A DNA stretch of 64,000 nt from an uncultured Poribacteria bacterium (GCA_951813565.1 OX638351.1:4320001-4384000); one strand, 5' to 3'. Counted from the first letter of the stretch, positions 1 to 64,000 are shown. The notes: generated by a model from the letters alone, not told the origin. A program made the numbers and translations.

Positions 1-341
1 TGGCGGGGTTTGATTTTCGGTCTACCGACTTTACGCGTTGTTTTGCCCGCTTTTCGGTCTTCGATATTCTCAAAGAAAGCGTCTTGAGATTTACCATAAC
101 GCAGCACAACGTCTTGCACAACTTGGCTCGGCAAGGCTGCCCAATGCGGTTTTGTCCGCTTTTTGAGTTTCGCAACATGTGCGTTTATATGATACGCGGA
201 TAGGTTCTTTCCAAATATACGGTAATACCTACGAGCCAATAGCATGATATGCACGTGGATTTCCCACATATCGTCAAGCATGTTGCCGAGTTTGATTGTG
301 TTAGATTGATTTTGAAGTTTGAACTTGTCCGCTTTTCTCAT
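1..341 (-). CDS. tnpB: TnpB RNA-guided endonuclease, N-terminal part (truncated by window edge)
   Basis: Manual translation MRKADKFKLQNQSNTIKLGNMLDDMWEIHVH... closely matches the 370-aa TnpB copies. Confidence 0.93.
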   Translation of the reverse strand, partial: MRKADKFKLQNQSNTIKLGNMLDDMWEIHVHIMLLARRYYRIFGKNLSAYHINAHVAKLKKRTKPHWAALPSQVVQDVVLRYGKSQDAFFENIEDRKAGKTTRKVGRPKIKPR

Positions 342-756
342 TGTCCGCTTTGACCTTCAATATAGTCTTTTTCACTTGAAGTGTTACACCACCACAGGAA
401 CTCACAAACTTGCTCCGTGTCCAAAGAGAGGGCAAACGACTTTTCAAACTTGGGTATTCTTCACGTAAAACTTTAGCCGTATAGCCTTTGATTTTTCCAA
501 CGATTTTATCAATAGAATGCATTGGTGGGATTTCTATGAGCAAATGGACATGTTCAGGTTGTGTTTCAACCTCACGGATTTGATACTCATACGCGTCTTG
601 TTTTTCTTCTATGAGTTGTTTCAGTCTACCTTGTATTTGTGTCTCTAAAACCTTACGCCTATACTTCGTACACCAGATAACGTGATATTGGCAACTATAG
701 ACTGTTTTGTTCGTAGTGCGATAATTACGCTTTTTATTTGAGATTTTGAGTGGCAT
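338..756 (-). pseudogene. tnpA: IS200-type Y1 HUH transposase TnpA, frameshifted just before the catalytic Tyr helix
   Basis: YHVIWCTKYRR, HUH motif EHVHLL and LWTRSKF are present. KDYIEGQSGQ* lies in another frame after GTG AAA AAG; the derivative copies have GTG ATA AAA GAC TAT ATT GAA. Confidence 0.85.
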
Positions 757-789
757 AATATCTTACCTTTCTATAATAGCGTATAGTAT

Positions 790-818
790 ATTATACCACA
801 TTGTGATTAGATTGTCAA
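790..818 (-). promoter_or_regulatory. sigma70-type promoter of the IS605 element
   Basis: TTGACA-17nt-TATAAT with TG extension on the minus strand upstream of tnpA. Confidence 0.75.
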
Positions 819-942
819 GTTTATTTTTGCTACCAACCACTTAGCCGTCTACATCCCACAAGCTAAAGCATGGGGATTTGACGGGGGAGTGTTAAATGAG
901 GGGTGTGCATAAATAATTCAATGTCAAATATATGCTTAAAAG

Positions 943-1008
943 TAGTAGGCACGCGCCGCTTGCCGTCCGCAAGCGAAGAGGTTACGGTACACGGCGTGTG
1001 CCTACTAC
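943..1008. repeat. GTAG-type REP-like long palindrome
   Basis: GTAGTAGGCACGCGCCG...CGGCGTGTGCCTACTAC. Confidence 0.7.
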
Positions 1009-1109
1009 ATTGCATCGCACATCAGCGAAACACAACATTCTATTGAAATCCTTTATTGAACTCACGTTACTTTAGTAAGATATAGGAATATAGAATTTGG
1101 TGGAAATGG

Positions 1110-1134
1110 AAAAGGCGGATATGGAATCCGCCTT
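1110..1134 (-). terminator. Intrinsic terminator for the 1153-2289 gene
   Basis: AAGGCGGAT-loop-ATCCGCCTT followed by T-run on the minus strand, just after the stop codon. Confidence 0.6.
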
Positions 1135-1152
1135 GTGAGGTGAAACAGATTC

Positions 1153-2289
1153 TTATTTCTGTTTCGGGTAAGCAGTATCAAGCGAGAGAATTGCATAACT
1201 GGTTGCTAACACAGGGAGTGCTTCCATCCAGCGGCTGTTCTCATTTATCCAGAATCCTTCAGGTTTTTGGACCTCAAGTAATTTTTCAGCAAGTTCTTGG
1301 TACCAATCGTGTGAAACGCCCTTTGCGTCAATAATGATTGCTTTTCCGTATAGACGCAACGCTTTTGCCATCGTATGATAGTTATAGTATAGACCTTGGG
1401 CACCCATGCCGTAGTTTTCTTCAACCGTGAAGTGTTTTCCTATCCACTGAACAGCAGATTTCACGCGTTCGTCATTTTTATCAATTTTTGCGTAGATAAA
1501 ACTCAACAACCCGGCATACGTCATACTGGCATAGGATCGCGGACTACCGGCTTCATCCTTACCTGCTTTACTTTCACCATCGGGGGAATAGATAAATCCA
1601 CCATCGTTACCTGCCCACTTCTGATCGTTACTCTCACTACGGTTTTGGGTACGTTCAAGAAATTTTATCGCTTTGTTCCAGACTTCATCATCATCAGAAC
1701 CGCTCTCTTTTAATGCCTGGATAGCAAGGTTAAGATTAGAAAGATCGTGGACAGATTCGCGGCTTCCGTAGCCGATACCACCGTAATATACGCTTTCTTC
1801 ATCTTGAATTTGGAGACTTTTTATAAAACCTTGTGCTTTTTTGATAACGTCTTCATATTTCTTTGGGTTGTCGGTTGAAGAAAGTGCCATCACAGATATA
1901 GAAGTAGTGTAATTGGGTAGTGCGGGTTGCTTGCTCACATCGTAAATAGCACCATTCTCATGTTGCATTTCAATTAACCGCTGGATCGCTTTCTGAATAA
2001 ACGGATGTTTTTCATCTGAATATTTTTTCTGCGGATGCCGCAAGAAAGCCGTAATTGCAAGGGCGGTTATTCCAGGATGCCCTTCTCCAGGACTACCCTC
2101 AAAGAGTCCATCTTCTCTTTGCTGTGTCTTTAGCCACCCTAATCCTTTGTCAATACTTGCGATGACGCGTTTGTTTAATTCGTCATATTTAGTTGCATCT
2201 GTTACGTGGTTTGGGTGTGCGCTGATGTGGACGGTGATACTGCCCATAATCAACACCAACATTAACCCAATCATGTTTTTCATTTTCAT
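1153..2289 (-). CDS. Secreted prenyltransferase/squalene-oxidase repeat (terpene-cyclase-like alpha-barrel) protein
   Basis: Signal peptide; QW-like repeats (WLKTQQREDGLF, LIEMQHENGAI, LLEVQKPEGFW); AGGAG RBS. Confidence 0.75.
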   Translation of the reverse strand: MKMKNMIGLMLVLIMGSITVHISAHPNHVTDATKYDELNKRVIASIDKGLGWLKTQQREDGLFEGSPGEGHPGITALAITAFLRHPQKKYSDEKHPFIQKAIQRLIEMQHENGAIYDVSKQPALPNYTTSISVMALSSTDNPKKYEDVIKKAQGFIKSLQIQDEESVYYGGIGYGSRESVHDLSNLNLAIQALKESGSDDDEVWNKAIKFLERTQNRSESNDQKWAGNDGGFIYSPDGESKAGKDEAGSPRSYASMTYAGLLSFIYAKIDKNDERVKSAVQWIGKHFTVEENYGMGAQGLYYNYHTMAKALRLYGKAIIIDAKGVSHDWYQELAEKLLEVQKPEGFWINENSRWMEALPVLATSYAILSLDTAYPKQK

Positions 2290-2311
2290 CTTTTTCTCCT
2301 AAAAAGTTGTT

Positions 2312-2493
2312 TATAGTAGATTTTCAAATAATGACACACTTTCACTCGGCGCGTTGACAAAGCACCTATTGCTTTTACTATAAAGTCGCGACCAGGAGGT
2401 CGCTCCTACAGGAAGAAAGAGGCGCAATAAATTGCGCGACTACAAACGCAGTAATTGAAAAGAAATGTCTACTTATTCTTATATTTTACTATA
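2312..2493. mobile_element. MITE-like element with TATAGT ends, carrying REP hairpins
   Basis: TATAGTAGATTTTCAAATAAT...TTATTCTTATATTTTACTATA; related ends at 5057, 32701 and 56578. Confidence 0.5.
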
Positions 2494-2805
2494 ACCTAAG
2501 TTGCTACGGACAAGATTTCAAGTTAGCAAACACTGCTTTTTACTGAAAAAACAAGGCTTTTTCGCTGATTCTTATGTTTTTTGTTCTAAAATCCAAATCA
2601 ACACCAAATGCGCGTTTGGCATTTGGCGGGGTTAGAAACCCCTCCTACAAGAGCATTTGCGAAATAGGTGGCATAATCTGTTAGATTGTGCTTGTGAAGG
2701 CGCAAACTGACAGTTTGCGCTACGAAATCTTGCAAAAATGCATAATTCTCTATAAAACATGTTGTCTGCATGTCTAAAATCTTGTCCGTAGCAACTTGGG
2801 TTATA
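2490..2805. mobile_element. MITE with ~29-bp TIR TATAACCYAAGTTGCTACGGACAAGATTT
   Basis: Near-perfect terminal inverted repeats, no ORF; same ends at 32542-33047. Confidence 0.8.
2594..2627 (+). repeat. 34-nt hairpin micro-insertion unit
   Basis: CAAATCAACACCAAATGCGCGTTTGGCATTTGGC; absent from the homologous MITE segment at ~32590-32605. Confidence 0.75.
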
Positions 2806-2971
2806 GTAATGTTTAAGCAAATATGATGCCAAGACTAAACGCGTGTGGTAGTTCTAATTCACGGAAATTATACAGAAATTGGTTAAAATATGAACACTGC
2901 TGTCAATAATTTGAACAATTTGGAATGTAGAGTATACACTAAAATCAAATGTTAGAAACAAAATGTCTTAT

Positions 2972-4057
2972 TTATCCTATTTTCACCGTCTGTCCCGTTT
3001 CCGCGGATTGCATCGCTGCATCATACACCTGCATAACTTTACGCATTTCTTCAGGTTTAACGACCAATTCCGCACCTTTGTTTAGCACATCCGCAATGTT
3101 CTGATAGTAAGATTTCCATGTGCCGCGCACACTCTCAATAACAAGTTCACGATTTTCGCCACCAGCCGCTGTCCAGACTTTCGCATAGTTCGCGGGGTCC
3201 TGTTCAGCTGCATCAATGTTACCATCACGCATTGGTCCTTCCTGTGGATCCAAACCGTATTTGATTAAACCGCCTTCATCACCCACAACATACCAACGCG
3301 GTTTTTCCGCTTTAGAAAGGTTGCCAATCTCAATTTGATACCGCACATCGTTCTGAAACTTAATGATAAGGTTCGCATAGTTACCAATATCGGTATCCCA
3401 TTTTGTATTGTAGTGAATATCACAAAAGACTGATTCAACGGGTGCCTCTCCAAATTGCAGTGCCTGATCCACGAAGTGTGCAGGCCAATCGTAAAGGATA
3501 CCCCCACTTTGACTTTTAACGCCTCGCCATCCACCGGGTGCCCCGTAACGCATAATCGCTACTTGAAAAAGGTAGGGTGTTCCCAACAAACCATCGGCGA
3601 TAACCTTTTTGACGGTGAGATAATCCCAATCCCATCGCCTGTTGTGAAAAACGCTGAGCATGACGTTGTTGCGTTCACTTGCAGCAATCATCGCATCTGC
3701 TTCAGCGGTGTTCATCGCCATGATTTTGTCTGTGACGAGGTTTTTTCCAGCATCCATCGCTTTAATAGCCAATTCTGCATGTGTATCGTGCGGTGTGGCT
3801 AAAACAACGAGGTCAACGTTATCATCAGCAATAACTTCATCTATTGTTTGATAGATTTGTGCTTTTGGATAAGCTTCGCGTGCGGTTTCACGACGTTCGT
3901 CATTCCGCGTTGCAATCGCATATAGATTTAACCCATCTGCTAAACCTACAAGATAGGAATGAAATGCCCGTCCGGCATATCCATAACCAATAACAGCGGT
4001 ATTTATCATATTATTTCTGCGTCGGCTTCCGAGGATAACCAACATTTCCCCTTTCAT
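2972..4057 (-). CDS. Gfo/Idh/MocA-family oxidoreductase (start possibly 4009)
   Basis: AVIGYGYAG Rossmann motif, ATPHDTH, DKIMA, VFHNRRWD, GGILYDW. Confidence 0.9.
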   Translation of the reverse strand: MKGEMLVILGSRRRNNMINTAVIGYGYAGRAFHSYLVGLADGLNLYAIATRNDERRETAREAYPKAQIYQTIDEVIADDNVDLVVLATPHDTHAELAIKAMDAGKNLVTDKIMAMNTAEADAMIAASERNNVMLSVFHNRRWDWDYLTVKKVIADGLLGTPYLFQVAIMRYGAPGGWRGVKSQSGGILYDWPAHFVDQALQFGEAPVESVFCDIHYNTKWDTDIGNYANLIIKFQNDVRYQIEIGNLSKAEKPRWYVVGDEGGLIKYGLDPQEGPMRDGNIDAAEQDPANYAKVWTAAGGENRELVIESVRGTWKSYYQNIADVLNKGAELVVKPEEMRKVMQVYDAAMQSAETGQTVKIG

Positions 4058-4848
4058 TTTTTATCGTTCAGTGTCCAATCGTAGCCTAAATAGTGAAACT
4101 TGACATCTTTCGCTAACACAAAATCCGCGTCTTCAGAAGGTAGGTAATCGGCGAGAAAATCTGGGACACCATCGTAGCCTTCCGTAAAATCTTTCTTATA
4201 CCATTTGAAGATTTTTGAAAGATAGACTCGGCGTTTCACTCTGTCTAATCGAACCTTCTCTGGATCGGTAACAAATTTGAGTGTAACAGCATCCAATTGC
4301 TCCTCAATTGTTTCAGGTAAATATACGATGTTTTCTAAAGGTGGGCAACTTTTTGACGCACATACGAGCGCAAAATGAACGCGCGGTTCAACAAATTCGG
4401 TGCGGATGATGTCGTGTTCAATTTGATTGAGGGAGTATTTTTCGCCTGCTACCTGAAACTTTAGTCGTGAGAAGAACCCATTGAACCACTTCACCTTTTT
4501 CACACTCTTTGTCGGATAGTGGTCAATAACGCCTTTAATGATAAGTGCATTGTATGTATTTATCCAAAAAGCCAATTGGGTGTTGTAAGGCATTTCTGCT
4601 GGTTTTGCCACTGCCAACAGATCCAAATACTTTTCCAATTTCTCTGGGTTCGCTTTGAGTTTGGCGTAATCAACTTTTCCCTTATCAACGTGTTCTTGCA
4701 ACACCTGATTAAACAGGTCATGAGAAAAAGTTGTATCGGTCGCGTCCTGCGGCGTGCGCGAATCTGCTTCTACACGGAAGTGATATTGAAACAGGACACT
4801 GAGTATAGATAATAGCAATAGGCAGCCAATTAGGATACGGTTTTTCAT
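4054..4848 (-). CDS. DUF547 domain-containing secreted protein
   Basis: VDYAKLK, LAFWINTYNA, SLNQIEHDIIR, PRVHFALVCASKSCPPL, YDWTLN. Confidence 0.9.
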   Translation of the reverse strand: MKNRILIGCLLLLSILSVLFQYHFRVEADSRTPQDATDTTFSHDLFNQVLQEHVDKGKVDYAKLKANPEKLEKYLDLLAVAKPAEMPYNTQLAFWINTYNALIIKGVIDHYPTKSVKKVKWFNGFFSRLKFQVAGEKYSLNQIEHDIIRTEFVEPRVHFALVCASKSCPPLENIVYLPETIEEQLDAVTLKFVTDPEKVRLDRVKRRVYLSKIFKWYKKDFTEGYDGVPDFLADYLPSEDADFVLAKDVKFHYLGYDWTLNDKK

Positions 4849-4919
4849 TGTGCTGTGTCCTCACTTTAGTACCTATTTTAGCATATCTTTATATTTTTTG
4901 CAGGGAAAACGGTTGGTAT

Positions 4920-5038
4920 CAGGGTTATTTAGTGCAAATGTTGGGTTTCGCTCCGCTCTACCCAATGGACGATACTATTATAAAGAATTAATGCATGTGA
5001 TAAAATGCGTCAGAAATATAGAAAACTAAATAACCCTG
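4920..5038. mobile_element. MITE with TIR CAGGGTTATTTAG and 8-bp target-site duplication
   Basis: CAGGGTTATTTAGT...ACTAAATAACCCTG flanked by GTTGGTAT at 4912-4919 and 5039-5046. Confidence 0.8.
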
Positions 5039-5115
5039 GTTGGTATCAGGGTTATTTATGGTGGATTTTAGAATTAATTGGGCATTATTCGCCTGTCAAT
5101 GTCCCATTTAACATA

Positions 5116-5459
5116 CTGTAATTAAATGGAATATCAACAGAAAAAAGAATGTCCGAGGCGACAAGTCATGGCGAATACCACACAGTGAGTGCCTAAAGAC
5201 GAATGCGCCAAATCAAGAAATCAACGGTATGAATCATGGCGAATCATGTAGAATACCAAAAGCGTATTCTACCAAGCGCATTCGTCTTTAGTCATTCACC
5301 GGGTCCGAATGCCCTTTGGCATTCCCGTATGGCATTCGCCATGATTCATACCGTTGATTTGGCGTATTCGCCCAAGTGCGCTTGGCGTTGATTTGGCAAT
5401 GAATTGCGCGACTACCAACGCGTTTTTGTTAATGAGAAGTTATTATTTAGAAATGGTAT
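5116..5459. repeat. Copy of the 19686-19823 MITE body with a ~240-bp nested hairpin stack inserted
   Basis: Flanks match 19716-19823; the insert lies between GAGGCG and CAATGAATTGCGCG. Confidence 0.7.
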
Positions 5460-5940
5460 TAGAAATCGCGCCTACCTTAAAAAGTTACCATTTGGTAACT
5501 TTTTTCATACCGTGGTAACTTTTTGAAATTCGGTATAAACCCAGTATCTGTATGGGTTTATAGGTGTTTTTCTCGTTTTCAATAAATTTCAATTTTTCAT
5601 TTCTCATCTGTATTGAAGATTCACGGTTTTTTCTTGTGTTCTGCAGGTTTATGGTCTGGGTATCTCTGTGTTTCGGGGATCGGTTTTGTTTTTTCATACT
5701 TATATTATGCCTCATAGTGGCGTGTGATTAGAAGTTTTTGTAGTTTTTGGAACAATATATATCCAATATATTTCCAATAAGTTTGCAGGAAAAGAGGAAA
5801 ATGCCTAAAGCAATTTATTTTCTACAATGAATTCACTGTAAAAACACAATTCATGAATAACTTATGCTCAAAGGTCAACAAAAATTTAAATTTAACGTTT
5901 TAAAGCGCATAACACACCAAAACAGGAGTTATCGCGTTGT

Positions 5941-8589
5941 ATGAAAGTCCGTTTACTTTTAATTTTGTTATTGTTGGCTATCACACCTTTACCAATTTTA
6001 GCACAAACAGGAAATGTTGAAGGCACTATCTATCAGCGAAGTACAGGGGAACCGCTTGAAGGCGCAGATGTTCACATCCTCGAAACAGATCAACACCAAA
6101 AAACTGATGCAAATGGAAAGTTTCGGTTCACCGGAATTTCTATAGGCACTTATACCCTATCCGTGTCTCACCCAAATTTCAACACACCTGAAAAGACGAT
6201 AATTGAAATGAGTGCAAACAAAACGATTCAAGGCAAAATCTACCTTGGACCAGCGTTTCAATTGGAAAAAGATACTGCAACAGGCGATATTGAAGGCACT
6301 GTCTATGATCGTGATACCGGTGCGTTATTAGCAGGCGCAGAAGTTAACATTGTGGAAACCGAGCAACGTCAGGAGACCAAAAGGGATGGAAAATTCCGAT
6401 TCACCGACATCACTCCTGGAACTTATACTATCTCAATAAAACATCTCGCTTTCGACACACCAACGGAAACCAAGGTGGAAATCAAAGCGGGCGGGACAAC
6501 CCAAGTCAAAATATATTTGGGACCGGTTTTCAAACTTGAAACAGTTATTGTAAAAGGAAAACGAATCCCACCAACTATCAGTCGAAAAGAGATACGCGGA
6601 TCAGAAATAAGACGTATCACAGGTACCGGTGGTGATGCCCTTAAAGCATTGACAACGCTTCCGAGCATAGGTATTCCTAACGATGTTTTTGGTATTCTCT
6701 ATATTCGTGGCAGTGAACCGGGGTCTACACGCTACTATTTTGATCGGGTACCGTTGGGATATCCGTTTCATTTTGGCGGGATTTTCTCAACAATTTATTC
6801 GGGTGCCATTGATGATATTCACATTTACGCGGGCGGCTACGGTGCGGAATTCGGCTTGGATTCGCAATCGGTTATTGATATACATTCACCAGATTGGATA
6901 GAGAAAAAGAGGGCTGGTGTTCTTGATATTAACATTTTATATCCGCAAGTTTACATTCAAACCAAGATTGGTCAGAAAGGGTATGCTTCCGCTGCTCTCC
7001 GACGCGACCTCTCTGGTCTCATCTTTAACCGCTTTTTTAACTTTACACTTCCGCGCTTTTCTGATTATCAACTCAAGTTTGTTTATGCATTCACTGATAA
7101 CCATACCTTAACACTCAACACTTTGGGTGCGACAGATCATTTTGATTTCTCTAATTTTATATTTGATGACACAGAGGAAGACAGTAACTTTTCTGCCTAT
7201 TACAAAAACGGGTTTGAAGGAGCAGGCATTCATCTGCGTTCAGAGTTTGCAGATAGATTCACATCTCACATGTCCCTAACGCGTTCTTTTAACTTCCTCA
7301 ATATGCAGTTTGGCACTCCTTTTGATACTGATGAAAGCCCAACGCGAGAAGGAGTATTCACAGATACAAAGACGAGGGTTCCTGCATATCAACTTCGGAC
7401 AGATATTGCCTATGAAATAACAGACAATTTCCAGTTTGAGCCAGGTTTTCTCTTATCCTACAGTCCAGCTGACAGTTCTTCTTATTCCACCCGCGCATTC
7501 GTGGACGAAGATTCTGATGATGGCGAACTGGTTGGGAGTAGGTCGCTTGACGAATTTAGTTACCCGTTTCGCCGTGCTGAGGGTTATCTGCAGGGACGGT
7601 ATGACCCGTTTTCATTTTTATCACTCGCGCTTGGCGTACGGTTCGACTATCTCAATATGACAAACGAACTCTCAACGCAGCCAAGAGCAAGCATGAGTGT
7701 CAAACTGCCTATCGGTACTGACGTCCGTTTCGCCTATGGTCAATACGAGCAAAGTCCTTTAGCATATCAGGTACTAAAGGATGGAGGAAATCGATCACTG
7801 AAATCCAGTGTAGCACAGCATTATATTATGGAATTGGAACACAACTTATCCCCGCATACAGAATTGAAGTTTGCCACCTATTATAAAGACTTGCAGAAAT
7901 TGGTTTCACGAAACATTGACTTTGATGCGCTTATTGCCTCCCTTGAAGATGCAACTGTAGCTGTTCCTTCTTTTGATTATTTCAACCAAGGCGACGGTTT
8001 CGTGAGTGGCGTAGAGGCTTTCTTGCGGCATCGAATCGAGGATAGGTTCTTCGGCTGGGTTTCATACGCATATACACATTCAGAACGGCGCAACCATCCC
8101 AACGATGCCTACAAACCTTATCTATTTGATCATAGCCATATTGTGAGCATTGTTGCAAACTATAACCTCAGTCATAATTCCGAACTCGGTATGAAATGGC
8201 AGTTTTTAAGCGGAACGTCTGCAGCACCAATAGGTGCACTGTTCCAAATCCAAGACCCTGTGACGCTTGGTATGAACAAGATTATCTCCGATAACCTGGG
8301 AGCTATTCTTGAGGCTGAATTACCTCCCTACCACCGATTAGATTTAAGGTGGAGCCGCAAGAGTCGGTATTTTGGTTTGCCTGTCACCGAATTTATAGAA
8401 ATATGGAATGCGTATTTCTTTTTGCACCAAAACAGTATGAGGTTAGGCGTTTCCAATCAGGTTTTAGATGTCATTGAAAATATTGCGCCTGAAGATTTGC
8501 CCGAAGATTTTGATCCAGCAACATTGGAGTCTATTAAAGTCCCACAAATCCCCTTTTTATTTACTGTCGGCGTTACCTATGAATTTTAG
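5941..8589 (+). CDS. TonB-dependent receptor with two N-terminal carboxypeptidase-regulatory-like domains
   Basis: Signal peptide; duplicated GxIEGTVY...LAGAEV...TYTxSI domain; plug LYIRGS; C-terminal YEF. Confidence 0.9.
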   Translation: MKVRLLLILLLLAITPLPILAQTGNVEGTIYQRSTGEPLEGADVHILETDQHQKTDANGKFRFTGISIGTYTLSVSHPNFNTPEKTIIEMSANKTIQGKIYLGPAFQLEKDTATGDIEGTVYDRDTGALLAGAEVNIVETEQRQETKRDGKFRFTDITPGTYTISIKHLAFDTPTETKVEIKAGGTTQVKIYLGPVFKLETVIVKGKRIPPTISRKEIRGSEIRRITGTGGDALKALTTLPSIGIPNDVFGILYIRGSEPGSTRYYFDRVPLGYPFHFGGIFSTIYSGAIDDIHIYAGGYGAEFGLDSQSVIDIHSPDWIEKKRAGVLDINILYPQVYIQTKIGQKGYASAALRRDLSGLIFNRFFNFTLPRFSDYQLKFVYAFTDNHTLTLNTLGATDHFDFSNFIFDDTEEDSNFSAYYKNGFEGAGIHLRSEFADRFTSHMSLTRSFNFLNMQFGTPFDTDESPTREGVFTDTKTRVPAYQLRTDIAYEITDNFQFEPGFLLSYSPADSSSYSTRAFVDEDSDDGELVGSRSLDEFSYPFRRAEGYLQGRYDPFSFLSLALGVRFDYLNMTNELSTQPRASMSVKLPIGTDVRFAYGQYEQSPLAYQVLKDGGNRSLKSSVAQHYIMELEHNLSPHTELKFATYYKDLQKLVSRNIDFDALIASLEDATVAVPSFDYFNQGDGFVSGVEAFLRHRIEDRFFGWVSYAYTHSERRNHPNDAYKPYLFDHSHIVSIVANYNLSHNSELGMKWQFLSGTSAAPIGALFQIQDPVTLGMNKIISDNLGAILEAELPPYHRLDLRWSRKSRYFGLPVTEFIEIWNAYFFLHQNSMRLGVSNQVLDVIENIAPEDLPEDFDPATLESIKVPQIPFLFTVGVTYEF

Positions 8590-8594
8590 TTTAG

Positions 8595-9959
8595 CACTCC
8601 CCGTCAAACCCCCTGCCTTTAGGTAGGGGATGTCCACGGCGAAAGTTTTGATTTAAAATATACTTTTCAATCTAATCACAATGTGGTATAATATATCATA
8701 CTATAGTGTAACTCTTGAAGTGATAAAAGACTATATTGAAGGTCAAAGTGGACAATGAGAAAATCTCACAAGTTCAAACTTCAAAATCAATCTAACACAA
8801 TCAAACTCGGCAATATGCTTGATGATATGTGGCAAATCCATGTGCATATCATGCGTTTGGCACGTAGGTATTATCGCATGTTCGGCAAAAATTTGTCTGC
8901 GTATCGTCTGAAGGCACACGTCACACAACTTAAAAAGACAACTAAACCGCATTGGGCAGCCTTGCCGAGTCAAGTTGTGCAAGACGTTGTCCTACGTTAT
9001 GGTAAATCACAAGACGCATTTTTCCAAAATATAGCAAGCCGCAAATCAGGTAAAACAACGCGTAAAGTGGGTAGACCGAAAATCAAACCGCGCCACAAAT
9101 ACAACTCCATGACCTTCACACAAGCGGGCTACAAACTTGAAGATAATCGTATCAAAATCAACTGTATAGATACATGGTTTTCCTACCACAAACACCGTGA
9201 AATCAAAGGAACTATCAAGACAATCACAATCAAACGCGATAAGTGCGGTGACTATTGGATATGCTTTTCGTGCGAGAATGTTGACGATCCCGAACCCAAA
9301 CCCAAGACAGGTAAGAGCGCAGGATTTGATTACGGAAACAAAACATTCCTCACAAGCGACGAAGGGGACACAATAGAATCCCCGCAGTTTTTCAAACAAT
9401 CACTCAACACGTTGCGATCTCTCAACAAAGCACTCAGTCGTAAAGTCAAAGGTTCTAACAACTATTATCGTGCGTGCCGTGCTTTAGCAAGACAACACAG
9501 AAAAGTTGCCCGACAAAGAGAAGATTGGCAATGGAAACTTGCCTCAAAACTTTGTGTAGAGTTTGACACACTCATTTTGGAAACGCTGAACCTTGACGGT
9601 ATGAAACGATTATGGGGACGTAAAGTTTCTGACCATTCTTTCTACCAGTTTCTTCAGATATTGGAACAGAAGTGTGCGAAGCACGGCAAAAAACTTGTGC
9701 AAATCTCGCAATGGATAGCAACAACAAAACCTTGTAGTGATTGTGGATACCATAACGAAGAACTCTCTCTCGCAGATAGACAGTGGACATGCCCCGAATG
9801 TGGGTCACACCACGACAGAGACATCAATGCTGCTATCAATATCAAACGGGCAGGCTTGGCTGCCTAAAGTGGAGCGACAATAAGACGGTGGACGCTAAGC
9901 GAAAACCGCAGTCGCGAGGAAGCACAAGCCCCTACCTTTAGGTAGTAGGTACCTATGAC
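8595..9959 (+). mobile_element. Non-autonomous IS605-family (tnpB-only) element, copy 1
   Basis: TTAG|CACTCCCCGTCAAAC + left hairpin; right hairpin CCCCTACCTTTAGGTAG then ...CCTATGAC; no TSD. Confidence 0.95.
8755..9867 (+). CDS. tnpB: TnpB RNA-guided endonuclease
   Basis: RuvC D (GFDYG), E (ETLNL), D (DRDINAA); Zn finger CSDCG/CPECG. Confidence 0.95.
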   Translation: MRKSHKFKLQNQSNTIKLGNMLDDMWQIHVHIMRLARRYYRMFGKNLSAYRLKAHVTQLKKTTKPHWAALPSQVVQDVVLRYGKSQDAFFQNIASRKSGKTTRKVGRPKIKPRHKYNSMTFTQAGYKLEDNRIKINCIDTWFSYHKHREIKGTIKTITIKRDKCGDYWICFSCENVDDPEPKPKTGKSAGFDYGNKTFLTSDEGDTIESPQFFKQSLNTLRSLNKALSRKVKGSNNYYRACRALARQHRKVARQREDWQWKLASKLCVEFDTLILETLNLDGMKRLWGRKVSDHSFYQFLQILEQKCAKHGKKLVQISQWIATTKPCSDCGYHNEELSLADRQWTCPECGSHHDRDINAAINIKRAGLAA

Positions 9960-9975
9960 CAATCTTGAGACAATA
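9868..9975 (+). ncRNA. Predicted omegaRNA/reRNA 3' scaffold plus guide (5' end probably inside tnpB)
   Basis: GCGAC...CGGT-loop-ACCG...GTCGC stems conserved across copies while the loop differs; the guide would be the flank CAATCTTGAGACAATA. Confidence 0.65.
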
Positions 9976-10147
9976 TGTTGTAAAATTAACGTGCGTTTGA
10001 TAATAATATCCAAATGTATATGTCCGTTGGATAGAGCGAAGCGAAACCGAACAATTCAACCGTTGGGTGTAAAAATAGTTGGGTTTCAGGTTGTTCTACC
10101 CAATCTACGATATTTTTCTATCACCTATCCGCATAGGAGTTATTAAT

Positions 10148-12598
10148 TTGAAAAAAAGTCTTTTCTGGCTATTACTCGTTTTTATACTTCCAATATCTGC
10201 ATTAGCACAAACAGGCACGATTGAAGGCACTGTCTATGACCAAACCACCGGAAAACCACTTGCAGGCGCAGAAGTCCACATCCTTGAAACTAACGAACGC
10301 CAAAAAAGCGATGCAGACGGTAAAGCTTGGTTCACAGGTATTGCGCCCGGCACATACACCCTCACAATCACACATCCCTCTTTTACCACACCTACAAGGA
10401 CCTCCGTTGAGGTTACCGCAGGGCATACCACACAAGCAAACATGTCCCTCGGCGAAGTTTTTGAGTTAGAAACAGTTGTCGTTGAAGGGGAACGCATTCC
10501 GCCAACGGTAAGCCGTAAGGACATTCGCGGCAGCGAACTGCTACGTATTGCAGGTGTAGGCACCGATGCACTAAAGGGATTAACAACGCTTCCCAGCATC
10601 GGTATTCCAAACGATTTTTTTGGAATACTCTATATCCGTGGCAGCGACCCTGGATCTAACCTCTACTATCTTGACCGAACCCCACTCGGCTATCCGTTTC
10701 ACTGGGGCGGCTTGCTTTCTACTATCAGTTCAGAGACTATTGATAAGATAGACATCTACGCTGGTGGATACGGCGCGCAATTCGGTTTGGATTCGCAATC
10801 CGTGATTGACATCCATGCACGCGACAGCATTAAGGAACGGTTAGATGGAAAATTTAATCTGAACATTTGGTATTCTGAAGGTTTACTTGAAGGAAAAATC
10901 GGAGAGAAAGGGTACTTATCTGTCTCCGGACGGAGAAGTTACTTAGATCTAATCGTTGGCCCGATTTTTGAAAGGCAATCTGGATCAGAGCAGCAGTTCC
11001 CGTACTTTTCAGATTATCAGCTCAAACTTTCCTACCCGATCACTAAAAACCACGATCTTACTGTTAATGCATTCGCTGCGACCGATCACTTTCATTTTGA
11101 AATAGAGGAAGAAGTTAATGGAACAGAGGCAACAGATGATGAGATAGAGGTAACAGATGATGAAACAGGAACCGAGCCTTTTCAGGCTTCTATCTTTTTC
11201 AAAAACGGTTTTAATGGACAGGGTATCCATCTTCGTTCAAAATTCACCGAAAATCTCACTTCACATTTGTCGCTGACACGTTCACTCAACTTTCTTGATA
11301 TAGACGCAAGTCTGATTACTTCTGAGACTACCGTCCGAGATGATGGTGAATTGATTTCGAGATCCGCAGATACTCTTGAGTACGAGTTAAAGGTTAACGT
11401 TCCAGTCTACACCCTCCGCGAAGATATATCTTATAGATTATCACCTAAGATACAACTTGAACCGGGTTTTCTTTTCGCTTTCAGTCCCGCGAATAGTACT
11501 GAACACGCCAGCTATCCAACATTTGGAGAAGTGTTGGATGAAGAGACAGAGTTCGAATTAATGCGTACAGATCCAGGGAAAGTTAGGTTTGACGATGATG
11601 GAAATGCACGATTAAGCACGACTGAAACCAGAGATTACGAATTTGGACATGACTTACAACGTGCGGAGGGTTATCTACAGACGCGATACGACCCATTACC
11701 TGCGCTTTCAGTGGCGCTCGGTGTTAGGCTTGATTACCTGGATTTGATAAAGCAGGTTTCCATTCAACCACGCGGGAGCGTAAGTATCACACTTCCAACC
11801 GGTTCAAACCTCCGTTTCGCTTACGGGCATTATGAACAGAGTCCACAACTTTCTCAGCTGCTGTCAGAAAATGGGAACGCTGCGTTAAAATCCAGTCTTG
11901 CACGCCACTATATCATGGAGATAGAACATGAACTCTCATCTCAAACAGAATTTAAGTTCGCTACATACTACAAAGACATGCAAAAATTGATTGCCGAGGA
12001 TGAGGTGTCAAATTTCCTCAATCAAGGAGCTTCGTATGTGGGCGGTGTTGAGTTGTTCCTACGACATCGTGTCCCCGATAAGTTCTTCGGTTGGATTTCT
12101 TATGCATACACACACGCAGAACGGCGAGAAAATGCAGATGTTGCATATCAACCCTATCTTTTTGATAACACACACATCGTTAGTGTTGTGGCAAACTATA
12201 GCTTCAGCAAGGATTTTGAGATCGGTGCGAAGTGGCAATACTTAAGCGGAACATCTGGGGCACCTTTTAGCACAATCATTCCTATTCAAGACCCAGTAAC
12301 GCTTGGATTAAACCCACTCTTTGCAGGTTTGGACCGAACCGTATGGGTGAAACTAACACCGTACCACAAATTAGATTTCAGAATTAGCAAAAAATGGAGT
12401 CTTTTTGGAATGAAGATCGGTGGCTTCATTGAAATTCTGAACGTATACAATCGTAGAAATGCTATTCAGTTTATTCAGCAAGCGGGAACATTTGAGGTTC
12501 TGGGTGAAGAATTCACAGTTGAAGAACATGAGACTGAGGAAGAGGAAGGTAATCAACTTCCAAGGTTGCCCTATTTCGGCTTGACGATTGAATTTTGA
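10148..12598 (+). CDS. TonB-dependent receptor (TTG start after AGGAG)
   Basis: Paralog of 5941; signal peptide, one N-terminal accessory domain, plug, C-terminal IEF. Confidence 0.9.
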   Translation: MKKSLFWLLLVFILPISALAQTGTIEGTVYDQTTGKPLAGAEVHILETNERQKSDADGKAWFTGIAPGTYTLTITHPSFTTPTRTSVEVTAGHTTQANMSLGEVFELETVVVEGERIPPTVSRKDIRGSELLRIAGVGTDALKGLTTLPSIGIPNDFFGILYIRGSDPGSNLYYLDRTPLGYPFHWGGLLSTISSETIDKIDIYAGGYGAQFGLDSQSVIDIHARDSIKERLDGKFNLNIWYSEGLLEGKIGEKGYLSVSGRRSYLDLIVGPIFERQSGSEQQFPYFSDYQLKLSYPITKNHDLTVNAFAATDHFHFEIEEEVNGTEATDDEIEVTDDETGTEPFQASIFFKNGFNGQGIHLRSKFTENLTSHLSLTRSLNFLDIDASLITSETTVRDDGELISRSADTLEYELKVNVPVYTLREDISYRLSPKIQLEPGFLFAFSPANSTEHASYPTFGEVLDEETEFELMRTDPGKVRFDDDGNARLSTTETRDYEFGHDLQRAEGYLQTRYDPLPALSVALGVRLDYLDLIKQVSIQPRGSVSITLPTGSNLRFAYGHYEQSPQLSQLLSENGNAALKSSLARHYIMEIEHELSSQTEFKFATYYKDMQKLIAEDEVSNFLNQGASYVGGVELFLRHRVPDKFFGWISYAYTHAERRENADVAYQPYLFDNTHIVSVVANYSFSKDFEIGAKWQYLSGTSGAPFSTIIPIQDPVTLGLNPLFAGLDRTVWVKLTPYHKLDFRISKKWSLFGMKIGGFIEILNVYNRRNAIQFIQQAGTFEVLGEEFTVEEHETEEEEGNQLPRLPYFGLTIEF

Positions 12599-12707
12599 TT
12601 ATTCAAATTACATATCAATTTTGCAATTCTGGCAATAGATATAGTATAATTTAACGTATCAAATGTAACATGAAATTTCAAGACATTGAGCATAGGAGTT
12701 ATACATC

Positions 12708-14930
12708 ATGAGATATTTTTTATGTCTGCTAATGGTTTTAATAATCCCTACAGCAGTCTTTGCCCAAACAGGTGTGATTGAAGGCACTGTTTATAGTAGA
12801 GGCACGGATGAACCGTTAGCAGGTGCAGAAGTTCATATCATTGAACTTGACAAGCGCATACAGACAGACGAAAAAGGAAAATTCTCTATAAAGGAAATTC
12901 CCGAAGGTCAATATACCATATCAATATCATTGCCAAATTCAGAATCGACCGAAAAAATCTCTGTTACCGTTGAAGCTGGCAAAACGCTTACACCTAACAT
13001 ATTCATCAGCGCAGTTGACTATCAACTTGAGGACGTGGAGGTAAAGACGAAACGTGTTCCGAAAAGTGTTAGTAAAAAGAGTATTGAATCTCAAGAAATA
13101 ACACGTATCCCCGGCACTGCGGGTGATGCGCTTCGTGCCTTGCCTGCTATTCCGGGGATTGGTGTAGCGAACGATTTTAGCGGCGCACTCTATATCCGCG
13201 GTGGTTCTGATACAGACAATCTCTACTACTTTGACCGCGTGCCCGTCGGTTATCCCTACCACTTTGGTGGACTCGTTTCGTCATTGAGTTCCGAAATCAT
13301 TGATAGAATTGATGTCTACGCAGGGGGTTATGGTGCTGAGTATGGTGTGGATTCTCAAGCCGTAATAGACATCTATTCGCAAAGCAGCAGTCCGGAGAAT
13401 ATGCGTGGAAAATTTAATCTCAATCTGCTTTACTCAGAGGGATTACTGCAAGGAAAAATCGGTGAAAAAGGGTATTGGTATGCTGCTGGACGTAGAAGTT
13501 ACATAGATCTATTCATCGGTTCACTCTCATTTGACACAGGAGCGATCACTGCCTTTCCTCGTTTTTGGGATTATCAACTCAAAGCAGGCTACGACCTCAG
13601 CGAAAAACACCAGCTTTTTTTCAATCTTTTTGCATCAGGTGATAAGTTTGCCGTGCAATTAGATGGTGAAAATGTAGACGAAGATTTTAGAGGTGATACC
13701 AGCTTTGAAAGTGGATTTGAAGGCGGTGGGATCCACCTGCGTTCCTCGCTAACAGACCGGCTTACTTCCTATTTATCTTTTACCCGTTCGAACTTTCTAT
13801 TTGACGTCAATTTCGGCCCACTAATTTCTCTATATATTGATGCGCCCACCTACACACTTCGCGAAGACTTATCCTATGAAATAAACGAAAAACATCGTTT
13901 GGAATCAGGACTCATTCTCGGACTTGAACCCGGTGAGGTAACCGGGACCTTCACACGAATCCCAGATGAGGGTGAGGTAGAGTTTGATATCCGATTTGAG
14001 GATAAGTTTGAAATTAATGAGACCGTCCGAGGACAACGGATTGAAACATATTTACAAGATAGGTATAACCTACTCCCTTATTTATCGGTTGTATTTGGAC
14101 TTCGGACAGATTATTTCAGCGAAATTGACGAGGTCTCTATTCAACCTCGCGGTAGCGTACGGCTTGAACTTCCTAACAGTTCCGAACTTCAATTTGCCTA
14201 TGGTATTTACAATCAAGCGCCGATTCCTGGGCAACTTTCACCGAGTGTTGGGAATCCGGAGTTAAAGTCCAGTCAGGCGAGTCATTACATCCTTGAACTC
14301 AAACGTCAACTGTCACCAGATACAGAAATCAAAATGGCCGCTTATTACAAAAACCTTGCCAACTTAGTGACTGCTGATGAGGCATCCGTCTATCAAAATC
14401 AGGGTGAGGGGTATGCGCAAGGAACAGAAATATTTCTTAGGCATCGGCGTGGCGATAAGTTTTTTGGATGGGTTTCCTACGCTTACGCGCTGTCAAAACG
14501 ACGCGACCGTATTGGAGAACCTTATCGTTACTATTCGTTTGATCAAACACATGTCGCTACCGTTGCAGCAAGTTATAACCTCACGCCTACTTGGGAATTC
14601 GGTGCGAAATGGCAGTACCGAACTGGCAACCCATATACACCTGTTATTGATGCATCACTCATACTTGATCCGAGAAATGGAAAACCTATCTATCTTCCTA
14701 ATTATGGTGAAACGAACTCAGAAAGATTACCTCCTTACCACAGGTTGGACCTACGGGTGAGCAAAGCTTTTCGATTTAATAGTTGGGAATTAGGCATCTT
14801 TTTAGAACTACTTAACGCCTATAACCGACAGAATCTCCTTGATTATCGATATAACGAAGACTATACAGAGAGAAGTTCAATTTATCAGTTGCCTATTATC
14901 CCTTATTTAGGTATTACAGCGGAATTCTAA
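12708..14930 (+). CDS. TonB-dependent receptor
   Basis: Paralog; LYIRGG plug, YAGGYGAEYG, LPPYHRLDLR, C-terminal AEF. Confidence 0.9.
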   Translation: MRYFLCLLMVLIIPTAVFAQTGVIEGTVYSRGTDEPLAGAEVHIIELDKRIQTDEKGKFSIKEIPEGQYTISISLPNSESTEKISVTVEAGKTLTPNIFISAVDYQLEDVEVKTKRVPKSVSKKSIESQEITRIPGTAGDALRALPAIPGIGVANDFSGALYIRGGSDTDNLYYFDRVPVGYPYHFGGLVSSLSSEIIDRIDVYAGGYGAEYGVDSQAVIDIYSQSSSPENMRGKFNLNLLYSEGLLQGKIGEKGYWYAAGRRSYIDLFIGSLSFDTGAITAFPRFWDYQLKAGYDLSEKHQLFFNLFASGDKFAVQLDGENVDEDFRGDTSFESGFEGGGIHLRSSLTDRLTSYLSFTRSNFLFDVNFGPLISLYIDAPTYTLREDLSYEINEKHRLESGLILGLEPGEVTGTFTRIPDEGEVEFDIRFEDKFEINETVRGQRIETYLQDRYNLLPYLSVVFGLRTDYFSEIDEVSIQPRGSVRLELPNSSELQFAYGIYNQAPIPGQLSPSVGNPELKSSQASHYILELKRQLSPDTEIKMAAYYKNLANLVTADEASVYQNQGEGYAQGTEIFLRHRRGDKFFGWVSYAYALSKRRDRIGEPYRYYSFDQTHVATVAASYNLTPTWEFGAKWQYRTGNPYTPVIDASLILDPRNGKPIYLPNYGETNSERLPPYHRLDLRVSKAFRFNSWELGIFLELLNAYNRQNLLDYRYNEDYTERSSIYQLPIIPYLGITAEF

Positions 14931-14965
14931 ATGGTTTTCTTCGGAGTAGAAACCTGAAATATATC

Positions 14966-17032
14966 TTGATCCTTTTATTTTTTATAATTCCTCTCAGTGC
15001 CATCGGACAAAGCGGTGATCCTATCAAAGACGATGCATCGGATGATACTATCACCTTACCACCAGTAGTAGTCGAAGCAGAACGGATAGAAAAGAAACCA
15101 AGACACACTTTCAAAGGGTCTACATTTAGAAATGCCATTGGAACAGGTGGAGATCCGTTACGGCTTTTAAACCAACTGCCAAGTGTTGGTGTTTTGAATG
15201 ATTTTGCCGGAATCCTTTCCGTGCGTGGCGGTGGACCTGAAGATAATCTCTACTATTTTGATCGCTTACCCTTGGGGTATCCATATCATCTCTACGGAAT
15301 CGTTTCTACAGTAAATGCAGAGGTAATTCAAAATGTTGAAGTGTACCCAGGCGGGTACGGTGCAGAATTTGGTTCCGATTCTCAAGCAGTCATTGACATC
15401 TATTCCCGGAGTATCACGGATACTCGCTTGGGAGGTAAACTCAATTCCAATCTGGTGTATTCCCAAGCGTTTCTTGAAGGAAATATCGGTAAACGCGGAT
15501 ATTGGTACGCTTTTGGTCGGCGTAGTTATATGGGACCGCTTTTTGAATTGTTGCCGAGTTTAGTGAAGGTTGAGGAGGATTTAGTAACTCAGGTGCCGAG
15601 TTTCTGGAGTTATCAGGGAAAGGCAGTTTACCAATTAACTAAGAACCACAGGTTGGTCGTTAACACTATTGCAGCAGACGATTCAGCTGAATTTCGCCTC
15701 GGTCCCGATGAAGTCTCTGATAGTGACTTGCGTGGTCCATTGAAATCGGAAAATCCTTTTGATTCACAAGGCATTCATCTCTATTCTGAAAAAGAAAAGA
15801 CGTTTAGGTCTGTTGTATCATTGACACGGTCATTTTCTCGTAGGGCATTAAAATACGGTGACGGATACTTCTATGGAAACACGGATAGTGTCTATTCACT
15901 TCGTGGCGATCTTCAGTATTGGGTTAAATTTCCGAAGACATTGATAGAATCAGGTTTTGATCTTTCATATCTACCGTCAAGTCTTAACAGCATCGGGGCA
16001 CGCCCACTTGAAGAAGGTGATTGGGACTATGACTTTAGGTTAAAGGCACAGGGAGAGAAAGTCCACACTGTCACATCTAAAGCCCTGCATCGACTTGAAG
16101 GTTATCTGCAGGCAACGCAAGACCTCATTTCATCTCGCTATGCTGCCCTCTATGCCACTATAGGAATGCGAGCAAATTACTTTAATCTGATTGACTCCTT
16201 TTCGCTTCAGCCACGCGGGTTACTCGGTTTAACACTTGGTCCTGAACCAACAAACGGTGTGGGATTATCTTTTCTACCGATAGACCTGCGTTTTATGTTT
16301 GGAAATTATGTGCAAAATCCACGCCTCTTCCAAGTCGCGCTTGGAAACGAAAATCCTGAGATCGCGCCCAGTTTAGCAAGACATTACGTTGTTGCAATTG
16401 AAAAAAGGCTGACATCGGAAACAAAGGTTGAAGTTGCAGGCTATTACAAAAACCTTAGCGATATGATTACCTTCAACCTATCAGAGAAACGCTACGAAAA
16501 TCTGAAAACTGGGTCTGTGAAAGGTGTTGAAGTTTCACTGGAACACGAAATCGGAGAAGCTTTTCGGGGTTGGGTTGCCTATTCCTATACTGTTTCAAAA
16601 CGTCAAGATTCCCCTCACGAAAAAGAAAGAGATTTTATGTTTGGTACCCCTCATGTTTTGGCAATTAATCTGAACTCCACTTTTGAGTCGTGGGAATTCG
16701 GCGCGAATTGGCAATACAAGAGTGGGGTTCTGTATACCACATTAGAAGGCAGAGAAGAGTATATCAACCCGTTCACTAAAAACCAAACCTGGCTGCCGAT
16801 TTGGGGCACCCAAAAACGCACAGCACCATATCACCGTTTGGATCTACGTGTTCATTACTCCTTCATTCGTTTAGATAATTTAAAGGGTGGATTTACTTTT
16901 GAACTTTGGAACGCTTATAATCGTAGAAATATCCTCCAAGTCCGCTATGGTGAGCACTTTACAAAAGAGGTGCCGATTGCCCAATTGCCGATTGTCCCGT
17001 TCTTTGCGTTCACATTGGAATTAAGAATGTAA
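14966..17032 (+). CDS. TonB-dependent receptor lacking the N-terminal accessory domain (start may be CTG at 14954)
   Basis: Paralog; LPPVVVEA, SVRGGG plug, PYHRLDLR. Confidence 0.88.
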   Translation: MILLFFIIPLSAIGQSGDPIKDDASDDTITLPPVVVEAERIEKKPRHTFKGSTFRNAIGTGGDPLRLLNQLPSVGVLNDFAGILSVRGGGPEDNLYYFDRLPLGYPYHLYGIVSTVNAEVIQNVEVYPGGYGAEFGSDSQAVIDIYSRSITDTRLGGKLNSNLVYSQAFLEGNIGKRGYWYAFGRRSYMGPLFELLPSLVKVEEDLVTQVPSFWSYQGKAVYQLTKNHRLVVNTIAADDSAEFRLGPDEVSDSDLRGPLKSENPFDSQGIHLYSEKEKTFRSVVSLTRSFSRRALKYGDGYFYGNTDSVYSLRGDLQYWVKFPKTLIESGFDLSYLPSSLNSIGARPLEEGDWDYDFRLKAQGEKVHTVTSKALHRLEGYLQATQDLISSRYAALYATIGMRANYFNLIDSFSLQPRGLLGLTLGPEPTNGVGLSFLPIDLRFMFGNYVQNPRLFQVALGNENPEIAPSLARHYVVAIEKRLTSETKVEVAGYYKNLSDMITFNLSEKRYENLKTGSVKGVEVSLEHEIGEAFRGWVAYSYTVSKRQDSPHEKERDFMFGTPHVLAINLNSTFESWEFGANWQYKSGVLYTTLEGREEYINPFTKNQTWLPIWGTQKRTAPYHRLDLRVHYSFIRLDNLKGGFTFELWNAYNRRNILQVRYGEHFTKEVPIAQLPIVPFFAFTLELRM

Positions 17033-17255
17033 GAGGCGCAGCATGCCACACGGGGAATGCCATAAGGCATTCAGACCCGGTGAATGACTAAAGACGAATG
17101 CGCTTGGTAGAATACGCTTTTGGTATTCTACATGATTCGCCATGATTCATACCGTTGATTTCTTGATTTGGCGCATGCTGCGTTGATTTGGCAATGAATT
17201 GCGCGACTACGAACAGATAATTTGAAAATGAGAAGTTATTTTTCAGAAATGGTAT
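17033..17255. repeat. Partial MITE with a nested hairpin stack (reverse complement of part of 5195-5335)
   Basis: GAGGCG[stack]CAATGAATTGCGCGACTAC...AGAAATGGTAT. Confidence 0.7.
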
Positions 17256-17269
17256 AACTTAAAAAGAAA

Positions 17270-17301
17270 TAGGCAGATACCCAAATAAAGGATACCTGCC
17301 T
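17270..17301. terminator. Possible terminator between convergent genes
   Basis: AGGCAGAT-loop-ACCTGCCT hairpin with an A-rich left flank. Confidence 0.4.
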
Positions 17302-17329
17302 GTGTGAATTTAGACTATAGGTCAACGAC

Positions 17330-18295
17330 TCATTTCTTTAATGTTCCCCACCTGACTTTTTTTCCCTGTGGGGTGACAGAAAGTACATCGTCGTCGATCC
17401 AATGCGGTGCAAGGTCATCCCGCGGATGGCTTGTGAGATTCGTTATCTCCCCTGTAACAAGGTGATACCGGTATATCTCAATCTGCCGATCCGCTGCGGC
17501 ATGTTCCTCAGCAGCGATAAGCACCTGTTTCCCGTTGTCCATCCAACACGCTGAATGAACTAACCACTTTTTAGTCGGAATTTTTAAAAAGCGCCGATTG
17601 GGAGAACCGTGTTTCTGAATCACAACGTTGTTTTGTAGCAACTGAAACGCATGTTCATTGCCGTAGAGCGCCTCAACATACATAACAGATTTGCTATCTG
17701 GAGACCAGGCAGGCGAAAAACGATACCAATTATCATGCGGTACAAGAGGGTGCTGTCCTGATCCGTTCGCATTCATCACATAGATCGTTGTTAAATTCGC
17801 TGCCGGATGCGCCTGGCGATAGGCAATATATTTACCATTCGGCGACCACGACGGTCTTGAGGTAAGCTCTGGGTTGTTAGTCAGTTTCCGAACAGCACGG
17901 GTAAAGATATCTATCACATAGATATTCCTATCTTTACCATAAGCAATGCGGGACCCATCGGGCGACCAAGAACATAAACTCACATTAAAATCCGTGATCT
18001 GCTGTTCTTGGCTGCCATCACTATTCATAATGAATAGCGCGGACTTTTGCTGCCTTCTATCTTCCGATATTTCTCTTAGAAACGCAATGCGTTTACCGTT
18101 TGGAGACCAGACAGGACCAGAATCGTAGTGCGGCAGTCGTGTGAATGTTAATCTTTGGACATTGCTACCATCATCGTCCATCACATAGAGGGTCTGTCCA
18201 CCGTGACGCTGTGATTCGAAAACGATCTTGGCAGTGGCGAAACTCGGCACCATCCATAGCAGCAAGAAGTAAATAAAGAAACGTTTGGACAGCAT
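17330..18295 (-). CDS. TolB-like beta-propeller (PD40 repeat) secreted protein
   Basis: Repeated P/S-WSPNG/DG motifs, LYVMDDDGSNVQRLT, signal peptide. Confidence 0.88.
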   Translation of the reverse strand: MLSKRFFIYFLLLWMVPSFATAKIVFESQRHGGQTLYVMDDDGSNVQRLTFTRLPHYDSGPVWSPNGKRIAFLREISEDRRQQKSALFIMNSDGSQEQQITDFNVSLCSWSPDGSRIAYGKDRNIYVIDIFTRAVRKLTNNPELTSRPSWSPNGKYIAYRQAHPAANLTTIYVMNANGSGQHPLVPHDNWYRFSPAWSPDSKSVMYVEALYGNEHAFQLLQNNVVIQKHGSPNRRFLKIPTKKWLVHSACWMDNGKQVLIAAEEHAAADRQIEIYRYHLVTGEITNLTSHPRDDLAPHWIDDDVLSVTPQGKKVRWGTLKK

Positions 18296-18310
18296 AAGTA
18301 TTCCCCTTCA

Positions 18311-19136
18311 TTAATCGGCTACATCAACGGTGTAGTATTCCCAATAGCCCGTTCCATCATTTCGCCAAATCTCAGCTCTGATTCTGTAGGCGCCCCTGAT
18401 ACCTTCAGGAAACGTGTAACTCATCGTAGTCGTATCACCGTCACCGCTATCTACTTGTACATTCGTGCCGGGCTTGGTATCCCCGGGTGCTTGTACATAC
18501 CAAAGGACTTCATCAAAGGGCATGTCTGTAATTAGCAGCGACTCCCAGCTATCGCCCGCATTGGCAGAGAAATCATCGTCGAAGTCAACACCGTTTGTCG
18601 TAGGACCGATTCCAACAACACCGAGGGGCTATGTGTAAAATCAACTTCAAAGTCCGCTTGCCATGTATCTTGTCTATTAGCCAAGCGCGGATGGTCACAC
18701 CTCAATGTAACAGTACCTTTCATTGTGTGTTCCTCATTTCTTGGTGCACCTATTCTGTCAACATGTAGGGAGAGGTGTCCAAAAATCATGTTAGAAGAAC
18801 CCTCTTCACCATTTTCCTCTATATTTCCAATAAAGGAATCCTTCTCATCCGGCCGTATCCAAGGATTGAAAGACGAAACTCACCACTATAGCCGTGGCGC
18901 TTGTCACCACTATTACCGAACATGACCATACCATCGAGATATGCCACACCAGGCTCTTGATTATCATAATAAAGGCTTGATACTTGAGCACTTCCCCAGA
19001 CATTAGGATTGTGATTCCCATTCCCTGTTACTATATCTAACGCTGCGAAAAGCGGAAGCGTGAGTAAACAAGCATAGGTGATAAACAGAAACATCACAAA
19101 ACGTGTGATGTGTTTTGATGTATCTAATCTTTTCAT
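18311..19136 (-). pseudogene. Secreted hypothetical protein split by two frameshifts
   Basis: Signal-peptide ORF 18819-19136, then 18532-18789 and 18311-18523 read on as one protein through frame changes (..DEKDSFIGNIEE..; ..GPTTNGVDFDDDFSANAGDSWESLLITDMPFDEVLWY..). Confidence 0.6.
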
Positions 19137-19184
19137 TTTATATCTCCTGTAAAAGTAAGATATATCATGTTGTTATGATATCCA

Positions 19185-19302
19185 TTGTTTATCGGGGCCC
19201 TATCCTTGTTCGGTAGACCTTCCACCGTCTTAATAAAGGTTCGGGCACCCTGGCGATCAAACCATAGTATCTCATCAGTAAAGTTGAGAAGGGCGCCCAT
19301 CT
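19185..19302 (-). ncRNA. Candidate structured 5'-leader RNA
   Basis: GC-rich stems in an AT-rich leader: GGGCGCCCT/AGGGTGCCC enclosing TCTCA/TGAGA, then CGGTGGA/TCTACCG; lies between a promoter and the ATG at 19136. Confidence 0.5.
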
Positions 19303-19331
19303 TGAAATACTATGTTTTGATCGTTAATAGT

Positions 19332-19361
19332 ATTATACAACAAAATTGCAAAGAGAGTCAA
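19332..19361 (-). promoter_or_regulatory. sigma70-type promoter
   Basis: TTGACT-18nt-TATAAT on the minus strand. Confidence 0.55.
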
Positions 19362-19685
19362 AAATAAATTTGGAAAATGGAAATTGAGTAATTAGGAAAA
19401 AATATAGAACGCTCATATAAAACCCACATTCCGCAGTTGTTTAATCAGAATTTAATATTTATAGGACAAACCCGTGTCACGAAAGGATCCGTACCGGATA
19501 ATAGAGATTTGATGTTGTGAATTAAGATTCTATTTTCCACTTGTCTTCTTCTCTGGTTCACTTGAAATTGCTTGCTCGATGTAGGTGCCGCGTAGGTTTG
19601 AAAAATAAATATCGAAAATCGGAAATTAGAAGTGCGGAATGTAGGTTCTAATTCAAAAGGGAAATTCATTTTTAGAATTGGTATA

Positions 19686-19823
19686 ATACCAATTCTAAAA
19701 TACAATGTCTCATTCTGTAATTTAATGGAATATCAACCGAAGAAAGAATGCTAAGAGGCGCAATGAATTGCGCGACTACGAACGCGTTTTTGTTAATGAG
19801 AAGTTATTATTTAGAAATGGTAT
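19686..19823. mobile_element. MITE with TIR ATACCAWTTCTAAA
   Basis: ATACCAATTCTAAA...TTTAGAAATGGTAT; related copies end at 5459 and ~17255. Confidence 0.7.
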
Positions 19824-19940
19824 AATATGTTGACGAAGCACTACTATAATTTCTGACCATTGAAATTTGTATAATCCAATTAACCTCCTTTTTCGTCTTT
19901 ATGTTAATGTGTCATTTTCTGCGCAAAGGAGGCAACGCTT

Positions 19941-22172
19941 TTGGACCATCATCTATTTTCTTTCCCGCCGTTTCCGAAAATCAGAATTTATTTATTTGTT
20001 CTTACATTTTTATCTATCGTTGTTTCCAATGTTAACGCAGAAACACCAAATTTCCAGATTACAGCATACCGTACCTACGAAAGTATTGAGATTGACGGTG
20101 ATCTAACCGAAGGCGATTGGCAAAAAGCGGAACCGATAAATCAATTTGTTCAAATTGAACCTTATGAAGGTGAAAATAGTTCCGAACCGATGGAGGTACG
20201 TATTCTCTACGATGATGACAATATTTATTTTGGTTTCATCTGTTTCGACTCAGATATGTCAAAACTTGTTGCTAATGAAATGCGTAGAGATGCACGCGAT
20301 ATACACGAAAATGACAATGTTTTTCTACTATTGGATACATACAATGACAAGCGGAGCGGATTCTTTTTTCGTGCAAACGCATTGGGGGCAATACAGGATA
20401 GAGCAATAACGAATAACGGAGATACACTCAACAACGATTGGGATGCCGTTGTGGCATGTAAATCAAAAATTAACGACACATCATGGACAACGGAACTCAG
20501 CATTCCATTTAGTCAGCTCCGTTTCAAAAAGAGCGATCCAATGAGTTGGGGTATGAACGTTGGTCGTGAGCTTATACGGAATCAAGAAGAGACGATATGG
20601 ACACCCGTGCCAGCTTCTTATGGTGGCTTGGCAAAATACCGAACAACAAACCTTGGCACGCTTGGCGGATTAAAGGGAATTACTCCCTCCCGGAATTTAG
20701 AAATTCTGCCGTACTTTCTACCCGGTGTTACGCAAGTCAACGAAGAAGATGCAGCCCTTGAGACCACACGGGAACTTAAACTCGGCTTTGATGCAAAATA
20801 TAGCGTCACTTCTAACCTAATTACAGACATTACCTATAATACCGACTTCGCGCAAGTTGAGGCAGATCAGGAACAGGTTAACCTCACCCGGTTTAGTCTC
20901 TTCTTTCCGGAAAAAAGACCCTTCTTTTTGGAAGGGGCGGGACTTTTCGATTTTGGCGTCCCAAGACAAAGTTTTCGGAGACCCCCGCCGATGCTTCTTT
21001 TTTACAGTCGGCGCATCGGATTAGCTGAGGGAAACGCTATTCCGATTATTTTCGGTGGAAAAGCCAGCGGCAAAATCGGTTCTTATGGTGTTGGGGTTCT
21101 CAATGTTCTTACAGACGAATTCTATGACGAACCCGCAGAAGATGATCCAGTTGACATTCCGCGTACCAATTACTCTGTCATCCGAATTACAAAGGATGCT
21201 GCAGCAGGATCGCGCTTCGGCATGATTGTTGTAAATAAAGACGAATTCGGCAATTATAACCGCGCAGGTGGATTCGACTTTGAATTTCGCCCTAACGATA
21301 GACTTGATGTACGCGGCATGTGGGCACGTACCTTTTCACCTGATATGTCTGGGAAAAATAATGCTTGGTACTTCGGCACGCGATGGCGAAATGACATCTT
21401 TCGAATCGGAGGATCCTACACCGATATTGATGAAGATTTTGATCCTGCGGTTGGATACGTCCGACAAACAGGAATGCGCCAAATGCGAACTGAAATGCGG
21501 TGGACGCCCAGACCACAAAAATACGGAATTCGTGAAATTTGGTCGGGTCCAGAAGTAAATTACATTCTCAACCAAGAAAATGAATTGGAACGGTGGAACT
21601 TTTCCTATACCCATTGGACATCATTCGCCACAGGTGACTCTGTGATGTTTTTTGCGAGAGGGATGTTTGAACGACTGGACGAAGATTTTGAAATTCGCGA
21701 GGATGTGCTTATTCCGATTGGGGATTACCAATACAGCATAGTCGGAGGGCGATTTTCAACCAGTGATAGCCGTGTTATCAGTACGACAACCGGTTTTGAA
21801 TTGGGAAACTTTTATAATGGTCAAATTCGTAAATTTTTTGTTGACGGCTCTCTGAAACCAAGTGGACGAATCAGTCTACACTTAGACTACGAATTTAATC
21901 GTGTCAACTTACCAACAGGTGATTTTGATGCTAACCTTTTCTCAGGCAGGTTCTATTACTCGTTTTCAACAACCTTGTTTGCAAAAATCTTTGCACAATG
22001 GAATACGGAGACGAACCTTGTGTCTACAAATTTCCTGATCAATTACATCTATCGTCCTGGGAGCGATTTCTATTTTGTTTTCAATCAAACCTACGATACA
22101 GACAAGACAACAAAAGCAGCACTTCGGAATTCTACTGTAGTTGCAAAAATGACGTTTTGGTGGAATCCGTAA
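19941..22172 (+). CDS. CBM9-like + DUF5916 outer-membrane beta-barrel protein
   Basis: IEIDGDLTEGDW, ELSIPFSQLRF, NTDFAQVEAD..VNLTRFSLFFPEKRPFFLEG, LFYSRRIG. Confidence 0.88.
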   Translation: MDHHLFSFPPFPKIRIYLFVLTFLSIVVSNVNAETPNFQITAYRTYESIEIDGDLTEGDWQKAEPINQFVQIEPYEGENSSEPMEVRILYDDDNIYFGFICFDSDMSKLVANEMRRDARDIHENDNVFLLLDTYNDKRSGFFFRANALGAIQDRAITNNGDTLNNDWDAVVACKSKINDTSWTTELSIPFSQLRFKKSDPMSWGMNVGRELIRNQEETIWTPVPASYGGLAKYRTTNLGTLGGLKGITPSRNLEILPYFLPGVTQVNEEDAALETTRELKLGFDAKYSVTSNLITDITYNTDFAQVEADQEQVNLTRFSLFFPEKRPFFLEGAGLFDFGVPRQSFRRPPPMLLFYSRRIGLAEGNAIPIIFGGKASGKIGSYGVGVLNVLTDEFYDEPAEDDPVDIPRTNYSVIRITKDAAAGSRFGMIVVNKDEFGNYNRAGGFDFEFRPNDRLDVRGMWARTFSPDMSGKNNAWYFGTRWRNDIFRIGGSYTDIDEDFDPAVGYVRQTGMRQMRTEMRWTPRPQKYGIREIWSGPEVNYILNQENELERWNFSYTHWTSFATGDSVMFFARGMFERLDEDFEIREDVLIPIGDYQYSIVGGRFSTSDSRVISTTTGFELGNFYNGQIRKFFVDGSLKPSGRISLHLDYEFNRVNLPTGDFDANLFSGRFYYSFSTTLFAKIFAQWNTETNLVSTNFLINYIYRPGSDFYFVFNQTYDTDKTTKAALRNSTVVAKMTFWWNP

Positions 22173-22267
22173 TCAAACGTTCCTGCAAAGAAATAGATAA
22201 ATTCTTGAAAAAACATGCCTACAACTCAAAAAAGTTGACAAATACTTTAAAATACGCTATAATTTAC

Positions 22268-22571
22268 TATATAAACGACTTGTGCCAGTTAACATTTTGT
22301 TTTGTTGGTTTTCACATATATTTGCATTTGTGCTATATACATATCGTTCCTACCAAATCAACGCCAAATGCGCGTGTAGCATTTGTCGGGACTAAAGAGT
22401 GCTCGTCCAATCATTTTCTATAAACATATCGTCCCTACCAAATCAACGTCAAATGCGCTTATGGCATTTGTCGGGACTGAAGAACATATAAATATATGAT
22501 AATGACTTACAAACATTTTCTTTTGTGAAATAAAGTTCTACAAATGGTTATTTAGCACAACTCGTTATATA
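22268..22571. mobile_element. MITE with TIR TATA(A)ACGASTTGTGC carrying two REP+34-nt units
   Basis: TATATAAACGACTTGTGC...GCACAACTCGTTATATA; units at 22354-22387 and 22439-22472. Confidence 0.65.
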
Positions 22572-22767
22572 AGTAGGTCCATAGGGAAATAATCAGTTTT
22601 TAATCAAAGTTGGTACTGATGCTACAATATCATTTATAGGCAAATTAATGTGTATCAAACCTTGATTTACGCGACACTATCGATTTTACGAACGATCTCA
22701 TAAACTCCGGTAAGTGTGTTGTAAGCGCGCTATCGACATCACGAGATAATTTCTGGGAGGAAAAGAG

Positions 22768-23721
22768 ATGAGTAGAAGTTCCGATATTGCATACCAAATG
22801 CAACAGCGTCGTGCTGAACGGAAAAAACCAAAGATCAATGCAAAATTGAAGAAAGTTAGCATTGATGAAAGTCAGAAAGGCGGAATTGCTGCCGCACAAG
22901 AAAACAAACCACCGCCGATAACCTTGCAAAAAACAAGCGGACGAAATTCCGCTGCTTTAACGTTTTCAATAGCACTACACGTGTCAATTGCACTTCTCTT
23001 GGGTTTTCTTTACATTAAGGACCAGATTGCGTCTGAAAGTGATGAACTTGCAGTCGCATTGGTCCCACAAGAGATGCCTCAAAGGGAACGAAACACTATT
23101 AAAGCACGTCCTCGCCCGACATTTGATGCCAAGCCGCAGGAGATTGATGCGCCAATTAAACGCACACCTGTGACGAATGCAAATATCCCACAGAGACAAA
23201 GCGATTTCAAACTTCCGTCTCCAAGTGATACGGATCTCGCGCTTGTAGACCCCGGGCTGGATGGGGGACCAAGAGTTAATGTGATTCCAAGAGGTTTGAA
23301 AGGGCCGGTTCAACCTGCACAGAACGCAGTAAAACCAACAGTTGAAAGACCTGCCCAGAGTAGCTCGCCACTTGCAGACCTTTCTAATAACACGAAGTCT
23401 ACTGAAGGACCAGTTTTAAACGTTCCTGATATTGATACCTCACAAGCAGGAACATCATATCCTAAGGCTACAAAAGCGCCGAAGCCGATCTATCCTAAGA
23501 ATGCCAAACGGGCAGAAAAGGAAGGCATCGTAGAGTTAAAAGCAACCGTGGGAACTGATGGGATACCACGAAATATTGTTGCTTTGACAGAAATTGGATT
23601 CGGTTTTGAAGAGGCAGCGATTGAAGCGATGAAAAAGTGGAGATTTATTCCAGGGAAGAAAAAAGGCAAAGAGATTGAAATGACCGTTAAAATTAAGATC
23701 GAGTTTACATTGGACGACTAA
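22768..23721 (+). CDS. tonB: Energy transducer TonB
   Basis: TM SIALH motif, Pro-rich linker, C-terminal PIYPKNAKRAEKEGIV...AAIEAMKKWRFIPG. Confidence 0.88.
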   Translation: MSRSSDIAYQMQQRRAERKKPKINAKLKKVSIDESQKGGIAAAQENKPPPITLQKTSGRNSAALTFSIALHVSIALLLGFLYIKDQIASESDELAVALVPQEMPQRERNTIKARPRPTFDAKPQEIDAPIKRTPVTNANIPQRQSDFKLPSPSDTDLALVDPGLDGGPRVNVIPRGLKGPVQPAQNAVKPTVERPAQSSSPLADLSNNTKSTEGPVLNVPDIDTSQAGTSYPKATKAPKPIYPKNAKRAEKEGIVELKATVGTDGIPRNIVALTEIGFGFEEAAIEAMKKWRFIPGKKKGKEIEMTVKIKIEFTLDD

Positions 23722-23785
23722 TTGAGTTTTGAGATGTATGCTGGTAGAAATTCTTTAGGTTGGAAACTGTTAACGGTGCCGAAGT

Positions 23786-24589
23786 CTACTGGATTTTTAA
23801 GAGTCCTTTTGCTGCAAAATTTCGAACTAAATTCACGACAGATTGCTGAGCAATTTCGCTTAACTGTTTCTGTTCAAAAGTGAGTTGCTCACTTTCAGCT
23901 TCAACAGTTTCCGCTTGTGCAGCCGACATATTTTCAAAGAATCTATCCTGAATTTCGGGTGAGGCTTCGTGCAAGGCAAGGGCTAAGGTATTTGTCTCTA
24001 AAACTTGCAGGAGTGTCATAATCGCTTCATCAGGGACATCAATAAGGTCTTCAAAGGTAAACAAACCATCCGCAACGGTGTTTGCCAATTCAGGTTGATT
24101 TTTTTCCAATGCTTTCATAAGTTGATTCTGTCGTTTGATATCAACTTTTGCAAGGAATTTCGCGAGGTTTTTCGGTCCGTTGCCGAAGAATAGCGTGCTT
24201 TGTAGTATGCTGTTTATATTACCAACAAGGTCATTCCAAATCTCCTCCGCTTGTCCGGTGTCAACCATCTCTGTTTCTGCTAAGTGTTCAGCAATGCGAA
24301 TCTGTCTCTGCATTGGGAATTGTGCGAAGATCTGCTGCGCATAAGCGGTAAGTGTTCCTTCTTTCTGCTCTTTAGATTTACCGTCCTCAGTCTGCGCTAA
24401 TGTCTTACGTATCTCATCGGAACTACCAGAGGGAACTTTGCCAGCCGCAACATCCAATAATAATAAGAAAACAGCGGTGTCCACATCGTCTACCTGCTCA
24501 AATGCTTGCATAATCACTGGTAACGGTGTTTTTTCAAATAGGTTTGTCAGTTCTTGAACCGAGGCTTCATTTAAGAATGGCGCGGACAC
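23786..24589 (-). CDS. FliG C-terminal domain-like protein
   Basis: GPKNLAKFL, PELANTVADGLFTFEDL, LALAL, FFENMS, AQQSVVNLVR match FliG_C; overlaps the purM stop. Confidence 0.7.
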   Translation of the reverse strand: MSAPFLNEASVQELTNLFEKTPLPVIMQAFEQVDDVDTAVFLLLLDVAAGKVPSGSSDEIRKTLAQTEDGKSKEQKEGTLTAYAQQIFAQFPMQRQIRIAEHLAETEMVDTGQAEEIWNDLVGNINSILQSTLFFGNGPKNLAKFLAKVDIKRQNQLMKALEKNQPELANTVADGLFTFEDLIDVPDEAIMTLLQVLETNTLALALHEASPEIQDRFFENMSAAQAETVEAESEQLTFEQKQLSEIAQQSVVNLVRNFAAKGLLKIQ

Positions 24590-25617
24590 AATTCAACTCC
24601 TTTGTTCCCTGAAACTATATCTCCCAGTAAGAACGCCGACTCATCTGATGCGCTTAGCGACTCCAAAGCTGCCGAGATGGAATCGGGGGCGACTACCAAT
24701 ACAATTCCAACTCCCATATTAAAAACACGATACATTTCTGCTTCTTCTACGTTACCTTCTCGTTGGAGTATCGCAAAAATGTGTGGAACATCCCAACTTT
24801 GCATCTGAATTCTTGCGTGGCATCCTTCAGGCAGAATTCGCGTTAGGTTTGCTGGCAATCCGCCGCCAGTTATATGGGCAATTCCTTTTACATCACATAC
24901 GTTGCGAAGTTCTAAGATGGATTTGACATAACTTTTGTGTGTTTTAAGCAGTTCTTCCCCGACTGTAGATGAAAGTTCAGGTAGATAAGTATCCACGTCG
25001 TAGTTACAACGGTCAAATAATATGCGTCGTGCAAGTGAATATCCGTTTGTATGTAATCCCGTTGATGCTAAACCGATTAACTTATCCCCAGGACCGATGC
25101 TTTCTCCAGTAATTAGGGCACTCCTTTCTACTACCCCTACGATTGTTCCGACCAGATCATATTCGCCCGGTGCATAGAAACCGGGGAGTTCTGCAGTCTC
25201 TCCGCCAATTAAAGCACAGCCAATCTGTCGGCACCCAGATGTAAGTCCTATAATAATTTGTTCAAAAACCGATGGTTCCAGTTTTCCGATCCCGATATAA
25301 TCCAAAAAGAAAAGCGGTTCAGCCCCTTGCACAACGATGTCATTTCCACAGTGTGCCACAATATCATAGCCGACAGTATCGTGTTTATCTGCTTTAAAGG
25401 CAACTTTCAACTTCGTGCCGACACTATCTGTGCTGGAAACAAGAATAGGTTGCTTATATGTGCCGAGCGCAAATAACCCACCAAAACTACCCACGTCGCT
25501 GATAACTTCGGATCGGTAGGTGGTCTGCATGATGCCTTTTATCCGTTGCATAGCCTTGGATTCGGCTTCAAATGACACACCTGCATCGGCATAGGACAGC
25601 GGTTTTTTATCTGCCAT
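24571..25617 (-). CDS. purM: Phosphoribosylformylglycinamidine cyclo-ligase
   Basis: SYADAGV, GAEPLFFLDY, GGETAELPG, GLHTNGYSL, AHITGGG, FNMGVG. Confidence 0.97.
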   Translation of the reverse strand: MADKKPLSYADAGVSFEAESKAMQRIKGIMQTTYRSEVISDVGSFGGLFALGTYKQPILVSSTDSVGTKLKVAFKADKHDTVGYDIVAHCGNDIVVQGAEPLFFLDYIGIGKLEPSVFEQIIIGLTSGCRQIGCALIGGETAELPGFYAPGEYDLVGTIVGVVERSALITGESIGPGDKLIGLASTGLHTNGYSLARRILFDRCNYDVDTYLPELSSTVGEELLKTHKSYVKSILELRNVCDVKGIAHITGGGLPANLTRILPEGCHARIQMQSWDVPHIFAILQREGNVEEAEMYRVFNMGVGIVLVVAPDSISAALESLSASDESAFLLGDIVSGNKGVELCPRHS

Positions 25618-25627
25618 CCAATTCTCC

Positions 25628-26035
25628 TTATTTTTTTAAATTTTTTGGACCAAAAAGTTGGGCATTAGCATCTTGCGTTTTTGATTTGTCTGTTTTTGAC
25701 CTATGGCTTAGGATTAGTCCTTTCAAAAGGCTGATCACTAAAAAGAAAACGGTAATTATTATAGCACCAAGTGTTCCAAAGTACTGCGAATCTTCCTTTA
25801 CCATCTCAGGATTCCATTTAAGGATTACGATAGGGAGTATCCAATTCAAAACCATACCAAGGATAGAATACATTACGACGAGCTTAAATGTAGAAACACC
25901 TTGTGATGTGTGGAGCGAATTTCGCACCATTCCACCCATTCCAGTTCTTGATCTACCGGTATTTTGGCGATTCTGCAAAGTTCGCCTCGGAGAATTCTTT
26001 TTATTTTTTTGGTTTGGTGGGGCAATAAATACCAT
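25628..26035 (-). CDS. Hypothetical membrane protein (2 TM)
   Basis: Basic N-terminus and two hydrophobic segments; AAGGA RBS; located between purF and purM. Confidence 0.65.
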   Translation of the reverse strand: MVFIAPPNQKNKKNSPRRTLQNRQNTGRSRTGMGGMVRNSLHTSQGVSTFKLVVMYSILGMVLNWILPIVILKWNPEMVKEDSQYFGTLGAIIITVFFLVISLLKGLILSHRSKTDKSKTQDANAQLFGPKNLKK

Positions 26036-26144
26036 AGCATTTCCTTATTCTACAGCAGGAGTGATTATGTTTTCCCACGTTATCTGATTTGTTTACTAAA
26101 AAGGATTCCTTTTTCGATAGCGATCTCTGGAGGGTTGATAGTAA

Positions 26145-27548
26145 TTAATCTATGATTAATGGTAACTGGCGAGGTATACCTTCATTGGTAATACGATACT
26201 TTCCATCAAAACAGGCTGTGCAAAAATTTTCTGGTTTATTCACTGCCTTGAGCATTCCGTCAATACTAACGTACCCTAAGCTATCGGCTCGAATATATTT
26301 GCGGATATCCTCAATAGAATGTTTACTTGCAATTAGTTCTGCACGCGTAGGCGTATCAACACCATAGAAACATGGGAACTTATTGGGCGGTGACGCAATA
26401 CGCACATGTACTGCAGTTGCCCCACCTTGCCGAACAATTTTGACGAGTTTCCTGCTATTTGTGCCGCGCATGATTGAATCATCAACCATAACAACCCGTT
26501 TACCTTTGAGGACTTCGCGAATCGGATTCAACTTCACCTTCACCATGAGTTCTCGAATATCTTGTGTAGGATTCATAAAGGATCTTCCCACGTAGGTGTT
26601 TCTTGACAGTCCGAGGTCGAAAGGAATACCAGATTCTTGTGCGTAACCGAGCGCAGCAATTGTTGCAGAATCTGGAACAGGAATTACGACATCCGCTTTG
26701 ACAGGATGTTCACGTGCAAGCTGCTTACCGAAGGCACGCCTTGTGCTGTTCACACCCTGTCCAAACATCATGCCATCAGGACGAGCGAGGTAGATATATT
26801 CAAAGATACATTGGGATAATTTGGGTTGTTTTGGGGAGAAACGGAAAGATTCCACACCGAGATGTTTTGAACGCATAGTAACCAATTCACCCGGATCAAC
26901 CTCACGAATCGGTTCTGCTTCTATAACATCAAGGGCACATGTCTCAGAAGTTAATATATAAGCATCTCCGAGCTTGCCGATCCACAGCGGACGAAATCCG
27001 TGTGGGTCACGCGCGCCCATTAACGTTGTCTTATCCAGAACAATGAACGAATACGCACCTTCGACTGCACGAAACGCATCAAAAATTCTATCTTCCAAAC
27101 TGTCTTGGCGGGAATGTGCTATCAGGTGGCAGACAACTTCGGTATCCAGACTTGTGCTAAAAATTGAACCGAGGTTCTCAAGATGATTTCGGATGTGAGA
27201 TGCATTGATTAAGTTCCCATTGTGACCAAGTGCAAGCTGACCCTGCTTATAATTACGCACCAAAGGTTGAGCATTTTCAAGTGTGCTTTCTCCCGCCGTT
27301 GAATATCGGTTATGCCCAATTGCAATGTGGCCTTTAAGTTTTGCTAAAACATCGGTATTAAACACAGAATCAACAAGCCCCATCCCATGGTGACTCGATA
27401 ATCTCTCACCATCTGACGAGACAATCCCGCTGCTCTCTTGTCCACGATGTTGAAGTGCGCGTAACCCCAAGTAGGTTAATTCTACCGCTCTTGGGTGTCC
27501 AAAAACACCGAATACGCCGCATTCGTCTTTGGGTTTATCATACTGCAT
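26145..27548 (-). CDS. purF: Amidophosphoribosyltransferase
   Basis: Propeptide + CGVFG, QHRGQES, GHNRYST, CIFEYIY, VDDSIMRG. Confidence 0.97.
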   Translation of the reverse strand: MQYDKPKDECGVFGVFGHPRAVELTYLGLRALQHRGQESSGIVSSDGERLSSHHGMGLVDSVFNTDVLAKLKGHIAIGHNRYSTAGESTLENAQPLVRNYKQGQLALGHNGNLINASHIRNHLENLGSIFSTSLDTEVVCHLIAHSRQDSLEDRIFDAFRAVEGAYSFIVLDKTTLMGARDPHGFRPLWIGKLGDAYILTSETCALDVIEAEPIREVDPGELVTMRSKHLGVESFRFSPKQPKLSQCIFEYIYLARPDGMMFGQGVNSTRRAFGKQLAREHPVKADVVIPVPDSATIAALGYAQESGIPFDLGLSRNTYVGRSFMNPTQDIRELMVKVKLNPIREVLKGKRVVMVDDSIMRGTNSRKLVKIVRQGGATAVHVRIASPPNKFPCFYGVDTPTRAELIASKHSIEDIRKYIRADSLGYVSIDGMLKAVNKPENFCTACFDGKYRITNEGIPRQLPLIID

Positions 27549-27672
27549 TCGTCAGTGATACCTCCGGCACGCGAACGATTCGCGTAATTCATGGTGCTAT
27601 ACATTGATAGAGATGTAACCTTCGTGGTTACTAATCAATTGAACACCATCAGAAACGGTTATTTATCATGAA

Positions 27673-28218
27673 TTAAGTTTCTTGGACGTTGACTTCTGCA
27701 TCATCTATATTTGATAATTGATACCCCAAAATTGCCCCAATCGGTATTGCCACAACATATAAAATTTCGACCGGAATCCGTAGCATTATCCAAGCTCGAA
27801 TGGGTAACGACAAAAGGAATGCAATTGTTTGAAACACTGGAATAATTATGTTGAGAACTACATTCTGTGTTCCAAAAATTTCCCATGGAACATTCCGCAG
27901 TGCAAGCAGCCCAACAATTGCAGGTGCACCCAAGAAAGCCCCTGAACACACCGGTTTGAAAGGAATATCAATTCCGAATTTCCGTCCAGCAAATCGAATT
28001 CCTTCAGTTACCCCCACTATGATTGCACCGTAAGTACATCCTATTGATAGTAACAAAAACAGCCCTACCCAAAATCCATGCGTAATTCCGTCACCAATAA
28101 GCATCTGCCAAAAAAATTTTTTAAATAATAGATAAATTAAGCAGCCAGCGACCGTTATCACACCTCCGATAGCGATTTGGCTTAGCGTTAGTAGGATACT
28201 ATTTTTTTTTGACATCAC
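27673..28218 (-). CDS. Hypothetical membrane protein
   Basis: Several hydrophobic helices; AGGAG RBS. Confidence 0.7.
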   Translation of the reverse strand: MMSKKNSILLTLSQIAIGGVITVAGCLIYLLFKKFFWQMLIGDGITHGFWVGLFLLLSIGCTYGAIIVGVTEGIRFAGRKFGIDIPFKPVCSGAFLGAPAIVGLLALRNVPWEIFGTQNVVLNIIIPVFQTIAFLLSLPIRAWIMLRIPVEILYVVAIPIGAILGYQLSNIDDAEVNVQET

Positions 28219-28416
28219 ATCTCCTTATCTATATGATTCATCTATTTGTAAGTATATCATGGTGTCATAGATTTGTCAAGATATTTGGAGATATTACCAT
28301 TTAAATTTTGTTCTCAACTTTCAGTAAAAAATTCATATTTTTGAAGAAAAATGAGCCAATTTACTACAAATACTTATGGGAGTGATGGTAGTTTGTAGGA
28401 AACCAAATACTTACAA

Positions 28417-29780
28417 GTCATAGGTACCCACTACCTAAAGGTAGGGGCTTGTGCTTCCTTGCGACTGCGGTTTTCTCAGAGAGTTGACCGTCTTATTGTC
28501 GCTCCACTTTAGGCAGCCAAGCCTGCCCGTTTGATATTGATAGCAGCGTTGGTGTCTCGGTCGTGGTGTGAACCACATTCGGGACATGTCCACTGCCTAT
28601 CAGAAAGAGAGAGTTCTTTGTTATGGTATCCACAATCACTACAAGGTTTTGTTGTTGCTATCCATTGCGAGATTCGCACAAGTTTTTTGCCGTGCTTCGC
28701 ACACTTCTGTTCCAATATCTGAAGAAACTGGTAGAAAGAATGGTCAGAAACTTTACGTCCCCATAATCGTTTCATACCGTCAAGGTTCAGCGTTTCCAAA
28801 ATGAGTGTGTCAAACTCTACACAAAGTTTTGAGGCAAGTTTCCATTGCCAATCTTCTCTTTGTCGGGCAACTTTTCTGTGTTGCCTTGCTAAAGCACGGC
28901 ACGCACGATAATAGTTGTTAGAACCTTTGACTTTACGACTGAGTGCTTTGTTGAGAGATCGCAACGTGTTGAGTGATTGTTTGAAAAACTGCGGGGATTC
29001 TATTGTGTCCCCTTCGTCGCTTGTGAGGAATGTTTTGTTTCCGTAATCAAATCCTGCGCTCTTACCTGTCTTGGGTTTGGGTTCGGGATCGTCAACATTC
29101 TCGCACGAAAAGCATATCCAATAGTCACCGCACCTGTCACGTTTGATGGTGATCGTCTTGATGACACCTTTGATTTCACGGTGTTTGTGAAACGAAAACC
29201 ATGTATCTATACAGTTGATTTTGATACGATTATCTTCAAGTTTGTAGCCCGCTTGTGTGAAGGTCATGGAGTTGTATTTGTGTCTCGGTTTGATTTTCGG
29301 TCTACCCACTTTACGCGTTGTTTTACCTGATTTGCGGCTTGCTATATTTTGGAAAAATGCGTCTTGTGATTTACCATAACGTAGGACAACGTCTTGCACA
29401 ACTTGACTCGGCAAGGCTGCCCAATGCGGTTTAGTTGTCTTTTTAAGTTTTGTGACGTGTGCCTTCAGACGATACGCAGACAAATTTTTGCCGAACATGC
29501 GATAATACCTACGTGCCAAACGCATGATATGCACATGGATTTCCCACATATCATCAAGCATATTACCAAGTTTGATTGTGTTAGATTGGTGTTGAAGTTT
29601 GAACTTGTGAGATTTTCTCATTGTCCACTTTGACCTTCAATATAGTCTTTTATCACTTCAAGAGCTACAATATAGTATGATATATTATACCACATTGTGA
29701 TTAGATTGAAAGTATATTTTAAATCAAAACTTTCGCCGTCTACATCCCCTACCTAAAGGCAGGGGGTTTGACGGGGAGTG
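28417..29780 (-). mobile_element. Non-autonomous IS605-family (tnpB-only) element, copy 2
   Basis: Same ends as copy 1 on the minus strand; target TTAG, end TGAC. Confidence 0.95.
28509..29621 (-). CDS. tnpB: TnpB RNA-guided endonuclease
   Basis: RuvC D/E/D and Zn finger intact. Confidence 0.95.
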   Translation of the reverse strand: MRKSHKFKLQHQSNTIKLGNMLDDMWEIHVHIMRLARRYYRMFGKNLSAYRLKAHVTKLKKTTKPHWAALPSQVVQDVVLRYGKSQDAFFQNIASRKSGKTTRKVGRPKIKPRHKYNSMTFTQAGYKLEDNRIKINCIDTWFSFHKHREIKGVIKTITIKRDRCGDYWICFSCENVDDPEPKPKTGKSAGFDYGNKTFLTSDEGDTIESPQFFKQSLNTLRSLNKALSRKVKGSNNYYRACRALARQHRKVARQREDWQWKLASKLCVEFDTLILETLNLDGMKRLWGRKVSDHSFYQFLQILEQKCAKHGKKLVRISQWIATTKPCSDCGYHNKELSLSDRQWTCPECGSHHDRDTNAAINIKRAGLAA

Positions 29781-29939
29781 CTAATGCTGCATTAATTACA
29801 TTTGGTCTGGAGTACTTAACTTTCAAATTCGTCTTGCATTCTTACGAATTTAATGATAGTATAATAATCATGTCAACGTCTGGATATGATTAGCGTTACA
29901 CTTAGAAATATATTTGATTTGACAACAGGAGAACTAAAA

Positions 29940-30743
29940 ATGTTGCAAAAAATAAAAGAACTCATAGCACAATTTTTATGTGTAATTCTCGTAGTAACGC
30001 TTGCAGGATGTTATATTGATGCAGACGTTGACAACGACTATATTGACCTTGAACCACCTGCTGTCCCGCGAGGTGTTAGAACTATCACAGGGGATGAGTA
30101 TGTCCGTATTGAGTGGTACCCGAATGCAGAATTTGACGTGGAAGGTTACACTGTATGGCGTAGTGAAGATAACAAAGATTTTGAGTCAATATCTGATCTA
30201 CCTGTTGGAAGTACAGACTATGTTGATAGAGATGTTCGCAACGGAAGAACATACTACTATGCCGTTACCGCTTACGATTCAAACGGAAATGAAAGCGAAC
30301 TCAGTCCCGAAAACGCTTGGGACACACCACGACCAGAAGGCAGGAATATTACATTAGATGATTACCAGCTTGCGCCTGATCGCAGCGGTTTTGATTTCTC
30401 ACATCCGCATAAAGGAACTATCGCGTGGGATAATAGAACGGCAGATGTCTATTTTGGGTTAGATACGGTGGTAAATATTACCTATCTCTATTCAGACAAC
30501 GAAACCGCGATGCAAGATTTGGGGTATCACGAAAACTTTGATGATGTTGATGTTGTTCCAGAATTCGGTTATACAACGTTGTTTGTTGAACTCATTGAAG
30601 GGCATATCTACGCCATTTATACCGCTGATGGGAACTTCGCTAAAATACATGTGCGCAAACTATTTGATGATGCTGTAGTCTTTGACTGGGCATACCAAAC
30701 TGATCCAGAGAATATACAATTAGCACCCGCATTACCCCATTAA
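29940..30743 (+). CDS. Fibronectin type III domain lipoprotein
   Basis: AGGAG RBS, lipobox LAGC, PPAVPRGV..W..GYTVWRS..YYYAVTAYD.GNES. Confidence 0.82.
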   Translation: MLQKIKELIAQFLCVILVVTLAGCYIDADVDNDYIDLEPPAVPRGVRTITGDEYVRIEWYPNAEFDVEGYTVWRSEDNKDFESISDLPVGSTDYVDRDVRNGRTYYYAVTAYDSNGNESELSPENAWDTPRPEGRNITLDDYQLAPDRSGFDFSHPHKGTIAWDNRTADVYFGLDTVVNITYLYSDNETAMQDLGYHENFDDVDVVPEFGYTTLFVELIEGHIYAIYTADGNFAKIHVRKLFDDAVVFDWAYQTDPENIQLAPALPH

Positions 30744-30912
30744 GAAGAACGTTCCGCTCTATTTCTGGTCTTAGAATTGCGGTTAAGTCTATAGAGTAAA
30801 CACCCAATGGTAGGCGCGCTTTGTAAGCGCGCCGATCAAAGCGTCCCGTTAATTGTGAGATCTATATTTGATAACCGGGTGATGCAAGTGTGCAAAACCG
30901 AAAGGAGGACTT

Positions 30913-31521
30913 GTGAAAAAATATCTTATTCTTTTATTATTTGCTTTTTTCACCATAATTTACACCCAAACGGTGGCGTTATCAGCTGATCAATACCCTC
31001 CCAATGAAAAACAGATTTCAAAACCGCAGGTATCACGCTCAACACAAGATGCCCAAGCTGAAACGATTTACCCGTTATTCCGTACCCATGGCACCCAATA
31101 CTACCCGGTACGGAGTCCACGCAAAGCATTGTTATTGTCGGCATCTATGCCCGGTTTAGGGCAGGCTTACGCTGACAATTATCTCAAAGCTACACTGTTT
31201 CTGGCATCAGAGATAGGCGTTTTTTCTTTAGCAAGTTATAATATTGCGCGGGCATTACATTATAGAAACCATGACACATTTGGAACAGGATTCTATGATG
31301 AAAGGACGAGTAATTTTTTAACCAAAGACCAAGTCAAGTCAAGAATGGCAGATCATAGTATCCGCGGCTCACTTTTCCTAATTGCAGGCATTGGTTTGCA
31401 CGTCTGGAATATCTTGGATGCTTCCAAAACAGCTGAACATTATAATAATCGAAGAATTTCTGTCCAAATGCAACAAACTAAACATGGGGCACACGCGCTT
31501 ATTTTTACCCATCAGTTTTAA
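30913..31521 (+). CDS. Hypothetical secreted/membrane protein (DUF5683-like)
   Basis: SPRKALLLSASMPGLGQAY and WNILDA motifs. Confidence 0.65.
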   Translation: MKKYLILLLFAFFTIIYTQTVALSADQYPPNEKQISKPQVSRSTQDAQAETIYPLFRTHGTQYYPVRSPRKALLLSASMPGLGQAYADNYLKATLFLASEIGVFSLASYNIARALHYRNHDTFGTGFYDERTSNFLTKDQVKSRMADHSIRGSLFLIAGIGLHVWNILDASKTAEHYNNRRISVQMQQTKHGAHALIFTHQF

Positions 31522-31654
31522 CGCCTTCATTGTCAAGAATTGATAGGTATGGGTGAAAAGATCTCGGCTTGCCCTACATGCTGTCAAGGCACTTCACAAT
31601 TGAATATTGTTTTTTTGATATAGAAATAGTTGATATATCTCTGGAGTTATTAAT

Positions 31655-32482
31655 GTGAATTATGCGAAGTGCTTATCATTAATCATATTATTTATAATCG
31701 GAATTGGTTTGCCGTTATCAGATATTGTTTCGGAAGAACCAATATCTAAGAATACCTCCCAAAAAAATCAGACAAATGGAGAAATTTTCCTCGTAGATGT
31801 TGAAGACGTTTCTGAACATCCACTGAGAGTTGGTGAAAAATTGACTTATAGCGTGAAGATTGGTTGGGCGCCATTGGGAAAACGGGTTGATTATATTGTC
31901 CGAAAAACACCTTTTAATGGGCAAAATGTATACCAGATCCGATCTGAGGCTAAAACTGGCGCACTTGCAAGGATTTACCGCTTTCAGAATCTTCAGTTTT
32001 CGTATCTCAACGTTGACGGACTTCACCCAATATATTTTAGAAATCAACTTCAAGATAGAAAATATAGAGCTAAGGTGGAGATCAATTTTCGAGATAAGGA
32101 AGCAGAATATGAGAAAATTTCACAAATTAACTCAAAAACCCCAGAGAAGCATGAGAAGAAAACATTAACGATACCAATCGGCACACAAGATGAACTTTCT
32201 ATGCTCTACTTTCTCCGCCGTAAGCGGTTGGCACCAGGCAACACCTACTTTTTTCCATTAATTAGCAAAGGCAAAGTTATGAAAGTTCGCTTGAAAGTTG
32301 AACGCGGAGATGTGTTAAAAACAAAGAGTTTAGGTGCTGTAAGAACACTTGTGGTGCAAACTTCTGAAGGTTCTCGGCTTTGGCTAACTGATGATTCGCG
32401 CCATATCCCCGTGAGAATTGAAGCAGAGATGAAAGTTGGCAAAATGAAAGCAAACCTTGAGAAAATTGAATCTATAAGATAA
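31655..32482 (+). CDS. DUF3108-like secreted protein
   Basis: GEKLTYSV, QDELSMLYFLR, LWLTDDSRHIPVRIE. Confidence 0.78.
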   Translation: MNYAKCLSLIILFIIGIGLPLSDIVSEEPISKNTSQKNQTNGEIFLVDVEDVSEHPLRVGEKLTYSVKIGWAPLGKRVDYIVRKTPFNGQNVYQIRSEAKTGALARIYRFQNLQFSYLNVDGLHPIYFRNQLQDRKYRAKVEINFRDKEAEYEKISQINSKTPEKHEKKTLTIPIGTQDELSMLYFLRRKRLAPGNTYFFPLISKGKVMKVRLKVERGDVLKTKSLGAVRTLVVQTSEGSRLWLTDDSRHIPVRIEAEMKVGKMKANLEKIESIR

Positions 32483-32541
32483 ACAGTTCGGTTATTAGGT
32501 GCAATAAACACACGTAAAATTCAGTAACGCTTTTATCCTAT

Positions 32542-33047
32542 TATAACCCAAGTTGCTACCTATATCGCGAATGCTCTTGTAGGAGGGGTTTCTAACCCCG
32601 ATTTAAAAAAGAAAGCATAAGAATTAGCTGGAAATCCTTGTTTTTCAGTAAAAAGCAATGTCTACAAGCTTGAAATCTTGTCCGTAGCAACTTAGGTTAT
32701 TATAGTGGATTTTACAATTAACTGGACATTGCCACTCGGACGGACAAGTGTTCTACAGTTTTAAAGTCGCGACCTGCGAATCAACGCCAAATGCGCTTTT
32801 GGCATTTGGCGGGTCGCTACTACAGGAAGAGGCGCAATGAATTGCGCTTGGTGTTCTCCGCGTTTTCCGCGATTCAGACAGAAAAAAGATCAAAAGTACC
32901 GAATTAAAAAATTAATCTTCATTTAGTTTGTGCACTATTAGACGCAAACTAAAAGTTTACGCTACGATATTTCGCGTATAATGCAAATTTCTTGATCAAA
33001 AATGGTGTCTACAGATCTAAAATCTTGTCCGTAGCAACTTAGGTTAT
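32542..33047. mobile_element. Composite MITE cluster (TATAACCYAAGTTGCTAC family plus TATAGTGGAT end, REPs and a 34-nt unit at 32777-32810)
   Basis: One left TIR at 32542 and two right TIRs ending 32700 and 33047; internal sequence homologous to 2380-2805. Confidence 0.75.
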
Positions 33048-33089
33048 TATGTAGGTGTAATCCCGCTACCGAGCAACAAGGAACAGTTT

Positions 33090-36000
33090 GTGCAAGAGTT
33101 TTTACGAAGAACGAAAGATTATCAGAAACTGATTGAATGCCTTAAGAATGGAGAAAACCCTCCGTGGCTCAGAGGGTTACGCAACGCTTCAACTTCCTAT
33201 TTCTTGGCGAGTCTAATAGAAGATTTCCCAAACAAATCTTTCCTTATCGTTTTTCCTTCACACCGCGAAGCAGAACAGGTACTGGAAGAGGTGCGCGCGT
33301 TCCAAAACTGCAATTTAGAACATAGGAATGCTGCACCGACTGATCCACATACCGACCTATTTCTTTTTCAGGCGTGGCAGAATACGCTATTTGAAGGTGC
33401 CTCACCAACCAAAAATATTTGTGTTGATCGAATGCGGTGTCTTTATAGTCTTATTACAAAAAATAGTAGTGCAGACGCGTTTGATGCTTCACTAGCTACA
33501 CCACAAAGTGTTGTGTTCACAACGATTCGTGGATTATCTTATAAACTTCCATTACGTAAAACATTAGCCGCAGCGTGTCAAACCTTTAAAATCGGTGATG
33601 AGATAGAATTGCATGAACTAATTGCCTTTCTTATTCGCAGCGGATACCGACAAGTGGAACTGGTTGAAGTAAAGGGAGAATTCGCACACAGAGGCGATAT
33701 TTTAGATATATATCCGCTCACTTCCGATGCTCCTATCAGGCTCGATTTTTTTGGGGATGAACTTGATGAGATTCGTCTGTTTGACCCGACTTCGCAAGTT
33801 TCAATAGAGCAGCAGCCTTCAGTTGTTATCACACCGATGTCAGAAGTATGTCTCGCTGACATCTCCATGCCACATTGGAAATCACAAACTGAACGACTGA
33901 TGAAGCAAACTGCCAATTCTCCCGATTTTATCAATTCCATTCGGGAAATGACACACCTGTTAGAGGACAGTCTCAAACGGGTAAAATCAGATAGCATAAA
34001 TGTAATTGACGAACCTCCAGTGGAAATTGACGGAGTTGAAGCATTCTTACCGATGCTATTCCCGCAAACAGAGATGTTGACGGATTATCTACCAGATGAA
34101 ACGATTGTTTTCATGGTTGAGCCTCGATGGCAAACACGAGAAGCGGAACAGATGCGTGAGCAACTACAGGAAATATATGATAGAAAATTGGCAGAAGGAA
34201 AATTAATGCCTACACTTGATAGTTTGCTGGTGCCTACTGATACACTTCAATCCGAATTAGAAAACTATCCGAACATCTCTATCTCTTTAGCGTCTCCCAC
34301 GACCGATCAAGAAAATAAAAAGATACCCGTTGACGCCAATCAGTCCACGGACACCTTGGAACTCCATTTTGATATGCAGTCGCTCGGACACGGTAGAGGC
34401 AACTACCAGATGGTTATTGACTATATCAAAAGGTGGACAACTAAAGGATATTTCGTTAACGTATTCTGCGAAACACCACAGCAGGCAAAACGGGTCTTAG
34501 AGATGTTAATTGAGCGCGATTTACCACCTGAGCAAATTTCTGTATCTGTAGGCTTTATCTCTGAAGGCTTTTTGAGTGAATTCCTCAAGCTTGTTGTCAT
34601 TTCAGAAAATGAAATTTTTGGTAATCGTCAGCGGCGAGCCGTCTCATCAAAACGATACAAAAACGGGGCACCACTTCTAAGTCTCGTAGATATGAAAGTG
34701 GGCGACTACGTCGTTCATGTTTCTCACGGTATAGGGATTTATGAAGGTATTCGCCGCATGGATATTGATGGGCAATCTCAGGATTTTCTTATCCTTAGAT
34801 ACAGGGAAGCGGACAAACTCTATGTACCAACTTACCAAGTTGATCTGGTGCAAAAGTATATTGGAAACAAAGACGAGTCATACCAACCGAGCATAGACTA
34901 TCTCGGTGGTAAATCTTGGGAAAAGAAAAAAGGACGTGCAAAAGCTGCCGTTGAAGAAATGGCAGGTGAACTCCTTAAACTATACGCTGCTCGTCAAGCT
35001 AACAGAGGTTATAGTTTTCCGACAGAAGTGCCGTGGGAAGGCGAATTTGAAGCACTTTTTCCTTTCCAAGAAACAGATGACCAACTTCAAGCCATTGAAG
35101 ATGTTAAAGCCGACATGGAGACTGAAAGACCAATGGATCGGCTTATCTGTGGGGATGTTGGATACGGTAAGACAGAAGTAGCATTACGCGCCGCTTTCAA
35201 AGCAGTAATGGCAGAAAAACAGGTTGCACTGCTTGTCCCGACAACTATTCTTGCTTTGCAACACTACGACACCTTTGAAAAACGTTTCAAACCGTTTCCT
35301 ATTCATGTTGAAATGTTAAACCGTTTTCGCAGCCAAAAGGAGATAAAATCGGTTAAAGAAAAACTTGAAAAAGGGACCGTCGATATCGTCATCGGCACTC
35401 ATTCCTTACTTTCCGATACTGTCTCTTTTGACAACCTTGGACTACTCATCGTTGACGAAGAACATCGCTTCGGCGTGAAACACAAAGAAAAAATCAAGCA
35501 GTATAAAGAGACTGTAGATGTTCTCACACTTACGGCTACACCGATTCCACGTACTTTGCACATGTCTCTTGTCGGCATAAGAGATTTCAGTATCATCAAC
35601 ACGCCACCAGCCAATAGATTGCCAATTCAAACGCATGTCCTGCCTTACAATTCTAAGGTTATCCGAGACGCAATAACGAATGAATTAACAAGAAACGGAC
35701 AGGTATTTTTTGTCCACAACCGTGTCCAGAATATCGCTATTATTGCCAAAACCATTCAAGAACTCGTTCCACATGCACGTGTCGCTATTGCTCACGGGCA
35801 AATGCCGGAACGTGAGTTAGAAAGTGTTATGTTAGAGTTTGTCCGCCACAAACATGATATCCTCGTTTGTACTATGATTATTGAGTCCGGATTAGACATT
35901 CCTAATGTTAATACCATCATGATAAATCGGGCGGACGCTTTCGGATTAGCACAGTTATATCAACTCCGCGGTCGAGTTGGACGTGCCGATGAACAAGCTT

Positions 36001-36695
36001 ATGGCTATCTTTTCTATCCACAGGATAAACCGATTACTGAAGGTGCACAGAAACGGCTCCGTGTCATAGAAGAGTTTACGGACCTCGGCTCCGGTTTTAA
36101 AATCGCTTTGAGAGATTTAGAGATAAGAGGGGCAGGGAACATCCTCGGTGCACAACAACATGGACATATCACAAATGTTGGTTATGAACTCTACTGTAAG
36201 CTGCTTGATGAGGCTGTCCGAAAATTAAAAGGTGAAAAAGTTGAAGAAGAAATTGAAATCAGTATCAATTTACCTATTGAAGCATTTCTTCCTGACGACT
36301 ATATTCCTGACAGTCGACAAAAAATTTCTATCTACAAGAAAATTTCTGCTCTAAAAACTGATACAGATAAACATGAACTCACCAACGAACTTAAAGACAG
36401 ATATGGAGATATACCAGAACCTGTTGAGATGTTGCTTGAAATCTCAAGTATCAAACAACTCTGTCAAAAACTCGGTATTACAGCCATTGTCGCGGGAGGT
36501 AATCGGATTAAAGTGACCTTTGATGAACACAACCCCCGAATAGATGTGACCCAGTTCGTTGAGGCAGTTCATAAAAACCCACAACTTGAATTACGCCCAC
36601 CAGCACAACTGATGGTTGGTATAGAAAATTTAACTGGAAAGAAGTTATTAACCGAATTGCAACGAATTTTAAATATATTTGTTGTATCTGATTGA
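33090..36695 (+). CDS. mfd: Transcription-repair coupling factor
   Basis: UvrB-like [17 protein letters not shown] domain, [29 protein letters not shown]-terminus. Confidence 0.97.
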
Positions 36696-36755
36696 ACTAT
36701 TTTATATGCGTGAGGTATAATAACACCTCAGCAAAATTGAAAGGAGAATTCCAAA

Positions 36756-37733
36756 GTGAAAAAATCTATTATTGTTGTGGCAGCAGTTGTTGCAACCTGT
36801 CTGCTCACTTGGTCTCTTGTCCGCTCCGACAACCACAAATCTGCTGAAGAACAGGTTGACAATAGCCAAATCATTATAGCAGAGTACAAGTGGGGTGGTG
36901 AACTTCACCAAATTTCTCTTGCTGAATTGGAAGCAGCTATTGCTGAATTGCCAACCTACCGCCAGCGAAATTATGCTACTAAAGCGGGGAAAGCAGAATA
37001 CTTAGAGGATTATATCGATGAAAGACTCAAACTGCTTCAAGCTACAGATGCTGGCTTTGATAAACTCCTCGAACATCTCCAAAAATTAGATGATTATACC
37101 CATCAACTCATGGTAGAAAAGCTCACTGAAGCGGAAGTTGATGCTAAGGCGACTTATACTGATGATGACCTCATGGCATTCTATGATGAACACAAAAGTG
37201 AATACATTGAAGAAGCAAAAGTGCGCGCCACCTGCATTACTCTTGATGATGAAGACTTAGCTAATGAAACTTTGGATCAGATTAAAGCTGGAACAGACAT
37301 CGTTGAGATGGCAAAGAAACTTTTTGAGGAAAAGAAATTGGCGAATGGCCCTGGCAGTGCAAGTGAAGAGGATCCTGGTAATACATTCTTCTTTGGCAAA
37401 AGTGCACCGCAGAGTTGGTCTGAATTTATTGAGGAAGTTTTTGAAATGGAAATCGGAGATATGACCGATTCCGTTTTTGAAACGGATGTCAATGATACAA
37501 CATATTACCTCATTTTCCGTAAAGAGGAACATCAACCAGAACGCCAAAAGGAATTTGAGGAAGTCAAATCCGACATTGAACGGAAAGTTCAACGAGAGAA
37601 GAAACGCGCCCGCATTCTTGAATGGGTTGAAGAAATCTCTCTGGTAGCGAAACTAAAAACTTACCCTGAGAACATTCCTGCTCTGGTCCAGCCAGAAACA
37701 GCGGAAGAGAAATCCGATACGTCTGAGGAGTAG
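36756..37733 (+). CDS. PpiC/parvulin-type foldase (PrsA/SurA-like)
   Basis: Signal/anchor, helical chaperone domain, parvulin-like segment, FEEVKSDIE. Confidence 0.78.
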   Translation: MKKSIIVVAAVVATCLLTWSLVRSDNHKSAEEQVDNSQIIIAEYKWGGELHQISLAELEAAIAELPTYRQRNYATKAGKAEYLEDYIDERLKLLQATDAGFDKLLEHLQKLDDYTHQLMVEKLTEAEVDAKATYTDDDLMAFYDEHKSEYIEEAKVRATCITLDDEDLANETLDQIKAGTDIVEMAKKLFEEKKLANGPGSASEEDPGNTFFFGKSAPQSWSEFIEEVFEMEIGDMTDSVFETDVNDTTYYLIFRKEEHQPERQKEFEEVKSDIERKVQREKKRARILEWVEEISLVAKLKTYPENIPALVQPETAEEKSDTSEE

Positions 37734-37766
37734 TTCCGTAGCATTACCTTAAAGGAGGTAGCATTA

Positions 37767-38741
37767 ATGAAAAAATATACTTATATCCGCTTCATCTTAT
37801 TACTCCCTATTCTTGCCGCACTTCCGTTCTTATATAGTTGTGGCGACAAAGCAATTGGTGCAGATGGAACTGTCATCGCTGAATTTGAGTGGGACGGGAA
37901 ACAGCGAATCACACTTGAAGAAATGATGCAGGAAATCAGCGAACTTCCTGAATACAAACAACGTCAATATCAAGACAAAGAGGGGCTTGAAGAATACATG
38001 ACCCTCATGGCTGAAAGCCGTTTAATCCTTTGTCTTGCCAAAGACCGGAAACTCAACGAAGATCAGGAAATTCTCAAAAAGGTCAAGGATTATCTTCACG
38101 ATTTAATGATTGATAGGATCACGGAACGCGAAGTTGACAGCAAACTTATCTTGTCAGAAGATGATTATCAGGCATATTATGATACGCATAAAGAGGATTA
38201 CGTCCGTCCGGAACAAGTCCGATTATTGTGCCTCACGCTTCTGGATAAAGAACGCGCCGATGAAGTTTTTGCTGAAATCAAAGCAGGTAAAGACATTGCA
38301 GTTGTCGCGCAAGAGCTGTCTGATAGAGGTGAATTGGTGGGACCTGGTGCTAATCCTGCATCCCCTGGTGACACTGACTATATTAGCAAAAACTCTTATC
38401 CGCCGGGAACAGAACCGTTTATGGATGCTGCCTTCAGTGCAGAAGTTGGTTCACTCCATCCATCAGTCATTGAAGTTGAAGTGCAAGGTGAAAAATACTA
38501 TATGATGTTCCGTAAAGAAGATGGGAGGGATGCACATCAGAGACCCTTTAGTGAAGAGGATGTGCGTAAAAACGTAATAAGAAAAGTTGAACGAGAACGT
38601 CGGGATGCCCTGATGAATGCGTGGATCTCGCAACTCCGGGAACGTGCCGAAGTAAAAACCTTTATTGACCGCATTCCGGAGGATAAACCTCCTGAAGAGG
38701 AATCTGAGAATCCATCCGAACAGACATCACCTGAGGAATAG
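37767..38741 (+). CDS. PpiC/parvulin-type foldase lipoprotein
   Basis: Lipobox LYSC; paralog of 36756. Confidence 0.78.
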   Translation: MKKYTYIRFILLLPILAALPFLYSCGDKAIGADGTVIAEFEWDGKQRITLEEMMQEISELPEYKQRQYQDKEGLEEYMTLMAESRLILCLAKDRKLNEDQEILKKVKDYLHDLMIDRITEREVDSKLILSEDDYQAYYDTHKEDYVRPEQVRLLCLTLLDKERADEVFAEIKAGKDIAVVAQELSDRGELVGPGANPASPGDTDYISKNSYPPGTEPFMDAAFSAEVGSLHPSVIEVEVQGEKYYMMFRKEDGRDAHQRPFSEEDVRKNVIRKVERERRDALMNAWISQLRERAEVKTFIDRIPEDKPPEEESENPSEQTSPEE

Positions 38742-38768
38742 ATTCTCAACGAAGTGATGTCAGATAGT

Positions 38769-38804
38769 ACGGGCGGCACCACACTAACCGCCCGTCTTAC
38801 TTTT
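38769..38804 (+). terminator. Possible intrinsic terminator/attenuator
   Basis: ACGGGCGG-loop-CCGCCCGT followed by CTTACTTTT. Confidence 0.45.
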
Positions 38805-38831
38805 ATAGACTCTCAAAATTGGAGGCACTTT

Positions 38832-40163
38832 ATGAAACCCAAAACAGTTGTTATTGTGCTGCTAATTGTGCTTCTCATCTACAGCGGCGTTACACCTACT
38901 ATCGCGAAGATATTTGATGAAATAATCGCCTATGTTAACGATGATGTTATCACCAAACGACAACTTGACACCTTGGTTAAGCAATATGCATTTGAACTCC
39001 AGCAAATTCACCGATACACCGAAACTGAAGCACTTAAAGAAGCTGAAAAGGAGCGTGCTCAAACACTCGACAGACTTATTCGGCAAAAGTTATTGGTGGA
39101 AGCTGCCCTAACGCTGAAAATCCAAGTTCCTGATGCTGAGATTGAGGAATATATCCAAAATTTTAAAACGAAGTACCAGATTGCAACAGACGATGAGTTT
39201 AAACGACTGCTTAACCAAGACGGACTCACCGTTATAGCATTTCGTGAACAAATTCAACGGAATCTGATGACAGAAAAACTGGTTATGGGGAGAATCTTAC
39301 CAAGGCTCCAAGTGCGCGATAGTGATATTCAAAAATTTTTTGAAGAAAACCGAGACCAACTTCCAACTAAAGCTGATAGAGTTAGTTTGCGACATATATT
39401 CATTGCTTTTAAACCAACAGAAGTTGACCGAAAAATTGCATCTGACGAAGTGACTCAAGCACTTGAAGAAATACAATCAGATAAAACACAATTTGAAGGT
39501 ATAGCGCGCCGCATCGCCTCAAAACATAATTTAAATGCTGAAGCAGGGTCTCTTGTTGAGACTACTCCATCTGAAATACTTTCACTTCCCGATGCGTTCT
39601 TGACTGTCCTCGCCAAACTCAAAGCAGGGGAAGTCAGCGAAGCAACTGAAACGTCTGATGGCATCCATGTTTTCATAGTTGAAACTCGAACTGATGAGAA
39701 AATTTCGTTTCGACATTTGACTGTTCCATTCCTATTCAGCGAGGAGACTTTACAGGCTGCGCGTGAACGAGCGACGGAAATTACACAAAAATTGGAAGCA
39801 GGGGAAAATTTCATTGCCATTGCTAAAGAACATTCTGATGATATGGAAACTCGCGAAAAAGGTGGCGACTTTGGGGTTCATACCCTAACTGAGTTAAATC
39901 CAAAAATTCGGGAAGCCGTCCAATCTCTTGAGGTTGGAAAATATAGCAAGCCGCTTGAAACCGAAGTTGGTCTTTATATTTACAAAGTTGATGATCGCAA
40001 AACGCCTGAGTTGACTCAGCAAGAGAAGCAGCAAATTATCGGTATTCTACGTCAGCAACTTTTTGAAAAAGAATATGCTGCTTATACGGACTCGCTCCTT
40101 GAAAACGCCTATATCAAAATCAAACAGGACGCGGTGCCAACACCTGATGCTAAAGACAAATAA
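38832..40163 (+). CDS. surA: SurA-like chaperone with two parvulin domains
   Basis: DEIIAYVNDDVIT SurA N-domain, RHIFI, FIAIAKEHSDD..KGGDFG; GGAGG RBS; adjacent to lptD. Confidence 0.8.
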   Translation: MKPKTVVIVLLIVLLIYSGVTPTIAKIFDEIIAYVNDDVITKRQLDTLVKQYAFELQQIHRYTETEALKEAEKERAQTLDRLIRQKLLVEAALTLKIQVPDAEIEEYIQNFKTKYQIATDDEFKRLLNQDGLTVIAFREQIQRNLMTEKLVMGRILPRLQVRDSDIQKFFEENRDQLPTKADRVSLRHIFIAFKPTEVDRKIASDEVTQALEEIQSDKTQFEGIARRIASKHNLNAEAGSLVETTPSEILSLPDAFLTVLAKLKAGEVSEATETSDGIHVFIVETRTDEKISFRHLTVPFLFSEETLQAARERATEITQKLEAGENFIAIAKEHSDDMETREKGGDFGVHTLTELNPKIREAVQSLEVGKYSKPLETEVGLYIYKVDDRKTPELTQQEKQQIIGILRQQLFEKEYAAYTDSLLENAYIKIKQDAVPTPDAKDK

Positions 40164-40253
40164 CATGTGATTCGTTTGAACAAAGACTTGTGAAGAAGAA
40201 CGAAGATATTTTACCTATCATAGCCAAATCCAAAAATATGTGGACATCTTCTC

Positions 40254-40280
40254 GTAGGCGCGGTTTGAAACCGCGCCTAC
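40254..40280. repeat. GTAG-type REP hairpin
   Basis: GTAGGCGCGGTTTGAAACCGCGCCTAC; similar at ~30810 and ~32579. Confidence 0.7.
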
Positions 40281-40357
40281 CGCAGCATATAGACAATTAC
40301 AAGCTTTCCTATAATAAAATTACTCAACCCATAGTAATGTTGCTGCAGAAACTTTCA

Positions 40358-43300
40358 ATGGCCCACACAATAATCGAGAAAAAACACCCCATTAACGGAT
40401 TTCTACGTGTCATACAGTTGGCAATCGTTCTTTTTACTTGTCTATTTTCCCCGCTACAGTGGAGCAGTGCGCAAGTTCCAGAGACCTCAGCACCGGAAGT
40501 TTTGGAAGAAACTAATACCCAGGATGCGAATAAAACTTCCAATTCCATAAAAGAAGTCCTAAATCCTGAAACGATGACTCCTGCGCCAGACACAGTCATC
40601 GGAGATGGAAAGAAAGTCATTTTACAAGATAACTTTGTTCAAATTCATGGAGATGCCCTCATCAAATATGAAGATGTCGTGTTGCGAGCAGACCACGTGT
40701 GGGCAGATTTCAATGATAATTTAATGCGTGCTTCGGGGAACGTGTATCTTAAAGTAGGTAATGAGGAGACTTATTCTGATGAACTTGTTTTTAACCTTGA
40801 AACCAAAAAAGGAATTGCTCGAAACGGCTATACGTTTAGCGATCCGTGGTACTTCGGTGGAAGTGAAATTTTCAAAATAGAGGACAAAAGATCTTATATC
40901 CGCGGTGGGACACTAACGACCTGCTCCCTGAAATATCCCCACTACCATTTTAGCGTCTCTGAAGTGATTGTCCGAATGAATGAAGAAATGATTGCAAAAA
41001 ACATTGTTTTGCATATCGGTGGTGTTCCTCTTTTCTATTTTCCCGCCATTCGGCGCGATTTACGTAAAGGCAAGGTAGCAAAAATTATTGTCAGGGTTGG
41101 CACAGATAGCTACCAAGGCCCTAACATTGGTATCATCTTACCTATAGCACGTAAAAGACGGTACGACGGGGCGTTAATATATGACAGGAGCGCACGAAGG
41201 GGTCAAGGATTCGGATTTGAGGGAAAATACCGCTTTAGTGATACGCAGTTTCGCGAAATTCATATTCCACTGCCACCTAATGCTACGCCTGCCCAACGTA
41301 CAAAACTGCAAGAAAAAGCGAAAGAGATATATGATCGGCTTGAAGGGGATTACGATAGATATTGGCTAAAACAACTCTTTCTGGAATATAAAATCAATGA
41401 CGAAGATACTAACCGGGCAAAAGAAAAAGCCGAAAGTATCCTCAAGCAACTCAATGATGAAAATGCCGACTTTTCACAACTCGCTCAAAATGAATCTAAC
41501 CACTCAGAGACGCGTTACGATGGTGGCGATATGGGATACCTTGCACGAGGCGAGACAGATAAAGAAGGGAAACCGATACTTGATCCGATCATGGAAGAAG
41601 CAGCGTTTGCTCTTAAGGAAGGTGAAATTAGCAGCGTTTTAAAAACTGAATCTGCTTTCCATGTTCTCAAAGCTGAGCGTGTGCTTGACATCTATGGTGA
41701 ACGTGAGATCAAACTCCGCCGTATTGATATTGCCATAACTGCAAGCACACAAACACAAGATGAAGTTCGTGAAACCGCTGAAAAAATTCACGAACGCGCA
41801 CTCGCTGGCGAAACATTTGAACAACTTGCCGCTGAATTTACTGAGGCAAAATTGTCTGAAATTAATGAAGGTAATGGACTACCCCTTAACGAGATGGATT
41901 CTGGGTGGCGATATTCTGTCCGACGTTTGGAAAAACCTGGGGATATTACCGAACGCCGCCCTGTTTTTTCACCGGAAGGTCTTTACATCTTCCAATTAGT
42001 CAAAAAAGAGAAAACACCTACATTTGAGGAACTCGCCGAACAGTTTGAATCGGAATGGAAAACTTTTGAAGCAGAGGTATTAGCAACACCCAGCAAAGAC
42101 GAAAAAACAACCACTTCCGATAAAACTAAAGATACCAGTGATGCAGAAAGTATGCCGCCACCTATAGAAAACGAAAATGATGGAAGTAAAACCTCTACTC
42201 AAGTAGAAACAGTTGAAGATGAAACCACTGAACAGGAAAATACTACGGATGAAGAAGAGGAAGAGTTTGAAGTCTACAAAAAACACGGATATCGCGGACG
42301 GTGGGAAGATCCGCGGCAGGTCGCATCAGAAGCACAAAATCTATATGCTGGAGAATATAGCCGCGTAATTAACACAAAAAAATCATTTCGTCTTATTAAG
42401 GTTGATAAGAAACGCACCTATCGCGGTGATTTTTATTTTTACGGTGCAGATGAATACTCCTTTAGCAGACAGGACGCATCTCGAATCGGTAGACGTTGGA
42501 ATATGCGGTGGGGACACAGGCAATCCTTCTATACACCTTGGGATAGTCGACAGGCAGGACGACGCCCACTGAGTTTTGTTGGACGAACTGAGTGGCGCGC
42601 TCATACCTACAAAAAGGATTTAAAGCTCCAAAATGAATCCACACTTAATTCTTTTGGAATAATTACCTATGGCTCTGCCCTGTCTGCAGCGAGTGAAAAA
42701 GACGTTGACGAAGATGGAAATCTAACATATTCACGAGAAACCATCGGCGATATTACCAGTAGGCTTGAAGTACGACACGTTCAAGATTTTTCAGGTCAAG
42801 GGACGACTGCGCTCCAAAAACTGCCGCAATTTACGCTTAACTTTTCACGAATGCGGTTTAGCAGACTCCCAGTCTTTGAAACAATCAACGATGGCATGGT
42901 ATTCGTAGCCGAAAAAGTAAAATCCGATAAGCCTTTCCTCTCACTTCTCGCTTTTCCAACACTTGAAGATACCAGCTTCGATATGGATATTGAGTTCGGA
43001 AACTTCTATAGACAAACCTATCGAAGTAAACACGGTGAAGAAAATAACGTTTTTCTTCAGACTCTTGACTTAGGGTTTGACCTACGCAAGCAAGCAAACG
43101 TATTTATTACCCCTTTACGCGAGTTGAAATTAAATGCAAGTTTAAACACAAACGCTATCTGGCACGCCAAAGACCAAGACAAAAATAGAAACATTATACG
43201 TGGAGTTTACAGTGTGAGAGCGCAAGCTACCAATACGCTCTTCCGAATCTACAATACCAGATTCATACCAGGTGTCCGAAAATTACGTCATGAACTGCAA

Positions 43301-44095
43301 TCCTCGCTTACTTTTGATTATCAACCCCCTATTGATGAAAATAACAATCTCTATCCATTTGGTCCCAGCACCTATTTCTATGAGCGAAAAAGAATAACTT
43401 ATAACTTTAATACGAACATTGAAATTAAAACCCGGCGCAGCCAGTCTGCTCATCGCATCTTCTACTTTGATACCCGCCTTACTGCTGATTTTACAGAATT
43501 TGAATCGCTATATAGACGTAAATATGAACCGATTGAAAGTGATTTTACGATTGTTCCGTTACCAAGTCGAAATCTAAATATGACTGTTCGTTTTACGCAT
43601 GACCCAAATCCGCATCCTGATGATGGTAAACAATTCAAGATGGTCGGAGTACGCACCAATGTCAGATACACACGACAACAATGGTATGTAAGTGTCGGAA
43701 ATTCTTTCAGTAAACGACATACCTCTATACGTGCATCCCGTTCAATTACTGCTAATGGTAGATATCGTTTCAATAAAGACCTTGAGTTTGACTTTAGCCT
43801 CATCTATTATCCGATTGAAGGGCAATTTTACTCACAACGGGTTAGTATTAACCGCAATTTACACGATTGGAACTTGCGAATTTCATGGAGTCGGGTCGGT
43901 ATTAAACGCGATCCTCCGTTTGATAACGTCCGACAAGATTTCACATTTCAGGTTAACTTGATAGGTGAACCAGCAGTTTCAATGGGCGTCGGTTACGACG
44001 CGACTACCGACACATGGGGACTCCATACCTTACCTGCTGGTGTGCCATATAATGCATTTGGTAGCGGAAATTCGCTTGGTCGTTCATTCTTCTAA
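40358..44095 (+). CDS. lptD: LPS-assembly protein LptD-like with inserted parvulin domains (start uncertain, 40337/40358)
   Basis: Jellyroll LRADHV..ASGNV..FNLETKKG, GTLTTC..PHY, GGVPLFYFP; beta-barrel C-terminus RNLHDW; ~390-aa PPIase-like insert. Confidence 0.8.
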   Translation: MAHTIIEKKHPINGFLRVIQLAIVLFTCLFSPLQWSSAQVPETSAPEVLEETNTQDANKTSNSIKEVLNPETMTPAPDTVIGDGKKVILQDNFVQIHGDALIKYEDVVLRADHVWADFNDNLMRASGNVYLKVGNEETYSDELVFNLETKKGIARNGYTFSDPWYFGGSEIFKIEDKRSYIRGGTLTTCSLKYPHYHFSVSEVIVRMNEEMIAKNIVLHIGGVPLFYFPAIRRDLRKGKVAKIIVRVGTDSYQGPNIGIILPIARKRRYDGALIYDRSARRGQGFGFEGKYRFSDTQFREIHIPLPPNATPAQRTKLQEKAKEIYDRLEGDYDRYWLKQLFLEYKINDEDTNRAKEKAESILKQLNDENADFSQLAQNESNHSETRYDGGDMGYLARGETDKEGKPILDPIMEEAAFALKEGEISSVLKTESAFHVLKAERVLDIYGEREIKLRRIDIAITASTQTQDEVRETAEKIHERALAGETFEQLAAEFTEAKLSEINEGNGLPLNEMDSGWRYSVRRLEKPGDITERRPVFSPEGLYIFQLVKKEKTPTFEELAEQFESEWKTFEAEVLATPSKDEKTTTSDKTKDTSDAESMPPPIENENDGSKTSTQVETVEDETTEQENTTDEEEEEFEVYKKHGYRGRWEDPRQVASEAQNLYAGEYSRVINTKKSFRLIKVDKKRTYRGDFYFYGADEYSFSRQDASRIGRRWNMRWGHRQSFYTPWDSRQAGRRPLSFVGRTEWRAHTYKKDLKLQNESTLNSFGIITYGSALSAASEKDVDEDGNLTYSRETIGDITSRLEVRHVQDFSGQGTTALQKLPQFTLNFSRMRFSRLPVFETINDGMVFVAEKVKSDKPFLSLLAFPTLEDTSFDMDIEFGNFYRQTYRSKHGEENNVFLQTLDLGFDLRKQANVFITPLRELKLNASLNTNAIWHAKDQDKNRNIIRGVYSVRAQATNTLFRIYNTRFIPGVRKLRHELQSSLTFDYQPPIDENNNLYPFGPSTYFYERKRITYNFNTNIEIKTRRSQSAHRIFYFDTRLTADFTEFESLYRRKYEPIESDFTIVPLPSRNLNMTVRFTHDPNPHPDDGKQFKMVGVRTNVRYTRQQWYVSVGNSFSKRHTSIRASRSITANGRYRFNKDLEFDFSLIYYPIEGQFYSQRVSINRNLHDWNLRISWSRVGIKRDPPFDNVRQDFTFQVNLIGEPAVSMGVGYDATTDTWGLHTLPAGVPYNAFGSGNSLGRSFF

Positions 44096-44925
44096 TGATG
44101 CTGTAAATGCAAAGGAATAATAAACTATGAATACTAACTTGACTCAAATCGAAAACAAACTATGGAGTGCTGCGGATGAATTAAGAGCCAATTCAAGTCT
44201 CAAAGGTTCTGAATACTCTACGCCAGTCTTAGGACTTATCTTTTTAAAATACGCCGACTATAAATTCAAACAAGTACAAAAAGAACTTAACTTTGAAACA
44301 TCATCTGGAACGCGGATACGAATTGATGAAAGAACACAATTCCAAGCAAGAGGTGCTTTTTATTTACCAGAAACTGCACGTTTCGACCATTTGCTGAATT
44401 TACCGGAAAGTGACAACATTGGACAAGCTATCTCCAATGCGATGAAAGCTATTGAAGATGAGAACAAACAGGTCGAAGGCGTTTTGCCCAAAAACTACAA
44501 TCGCCTTGAAAAGAGTACCCTCATAGAACTCCTACGCATCATGGAACAAATTTCGATGGACATTGAAGGCGATGCCTTCGGTAAAGTCTACGAATACTTT
44601 CTCGGTAATTTTGCTATGAGTGAGGGGCAAAAAGGCGGTGAGTTCTTCACGCCCACATCACTTGTAAAACTGATCGTTGAAATACTCCAACCATTTCACG
44701 GACGTATCCTTGACCCCGCGTGTGGATCCGGTGGCATGTTCGTTCAAAGTGAGGAGTTCATTCGGAATCACACACAAAACGGTAATCAGGGACATATTAG
44801 CATTCATGGTGTTGAACGGGTGAATGAGACTATCAGACTCTGCAAGATGAACCTTGCCGTGCATGGACATGAAGGGGACATCAGGCAAGCGAACAGTTAT
44901 TATGAAGACCCGCATAAGTCCTTAG

Positions 44926-46289
44926 CACTCCCCGTCAAACCCCCTGCCTTTAGGTAGGGGATGTAGACGGCGAAAGTTTTGATTTAAAATATACTTTCAA
45001 TCTAATCACAATGTGGTATAATATATCATACTATATTGTAGCTCTTGAAGTGATAAAAGACTATATTGAAGGTCAAAGTGGACAATGAGAAAATCTCACA
45101 AGTTCAAACTTCAACACCAATCTAACACAATCAAACTTGGTAATATGCTTGATGATATGTGGGAAATCCATGTGCATATCATGCGTTTGGCACGTAGGTA
45201 TTATCGCATGTTCGGCAAAAATTTGTCTGCGTATCGTCTGAAGGCACACGTCACAAAACTTAAAAAGACAACTAAACCGCATTGGGCAGCCTTGCCGAGT
45301 CAAGTTGTGCAAGACGTTGTCCTACGTTATGGTAAATCACAAGACGCATTTTTCCAAAATATAGCAAGCCGCAAATCAGGTAAAACAACGCGTAAAGTGG
45401 GTAGACCGAAAATCAAACCGAGACACAAATACAACTCCATGACCTTCACACAAGCGGGCTACAAACTTGAAGATAATCGTATCAAAATCAACTGTATAGA
45501 TACATGGTTTTCGTTTCACAAACACCGTGAAATCAAAGGTGTCATCAAGACGATCACCATCAAACGTGACAGGTGCGGTGACTATTGGATATGCTTTTCG
45601 TGCGAGAATGTTGACGATCCCGAACCCAAACCCAAGACAGGTAAGAGCGCAGGATTTGATTACGGAAACAAAACATTCCTCACAAGCGACGAAGGCAACA
45701 AGATAGAATCCCCGCAGTTTTTCAAACAATCACTCAAGACGCTGCGATCTCTCAACAAAGCACTCAGTCGTAAAGTCAAAGGTTCTAACAACTATTATCG
45801 TGCGTGTCGTGCTTTGGCAAGGCAACACAGAAAAGTTGCCCGACAAAGAGAAGATTGGCAGTGGAAACTTGCTCACGAACTTTGTGTAGAGTTTGACACA
45901 CTCATTTTTGAAACGCTGAACCTTGACGGTATGAAACGATTATGGGGACGTAAAGTTTCTGACCATTCTTTCTACCAGTTTCTTCAGATATTGGAACAGA
46001 AGTGTGCGAAGCACGGCAAAAAACTTGTGCGAATCTCTCAATGGATAGCAACAACAAAACCTTGTAGTGATTGTGGATACCATAACAAAGAACTCTCTCT
46101 TTCTGATAGGCAGTGGACATGTCCCGAATGTGGGTCACACCACGACAGAGACACCAACGCTGCTATCAATATCAAACGGGCAGGCTTGGCTGCCTAAAGT
46201 GGAGCGACAATAAGACGGTCAACTCTCTGAGAAAACCGCAGTCGCAAGGAAGCACAAGCCCCTACCTTTAGGTAGTGGGTACCTATGAC
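44926..46289 (+). mobile_element. Non-autonomous IS605-family (tnpB-only) element, copy 3, inside hsdM
   Basis: TTAG|CACTCC...CCTATGAC|GTAAA; no TSD. Confidence 0.96.
45085..46197 (+). CDS. tnpB: TnpB RNA-guided endonuclease
   Basis: RuvC D/E/D and Zn finger intact. Confidence 0.95.
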   Translation: MRKSHKFKLQHQSNTIKLGNMLDDMWEIHVHIMRLARRYYRMFGKNLSAYRLKAHVTKLKKTTKPHWAALPSQVVQDVVLRYGKSQDAFFQNIASRKSGKTTRKVGRPKIKPRHKYNSMTFTQAGYKLEDNRIKINCIDTWFSFHKHREIKGVIKTITIKRDRCGDYWICFSCENVDDPEPKPKTGKSAGFDYGNKTFLTSDEGNKIESPQFFKQSLKTLRSLNKALSRKVKGSNNYYRACRALARQHRKVARQREDWQWKLAHELCVEFDTLIFETLNLDGMKRLWGRKVSDHSFYQFLQILEQKCAKHGKKLVRISQWIATTKPCSDCGYHNKELSLSDRQWTCPECGSHHDRDTNAAINIKRAGLAA

Positions 46290-47092
46290 GTAAATTTGAT
46301 TTTGTGATGGCGAATCCACCTTTTAATGTGGACAGAGTAGACATGGAACGGATAAAAGATGATCCACGATTTCCGTTCGGCATGCCGCGCGTAGATAATG
46401 CTAATTATATTTGGATACAGTTGTTTCTAAGCTCATTAAATGATACAGGTAAAGCGGGTTTTGTAATGGCAAACTCCGCTGCAGACGCGCGCGCTTCGGA
46501 ATTAGAAATACGCAAACAGATTATTGAATCTCGTGTTGTTGATGTGATGATAAGCATTGCCTCAAATTTCTTCTACACTGTAACGCTGCCGTGTACCCTC
46601 TGGTTCTTTGACAAATCCAAACAGGACACCGACAGACACGATAAAGTCCTCTTCATTGATGCGCGCCATCTTTATCAACAAGTCAGTCGGGCACATCGTG
46701 AATTTACACCCATGCAACTGGAATTCTTGGCAAACATAGCGCGCCTTTACCGATACGAAACCCCTGAAAATAGACACGATAGCGAGGAATACCTCAAAAA
46801 CAAATTCCCCGATGAGAAATACGTTGATGTCCCCGGTCTGTGTAAGGTTGCTACAGTAGAAGAAATTGAAGCACAAGGATGGAGCTTAAACCCCGGACGT
46901 TATGTCGGTGTAGCAACACAAGAAAAAGAGGATTTTGACTTTTCGCAACGGTTCGTTGAACTCAATGAGGAATTAGAAATTCTAAACGCGGAGGCACACC
47001 AGATGGAAGAACGCATCGCAGAGAATGTTGCGAAGATTTTAGAGAATACGGTATAATATTATTGAGGTAGAATACGGAAATGAAGGCTGAAA

Positions 47093-47425
47093 ATGAGTGA
47101 AGAAATTAAGATTGAAGAAAGTTCAGGCAATGTGTTTTTAGACATCGGTTTCTCTGAGGAAGAAGCGGAACGTGAGTTGTTAAGGGTAAATCTCGCCTAT
47201 GCAATCCACTGCATTCTTAAAGAACTGAAACTGACACCAGCAAAAGCGTCGACACGCTTCGGACTTGATCCGAATGATGTGAAACGTCTGAAGAAGATGA
47301 ATTTTGAAGATTTTACTGTAGAACGTCTGCTTACGATTCTGAAAAGACTAAACCGAGACGTTGAAATTCATATTAAGCCTTCAAACGAAGAAGGCGGACA
47401 CCTACGAGTCGTTACGACTTCGTGA
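47093..47425 (+). CDS. XRE/HTH_37 (HigA-like) regulator/antitoxin, no cognate toxin adjacent
   Basis: ESSGNVFLDIGF, FTVERLLTILKRLNRDVEIHI. Confidence 0.85.
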   Translation: MSEEIKIEESSGNVFLDIGFSEEEAERELLRVNLAYAIHCILKELKLTPAKASTRFGLDPNDVKRLKKMNFEDFTVERLLTILKRLNRDVEIHIKPSNEEGGHLRVVTTS

Positions 47426-47482
47426 TCTATCCTCTCATAATCCAAATCTGTGATTGAAAATGAATAGAAAACACATAACAGT

Positions 47483-48684
47483 ATGAATAACACAATTCGT
47501 TTTGGTGATTTTGTTGAAGTTAATCCACGTGTCCAATTAGAAAAGGGAAAAGAGCATCCATACATTGAAATGGCTGACATCAATCCAGGTAACGCGTTTG
47601 TTTTTCCTCAAGAAGAACGCGTTTACAAAGGAGGCGGTTCTCGATTTCAATCTGGTGACATCCTGTTTGCTCGCATTACGCCTTGTTTAGAAAACGGAAA
47701 GATCGTTCAATTCAAACACACGGGTAATCAACCCTGTTTTGGATCAACTGAGTTTTCATTTTTCGTGGTAAACCCAATATATCAGACTCAACTTATATTT
47801 TATATTTGGCTCTCAGTCCAATAATTCGAGACCCTGCTGTGAAGAGCATGAGCGGTGCTTCAGGCCGTCAACGTGCTGCTTTGTCATCGGTTGAAGATAT
47901 TTCCATTCCATTTCTTCCCCTCCCAACACAACGCAAAATCGCCGCTATCCTCAGCACCTACGACGACCTCATAGAAAACAACACCCACCGCATCAAAATC
48001 CTTGAAGACATGGCACAAACCCTCTACAGAGAATGGTTCGTCCACTACCGATTTCCGGGACAGGAGAACGTGCCGATGGTCCAATCAGAGTTGGGACCGA
48101 TACCGTAGGGATGGGAGGTTAAGAAATTTGGCGAGGTCTCTCTAAACTTTGATCGTATGCGTAAACCACTATCAGGACAGGTTAGATCAACTATGCAGGG
48201 CGAATATCCATATTATGGTGCTGCTAAAGTTTTGGATCATATCAACGATTATTTATTTGATGGACGGTATTTATTAATTGGTGAAGATGGTAGCGTTGTT
48301 ACTGAGGATGGAAAACCTGTGCTGCAGTTAGTAACTGGAAAGTTCTGGGTAAATAATCATACACATGTTGTCCAAGGAAAGGCACCAATTTCGACAAATT
48401 TCCTTTATTTGTTTATGTCCAATGTAGCCATTTTAGGCTATGTTACCGGTGCCGCACAGCCAAAGATTAACCAACAAAACTTGAATAGAATTCCAGCCAT
48501 TTTGCCTCCACAAAAATTGTTAGAAAAATTTGACCAAATGATTGAACCTAATTTTGAAAACATTACAGCGTTAAAACTGAAAAACGCCAACCTCCGACAA
48601 ACCCGCGACCTCCTCCTCCCTAAACTCATCTCTGGCGAAATAGACGTATCCGACCTTGATATTGACCAAGTCATCCCAATTTAG
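47483..48684 (+). pseudogene. hsdS: Type I R-M specificity subunit HsdS with a frameshift (~47755) and an in-frame TAG (48106-48108)
   Basis: ARITPCLENGK, GASGRQR, LPTQRKIAAIL, GPIP*GWEV, RDLLLPKLISGEIDV. Confidence 0.93.
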
Positions 48685-48696
48685 TTCGCCACTCTG

Positions 48697-48747
48697 AAAG
48701 CAATTGACAAGTACAAACGTGAAAATGTATAATATCAACAAGGCAAT
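48697..48747 (+). promoter_or_regulatory. Repeated promoter module, copy 1
   Basis: AAAGCAATTGACAAGTACA..GAAAATGTATAATATCAACAAGGCAAT (TTGACA-18-TATAAT). Confidence 0.75.
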
Positions 48748-48782
48748 TAAATTGAGATATAATCTGAAAGGAGTACAATTGG

Positions 48783-49106
48783 ATGATCCAAATTTCTGAA
48801 CCGATAACTCTTGAAAAACTGCTGCCATTAATTCAAAAATTGCCTAAAGTGGAACGCGATCAACTACGGAAATCTCTTGAAGCTGAGTCACAACTTGATG
48901 CCGCAATCCTGCTATATCAAGAAGGTAAAGTGACACTCGGAAGAGCCGCTGAATTAGCGGGAATCCACCGTTTCGAGTTGGAAGCGGTTTTAAAGGAGAA
49001 AGGTATATCTAAAATTGCCGAAGTTGATTCAGATGAAAATTTGGAAGCGGGAATTGCGGTCATCAGGGAATTGCACAAATCAAACATCAGCACAGAGGAA
49101 CAATAA
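48783..49106 (+). CDS. UPF0175-family putative antitoxin
   Basis: AILLYQEGKVTLGRAAELAGI..L..KGI. Confidence 0.85.
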   Translation: MIQISEPITLEKLLPLIQKLPKVERDQLRKSLEAESQLDAAILLYQEGKVTLGRAAELAGIHRFELEAVLKEKGISKIAEVDSDENLEAGIAVIRELHKSNISTEEQ

Positions 49107-49108
49107 CT

Positions 49109-49599
49109 TTGGTCTTTGTTGATACTGATGTTCTTTCAATTTTCGCCAAGATTCAGAGGTTATCTCTCTTGTTTGCGGTTTTTCATCAAGACCAGCTTAA
49201 CATTGCTACTGCTGTCGAAAATGAAATCAAAATCGCGAGCTCAAAAGGGTTCACTTCGCGCATGAAATTATAGAACTAAATACACAAGGTCAAATTCGCA
49301 CACATCGCACGACGAGTGCATATCAAAAGTTTATGCGTTCCTTACCACAAACACTTGATGCAGGGGAACGCGAATCTATGGCACTTTGTAAACGCCTAAA
49401 AGCTATTTTGGTTAGCAACGAACGGCGCGTAATGCACCATTGCGGTGCAAACCGTATTGATTGTATTAACTTAGCTCAGATTTTACGCACACTCTGGAAA
49501 TTAAACATCTTGACCCAAACTGATGTTCGGCAAGTTATAACCGAGATTGAAACAAAAGATAATCTAAAATTTCGAACAACTGAACCAATTTTCAAATGA
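49109..49599 (+). pseudogene. PIN-domain (DUF3368-like) toxin, frameshifted
   Basis: LVFVDTDVLSIFAK from 49109; frame break near 49250; LDAGERESMAL..LVSNERR downstream. Confidence 0.75.
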
Positions 49600-49643
49600 A
49601 TCCTTACAGTGAAGACTAACTCATCGAACGACCTGCCATTGCG
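49596..49643 (+). pseudogene. Relic of an hsdR 5' end
   Basis: MNPYSED*LIERPAIA versus HsdR start MRNPYSENQLVEQPAIE. Confidence 0.65.
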
Positions 49644-49791
49644 CAAGACGCTGACAACACCAAAATTTCAGAGTCGCAATTTTGCTCAAAACCAGATAAT
49701 CCCGCTCCCAGACTAATCGGATAGGCATTTTTCGCTACCTGCTATTTCGCGTTTTACTCTGAAAACTCTGAAATTTGGCAGTATAAAACCA

Positions 49792-49842
49792 AAAGCAATT
49801 GACAAGTACAACCGTGAAAATGTATAATATCAACAAGGCAAT
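49792..49842 (+). promoter_or_regulatory. Repeated promoter module, copy 2
   Basis: Differs from 48697-48747 at about one position. Confidence 0.75.
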
Positions 49843-49855
49843 GAGGAGGACACCA

Positions 49856-50146
49856 ATGCTCAAAATCAACCCGCAATATCTTGTTGATGACAAAGGTGAG
49901 AAAACCGCTGCGCTCCTGACAATCAAAGAATTCCAACTGCTCATGCAGCGTCTTGAAGACTTAGAAGATACTTTAGAGATGGACGCTGCGGTCGAAACCG
50001 ATCAAGCAGAACTTATGGAATACGCTGAGGCACAACTTCGCAAGTTGTGTGACTCACGCAAGTTGAATTGGGATAAGATGAGCGAGGCGGATCGTGAAAA
50101 TTTTGTTAATGACCTCATCCATGAGGATCGCGAATGCAGCCGGTAG
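49856..50146 (+). CDS. Putative antitoxin (possibly chimeric)
   Basis: GAGGAGG RBS; PQYLVDDKGEKTAALLTIKEF..LEDLED antitoxin-like N-terminus; overlaps the PIN gene. Confidence 0.7.
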   Translation: MLKINPQYLVDDKGEKTAALLTIKEFQLLMQRLEDLEDTLEMDAAVETDQAELMEYAEAQLRKLCDSRKLNWDKMSEADRENFVNDLIHEDRECSR

Positions 50147-50541
50147 TTGTTTATGATACAAATATTCTATTTTCCGCTACTGGTTGGAAAGGAACTCCTT
50201 TTCATTGTCTTGAATTAGCACGACATGGCAGCATTAAAGGCATAACCTGCATAGAAATTTTAGATGAATTAGCAGAAAAGCTCTCTACCAAGCTCAATTT
50301 CTCGTCAACCCAAACAAGAAAAAGGATTGAATACCTCAGCAGTTTTCTGCGGCTGGTTACGATTAACAACACCCTCAAGATTGTTGATGCGGATCCGGAC
50401 GATGACAAAGTTATTGAATGCGCGGTTGTAGGTTCGGCAACCCACATTGTGACTGGCGATTCGCATTTGTTAAAACTTGGAAACTATCAGAATATACAGA
50501 TCGTAACAGCTGCAGATTTCTACGCTCAGTTTTCACGATAA
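50134..50541 (+). CDS. PIN-domain toxin (PIN_3 type)
   Basis: VVYDTNIL, ILDEL, DPDDDKVIECAV, IVTGDSHLL. Confidence 0.9.
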   Translation: MQPVVVYDTNILFSATGWKGTPFHCLELARHGSIKGITCIEILDELAEKLSTKLNFSSTQTRKRIEYLSSFLRLVTINNTLKIVDADPDDDKVIECAVVGSATHIVTGDSHLLKLGNYQNIQIVTAADFYAQFSR

Positions 50542-50664
50542 CATATCAATATAACCGATTGGCGAATACGCGTTGGGATATACCGAATTCTATATCAAAT
50601 AGACGACCAACATCGGCGTGTCAACATTTACCGAATCAAACACCGTCGAGATGCCTATCGTTAG
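50542..50664 (+). pseudogene. C-terminal fragment of a RelE/ParE toxin
   Basis: Manual translation ITDWRIRVGIYRILYQIDDQHRRVNIYRIKHRRDAYR*. Confidence 0.8.
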
Positions 50665-53600
50665 ATATAAGACTATTCATCATGCGAAACCCCTACAGTG
50701 AAAACCAACTCGTAGAACAACCCGCAATTGAACTGCTCAAAGAAATAGGATGGCAAACGCAGGACTGTGCTAACGAATTTGAGAACGACAGCAAAATTCG
50801 GACTGGCAGAGCAGCAAAATCTGAAGTTGTGCTAACTGATCGGCTCCGCGCGGCGTTAGTACGGCTCAACCATGATGCACCTGAAGATGTTATTGATTCC
50901 GCTATTGAAGAATTAACGCAATCTCGCAAAGTAATGACCCCTGTTGAAGCGAATCGGGAAATCTACAATCTCCTGAAAGACGGTGTTAAAATAACTGACC
51001 CCGACCCGAACACGCAAGAAGAAACCGTTTCAGTAATTAAAGTAATTGACTGGGAGAATCCAGAAAATAACGACTTCTTCGCAGCGTCACAATTCTGGAT
51101 CACTGGCGAAATGTATACCAGACGTCCAGACCTGATAGGATTCGTCAACGGGATCCCCTTACTCTTAATGGAGTTCAAGGGGATTGGCGAAAACCTATAC
51201 GCAGCCTACATTGACAACCTCCGAGACTACAAAGACACCATCCCCCACCTTTTTTGGTACAACGCCTTAATTATTGTATCCAACGGTTCAAAGAGCCGCG
51301 TCGGGAGTTTTACTGCCGAATGGGAACACTTCACCGAATGGAAACGGATTGAAAGTGAAGATGAACAGCAGAGAGTCTCACTGGAAACACTTCTACGAGG
51401 TGTCTGTGAACCAAAACGATTATTAGATATCGTTGAAAATTTCACGCTGTTTATGGAGATCCAAGGCGGGACAATTAAACTGATCTCAAAAAATCATCAA
51501 TACTTGGGCGTAAACAACGCAATTAAGGCATTGCAGGAAAACAAATCCAATCTTGGAAAACTTGGTGTATTCTGGCATACACAAGGAAGTGGTAAAAGTA
51601 TCTCAATGATCTTCTTTGCACAGAAAGTCCTCAGAAAAATGCGGGGACACTGGACATTCGTTGTCGTAACAGACCGTAAAGAATTGGACAACCAAATTTA
51701 CAAAACCTTCGCGAGTGCCAGCGGTGTCTTAACACAGCAGGAGGTGCATGCAGAAAACATCAAAGACCTCCGTCAACTGCTCAGTGAAGATCACCGTTAT
51801 GTTTTCACGCTTATCCATAAATTTCAGACAGCAGATAATGAACCACATCCAGTCCTCTCTGATCGTGCAGACATTATTGTGATTACCGATGAAGCGCACC
51901 GTAGTCAATACGACACATTGGCGTTAAACATGCGTACCGCGCTCCCGAATGCTGCATATATTGCGTTTACAGGTACGCCTCTAATGGTAGGCGAAGAAAA
52001 GACACGTGAAGTGTTTGGAGACGAAGTGTCAGTATACAATTTTAAGCAATCCGTAGAGGATAAAGCAACCGTCCCGCTCTACTATGAAAATCGCGTTCCC
52101 AGATTGCAATTGACAAATGAGGATTTAAATACCGACCTTGAACAGATTCTTGAGCAGGCGGAATTGGATGAGGCACAAGAAGCAAGACTGGAACGTGAGT
52201 TTGCACGCGAATATCATCTCATCACGCGGGATGAACGTTTAGAAAAAGTTGCAGAAGACATCGTTTCACATTTTATCGGCAGGGGCTATCGGGGGAAGGC
52301 GATGGTCATCTCTATTGATAAACCCACAGCAGTTAAGGTGTACGGTAAAGCACAGAAGTACTGGAGACATAAACTTGAAACTCTGAGATCAGAATTAAAC
52401 AGTGGTGTTGCAAGAGACAGAGAGGAACCACTTGAGGCGTTAATTCAGTTTATGGAAGAAACCGATATGGCCGTGGTGGTGTCACAATCACAAAACGAAA
52501 TTGACGATCTGAGAAGGAGAGGCGTTGACATCAGCCCACACCGACAACGCATGCAAAGTGAGGATTTGGACACCAAATTCAAAAACCCAGATGATCCTTT
52601 CCGTATTGTTTTCCTCTGTGCAATGTGGACCACAGGTTTTGATGTCCCTTCATGTTCAACAATTTATCTTGACAAACCGCAACGCAACCATACCTTAATG
52701 CAGACAATTGCAAGAGCTAATCGTGTGTTTAAAGATAAAGTCAACGGGTTAATCGTTGACTACATAGGCGTTTTTCGTAACCTTGAAAAAGCACTTGCTA
52801 TTTATGCTACAGGATCTAACGGGAACGGAAGTAATCCAATTGCGGATAAGTCAGAACTTATTGAGGAACTCAGAGAAGCAATTACAGAAATTTCTGATTT
52901 TTGTAGTAACCTTGGAATTGACTTTTCCAGAATCCAGGTGACTGATAGCCTGCAGCAAATCCAATTAATTGACGAAGCAGTAAATCTTATTCTGGTCAAC
53001 GATCAAACCAAAAATGACTACCTCGAACAAGCAAACAAAATCTATAAATTATTCAAAGCAATTCTCCCTGACACTGCAGCGAATGAGTTCATCGGGATAT
53101 GTTCATTGCTAAACATTATCGCTCGGAAAATAAAGAATCTCCGTGAACCCGTTGACATCTCCGAAGTCGAAAATGCAGTAGAAGAATTACTGGACCGCTC
53201 AATCGCCCCTGAAGGTTACATCATCAGTGCTGGTCAAAATGCCTATGGCTCAGAACAAATTGACTTAAGCCAAATTGACTTCGAACAACTGGCTGAACAA
53301 TTCAACACTGAACACAAACGCACTCAAGCTGAAAAACTCAAGGGAGCGATAAATAGAAAACTATCAGAGATGATTCAACTCAACAAAAGTCGCATGGATC
53401 TTCAAGAGAAATTTGAACAGATGATTGCGGAGTATAACGAAGGTCATATTAGCGAAGACCAACATCTTGAGGAAATTTTTGATTTTCTGAATGAACTTAA
53501 TCAAGAGGAAGAACGTGCTGAATCAGAAGAACTCTCGGAGGAGGAATTAGCGGTATTTGATCTTCTAACTAAAGCTGAACCACGCTTGACTGTGCCGCAG

Positions 53601-53801
53601 CGAGAAGAAGTGAAAACTGCTGTGAAGGGATTACTTGAAACTCTCAAACAAGAGAATTTGGTTTTAGATTGGCGTAAACAGCAACAATTGTGTGCCCAAA
53701 CTGAAATGGCTGTTCAAACAATTGTACTGCCACCGGAAATTCGGGCCACTCTCTAAGACAAGATTATGGTATAATATCCATCTACTTGAAAGGAGTATCC
53801 G

Positions 53802-54092
53802 ATGGCGAAACGAAAACGAAGAAACTTCACTCCCGAGTTTAAAGCCGAAGTTGTTCTTGAGGCACTGAGCGGTCAAAGTTCCCAAGCAGAAGTGTGTCGG
53901 CGACATAGCCTCAGCGATGAACAACTTTCAAAGTGGAAGCGACAGCTTCTTGAAAATGCGGCGACCCTCTTTGAACCCGCTGATAAACAGTCTGATGCCT
54001 CTGCGGATCGGATCGCCCAACTTGAGCAACTCGTTGGGCGGTTGACCCTGGCACTTGACATCCAAAAAAAAGCCTCAACTTACTTGAGTTGA
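53802..54092 (+). CDS. IS3 OrfA (HTH); -1 frameshift site A8G at ~54065-54073
   Basis: RRNFTPEFKAEVV..QLSKWKRQ; CAAAAAAAAG. Confidence 0.92.
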   Translation: MAKRKRRNFTPEFKAEVVLEALSGQSSQAEVCRRHSLSDEQLSKWKRQLLENAATLFEPADKQSDASADRIAQLEQLVGRLTLALDIQKKASTYLS

Positions 54093-54928
54093 CCCCGATG
54101 GAGCAGCGAGAAATGGTTGAAGCATTACGGATAGACTTTTCGGTTCGGCAGATATGTGAGACGCTCGGTTTCAACCGAAGCAATCTCTATTATCACCCCA
54201 AGCAGGACCCGTGTGAAGCGGGCCTCCGGGATGAAATAGAGAAGTTATCTTTGCTATATCCAACATACGGATATAGACGTATCACACAGTTGTTAGTGCG
54301 TGGCGGATACACCATCGGGTATAAGCGTGTTGCCCGATTGATGAAATCCGCCAACCTCTCGGTTTCTGTCAAACGTGTCTGTCAAACCACGACATCCGTT
54401 GCGGGTGTGCGTCCCTGGGGTAATCGCCTTGAAAACCTTGATGTCTCCCGATGTGATCAGGTCTGGGTAGGCGATATTACCTACGTCCGTCTCAAAGGAC
54501 ACTTCATCTATGTTTGTCTGCTCATGGATGTCTTCACTCGCATGATCAGGGGGTGGCATATCAGTCGACACTTGACGCAATCTCTGGCGTTGAAACCCTT
54601 AGAGACAGCATTATGTCAAAGTGTTCCAGAGATCCATCATTCTGATCAAGGCGTTCAGTATCTTTCAGATGCGTATATCTCACTGCTTAGGTATCATGGG
54701 ATAGAGATTTCAGTCGCCCGAAGAGGGTGTCCTTGGGAGAACGGATATGCTGAAAGACTTATCCGCACGCTCAAGGAAGAAGAAGTTCATCTCAACGCCT
54801 ATGAGAACATCCACGAAGCGAGAGCCCGCATTGGGCATTTTATTACGCAAGTGTATAATCACAAACGCCCTCATTCAGCGTTAGGGTATTTGACACCTGT
54901 GGAATTTGAGCAAAAAAACTTGTCTTAA
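54089..54928 (+). CDS. IS3 OrfB DDE transposase/integrase core
   Basis: YGYRRI, WVGDITY, HHSDQGVQY, ENGYAER..TLKEE, YNHKRPHSALGY. Confidence 0.95.
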   Translation: MTPMEQREMVEALRIDFSVRQICETLGFNRSNLYYHPKQDPCEAGLRDEIEKLSLLYPTYGYRRITQLLVRGGYTIGYKRVARLMKSANLSVSVKRVCQTTTSVAGVRPWGNRLENLDVSRCDQVWVGDITYVRLKGHFIYVCLLMDVFTRMIRGWHISRHLTQSLALKPLETALCQSVPEIHHSDQGVQYLSDAYISLLRYHGIEISVARRGCPWENGYAERLIRTLKEEEVHLNAYENIHEARARIGHFITQVYNHKRPHSALGYLTPVEFEQKNLS

Positions 54929-55160
54929 CTTTGCTAAATTTTGGTCTGAATAAACGGTAGCACTTCAAATTCTTGATCAAGGACTGCCAGAAACCTATAC
55001 GCAAGACATGTTTGAGAAAAAATGGAAGGCAGTATATCAACATGTTTTTGAATCCTATTATGGAGAGGGGAAGAGTGCCTATACTGAAATCACTAATATT
55101 CAAGAACCAGACAATATTACGACTGGCAGATCTGCAGTTACATTATAAAGGTAAGTTTTT

Positions 55161-55934
55161 ATGCTTCTCAAAGACCGTATTAGCATTGTAACAGGTGGTA
55201 GTTCCGGTATCGGACGCGGAATCGCCCTTGAATTCGCTCGCGAAGGCGCGAGTGTTGTAATCGCTGACAAACAGGAATCTCCACTGCAAGGTAAGTATCA
55301 CGAGAAGGATGCCACAACACCAACAGTCCAAGAAATAGAGAAATTAGGCGGGCGGGGAATATTTATCAAAACCGATGTTTCCGATGAATCACAGGTCACC
55401 CGGATGATCCAGCAAACTGTTGAACATTTTGGTGGACTTGATATTCTTGTCAATAACGCTGGTATTCATATTCCCGGTGGATCACAAGATATTTCTATTG
55501 CCGACTGGGACAAAGTTGTTGGTGTAAACTTGCGCGGCGTTTTTATGACAACGAAACTTGCTATTCCGCACCTGAAAAAGTCGAAATTCGGACGGATTAT
55601 CCAAATCGCTTCTGTCCATGCCTACGGTGGCGGTGCGGGACCAGCCTACGCCTCCGCGAAAGCTGCTGTTGTCAACATGGTTCGGGATACCGCTTTAGAG
55701 GTTGGTAAATTCGGAATAACTGTAAACGCTATCTGTCCCGGCTATATTGAGACTGCAATTCAGGATTACCTAACGCCAGAACAAATTGAGGAATCGTTAG
55801 AAAAGACACCCTTGCAACGTTTAGGTCTACCTAAAGACATCGGACGCGCAGCAATTTTCTTCGCGTCGGACGATGCTGCATGGGTCACTGGCACATCTCT
55901 CCTTGTTGATGGCGGTGCCAGTGCCAAGGCATAG
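55161..55934 (+). CDS. SDR-family oxidoreductase
   Basis: TGGSSGIG, NNAG, YASAK, NAICPG. Confidence 0.93.
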   Translation: MLLKDRISIVTGGSSGIGRGIALEFAREGASVVIADKQESPLQGKYHEKDATTPTVQEIEKLGGRGIFIKTDVSDESQVTRMIQQTVEHFGGLDILVNNAGIHIPGGSQDISIADWDKVVGVNLRGVFMTTKLAIPHLKKSKFGRIIQIASVHAYGGGAGPAYASAKAAVVNMVRDTALEVGKFGITVNAICPGYIETAIQDYLTPEQIEESLEKTPLQRLGLPKDIGRAAIFFASDDAAWVTGTSLLVDGGASAKA

Positions 55935-55986
55935 TAAATACTATGATGGATTTTCTTGTGGGAGGAGTTTCCAACCCGATTTTCCA

Positions 55987-56535
55987 ATGCCAACCAAAAC
56001 ACACACCACAGCAGTTGTCCTCATTCCGCCAGAGGCGATACAGCCGCCTATCCAAGCAATCCGTAGTATCCATGACCGCAATTTCGAGCGATGGATGCCG
56101 CACATAACACTGCTTTACCCATTTGCACCGCAACAAGATTTTCAAGATATTATCCCAGCACTTGCAAAAGTTGCACAACAGACAACACCGTTTTCTGTAA
56201 TACTTGCATCTTTCAATGCTTTTCGCCACAAGAAATCATGCACACTTTTCCTCGTGCCCGAACCCAAAAACGAAATCGTACAACTACATAGCACACTTAC
56301 TGAATATCTTCCAGACTACGACGACACGGCACGATTTACTGGTGGATTCAACCCACATCTCTCAGTCGGACAATTCCAGCACCAATCTCTCAATGACGCA
56401 CAACAGCAATTACAAAATGAGTGGAAACCAATTCAGTTTGAGGTCGAATCTCTATCACTTATCTATAGATCAAAAGAAACAAACGATAAATTTGTTGTTT
56501 CTGAAAGCTTTCTCTTTCAGAAAAGGAGTGAATAA
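55987..56535 (+). CDS. 2H phosphoesterase / 2'-5' RNA ligase family protein
   Basis: Two HxT/S motifs: PHITL and PHLSV. Confidence 0.85.
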   Translation: MPTKTHTTAVVLIPPEAIQPPIQAIRSIHDRNFERWMPHITLLYPFAPQQDFQDIIPALAKVAQQTTPFSVILASFNAFRHKKSCTLFLVPEPKNEIVQLHSTLTEYLPDYDDTARFTGGFNPHLSVGQFQHQSLNDAQQQLQNEWKPIQFEVESLSLIYRSKETNDKFVVSESFLFQKRSE

Positions 56536-57071
56536 TGAACACAAAATCTATCATATCGTCCATCTTAACCTTAGTTTTATAGTAAAAACCATAATTATTT
56601 ACACACTACAAATCAACGCTAAATGCGCCTATGGCATTCGTCCAAATCAACGCTGAATACACCTATGGTATTCAGCGGGTTCGGTTTCCCGCCAAATACG
56701 CCAAACCAACGCCAAATGCGCGTATGGCATTTGGCGTATTTGGCGTTGATTCACCGAACCGGTGTTTATTCAGTCTCATAGTTCGGCAGAATGCGCTTGG
56801 TAGAATGCGCGCATGGCATTCTGCATGATTCTTCTGCATTGGTTAGGAAACCGCATCTACCAGGGAGTGTGCACATATTTTCGGATTTTACTATAAAAAC
56901 GCAGAAACGCTTGATCCCACTGCTATTCGGGATGCCTTGATAAAAGTCACTGACTACCAAGGTGCATCCACCATTTCACGTTTTGATGAAAATCGACACC
57001 CGGTCAAAAGTCTATTGCTCCACACTATTCGCGATGAACAGATAGTCCTCTACAAAGCCGTTGATCCATAG
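56535..57071 (+). pseudogene. Remnant of a branched-chain-amino-acid-type ABC substrate-binding protein; middle replaced by a MITE
   Basis: RBS + MNTKSIISSILTLVL before the MITE; KNAETLDPTAIRDAL..YQGASTISRFDENRHPVKS..* after it. Confidence 0.7.
56578..56895. mobile_element. MITE with TATAGTAAAA TIRs filled with tandem and nested 34-nt hairpin units
   Basis: TATAGTAAAAACCATAATTATTTACACAC...GTGTGCACATATTTTCGGATTTTACTATA; units at 56609-56642, 56643-56676, 56702-56735. Confidence 0.78.
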
Positions 57072-57154
57072 CGGAAAACGATTCAAGTGTGGTAAATTTC
57101 TCCCAAAATGAAGATGATGTGGTTTATGACAATGCATGTATATCCATCACTATG

Positions 57155-57204
57155 AAAGCAATTGACAAGTACAGCTTGAAGATGTATAATTTTAACAAAG
57201 CAAT
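57155..57204 (+). promoter_or_regulatory. Repeated promoter module, diverged copy 3
   Basis: AAAGCAATTGACAAGTACA..GAAGATGTATAAT..AACAAAGCAAT (TTGACA-17-TATAAT). Confidence 0.7.
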
Positions 57205-57219
57205 AGGAGGTGAACGCCC

Positions 57220-58410
57220 ATGTCGGAACAAAAAGTGTTTTTAGAGCAAATTAATATTAAAAACTTCTTGAGTTTGCGTAATGTTACACTTTCGCTCAAG
57301 CCACTTACTGTTCTCGTTGGACCTAATGCAAGTGGAAAATCAAATATCTTGAGTGCTTTGAATCTTCTAAACACGATGACGATTGCTGAAAATCCCCCAC
57401 CGCCTAAATTCATTCAAGATCGTCTGTGGGCAGGAAAAGAAAACAACGTTTTTTTTCAACTGCATACCAAGGTGGAAACAACTTCAGCAGAATATAGACT
57501 AGAAATTTCATCCAAATCTGATAATCCTATTGTTGCTGAAGAATTATTAGTAAAGGATCAAAAAAATGTTCAAGCCATCTTTATTGAAAATGGAGAAGGT
57601 ACGGTTCAGGATGAAGATGGCAGCAACAAAACTAATTACAAGTCCAACAAGCTTGCTTTGAAATCTGCTGGCGATTATGGAAACAAACCTATTACCCGGA
57701 CCTTAACTGAGTTTATCAAAGGTTGGGAGTTTTATGATTTTCAACCAGGATACATGCGAGGTGGTGTTACTAGATTGACTGAAATTTTATCCGGAGAATC
57801 TGAAGCGTTGCCCGAATCACCAAAATTAGATGATGATGGCTCTACATTACCTATACTACTTTCGTACTGGTACGAGAATGATCGGCAACGTTTCAACAAG
57901 GTGAGTGAATCTCTCCAAAGATGCACGAATATCAGAATTGACTTCTGTGTACTTGATGGAGATCGTCAACTGTGCCTTTCAGAAGGATATGAGAGACCGA
58001 TTCTTTTAAAGAGAGCATCTGATGGCACATTGCGTTTGGTTGCCTATTATATCTTGCTAAACGAACCTGAATTGCCCTCGCTCATTGCCATTGAAGAACC
58101 TGAACGAAACCTTCACCCTGGCGCGCTGACTGATATTGCTAACATCCTTGAGCAACTTTCCGAACGAACACAAGTGATAATCACAACACATAGTTCCCAA
58201 CTTCTTGATGCCTTTAATCCTGACAACTTGTCCGATTCCCTTGGTGTCTTACTATTACGCAACCGTCCTGGCCTCGGTACAGAAGTGCTCAATCTTGAGG
58301 AAATCCGTGGAAAAAGGGAAGCACTCAACGGTTGGATTGCTGATTTTGGAATCGGCAGCGCGATTTTTGATAGTGAACTGCTGCAAGACCTGATGGAGGA
58401 ACCGGTATGA
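57220..58410 (+). CDS. ABC-type AAA_21/AAA_15 ATPase (defence-associated family)
   Basis: GPNASGKS, ASDGTLR signature, IEEPERNLHP, TTHS. Confidence 0.9.
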   Translation: MSEQKVFLEQINIKNFLSLRNVTLSLKPLTVLVGPNASGKSNILSALNLLNTMTIAENPPPPKFIQDRLWAGKENNVFFQLHTKVETTSAEYRLEISSKSDNPIVAEELLVKDQKNVQAIFIENGEGTVQDEDGSNKTNYKSNKLALKSAGDYGNKPITRTLTEFIKGWEFYDFQPGYMRGGVTRLTEILSGESEALPESPKLDDDGSTLPILLSYWYENDRQRFNKVSESLQRCTNIRIDFCVLDGDRQLCLSEGYERPILLKRASDGTLRLVAYYILLNEPELPSLIAIEEPERNLHPGALTDIANILEQLSERTQVIITTHSSQLLDAFNPDNLSDSLGVLLLRNRPGLGTEVLNLEEIRGKREALNGWIADFGIGSAIFDSELLQDLMEEPV

Positions 58411-58946
58411 TAAGCGTAAGAGTCTGGAACGTCGGATCGGACAGTAGCACTAAGGCAGTCGAATTTTTGGAGGATGAGTTTTTGAGATCACGGCAGCTTG
58501 GACACTTGGCAATCCGATCAGTAGGAAGAAGTGCATTTCGTAAGTGCCATAGAATGGGTGCTCCTGTGAATGACAGTCTGAGGAAGGCAATCCAACACTA
58601 CCTTAACCAAGATGATTATATAGTTTTCGTTACTGACGTTGCCAATTCAAAGTTAAAAAATCAAAAACTTGTTGAACATATTAGACATGTCGTCAAAGGT
58701 AGCGATTTTGCTGACAAGATATATTTTGCACCAGATATTCAGAATAGTGAATCATCAGTAAATGCAGCGTGGCAAAGCCTTACTTCGGACTTCCGTGCTA
58801 AAGTTGAAAGTGAGCGTAAACAGTTTCAGAAGGAATGGGATAAAGTTACAACTCGCTTCCACGATGTTTTTGCCGACACGCCAGAGGAAGAAGTGATACG
58901 CGATTTTGAGGAAGCACTCGCTGAGGTGAGGCGTGAACGAAAATGA
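58407..58946 (+). CDS. Hypothetical protein: ATPase-partner-like N-terminus and antitoxin-like acidic C-terminus
   Basis: ATGA overlap with the ATPase; YIVFVTD strand; FADTPEEEVIRDFEEALAEVRR tail overlapping the PIN gene. Confidence 0.6.
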   Translation: MISVRVWNVGSDSSTKAVEFLEDEFLRSRQLGHLAIRSVGRSAFRKCHRMGAPVNDSLRKAIQHYLNQDDYIVFVTDVANSKLKNQKLVEHIRHVVKGSDFADKIYFAPDIQNSESSVNAAWQSLTSDFRAKVESERKQFQKEWDKVTTRFHDVFADTPEEEVIRDFEEALAEVRRERK

Positions 58947-59391
58947 GAACCGATGGCGCGTTTACCGGGCGACATTTGACACCAACATTTTCGTCCGTTC
59001 ACTTATTCGTAAAGGTAATCTTGCTAACCGTCTTTTATCACTTTGGCAAGCAGGACGATTCGTTCTCGTCTTATCGCACGCTATTATTGATGAAGTTCAG
59101 ACGGTCTTATCAAGTTGTAAAATGCTCCGACAATATCGCTATACATTGGACGAAGTCGCAAACCTGATTGATCTTCTGTACCGAGCAAGTATTGTGGAGA
59201 TCACTTCTTCATTTGAACTCTGTCGGGATGCTACCGATAACATGTTCCTTGATTGTGCAGTCTCAGGACGAGTCCAATTCTTGGTATCAACTGACAAAGA
59301 TCTTATAGATGATGCCGAACTTAAGCAGGCTATGTTTGAATTTGAGATTGTTGAACCACCTATTTTCTTAATGAAATTAGAAGTGGTGTAA
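58933..59391 (+). CDS. PIN-domain toxin (PIN_3 type)
   Basis: ATFDTNIF, IIDEV, CRDATDNMFLDCAV, LVSTDKDL. Confidence 0.9.
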   Translation: MNENENRWRVYRATFDTNIFVRSLIRKGNLANRLLSLWQAGRFVLVLSHAIIDEVQTVLSSCKMLRQYRYTLDEVANLIDLLYRASIVEITSSFELCRDATDNMFLDCAVSGRVQFLVSTDKDLIDDAELKQAMFEFEIVEPPIFLMKLEVV

Positions 59392-59461
59392 ACTAATTGT
59401 CTAACCCTTCACAAAATGCTATAATGCAAGCATATCCTATCTCAATCAAGAATAACTTCGC

Positions 59462-60376
59462 ATGAAACATTTCTACCTACTATTTCCAATCCTCATTTTC
59501 TTCCTCAGCTGTTCTTCCCCCCAACCGGTAGAAATATCCGATCAAAACTTAGCTGGAGCGGTCCGAGAAGCGTTGGGTTTAGCACCAAGCGAACCGATCC
59601 TACAAAAGAATTTGGATGAATTACAGACACTGGCTGCATCAAACGCAGGTATAACAGATTTAACAGGTCTTGAAGAAGCAACAAATTTATCAAGTTTAGA
59701 ACTTGATAGGAATCAAATTACAGACATCACACCGTTAACAGATTTAGTGCAGCTAACAGATTTAAATCTCCGCATGAACCAAATCACCGACCTAACACCA
59801 CTTGCGGGGATGACAAAACTTACGAAATTGGAAATCAGTGGGGATAAAATCAACGACATCACACCGATCAAAAACTTGACACAACTTACAGAACTTTCAA
59901 TCTCAAATTGTCAAATCAGCGATATATCACCGCTAAAGAACCTGAAACAACTGACTAACCTATCAATTTCAAAGAGTCAGATCAGCGATATTACACCACT
60001 TACAGAGTTGACACAACTGAAAGAATTAACGCTTTCGTACGGGAAAATTAGCGACATCATACCACTTGCAAACTTGACAGAGCTTACCGATTTGTGGCTT
60101 GTTTCTAACCAAATTAGCGATATTACACCACTCAAAAACTTGACACAACTCACAGAACTCTGGCTTGTTTCCAATCAAATTAGCGATATTACACCACTCA
60201 AAAACCTAACGCAGCTTAGCAGCCTATTGATTTCTTTTAATCAAATTAAAAATATAAACGCTGTTGAAAATCTCACAAGTTTAAGGGACTTAGGGATTAA
60301 GGGAAATCCTATTCAGAACTTGACACCGGTTTATCGCCTCCGTAAAAAGGTGCCGAATTTAAAACTGAATATGTAA
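59462..60376 (+). CDS. Internalin-like leucine-rich-repeat lipoprotein
   Basis: Lipobox FLSC, ISDQNLAGAVREALG cap, ~11 22-aa repeats LxxLxLxxNQISDITPL. Confidence 0.92.
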   Translation: MKHFYLLFPILIFFLSCSSPQPVEISDQNLAGAVREALGLAPSEPILQKNLDELQTLAASNAGITDLTGLEEATNLSSLELDRNQITDITPLTDLVQLTDLNLRMNQITDLTPLAGMTKLTKLEISGDKINDITPIKNLTQLTELSISNCQISDISPLKNLKQLTNLSISKSQISDITPLTELTQLKELTLSYGKISDIIPLANLTELTDLWLVSNQISDITPLKNLTQLTELWLVSNQISDITPLKNLTQLSSLLISFNQIKNINAVENLTSLRDLGIKGNPIQNLTPVYRLRKKVPNLKLNM

Positions 60377-60384
60377 GTATCCTC

Positions 60385-63051
60385 TTACATTGAAACCCCC
60401 AACAACCCCCGCGTTAACTGAAAATCTATATTGCCCTTGCTATGCAATTTAGGGGTATACCGCCGCGAAGCCACCTCCATAATCAGCGCCAACATTTCAT
60501 CAACTTCAATAGATGCTAAATCCAAATCTGTACCATAAGCTGATTGCGTCTCAGAATCTGTAGATACCTGAATTAGAGGCACCATCACATGCGATTGCAA
60601 GGGCGCGCCAACAATGTGTGCAAGCGCGAGTTCTAAACCAGTCGCACCTAAGCCTGTTAACGTCTCTGTCGGTTGATCGGTAGGTGATTCCATGATATGA
60701 AAACCGTTCTTTTCAACACGTTGTCCATAAGCCAAAGTTGGTGAGGAAAAGGATTCCGTTAAGAATGTAGCATTTGCAGGAACAACAACCGTCCCTCCCT
60801 CTTTGGCAATTGACTCTGTTAATTGCATCAGTGATTGCGAAACAATCTCTGTCACTTTACCGACTGAAGTGACCGCTATGCAAAGGTGTTCTAAACCAGC
60901 ATCAACAATCGGAACAGAAGGTTTATCAGCAAGTTCATGTGCAAACCAATTTTGCACCTTATCAATCACAGCATCAATTCCGCCATCCAATTGCACGCTC
61001 GCCCAACCGTAGTTTTCAGGCGAAATACCCAATTGCTGAATTTCATGGCGAACATGGTCATTGTGTGTCTTTTCACAACCGTGTTCCAGAAGCAAACCGA
61101 GTGCTACTGATGGATGCGTCAGGTGTCCGATCATGGTGCGGGTGTAAATCTCTTCGGAACGTCCACTTGAAACACCGCATCCCTCTGTATGTGCAAGTGC
61201 CACAAAACGGGATATTCCTTGTTCTTTTCCAATCTTGTGTTCGTTGCATCGGTGCGCAATCATCTGTGCAATTTGTCCTGAACAGAGACTTGTCGGCAAA
61301 ATTAGTGCAAGTTGATCGCTTCGACGCCCATCTGCTGTTTGGAAAGCACGAAATGTGTATGCATCGGTAGGAATACTTGCTGCTTCTTTTGAGGGAATCG
61401 GTAATGGTTGACCAGACTTAACCTCAGATGCTTCAAGCATAGGTGTTAAATCCGTAGGGCCTGTCTGTTTCCAGTCACGCCACAGCGAAACTTGTGAATG
61501 TCCAGCCTTTTCTCCAACTGAACGTTCACCTGATGCAACATCTACCGTGAGATCAAGCATATCTTGACCAAGCTGCTCCATCGGTGTACCATCAAGATAA
61601 GCCCCTGCGTTCACATCCATATCCTTCTCAAGCATTTCGTAACGACCAGTTGTTGTTACAATCTTAATCGTTGGCACAAAAGGAAAATTGGTAATTGATC
61701 CGTTGCCAGTAACAAAGAAAATCATATTTGATCCAGAAGCCACTTGTCCTGCAATGCTCTCCAAATCGTTGCCGGGGCTATCCATGAAATAGTAGCCGGG
61801 TTTCTTCATCAACTCACTATAATTGATGACGTAGTCAAGGCGAACATCAGGATTCCGCTTCATTGCTGCACCAATTGATTTTATGGCGATGTTGTAGAGA
61901 CCTCTAAAATTGTTTCCACCAGATGGATTCCCTTCAGCAGAATGTCCATGCCACCCTACACGTTCCTTAAATACTTCAACAGTATTGAGAAATTTCTGTG
62001 CTGTTGGCAAATCACGAACGTTTTGCAAAAGATATGCCTCCGCGCCGATAAGTTCATCAGTTTCTGCCAGATTAGCGCATCCACCATAACGGATGACCTC
62101 CTTGGCGACATAAGCAGCGAGCGGATTACCGGACACCCCCGAAAAAGCGTCAGAACCCCCGCACTGCAACGCAATTTTGAGATTTTCTAAAGACTGCTCT
62201 GTCCGTGAAACACTATTAACTGTATCTAACCACCCATTTAGTATCTTGGTGCCTTTAACTAAGTTAGCATCAAAATTTCCTTCAATCCGAAAGAAATTAT
62301 GTGTGATATCATCCAGTTCATAGTTCTCGCGCAGCATATATTCCTTCAACATGTCGTTGGTTACTGCTTCTGTGCCATAATCCACAAGCAGGATCGCGCC
62401 GATATTAGGATGTGCCGTAAAACCCGCGAGCGTCCGCAACAATATATCTATGTTATTTGGTGTTTTTTCTTCACCACCTTCAGTATGTGTTACCGAAACG
62501 ATTCCGTCTATGTGAGAATAGCCTTGCACGCTGTCCGAACATCTGTCCGCAAGTCTTTTGGCAAAGGCAGAGGTCCGTGAAGTTGTTCCCATCACAACGA
62601 TATAGTTCCGTGTTCCAACGCCACGATTTCCCGCCCGTCGATAACCGAGAAAATTACGTTTTTCTGAATAGCGTTCCACCTGTTTTCCCGGTCTAAACGC
62701 TGCTTCATCTAATGCATAAGGCACTATCACATCAGAGAAGTTGGGACTCGATGGCAGTTCAAAATTTAGATTTCTAATCGACAGTGAATCAATCATTTTC
62801 TGATTGCACACATAATTGCCAGGAACAATAGAACGTGAAGCGTAACCGAAAGGTAAACCCCAAGACAATAGTGCATCACCCTCTATTATCGGTTGGATGG
62901 CAAAACGGTGTCCTTCTAACACGGTATGAGATAAGGAAAACTTTTCACCATTATGCTGAATCTGTGTTCCCGCATCTAATCTCTGTGTAGCAATCGCAAC
63001 GTTATCATCTGGAGCAGGTAACCGTGCAACGTTTGTAAAATAATATGTCAT
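60385..63051 (-). CDS. UxaA/GarD-family altronate/galactarate dehydratase with internal domain duplication
   Basis: SAF domain (DNVAIA..GHRFA), GVGTRNY, QCGGSDAFSG, GNPSGGN, TGNGS; second partial copy TSLCS/HTEGCG/HGCE. Confidence 0.88.
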   Translation of the reverse strand: MTYYFTNVARLPAPDDNVAIATQRLDAGTQIQHNGEKFSLSHTVLEGHRFAIQPIIEGDALLSWGLPFGYASRSIVPGNYVCNQKMIDSLSIRNLNFELPSSPNFSDVIVPYALDEAAFRPGKQVERYSEKRNFLGYRRAGNRGVGTRNYIVVMGTTSRTSAFAKRLADRCSDSVQGYSHIDGIVSVTHTEGGEEKTPNNIDILLRTLAGFTAHPNIGAILLVDYGTEAVTNDMLKEYMLRENYELDDITHNFFRIEGNFDANLVKGTKILNGWLDTVNSVSRTEQSLENLKIALQCGGSDAFSGVSGNPLAAYVAKEVIRYGGCANLAETDELIGAEAYLLQNVRDLPTAQKFLNTVEVFKERVGWHGHSAEGNPSGGNNFRGLYNIAIKSIGAAMKRNPDVRLDYVINYSELMKKPGYYFMDSPGNDLESIAGQVASGSNMIFFVTGNGSITNFPFVPTIKIVTTTGRYEMLEKDMDVNAGAYLDGTPMEQLGQDMLDLTVDVASGERSVGEKAGHSQVSLWRDWKQTGPTDLTPMLEASEVKSGQPLPIPSKEAASIPTDAYTFRAFQTADGRRSDQLALILPTSLCSGQIAQMIAHRCNEHKIGKEQGISRFVALAHTEGCGVSSGRSEEIYTRTMIGHLTHPSVALGLLLEHGCEKTHNDHVRHEIQQLGISPENYGWASVQLDGGIDAVIDKVQNWFAHELADKPSVPIVDAGLEHLCIAVTSVGKVTEIVSQSLMQLTESIAKEGGTVVVPANATFLTESFSSPTLAYGQRVEKNGFHIMESPTDQPTETLTGLGATGLELALAHIVGAPLQSHVMVPLIQVSTDSETQSAYGTDLDLASIEVDEMLALIMEVASRRYTPKLHSKGNIDFQLTRGLLGVSM

Positions 63052-63069
63052 TAGGCCTCCTTACACAGA

Positions 63070-63639
63070 TTAACGGCGATAGATGCTTACTTCAATAGCA
63101 TCCTTTTTTACCCACGGCAGATTAATGTCAAACCAATGTGTTTCAGATTCATAGTGTTCACGAACGTGTTCGAGGTAATCCGCCATAGAGTCTGCACCGA
63201 TTCCAACGTTGTCCGCCAATACAGTCGCAGGATTAGTCAACTGCGATTCAATCGCCTGAAAACATGGGAAATAATTATCAAAATTGTTATCAAGGAGCAA
63301 AAAATCCACAGGTTCTTGGATGCTTTTGAGCACCGCCTGTGCATCACCGATGCGTGAATCAACGAGATCAGCCAAACCTGCACTTTCAAAATTTGCGCGC
63401 GCTTGATTTGCTCGGTTAGTATCTATCTCAATTGTTATTAAACGTCCAGCACCTGCAGCTTTCAACACACGTAACATCCATAGACCGGAATAGCCGATAG
63501 CAGTACCGCATTCGACAATTAGTGATGGCTTAGTCTTCTCAACGCAGTCAGCGAGAAATTTTGCCTTTTCCGGTCCTAACATAGGAATTCTCTCTTCTCT
63601 ACACTGTGCCTCAACCTCTTTTAAAACCTGATCAAACAT
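63070..63639 (-). CDS. O-methyltransferase (class I SAM-dependent)
   Basis: VECGTAIGYS, ITIEID, GDA, LADNV; GGAGG RBS. Confidence 0.9.
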   Translation of the reverse strand: MFDQVLKEVEAQCREERIPMLGPEKAKFLADCVEKTKPSLIVECGTAIGYSGLWMLRVLKAAGAGRLITIEIDTNRANQARANFESAGLADLVDSRIGDAQAVLKSIQEPVDFLLLDNNFDNYFPCFQAIESQLTNPATVLADNVGIGADSMADYLEHVREHYESETHWFDINLPWVKKDAIEVSIYRR

Positions 63640-63924
63640 ATAACCCTCCATTAAAATAAAGCCGCTATCACTTGAATTTGACACACTTAAAGCGATATGG
63701 TAAAATTCTATACCGTTTAGTACAGTAGGTTGTGCGACTTTGCTTAATTCTGCAATTGTTTCAATATTTCATTTGTGGAAAAAGATAAGATAATCATACA
63801 CGAAAACCTTATAAGGGTCAAGTCGTAGGGCTTAAACTTAATTCTGACATTTTTAGAGACAAAAATTGCAACCGAATCTATTGTTAGGTGTGTATTAGTA
63901 TGTAGGCACTTCCGGAGGCACCTG

Positions 63925-64000
63925 ATGCTTGAATTAGATGATGAATTGATGCAGCGTTTTCAAAAAGGCGATGAGGATGCGTTTAACCTTTTAGCACGCC
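63925..64000 (+). CDS. ECF sigma-70 factor N-terminus (partial)
   Basis: GGAGG RBS then MLELDDELMQRFQKGDEDAFNLLAR. Confidence 0.65.
   Translation, partial: MLELDDELMQRFQKGDEDAFNLLAR

Follow-up and report, generated by a model that had tools for sequence, protein, structure and literature searches.

The window, by which we mean the whole 64-kb stretch of DNA analysed here, stems from the 5.4-Mb genome of a Candidatus Poribacteria sponge symbiont, and a short hairpin unit recurs in it inside other repeats. What kind of element is this unit, and by what means does it multiply? The initial annotation had named seven copies, all of which we found (2594-2627, 22354-22387, 22439-22472, 32777-32810, 56609-56642, 56643-56676, and 56702-56735). 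Three more, whose leaders are at 5395, 17190, and 56753, were identified on the minus strand; nested inserts split two of them. Searching with the 18-mer of leader and arm (up to 3 mismatches) gave 10 matches in the window compared to 0.12 expected, and none of 100 shuffles reached 10. The copies and their host sites are listed below, with a caret at the point of insertion.

2594..2627, plus strand: type-I unit with leader CAAATCAAC and hairpin ACCAAATGC/GCATTTGGC, at AAATC^GGGG, the foot of a GTAG-type REP-A hairpin in a MITE of ~170 bp
5160..5395, minus strand: multi-level nest of leader-bearing hairpins, at CATTGC^GCCTC of the small hairpin repeat GCGCAATTCATTGCGCCTC
17038..17190, minus strand: type-I unit GCAGCATGC/GCATGCTGC, the whole sitting at a CATTGC^GCCTC host site
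22354..22387, plus strand: type-I unit in the loop of the GTTCCTAC^GGGAC hairpin, copy 1 of a tandem repeat of ~85 nt
22439..22472, plus strand: type-I unit in GTCCCTAC^GGGAC, copy 2 of the tandem host
32560..32610, minus strand: empty REP-A/MITE homologue of the filled site at 2594, GTAGGAGGGGTTTCTAACCCC^GATTT
32777..32810, plus strand: type-I unit with leader CGAATCAAC, in the loop of the REP-B hairpin GTCGCGACCTG^...^GGGTCGC
56609..56676, plus strand: two abutting units with unlike stems, GCTAAATGC, then GCTGAATAC/GTATTCAGC
56691..56753, minus strand: inverted unit with leader TGAATCAAC (56753-56745) and stem GCCAAATAC/GTATTTGGC

The loop of the unit at 17038..17190 is interrupted after 'GC' by ~125 nt of more leader-bearing hairpins, and the plus-strand unit at 56702-56735 lies in the loop region of the inverted unit 56691..56753. 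The host array at 22354 also occurs in another species (L110), in which one copy is empty and several are filled. The empty homologue that had been pointed out at 32590-32605 proved to be real; other copies of this MITE (32560..32610) in the genome are 97-100% identical. Around the unit at 32777, the intergenic region of ~540 bp is filled with repeats throughout, and the same locus spans 8-24 bp in 7 of the 11 relatives fetched and 188-662 bp in G012, G048, and G052.

The unit consists of a variable dinucleotide, the invariant tag AATCAAC, and a stem of 9 bp (9-12 bp in the general description of the element) closed by a loop of 7-8 nt. Tag and 5' arm together read AATCAACRYNNNATRC, and the unit alignment places the CAAC end of the tag directly against the stem foot. 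Leader variants occur within the window (CGAATCAAC at 32777, CAAACCAAC at 56702), and genome-wide CAAATCAAC is found 649 times compared to ~58 expected. The proposed length of exactly 34 nt holds for all seven units cited, but the first two nucleotides vary and some copies in the genome measure 35 nt (34 nt in 302 and 35 nt in 127 units). Among the 583 tag-plus-arm matches in the genome, the 3' arm is perfect in 250 and carries one mismatch in 138, as it does in several units of the window (GCATTTGTC). The compensatory stem GCTGAATAC/GTATTCAGC at 56652-56676 was verified, and six of nine stem pairs covary in an alignment of 49 units which was picked for perfect stems, so that the covariation alone, and not the pairing, counts as evidence; slid controls showed pairing in just 24-35% of cells. 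Another 300 or so tag-bearing hairpins, or more, with other stems are present in the genome, among the hairpins under the same tag being a 'type II' with ~240 copies and GCTATGAATGCC stems with 42. Rfam 15 families gave no match at gathering score in the 64-kb window.

The copies are mostly extragenic and now and then lie in genes: 15 of 369 units (~4%) fall in frames of at least 150 codons, compared to 282 of 369 control positions. Among these 369 units, 190 stand alone, 154 lie beside another in the same orientation, and 41 have an inverted neighbour within 150 nt, 10 of the last group being overlapping double-leader palindromes.

To what extent the unit moves by itself can be read from its host sites, at five of which both states were counted genome-wide. 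Filled and empty copies number 83 and 51 for GTGGGAG^GGGTT, 84 and 128 for ATTCATTGC^GCCTC (the host of the cluster at 5160..5395), 42 and 133 for AAATC^GGGGTT (the paralogous empty sites of the 2594 unit, AAATCGGGGTT), and 9 and 46 for TGTAGGGC^GGGGTC. At GTCCCTAC^GGGAC, where removal of the unit had been said to restore a hairpin, 28 filled sites stand beside 21 empty ones. Paralogous empty sites differ from filled ones by exactly 34 or 35 nt and most junctions are exact, which bears out the claimed lack of target duplication. Altogether, at least 10 unrelated host contexts have precise filled and empty sites with the same unit boundaries. Units enter (C/G)^G(GG) sites, which are found in GTAG-type REPs/REPINs and MITEs, directly 3' of units already present, and at a single loop position, GC^G. 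The base that follows the unit is G in 75% of non-tandem copies, usually as part of GGG, and 53 of 61 distinct downstream 8-mers begin with G and 35 with GGG. Most insertions had been described as falling at C^G; this captures about half of the copies, in which base -1 is C, but in about a third base -1 is G.

Loop interruptions follow 'GC' in 95 of 95 cases; the matching arm was recovered 10-400 nt beyond the interruption in 82, with a residual loop of GTGTG, GTATG or GTCCG in 77. Abutting units have unlike stems in 64 of 85 pairs, and the arrays are therefore not simple slippage. Together with the orthologous gain described below, the filled and empty sites, loop nests, and mixed arrays support part of the earlier reading, namely that of a discrete and non-coding element which conserves its structure and was inserted secondarily. 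They show that the unit multiplies by precise copying into (C/G)^G(GG) sites and leaves no duplicated target bases.

One could nevertheless ask whether the unit is independently mobile at all. Most copies lie inside other repeats, just 86 of 549 matches of a detector set that takes in chance hairpins are bordered by a unique 14-mer on either side, identical composite contexts recur (46 copies of TGTGGGAG^unit^CAAATCAA, for example), and 86-nt tandem arrays of host plus unit exist. A few ancient insertions might accordingly hitchhike with host REPINs and MITEs, the 'empty' sites being products of precise deletion or recombination. We consider this very unlikely in view of the identical boundaries in the unrelated contexts, the unlike stems of abutting units, the 82 nests at one loop position, and a gain at a unique site within a conserved gene; moreover, precise deletion of 34 nt without flanking repeats would need a specific mechanism too.

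This gain concerns a PstA-like permease gene, in which a 33-nt copy adds 11 codons in frame after codon 3 and is absent from all four aligned sister species. The copy has one extra base at its 5' side, and its last two bases are common with the target. Conversely, five species retain one unit at an orthologous position, where one pair has undergone a compensatory change. In the genus, all 40 genomes contain the unit family, at 5 to 583 copies each, and a covariance model matched 89 of 99 genomes of the family, spanning three genera of this one family, and none of 51 genomes of eight other families. Since the unit occurs in every genome of the genus and also in contigs of independent public runs, it is not an assembly artefact.

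How the unit is joined to its target is further constrained by a strict junction rule, by which base -1 indicates the dinucleotide that opens the unit. Genus-wide, CA follows C in 1821 and TG follows G in 959 cases, while CA follows G in 12 and TG follows C in 20, i.e. there are 32 exceptions in 2812. The rule persists across distinct sequence contexts. Fixed-boundary cut-and-paste does not predict such a rule, which counts against the HUH/Y1 agent considered below. A minority of sites is irregular. At 13 distinct REP-B sites with GTAG heads, the host 'TA' is lost and a G gained (CTG-TA-GGAGCGA to YTG^TG...C^GGGAGCGA); elsewhere CCATAGG became CCA^TA...^GGG and hairpin loops are replaced, and at one orthologous site GTMGGTTGGGTAGAG became GTAGG, the unit, and GGAGTAGAG. 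These irregular sites look like copying that takes in donor flanks, and they likewise count against such an agent.

Such features would fit polymerase copy-choice, i.e. microhomology template switching or short-patch gene conversion that needs no dedicated transposase. A nascent strand that halts at the G run of a hairpin foot would re-anneal to the GGG 3' of a unit elsewhere, copy the unit with at least one upstream flank base, and return. Donor-flank inheritance predicts the junction rule as counted above, G or GGG is nearly universal 3' of the unit, the irregular events lose host bases between two microhomologies and gain G, and the in-frame copy in the permease gene has both the extra 5' base and the shared last two bases. 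However, a microhomology of 1-3 nt cannot account for the choice of one 34-nt segment hundreds of times, and from a preference resting on 1 nt one would expect more than 32 exceptions among 2812 cases. Copy-choice also leaves unexplained the 7-nt tag that is invariant across many hairpin subfamilies in three genera, as well as the single position of all 95 loop insertions, and the junctions are mostly exact. We therefore regard it as possible but rather unlikely.

As tag and hairpin stay constant and only the stem sequence drifts, by compensatory change, we infer recognition of the folded single strand by a protein acting in trans. Our preferred reading, a tentative one, is that of a non-autonomous hairpin micro-element of the REP class, copied into (C/G)^G(GG) sites most likely by an HUH/Y1 enzyme; in the literature consulted, which includes PMC3733652, no other enzyme class is known to process hairpins of REP size. 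The agent would be a single-strand-specific enzyme of the RAYT or IS200-IS605 type, cutting and joining hairpin DNA at replication forks (GC skew is uninformative in this genome). The sites that the unit enters are hairpin feet and loops in other repeats, namely GTAG-type REPs/REPINs and MITEs, as well as two positions in its own kind. Insertion where the final unit of an array meets the next GGG produces mixed tandem arrays growing from the 3' end, and insertion at position 2 of the loop of a unit already in place (GC^G) produces nests.

The search for such an enzyme gave 10 Y1 matches in the genome, including three RAYT-like genes, each of which carries its own, different flanking REPs. None of these 10 matches nor of 19 Y1 loci from five relatives is flanked by units; where units lie near a Y1 locus, they sit inside the RAYT's own flanking REP (y9, L049) and never form a flanking pair. 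Y1 matches are also present in family members without a model-detected unit (34, of IS type, in G062 and 5 in G086). The specific link to HUH/RAYT genes drawn in the initial annotation hence received no backing, and nothing points to the reverse transcriptase it had also named. Two further observations count against an HUH/Y1 agent: the tag is neither GTAG nor CGTC, and the y9-type RAYT tracks copy number weakly, being strong in 20 of 40 genomes while genomes without y9 keep 60-228 units (228 in G055, 114 in G014). Likewise, neither the left nor the right end of a 1.73-kb IS605-like element (four full copies; a fifth, y4, matches ~550 bp at the left end) has the AATCAAC tag or the unit hairpin.

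That no Y1 class tracks the unit, that inverted units enclose no gene in 83 inter-island gaps (300-4000 bp), and that known REP/IS200 chemistry does not explain the strict genus-wide junction rule could speak for an enzyme of a class hitherto unconnected with repeats of this sort. Candidates would be a nuclease/ligase, a recombinase, or a reverse transcriptase that uses a small RNA or DNA as template, with the target base setting the dinucleotide at integration. Nevertheless, no candidate gene was found, DUF559 is absent from the genome, and the mixed-stem arrays argue against a single internal template as in a telomerase-like writer, and we judge this explanation improbable. A bolder proposal, which we find doubtful, is that the 34-nt unit is the full substrate of a new integration chemistry: one hairpin aimed at G-run feet and loops including its own, arrays built from one end, and a dinucleotide tied to the target base either as an 'address code' or through one donor flank base that is always copied. 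If this were true, the smallest self-targeting mobile DNA whose junction code can be read would be that of Poribacteria, which would also have an enzyme able to insert short hairpin cassettes at programmable single-strand sites.

Returning to the reading as a REP-class element, it remains to place the unit among known systems. Very small mobile repeated elements of <40 nt, the SDRs, are dispersed in Nostocaceae, as far as passages citing them tell. SDR1-8, described by Elhai in 2008, are reportedly 21-27 nt long. As organism and length differ, SDRs are at most an analogue of the unit. Compared by description only, both are very small, judged mobile from filled and empty sites, and inserted into other repeats and palindromes, but the unit belongs to another phylum, has another sequence, measures 34-35 nt, and has a leader-plus-hairpin anatomy. 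SDR5, according to the part of the source consulted, inserts into HIP1 short palindromes (PMC5861425).

IS200/IS605 elements share with the unit the lack of terminal inverted repeats and of target duplication, oriented insertion beside a short sequence, and a hairpin with a short linker to the element end (bottom-strand layout of the unit: CCC^hairpin+GTTGATTNN^). In contrast to them, the unit has one hairpin and no pair of left and right ends; as for a miniature derived from such an element, insertion occurs without duplication, but the ends do not match the resident element. Rickettsia palindromic elements, as excerpted in PMC3733652, are likewise palindromic and can sit in frame within functional genes, but are longer and mainly intragenic. 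REPIN-RAYT systems, so far as the portions consulted go (PMC3116915, Bertels and Rainey 2011), resemble the unit in being non-autonomous hairpin DNA with vertical persistence, copy numbers that vary between species, and RAYT-like Y1 genes in the genome. The unit, however, occurs mostly as singlets or direct arrays; the inverted doublet is not its replicative form, and no RAYT is flanked by inverted units.

The closest match is the REP. The passages available of Di Nocera et al. 2013 (PMC3733652) describe REPs of 20-40 bp that insert into other palindromes and in frame into genes, and GTAG- and CGTC-tagged superfamilies, some CGTC members being without a dedicated transposase. Size, the short and imperfect hairpin-forming palindrome, high copy number mostly outside genes, a short tag at the 5' foot, and occasional in-frame copies are common to both. 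Unlike the REPs in these passages, the unit forms direct tandem arrays of mixed subfamilies, nests in itself at one fixed loop position, obeys the rule linking base -1 and dinucleotide, and uses GTAG-type REPs as targets; it carries AATCAAC in place of either superfamily tag, and the GTAG-tagged REPs of the genome are what it inserts into. The initial impression of an element smaller than MITEs and of no described family thus stands in that we found no account of this family in the literature, but not as regards the kind, small mobile palindromes being already in print. Overall, the unit is a new sequence family of the already known REP or small-dispersed-repeat kind.

All seven 34-nt units that the initial annotation had proposed for the window were recovered in place. 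A scan for the 18-mer of leader and arm with up to 3 mismatches returned 10 copies in the window compared to 0.12 expected, and none of 100 shuffled controls reached 10 copies. The three additional copies all lie on the minus strand; those at 5160-5395 and 17038-17190 are split by nested inserts. DNA folding gave the expected unit hairpins, with a z-score of -6.8 for the composite at 56605-56750, and Rfam yielded no match in the 64-kb window. The unit is composed of 2 variable nucleotides, the tag AATCAAC, which completes the leader, a 9-nt arm, a loop of 7 or 8 nt (in most cases GCGYRTG or GCTTTTTG), and a second arm complementary to the first. In the source genome (G000; 5.43 Mb on one contig, 43% GC), where the window spans G000:C1:4320001-4384000, we counted 583 matches defined by tag and 5' arm, with no 3' arm required. 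This 3' arm was perfect at normal spacing in 250 of them, had one mismatch in 138 and two in 24, and at least three in 171.

Main stems of the unit in G000
GCCAAATGC, n=133
GCAGCATGC, n=112
GCTGAATGC, n=38
ACCGAATGC, n=23
GCCAAATAC, n=15
GCTGAATAC, n=14

The stem had also been thought to carry compensatory changes, and in an alignment of 49 units, 6 of the 9 pairs indeed vary on both sides. These units were picked for perfect stems, so that the pairing of 98.9% reflects selection, while covariation was not selected for; only 24-35% of the cells still pair once the partners are shifted by 1-3 columns. The tag also heads approximately 240 "type II" hairpins (GG-TAT/TCC-GAATGCC...GGCATTC-CCC), 42 hairpins with a GCTATGAATGCC stem, and approximately 30 more complex ones. 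Unit variants include double-leader palindromes (tag-hairpin-reverse tag) and flipped loops. Units are extragenic, with stop-free frames of 150 or more codons covering 15 of 369 units compared to 282 of 369 controls placed at a distance of 3 kb.

Filled and empty host sites differ by exactly the 34- or 35-nt unit without duplication, in line with the claim that its removal restores the host site.

Host sites in G000 (^, insertion point)
GTGGGAG^GGGTT, filled 83, empty 51
GTAGGAG^GGGTT, filled 9, empty 96
GTCCCTAC^GGGAC, filled 28, empty 21
ATTCATTGC^GCCTC, filled 84, empty 128
TGTAGGGC^GGGGTC, filled 9, empty 46
AAATC^GGGGTT, filled 42, empty 133

The hosts are GTAG- or GTGG-tagged REPs (REPIN-like, i.e. 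inverted, doublets), other small hairpins, and MITEs, which agrees with the proposed insertion into REPs and MITEs. At 22300-22500 of the window and in locus L110 from another Poribacteria species, a 52-nt hairpin repeat forms tandem arrays with unit-filled copies and an 86-nt period; in the L110 array, the end copy is empty and the next copies in view are filled. Two more repeat families lie upstream of mfd at 32540-32710 (~170 bp) and 32850-33050 (~150-200 bp), the former with copies of 97-100% identity elsewhere in G000 and of 80-88% in relatives.

The first three bases downstream of non-tandem units are G in 75%, 62%, and 61% of the copies, respectively, and of 61 distinct downstream 8-mers, 53 begin with G and 35 with GGG. 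The C^G insertion site suggested by the initial annotation thus holds for the G that follows most non-tandem units, but only in part for base -1, the host base directly 5' of the unit, which is C or G rather than C alone. The unit's opening dinucleotide depends on this base and not on the stem subfamily. In G000, CA comes next in 204 of 217 copies with C at base -1, and G (n=136) is followed by TG in 81, CG in 30, GG in 24, CC in 1, and CA in 0 copies. Counted by distinct upstream 6-mers, CA accounts for 22 of the 27 contexts that end in C, and TG for 21 of the 28 that end in G. Over 40 genomes, 1821 C^CA and 959 G^TG junctions compare to 12 G^CA and 20 C^TG. An alternative phase with N^CGGG as every target was ruled out, since it calls for the empty site GTGGGACGGGTT, of which there are 0 copies.

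In GTAG heads, the canonical sequence is YTG-TA-GGAGCGA, and GTAGGAGCGA was found 271 times. An irregular junction, YTG^TGAATCAAC...^GGGAGCGA, in which "TA" is lost and one G gained, was seen in units of five different stems at 13 distinct sites; comparable replacements affect CCATAGG, hairpin loops, and one orthologous site. Both the junction rule and the irregular junctions, which include flank, speak for a spread of the unit by polymerase copy-choice, which we nevertheless regard as somewhat unlikely. The same two observations leave room for an unknown enzyme as the mover, an explanation we judge to be unlikely.

Insertion of the unit into itself, as originally described, was evident from 95 of the 171 arms lacking a partner close by, which are broken by another leader, in every case after the loop nucleotides "GC". 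For 113 of the 171, a partner was found 10-400 nt downstream. Both features coincide in 82 arms, of which 77 have the residual loop GTGTG, GTATG, or GTCCG, and therefore taking the insert out gives back a normal loop. Furthermore, 85 unit pairs abut directly, with different stems in 64 and identical stems in 17. Since the second unit begins with CA without exception, the pairs fit arrays that grow as new units enter between the last one and the GGG behind it.

Comparison with relatives revealed the gain of a unit at a unique site. The unit at G000:C1:1292617-1292650 (L193:718-751, minus strand) is a 33-nt insertion compared to G012, G052, G014, and G051. It follows codon 3 of a conserved PstA-like ABC permease gene, which it lengthens by 11 in-frame codons; the N-terminus reads MKR-PNQRQMRVWHL-SGLIFQ in G000 and MKRSGLIFQ in sister species. 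This unit also supplies an in-frame ATG, a possible new start of the permease. At G000:3310561, the same site is occupied in G012, G048, G014, and G052 (G051 was left out as not alignable there), with a compensatory GC-to-AT pair in the G014 copy and enlarged loops in three species. In one orthologous unit (L195:712-745 compared to L204-L207), G014 has the loop in reverse orientation to the tag, and in three species the loop is ~16-20 nt bigger, which points to flipping of the hairpin and to secondary insertions into the loop at this conserved site. Upstream of mfd, ~540 bp of nested repeats in G000 compare to 8-24 bp in 7 of 11 relatives' loci and to 188-662 bp in G012, G048, and G052. At two further unique unit sites, the orthologous intergenic regions have diverged too far for junctions to be placed exactly, and one has TT replaced rather than a clean insertion. 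Passive hitch-hiking alone leaves the many host contexts, the gain at a unique site, and the fixed nesting point unexplained and is thus very unlikely. Overall, our results establish the unit as a repeat of REP size that lies outside genes and conserves its structure. It is acquired at precisely defined sites, inserts into its own copies, and forms arrays.

Nine public sequencing runs from five studies contain the window, and contigs of four were compared. These short-read contigs break at every repeat (2768, 4961-5483, 8594-9960, 17060-17228, 19450-19796, 22296), and no contig in the four runs spans a unit site; high-depth "joints" at 2590-2627 derive from paralogous empty copies. Contigs of the independent runs X1 and X7 connect 8594 straight to 9960, and the depth across the skipped part is 60-fold higher. 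The segment at 8595-9959 (ORF 8755-9867, plus strand) therefore resembles a multi-copy insertion sequence, missing at that site in other samples. The unit cluster at 56.6 kb of the window is bordered by genes for HsdR (type I restriction) and an AAA ATPase resembling MAD3 (methylation-associated defence), at 50418-53756 and 57220-58410, and the region may be a defence island.

In an exact 18-mer scan, 78 of the 80 public-genome stretches among the matches listed (at least 108 in all) are labelled Candidatus Poribacteria bacterium. A lone Bacteroidales match without hairpin and four viral-contig matches, none of which is followed by the hairpin, were attributed to chance. Every one of the 40 genomes of the genus contains the 16-nt tag and arm pattern AATCAACRYNNNATRC, with 5 to 583 copies, the maximum being in G000, compared to 0-4 copies per genome for the reversed control. 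A covariance model built from 49 units matched 37 of 37 g1, 51 of 57 g9, and the single g11 genome, three genera of one family. No match was obtained in the other six g9 genomes, two g10 and two g12 genomes, and 51 genomes from eight other families of the phylum. The unit family predates at least the split of two genera, and its copy number still differs by two orders of magnitude between genomes. The relative G055 has a unit-dense region (G055:C21:2410637-2484169), in which a y5-type Y1 gene is surrounded by ~18 model matches in 75 kb, all on a single strand; locus L043 in this region has 7 units spaced 185-240 nt.

An HUH/RAYT transposase (RAYT, REP-associated tyrosine transposase) had been suggested as one possible mover, to be sought by the unit on its flanks, and none of the 10 Y1_Tnp matches in G000 is flanked by the unit in this way. 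Five of these lie in copies of an IS605-like element of 1.73 kb, four of them full and the fifth, y4, matching over only ~550 bp at the left end; the ends of this element bear no relation to the unit. The copies are 87-95% identical, with a left-end hairpin CCCC..TGCCTTTAGGTAGGGG and a right end finishing in ...CCTATGAC. As four copies have a common upstream flank, the element may aim at one repeat. One copy, with Y1 tnpA and then a second gene, occupies 1-~895 of the window (tnpA ORF 301-756, minus strand) and runs past its start. The single-copy gene y5 and three RAYT-like genes each lie between their own inverted REPs.

Y1 genes of G000 with own flanking inverted REPs
G000:C1:242023-242496, y9, RAYT-like
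G000:C1:5070803-5071249, y7, RAYT-like
G000:C1:3549545-3550015, y8, RAYT-like, internal stop (TAG)
G000:C1:3098010-3098354, y5, other single-copy Y1 gene

The REP families seen beside these four genes are GTAGGAGCGAGCTCCAGCTCGCGAC, GGCGAGGTTTCCTAACCTCGCC, GTAGGAGGGGTTTnnAACCCC, and GCCCCAGCGGGGC, and G000 therefore harbors, in addition to the unit, several REP/REPIN systems. Upstream of y9, a unit lies within the REP-B (GTAG-type) head flanking this gene. In five relatives, units were near five of 19 Y1 loci, never as a flanking pair. G000 lacks a 202-aa E. coli-like RAYT that relatives carry. Strong y9-type RAYT matches (E at most 1e-40) were obtained in 20 of 40 genomes, and unit copy number follows them only loosely, with 228 units in G055 without and 11 in G016 with this RAYT. 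Family members without a model-detected unit have 34 (G062), 5 (G086), 2 (G093), 2 (G119), and 0 (G063) Y1 matches. Across 83 gaps between unit islands in G000, no gene bracketed by inverted units and nothing recurrent was identified, and a DUF559 nuclease was not found in this genome. Its cumulative GC skew is weak and without a two-arm pattern.

Because the tag is invariant and the stems are compensated, we infer that a trans-acting protein recognizes the folded single strand of the unit. Since Y1/HUH enzymes (RAYT, IS200/IS605 class) are, to our knowledge, the sole enzyme class known for such hairpin substrates, we tentatively rank first that one of them might move the unit, although no gene-repeat linkage was seen. 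How REP-sized repeats move is a long-standing question, and we know of no demonstration of complete transposition by RAYTs. Their binding and cleavage of REPs are reported (PMC4690160). The unit family offers unusually readable natural experiments, namely hundreds of exact filled/empty pairs, one nesting position, directional array growth, and a strict junction rule across 40 genomes, each of which limits the possible mechanisms and can be tested with oligonucleotides and a few candidate Y1 proteins. Genomes of this uncultivated sponge-symbiont phylum carry at least three tiers of selfish hairpins (unit in REP/REPIN in MITE), and short-read assemblies break exactly at these layers. As the PstA-like permease illustrates, unit insertion can extend proteins by peptide segments.

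Tiny mobile repeats that sit within other repeats were reportedly described for Nostocaceae by Elhai in 2008. Titles and abstract openings of the papers listed on palindromic or repetitive elements of Poribacteria contain no description of REP-like repeats. REPs inside other palindromes and in frame within genes have already been published (PMC3733652). The unit differs from resident IS605 derivatives in its unrelated ends, from REPIN-RAYT systems in having neither a flanked RAYT nor doublets, and from GTAG/CGTC REPs in its tag. It resembles REPs and IS200-type miniature elements in being a hairpin that inserts without duplication and in a fixed orientation beside a short motif. The family is new and its kind known, and its behaviour is new and sharply defined, with one rule that lies beyond every current model.
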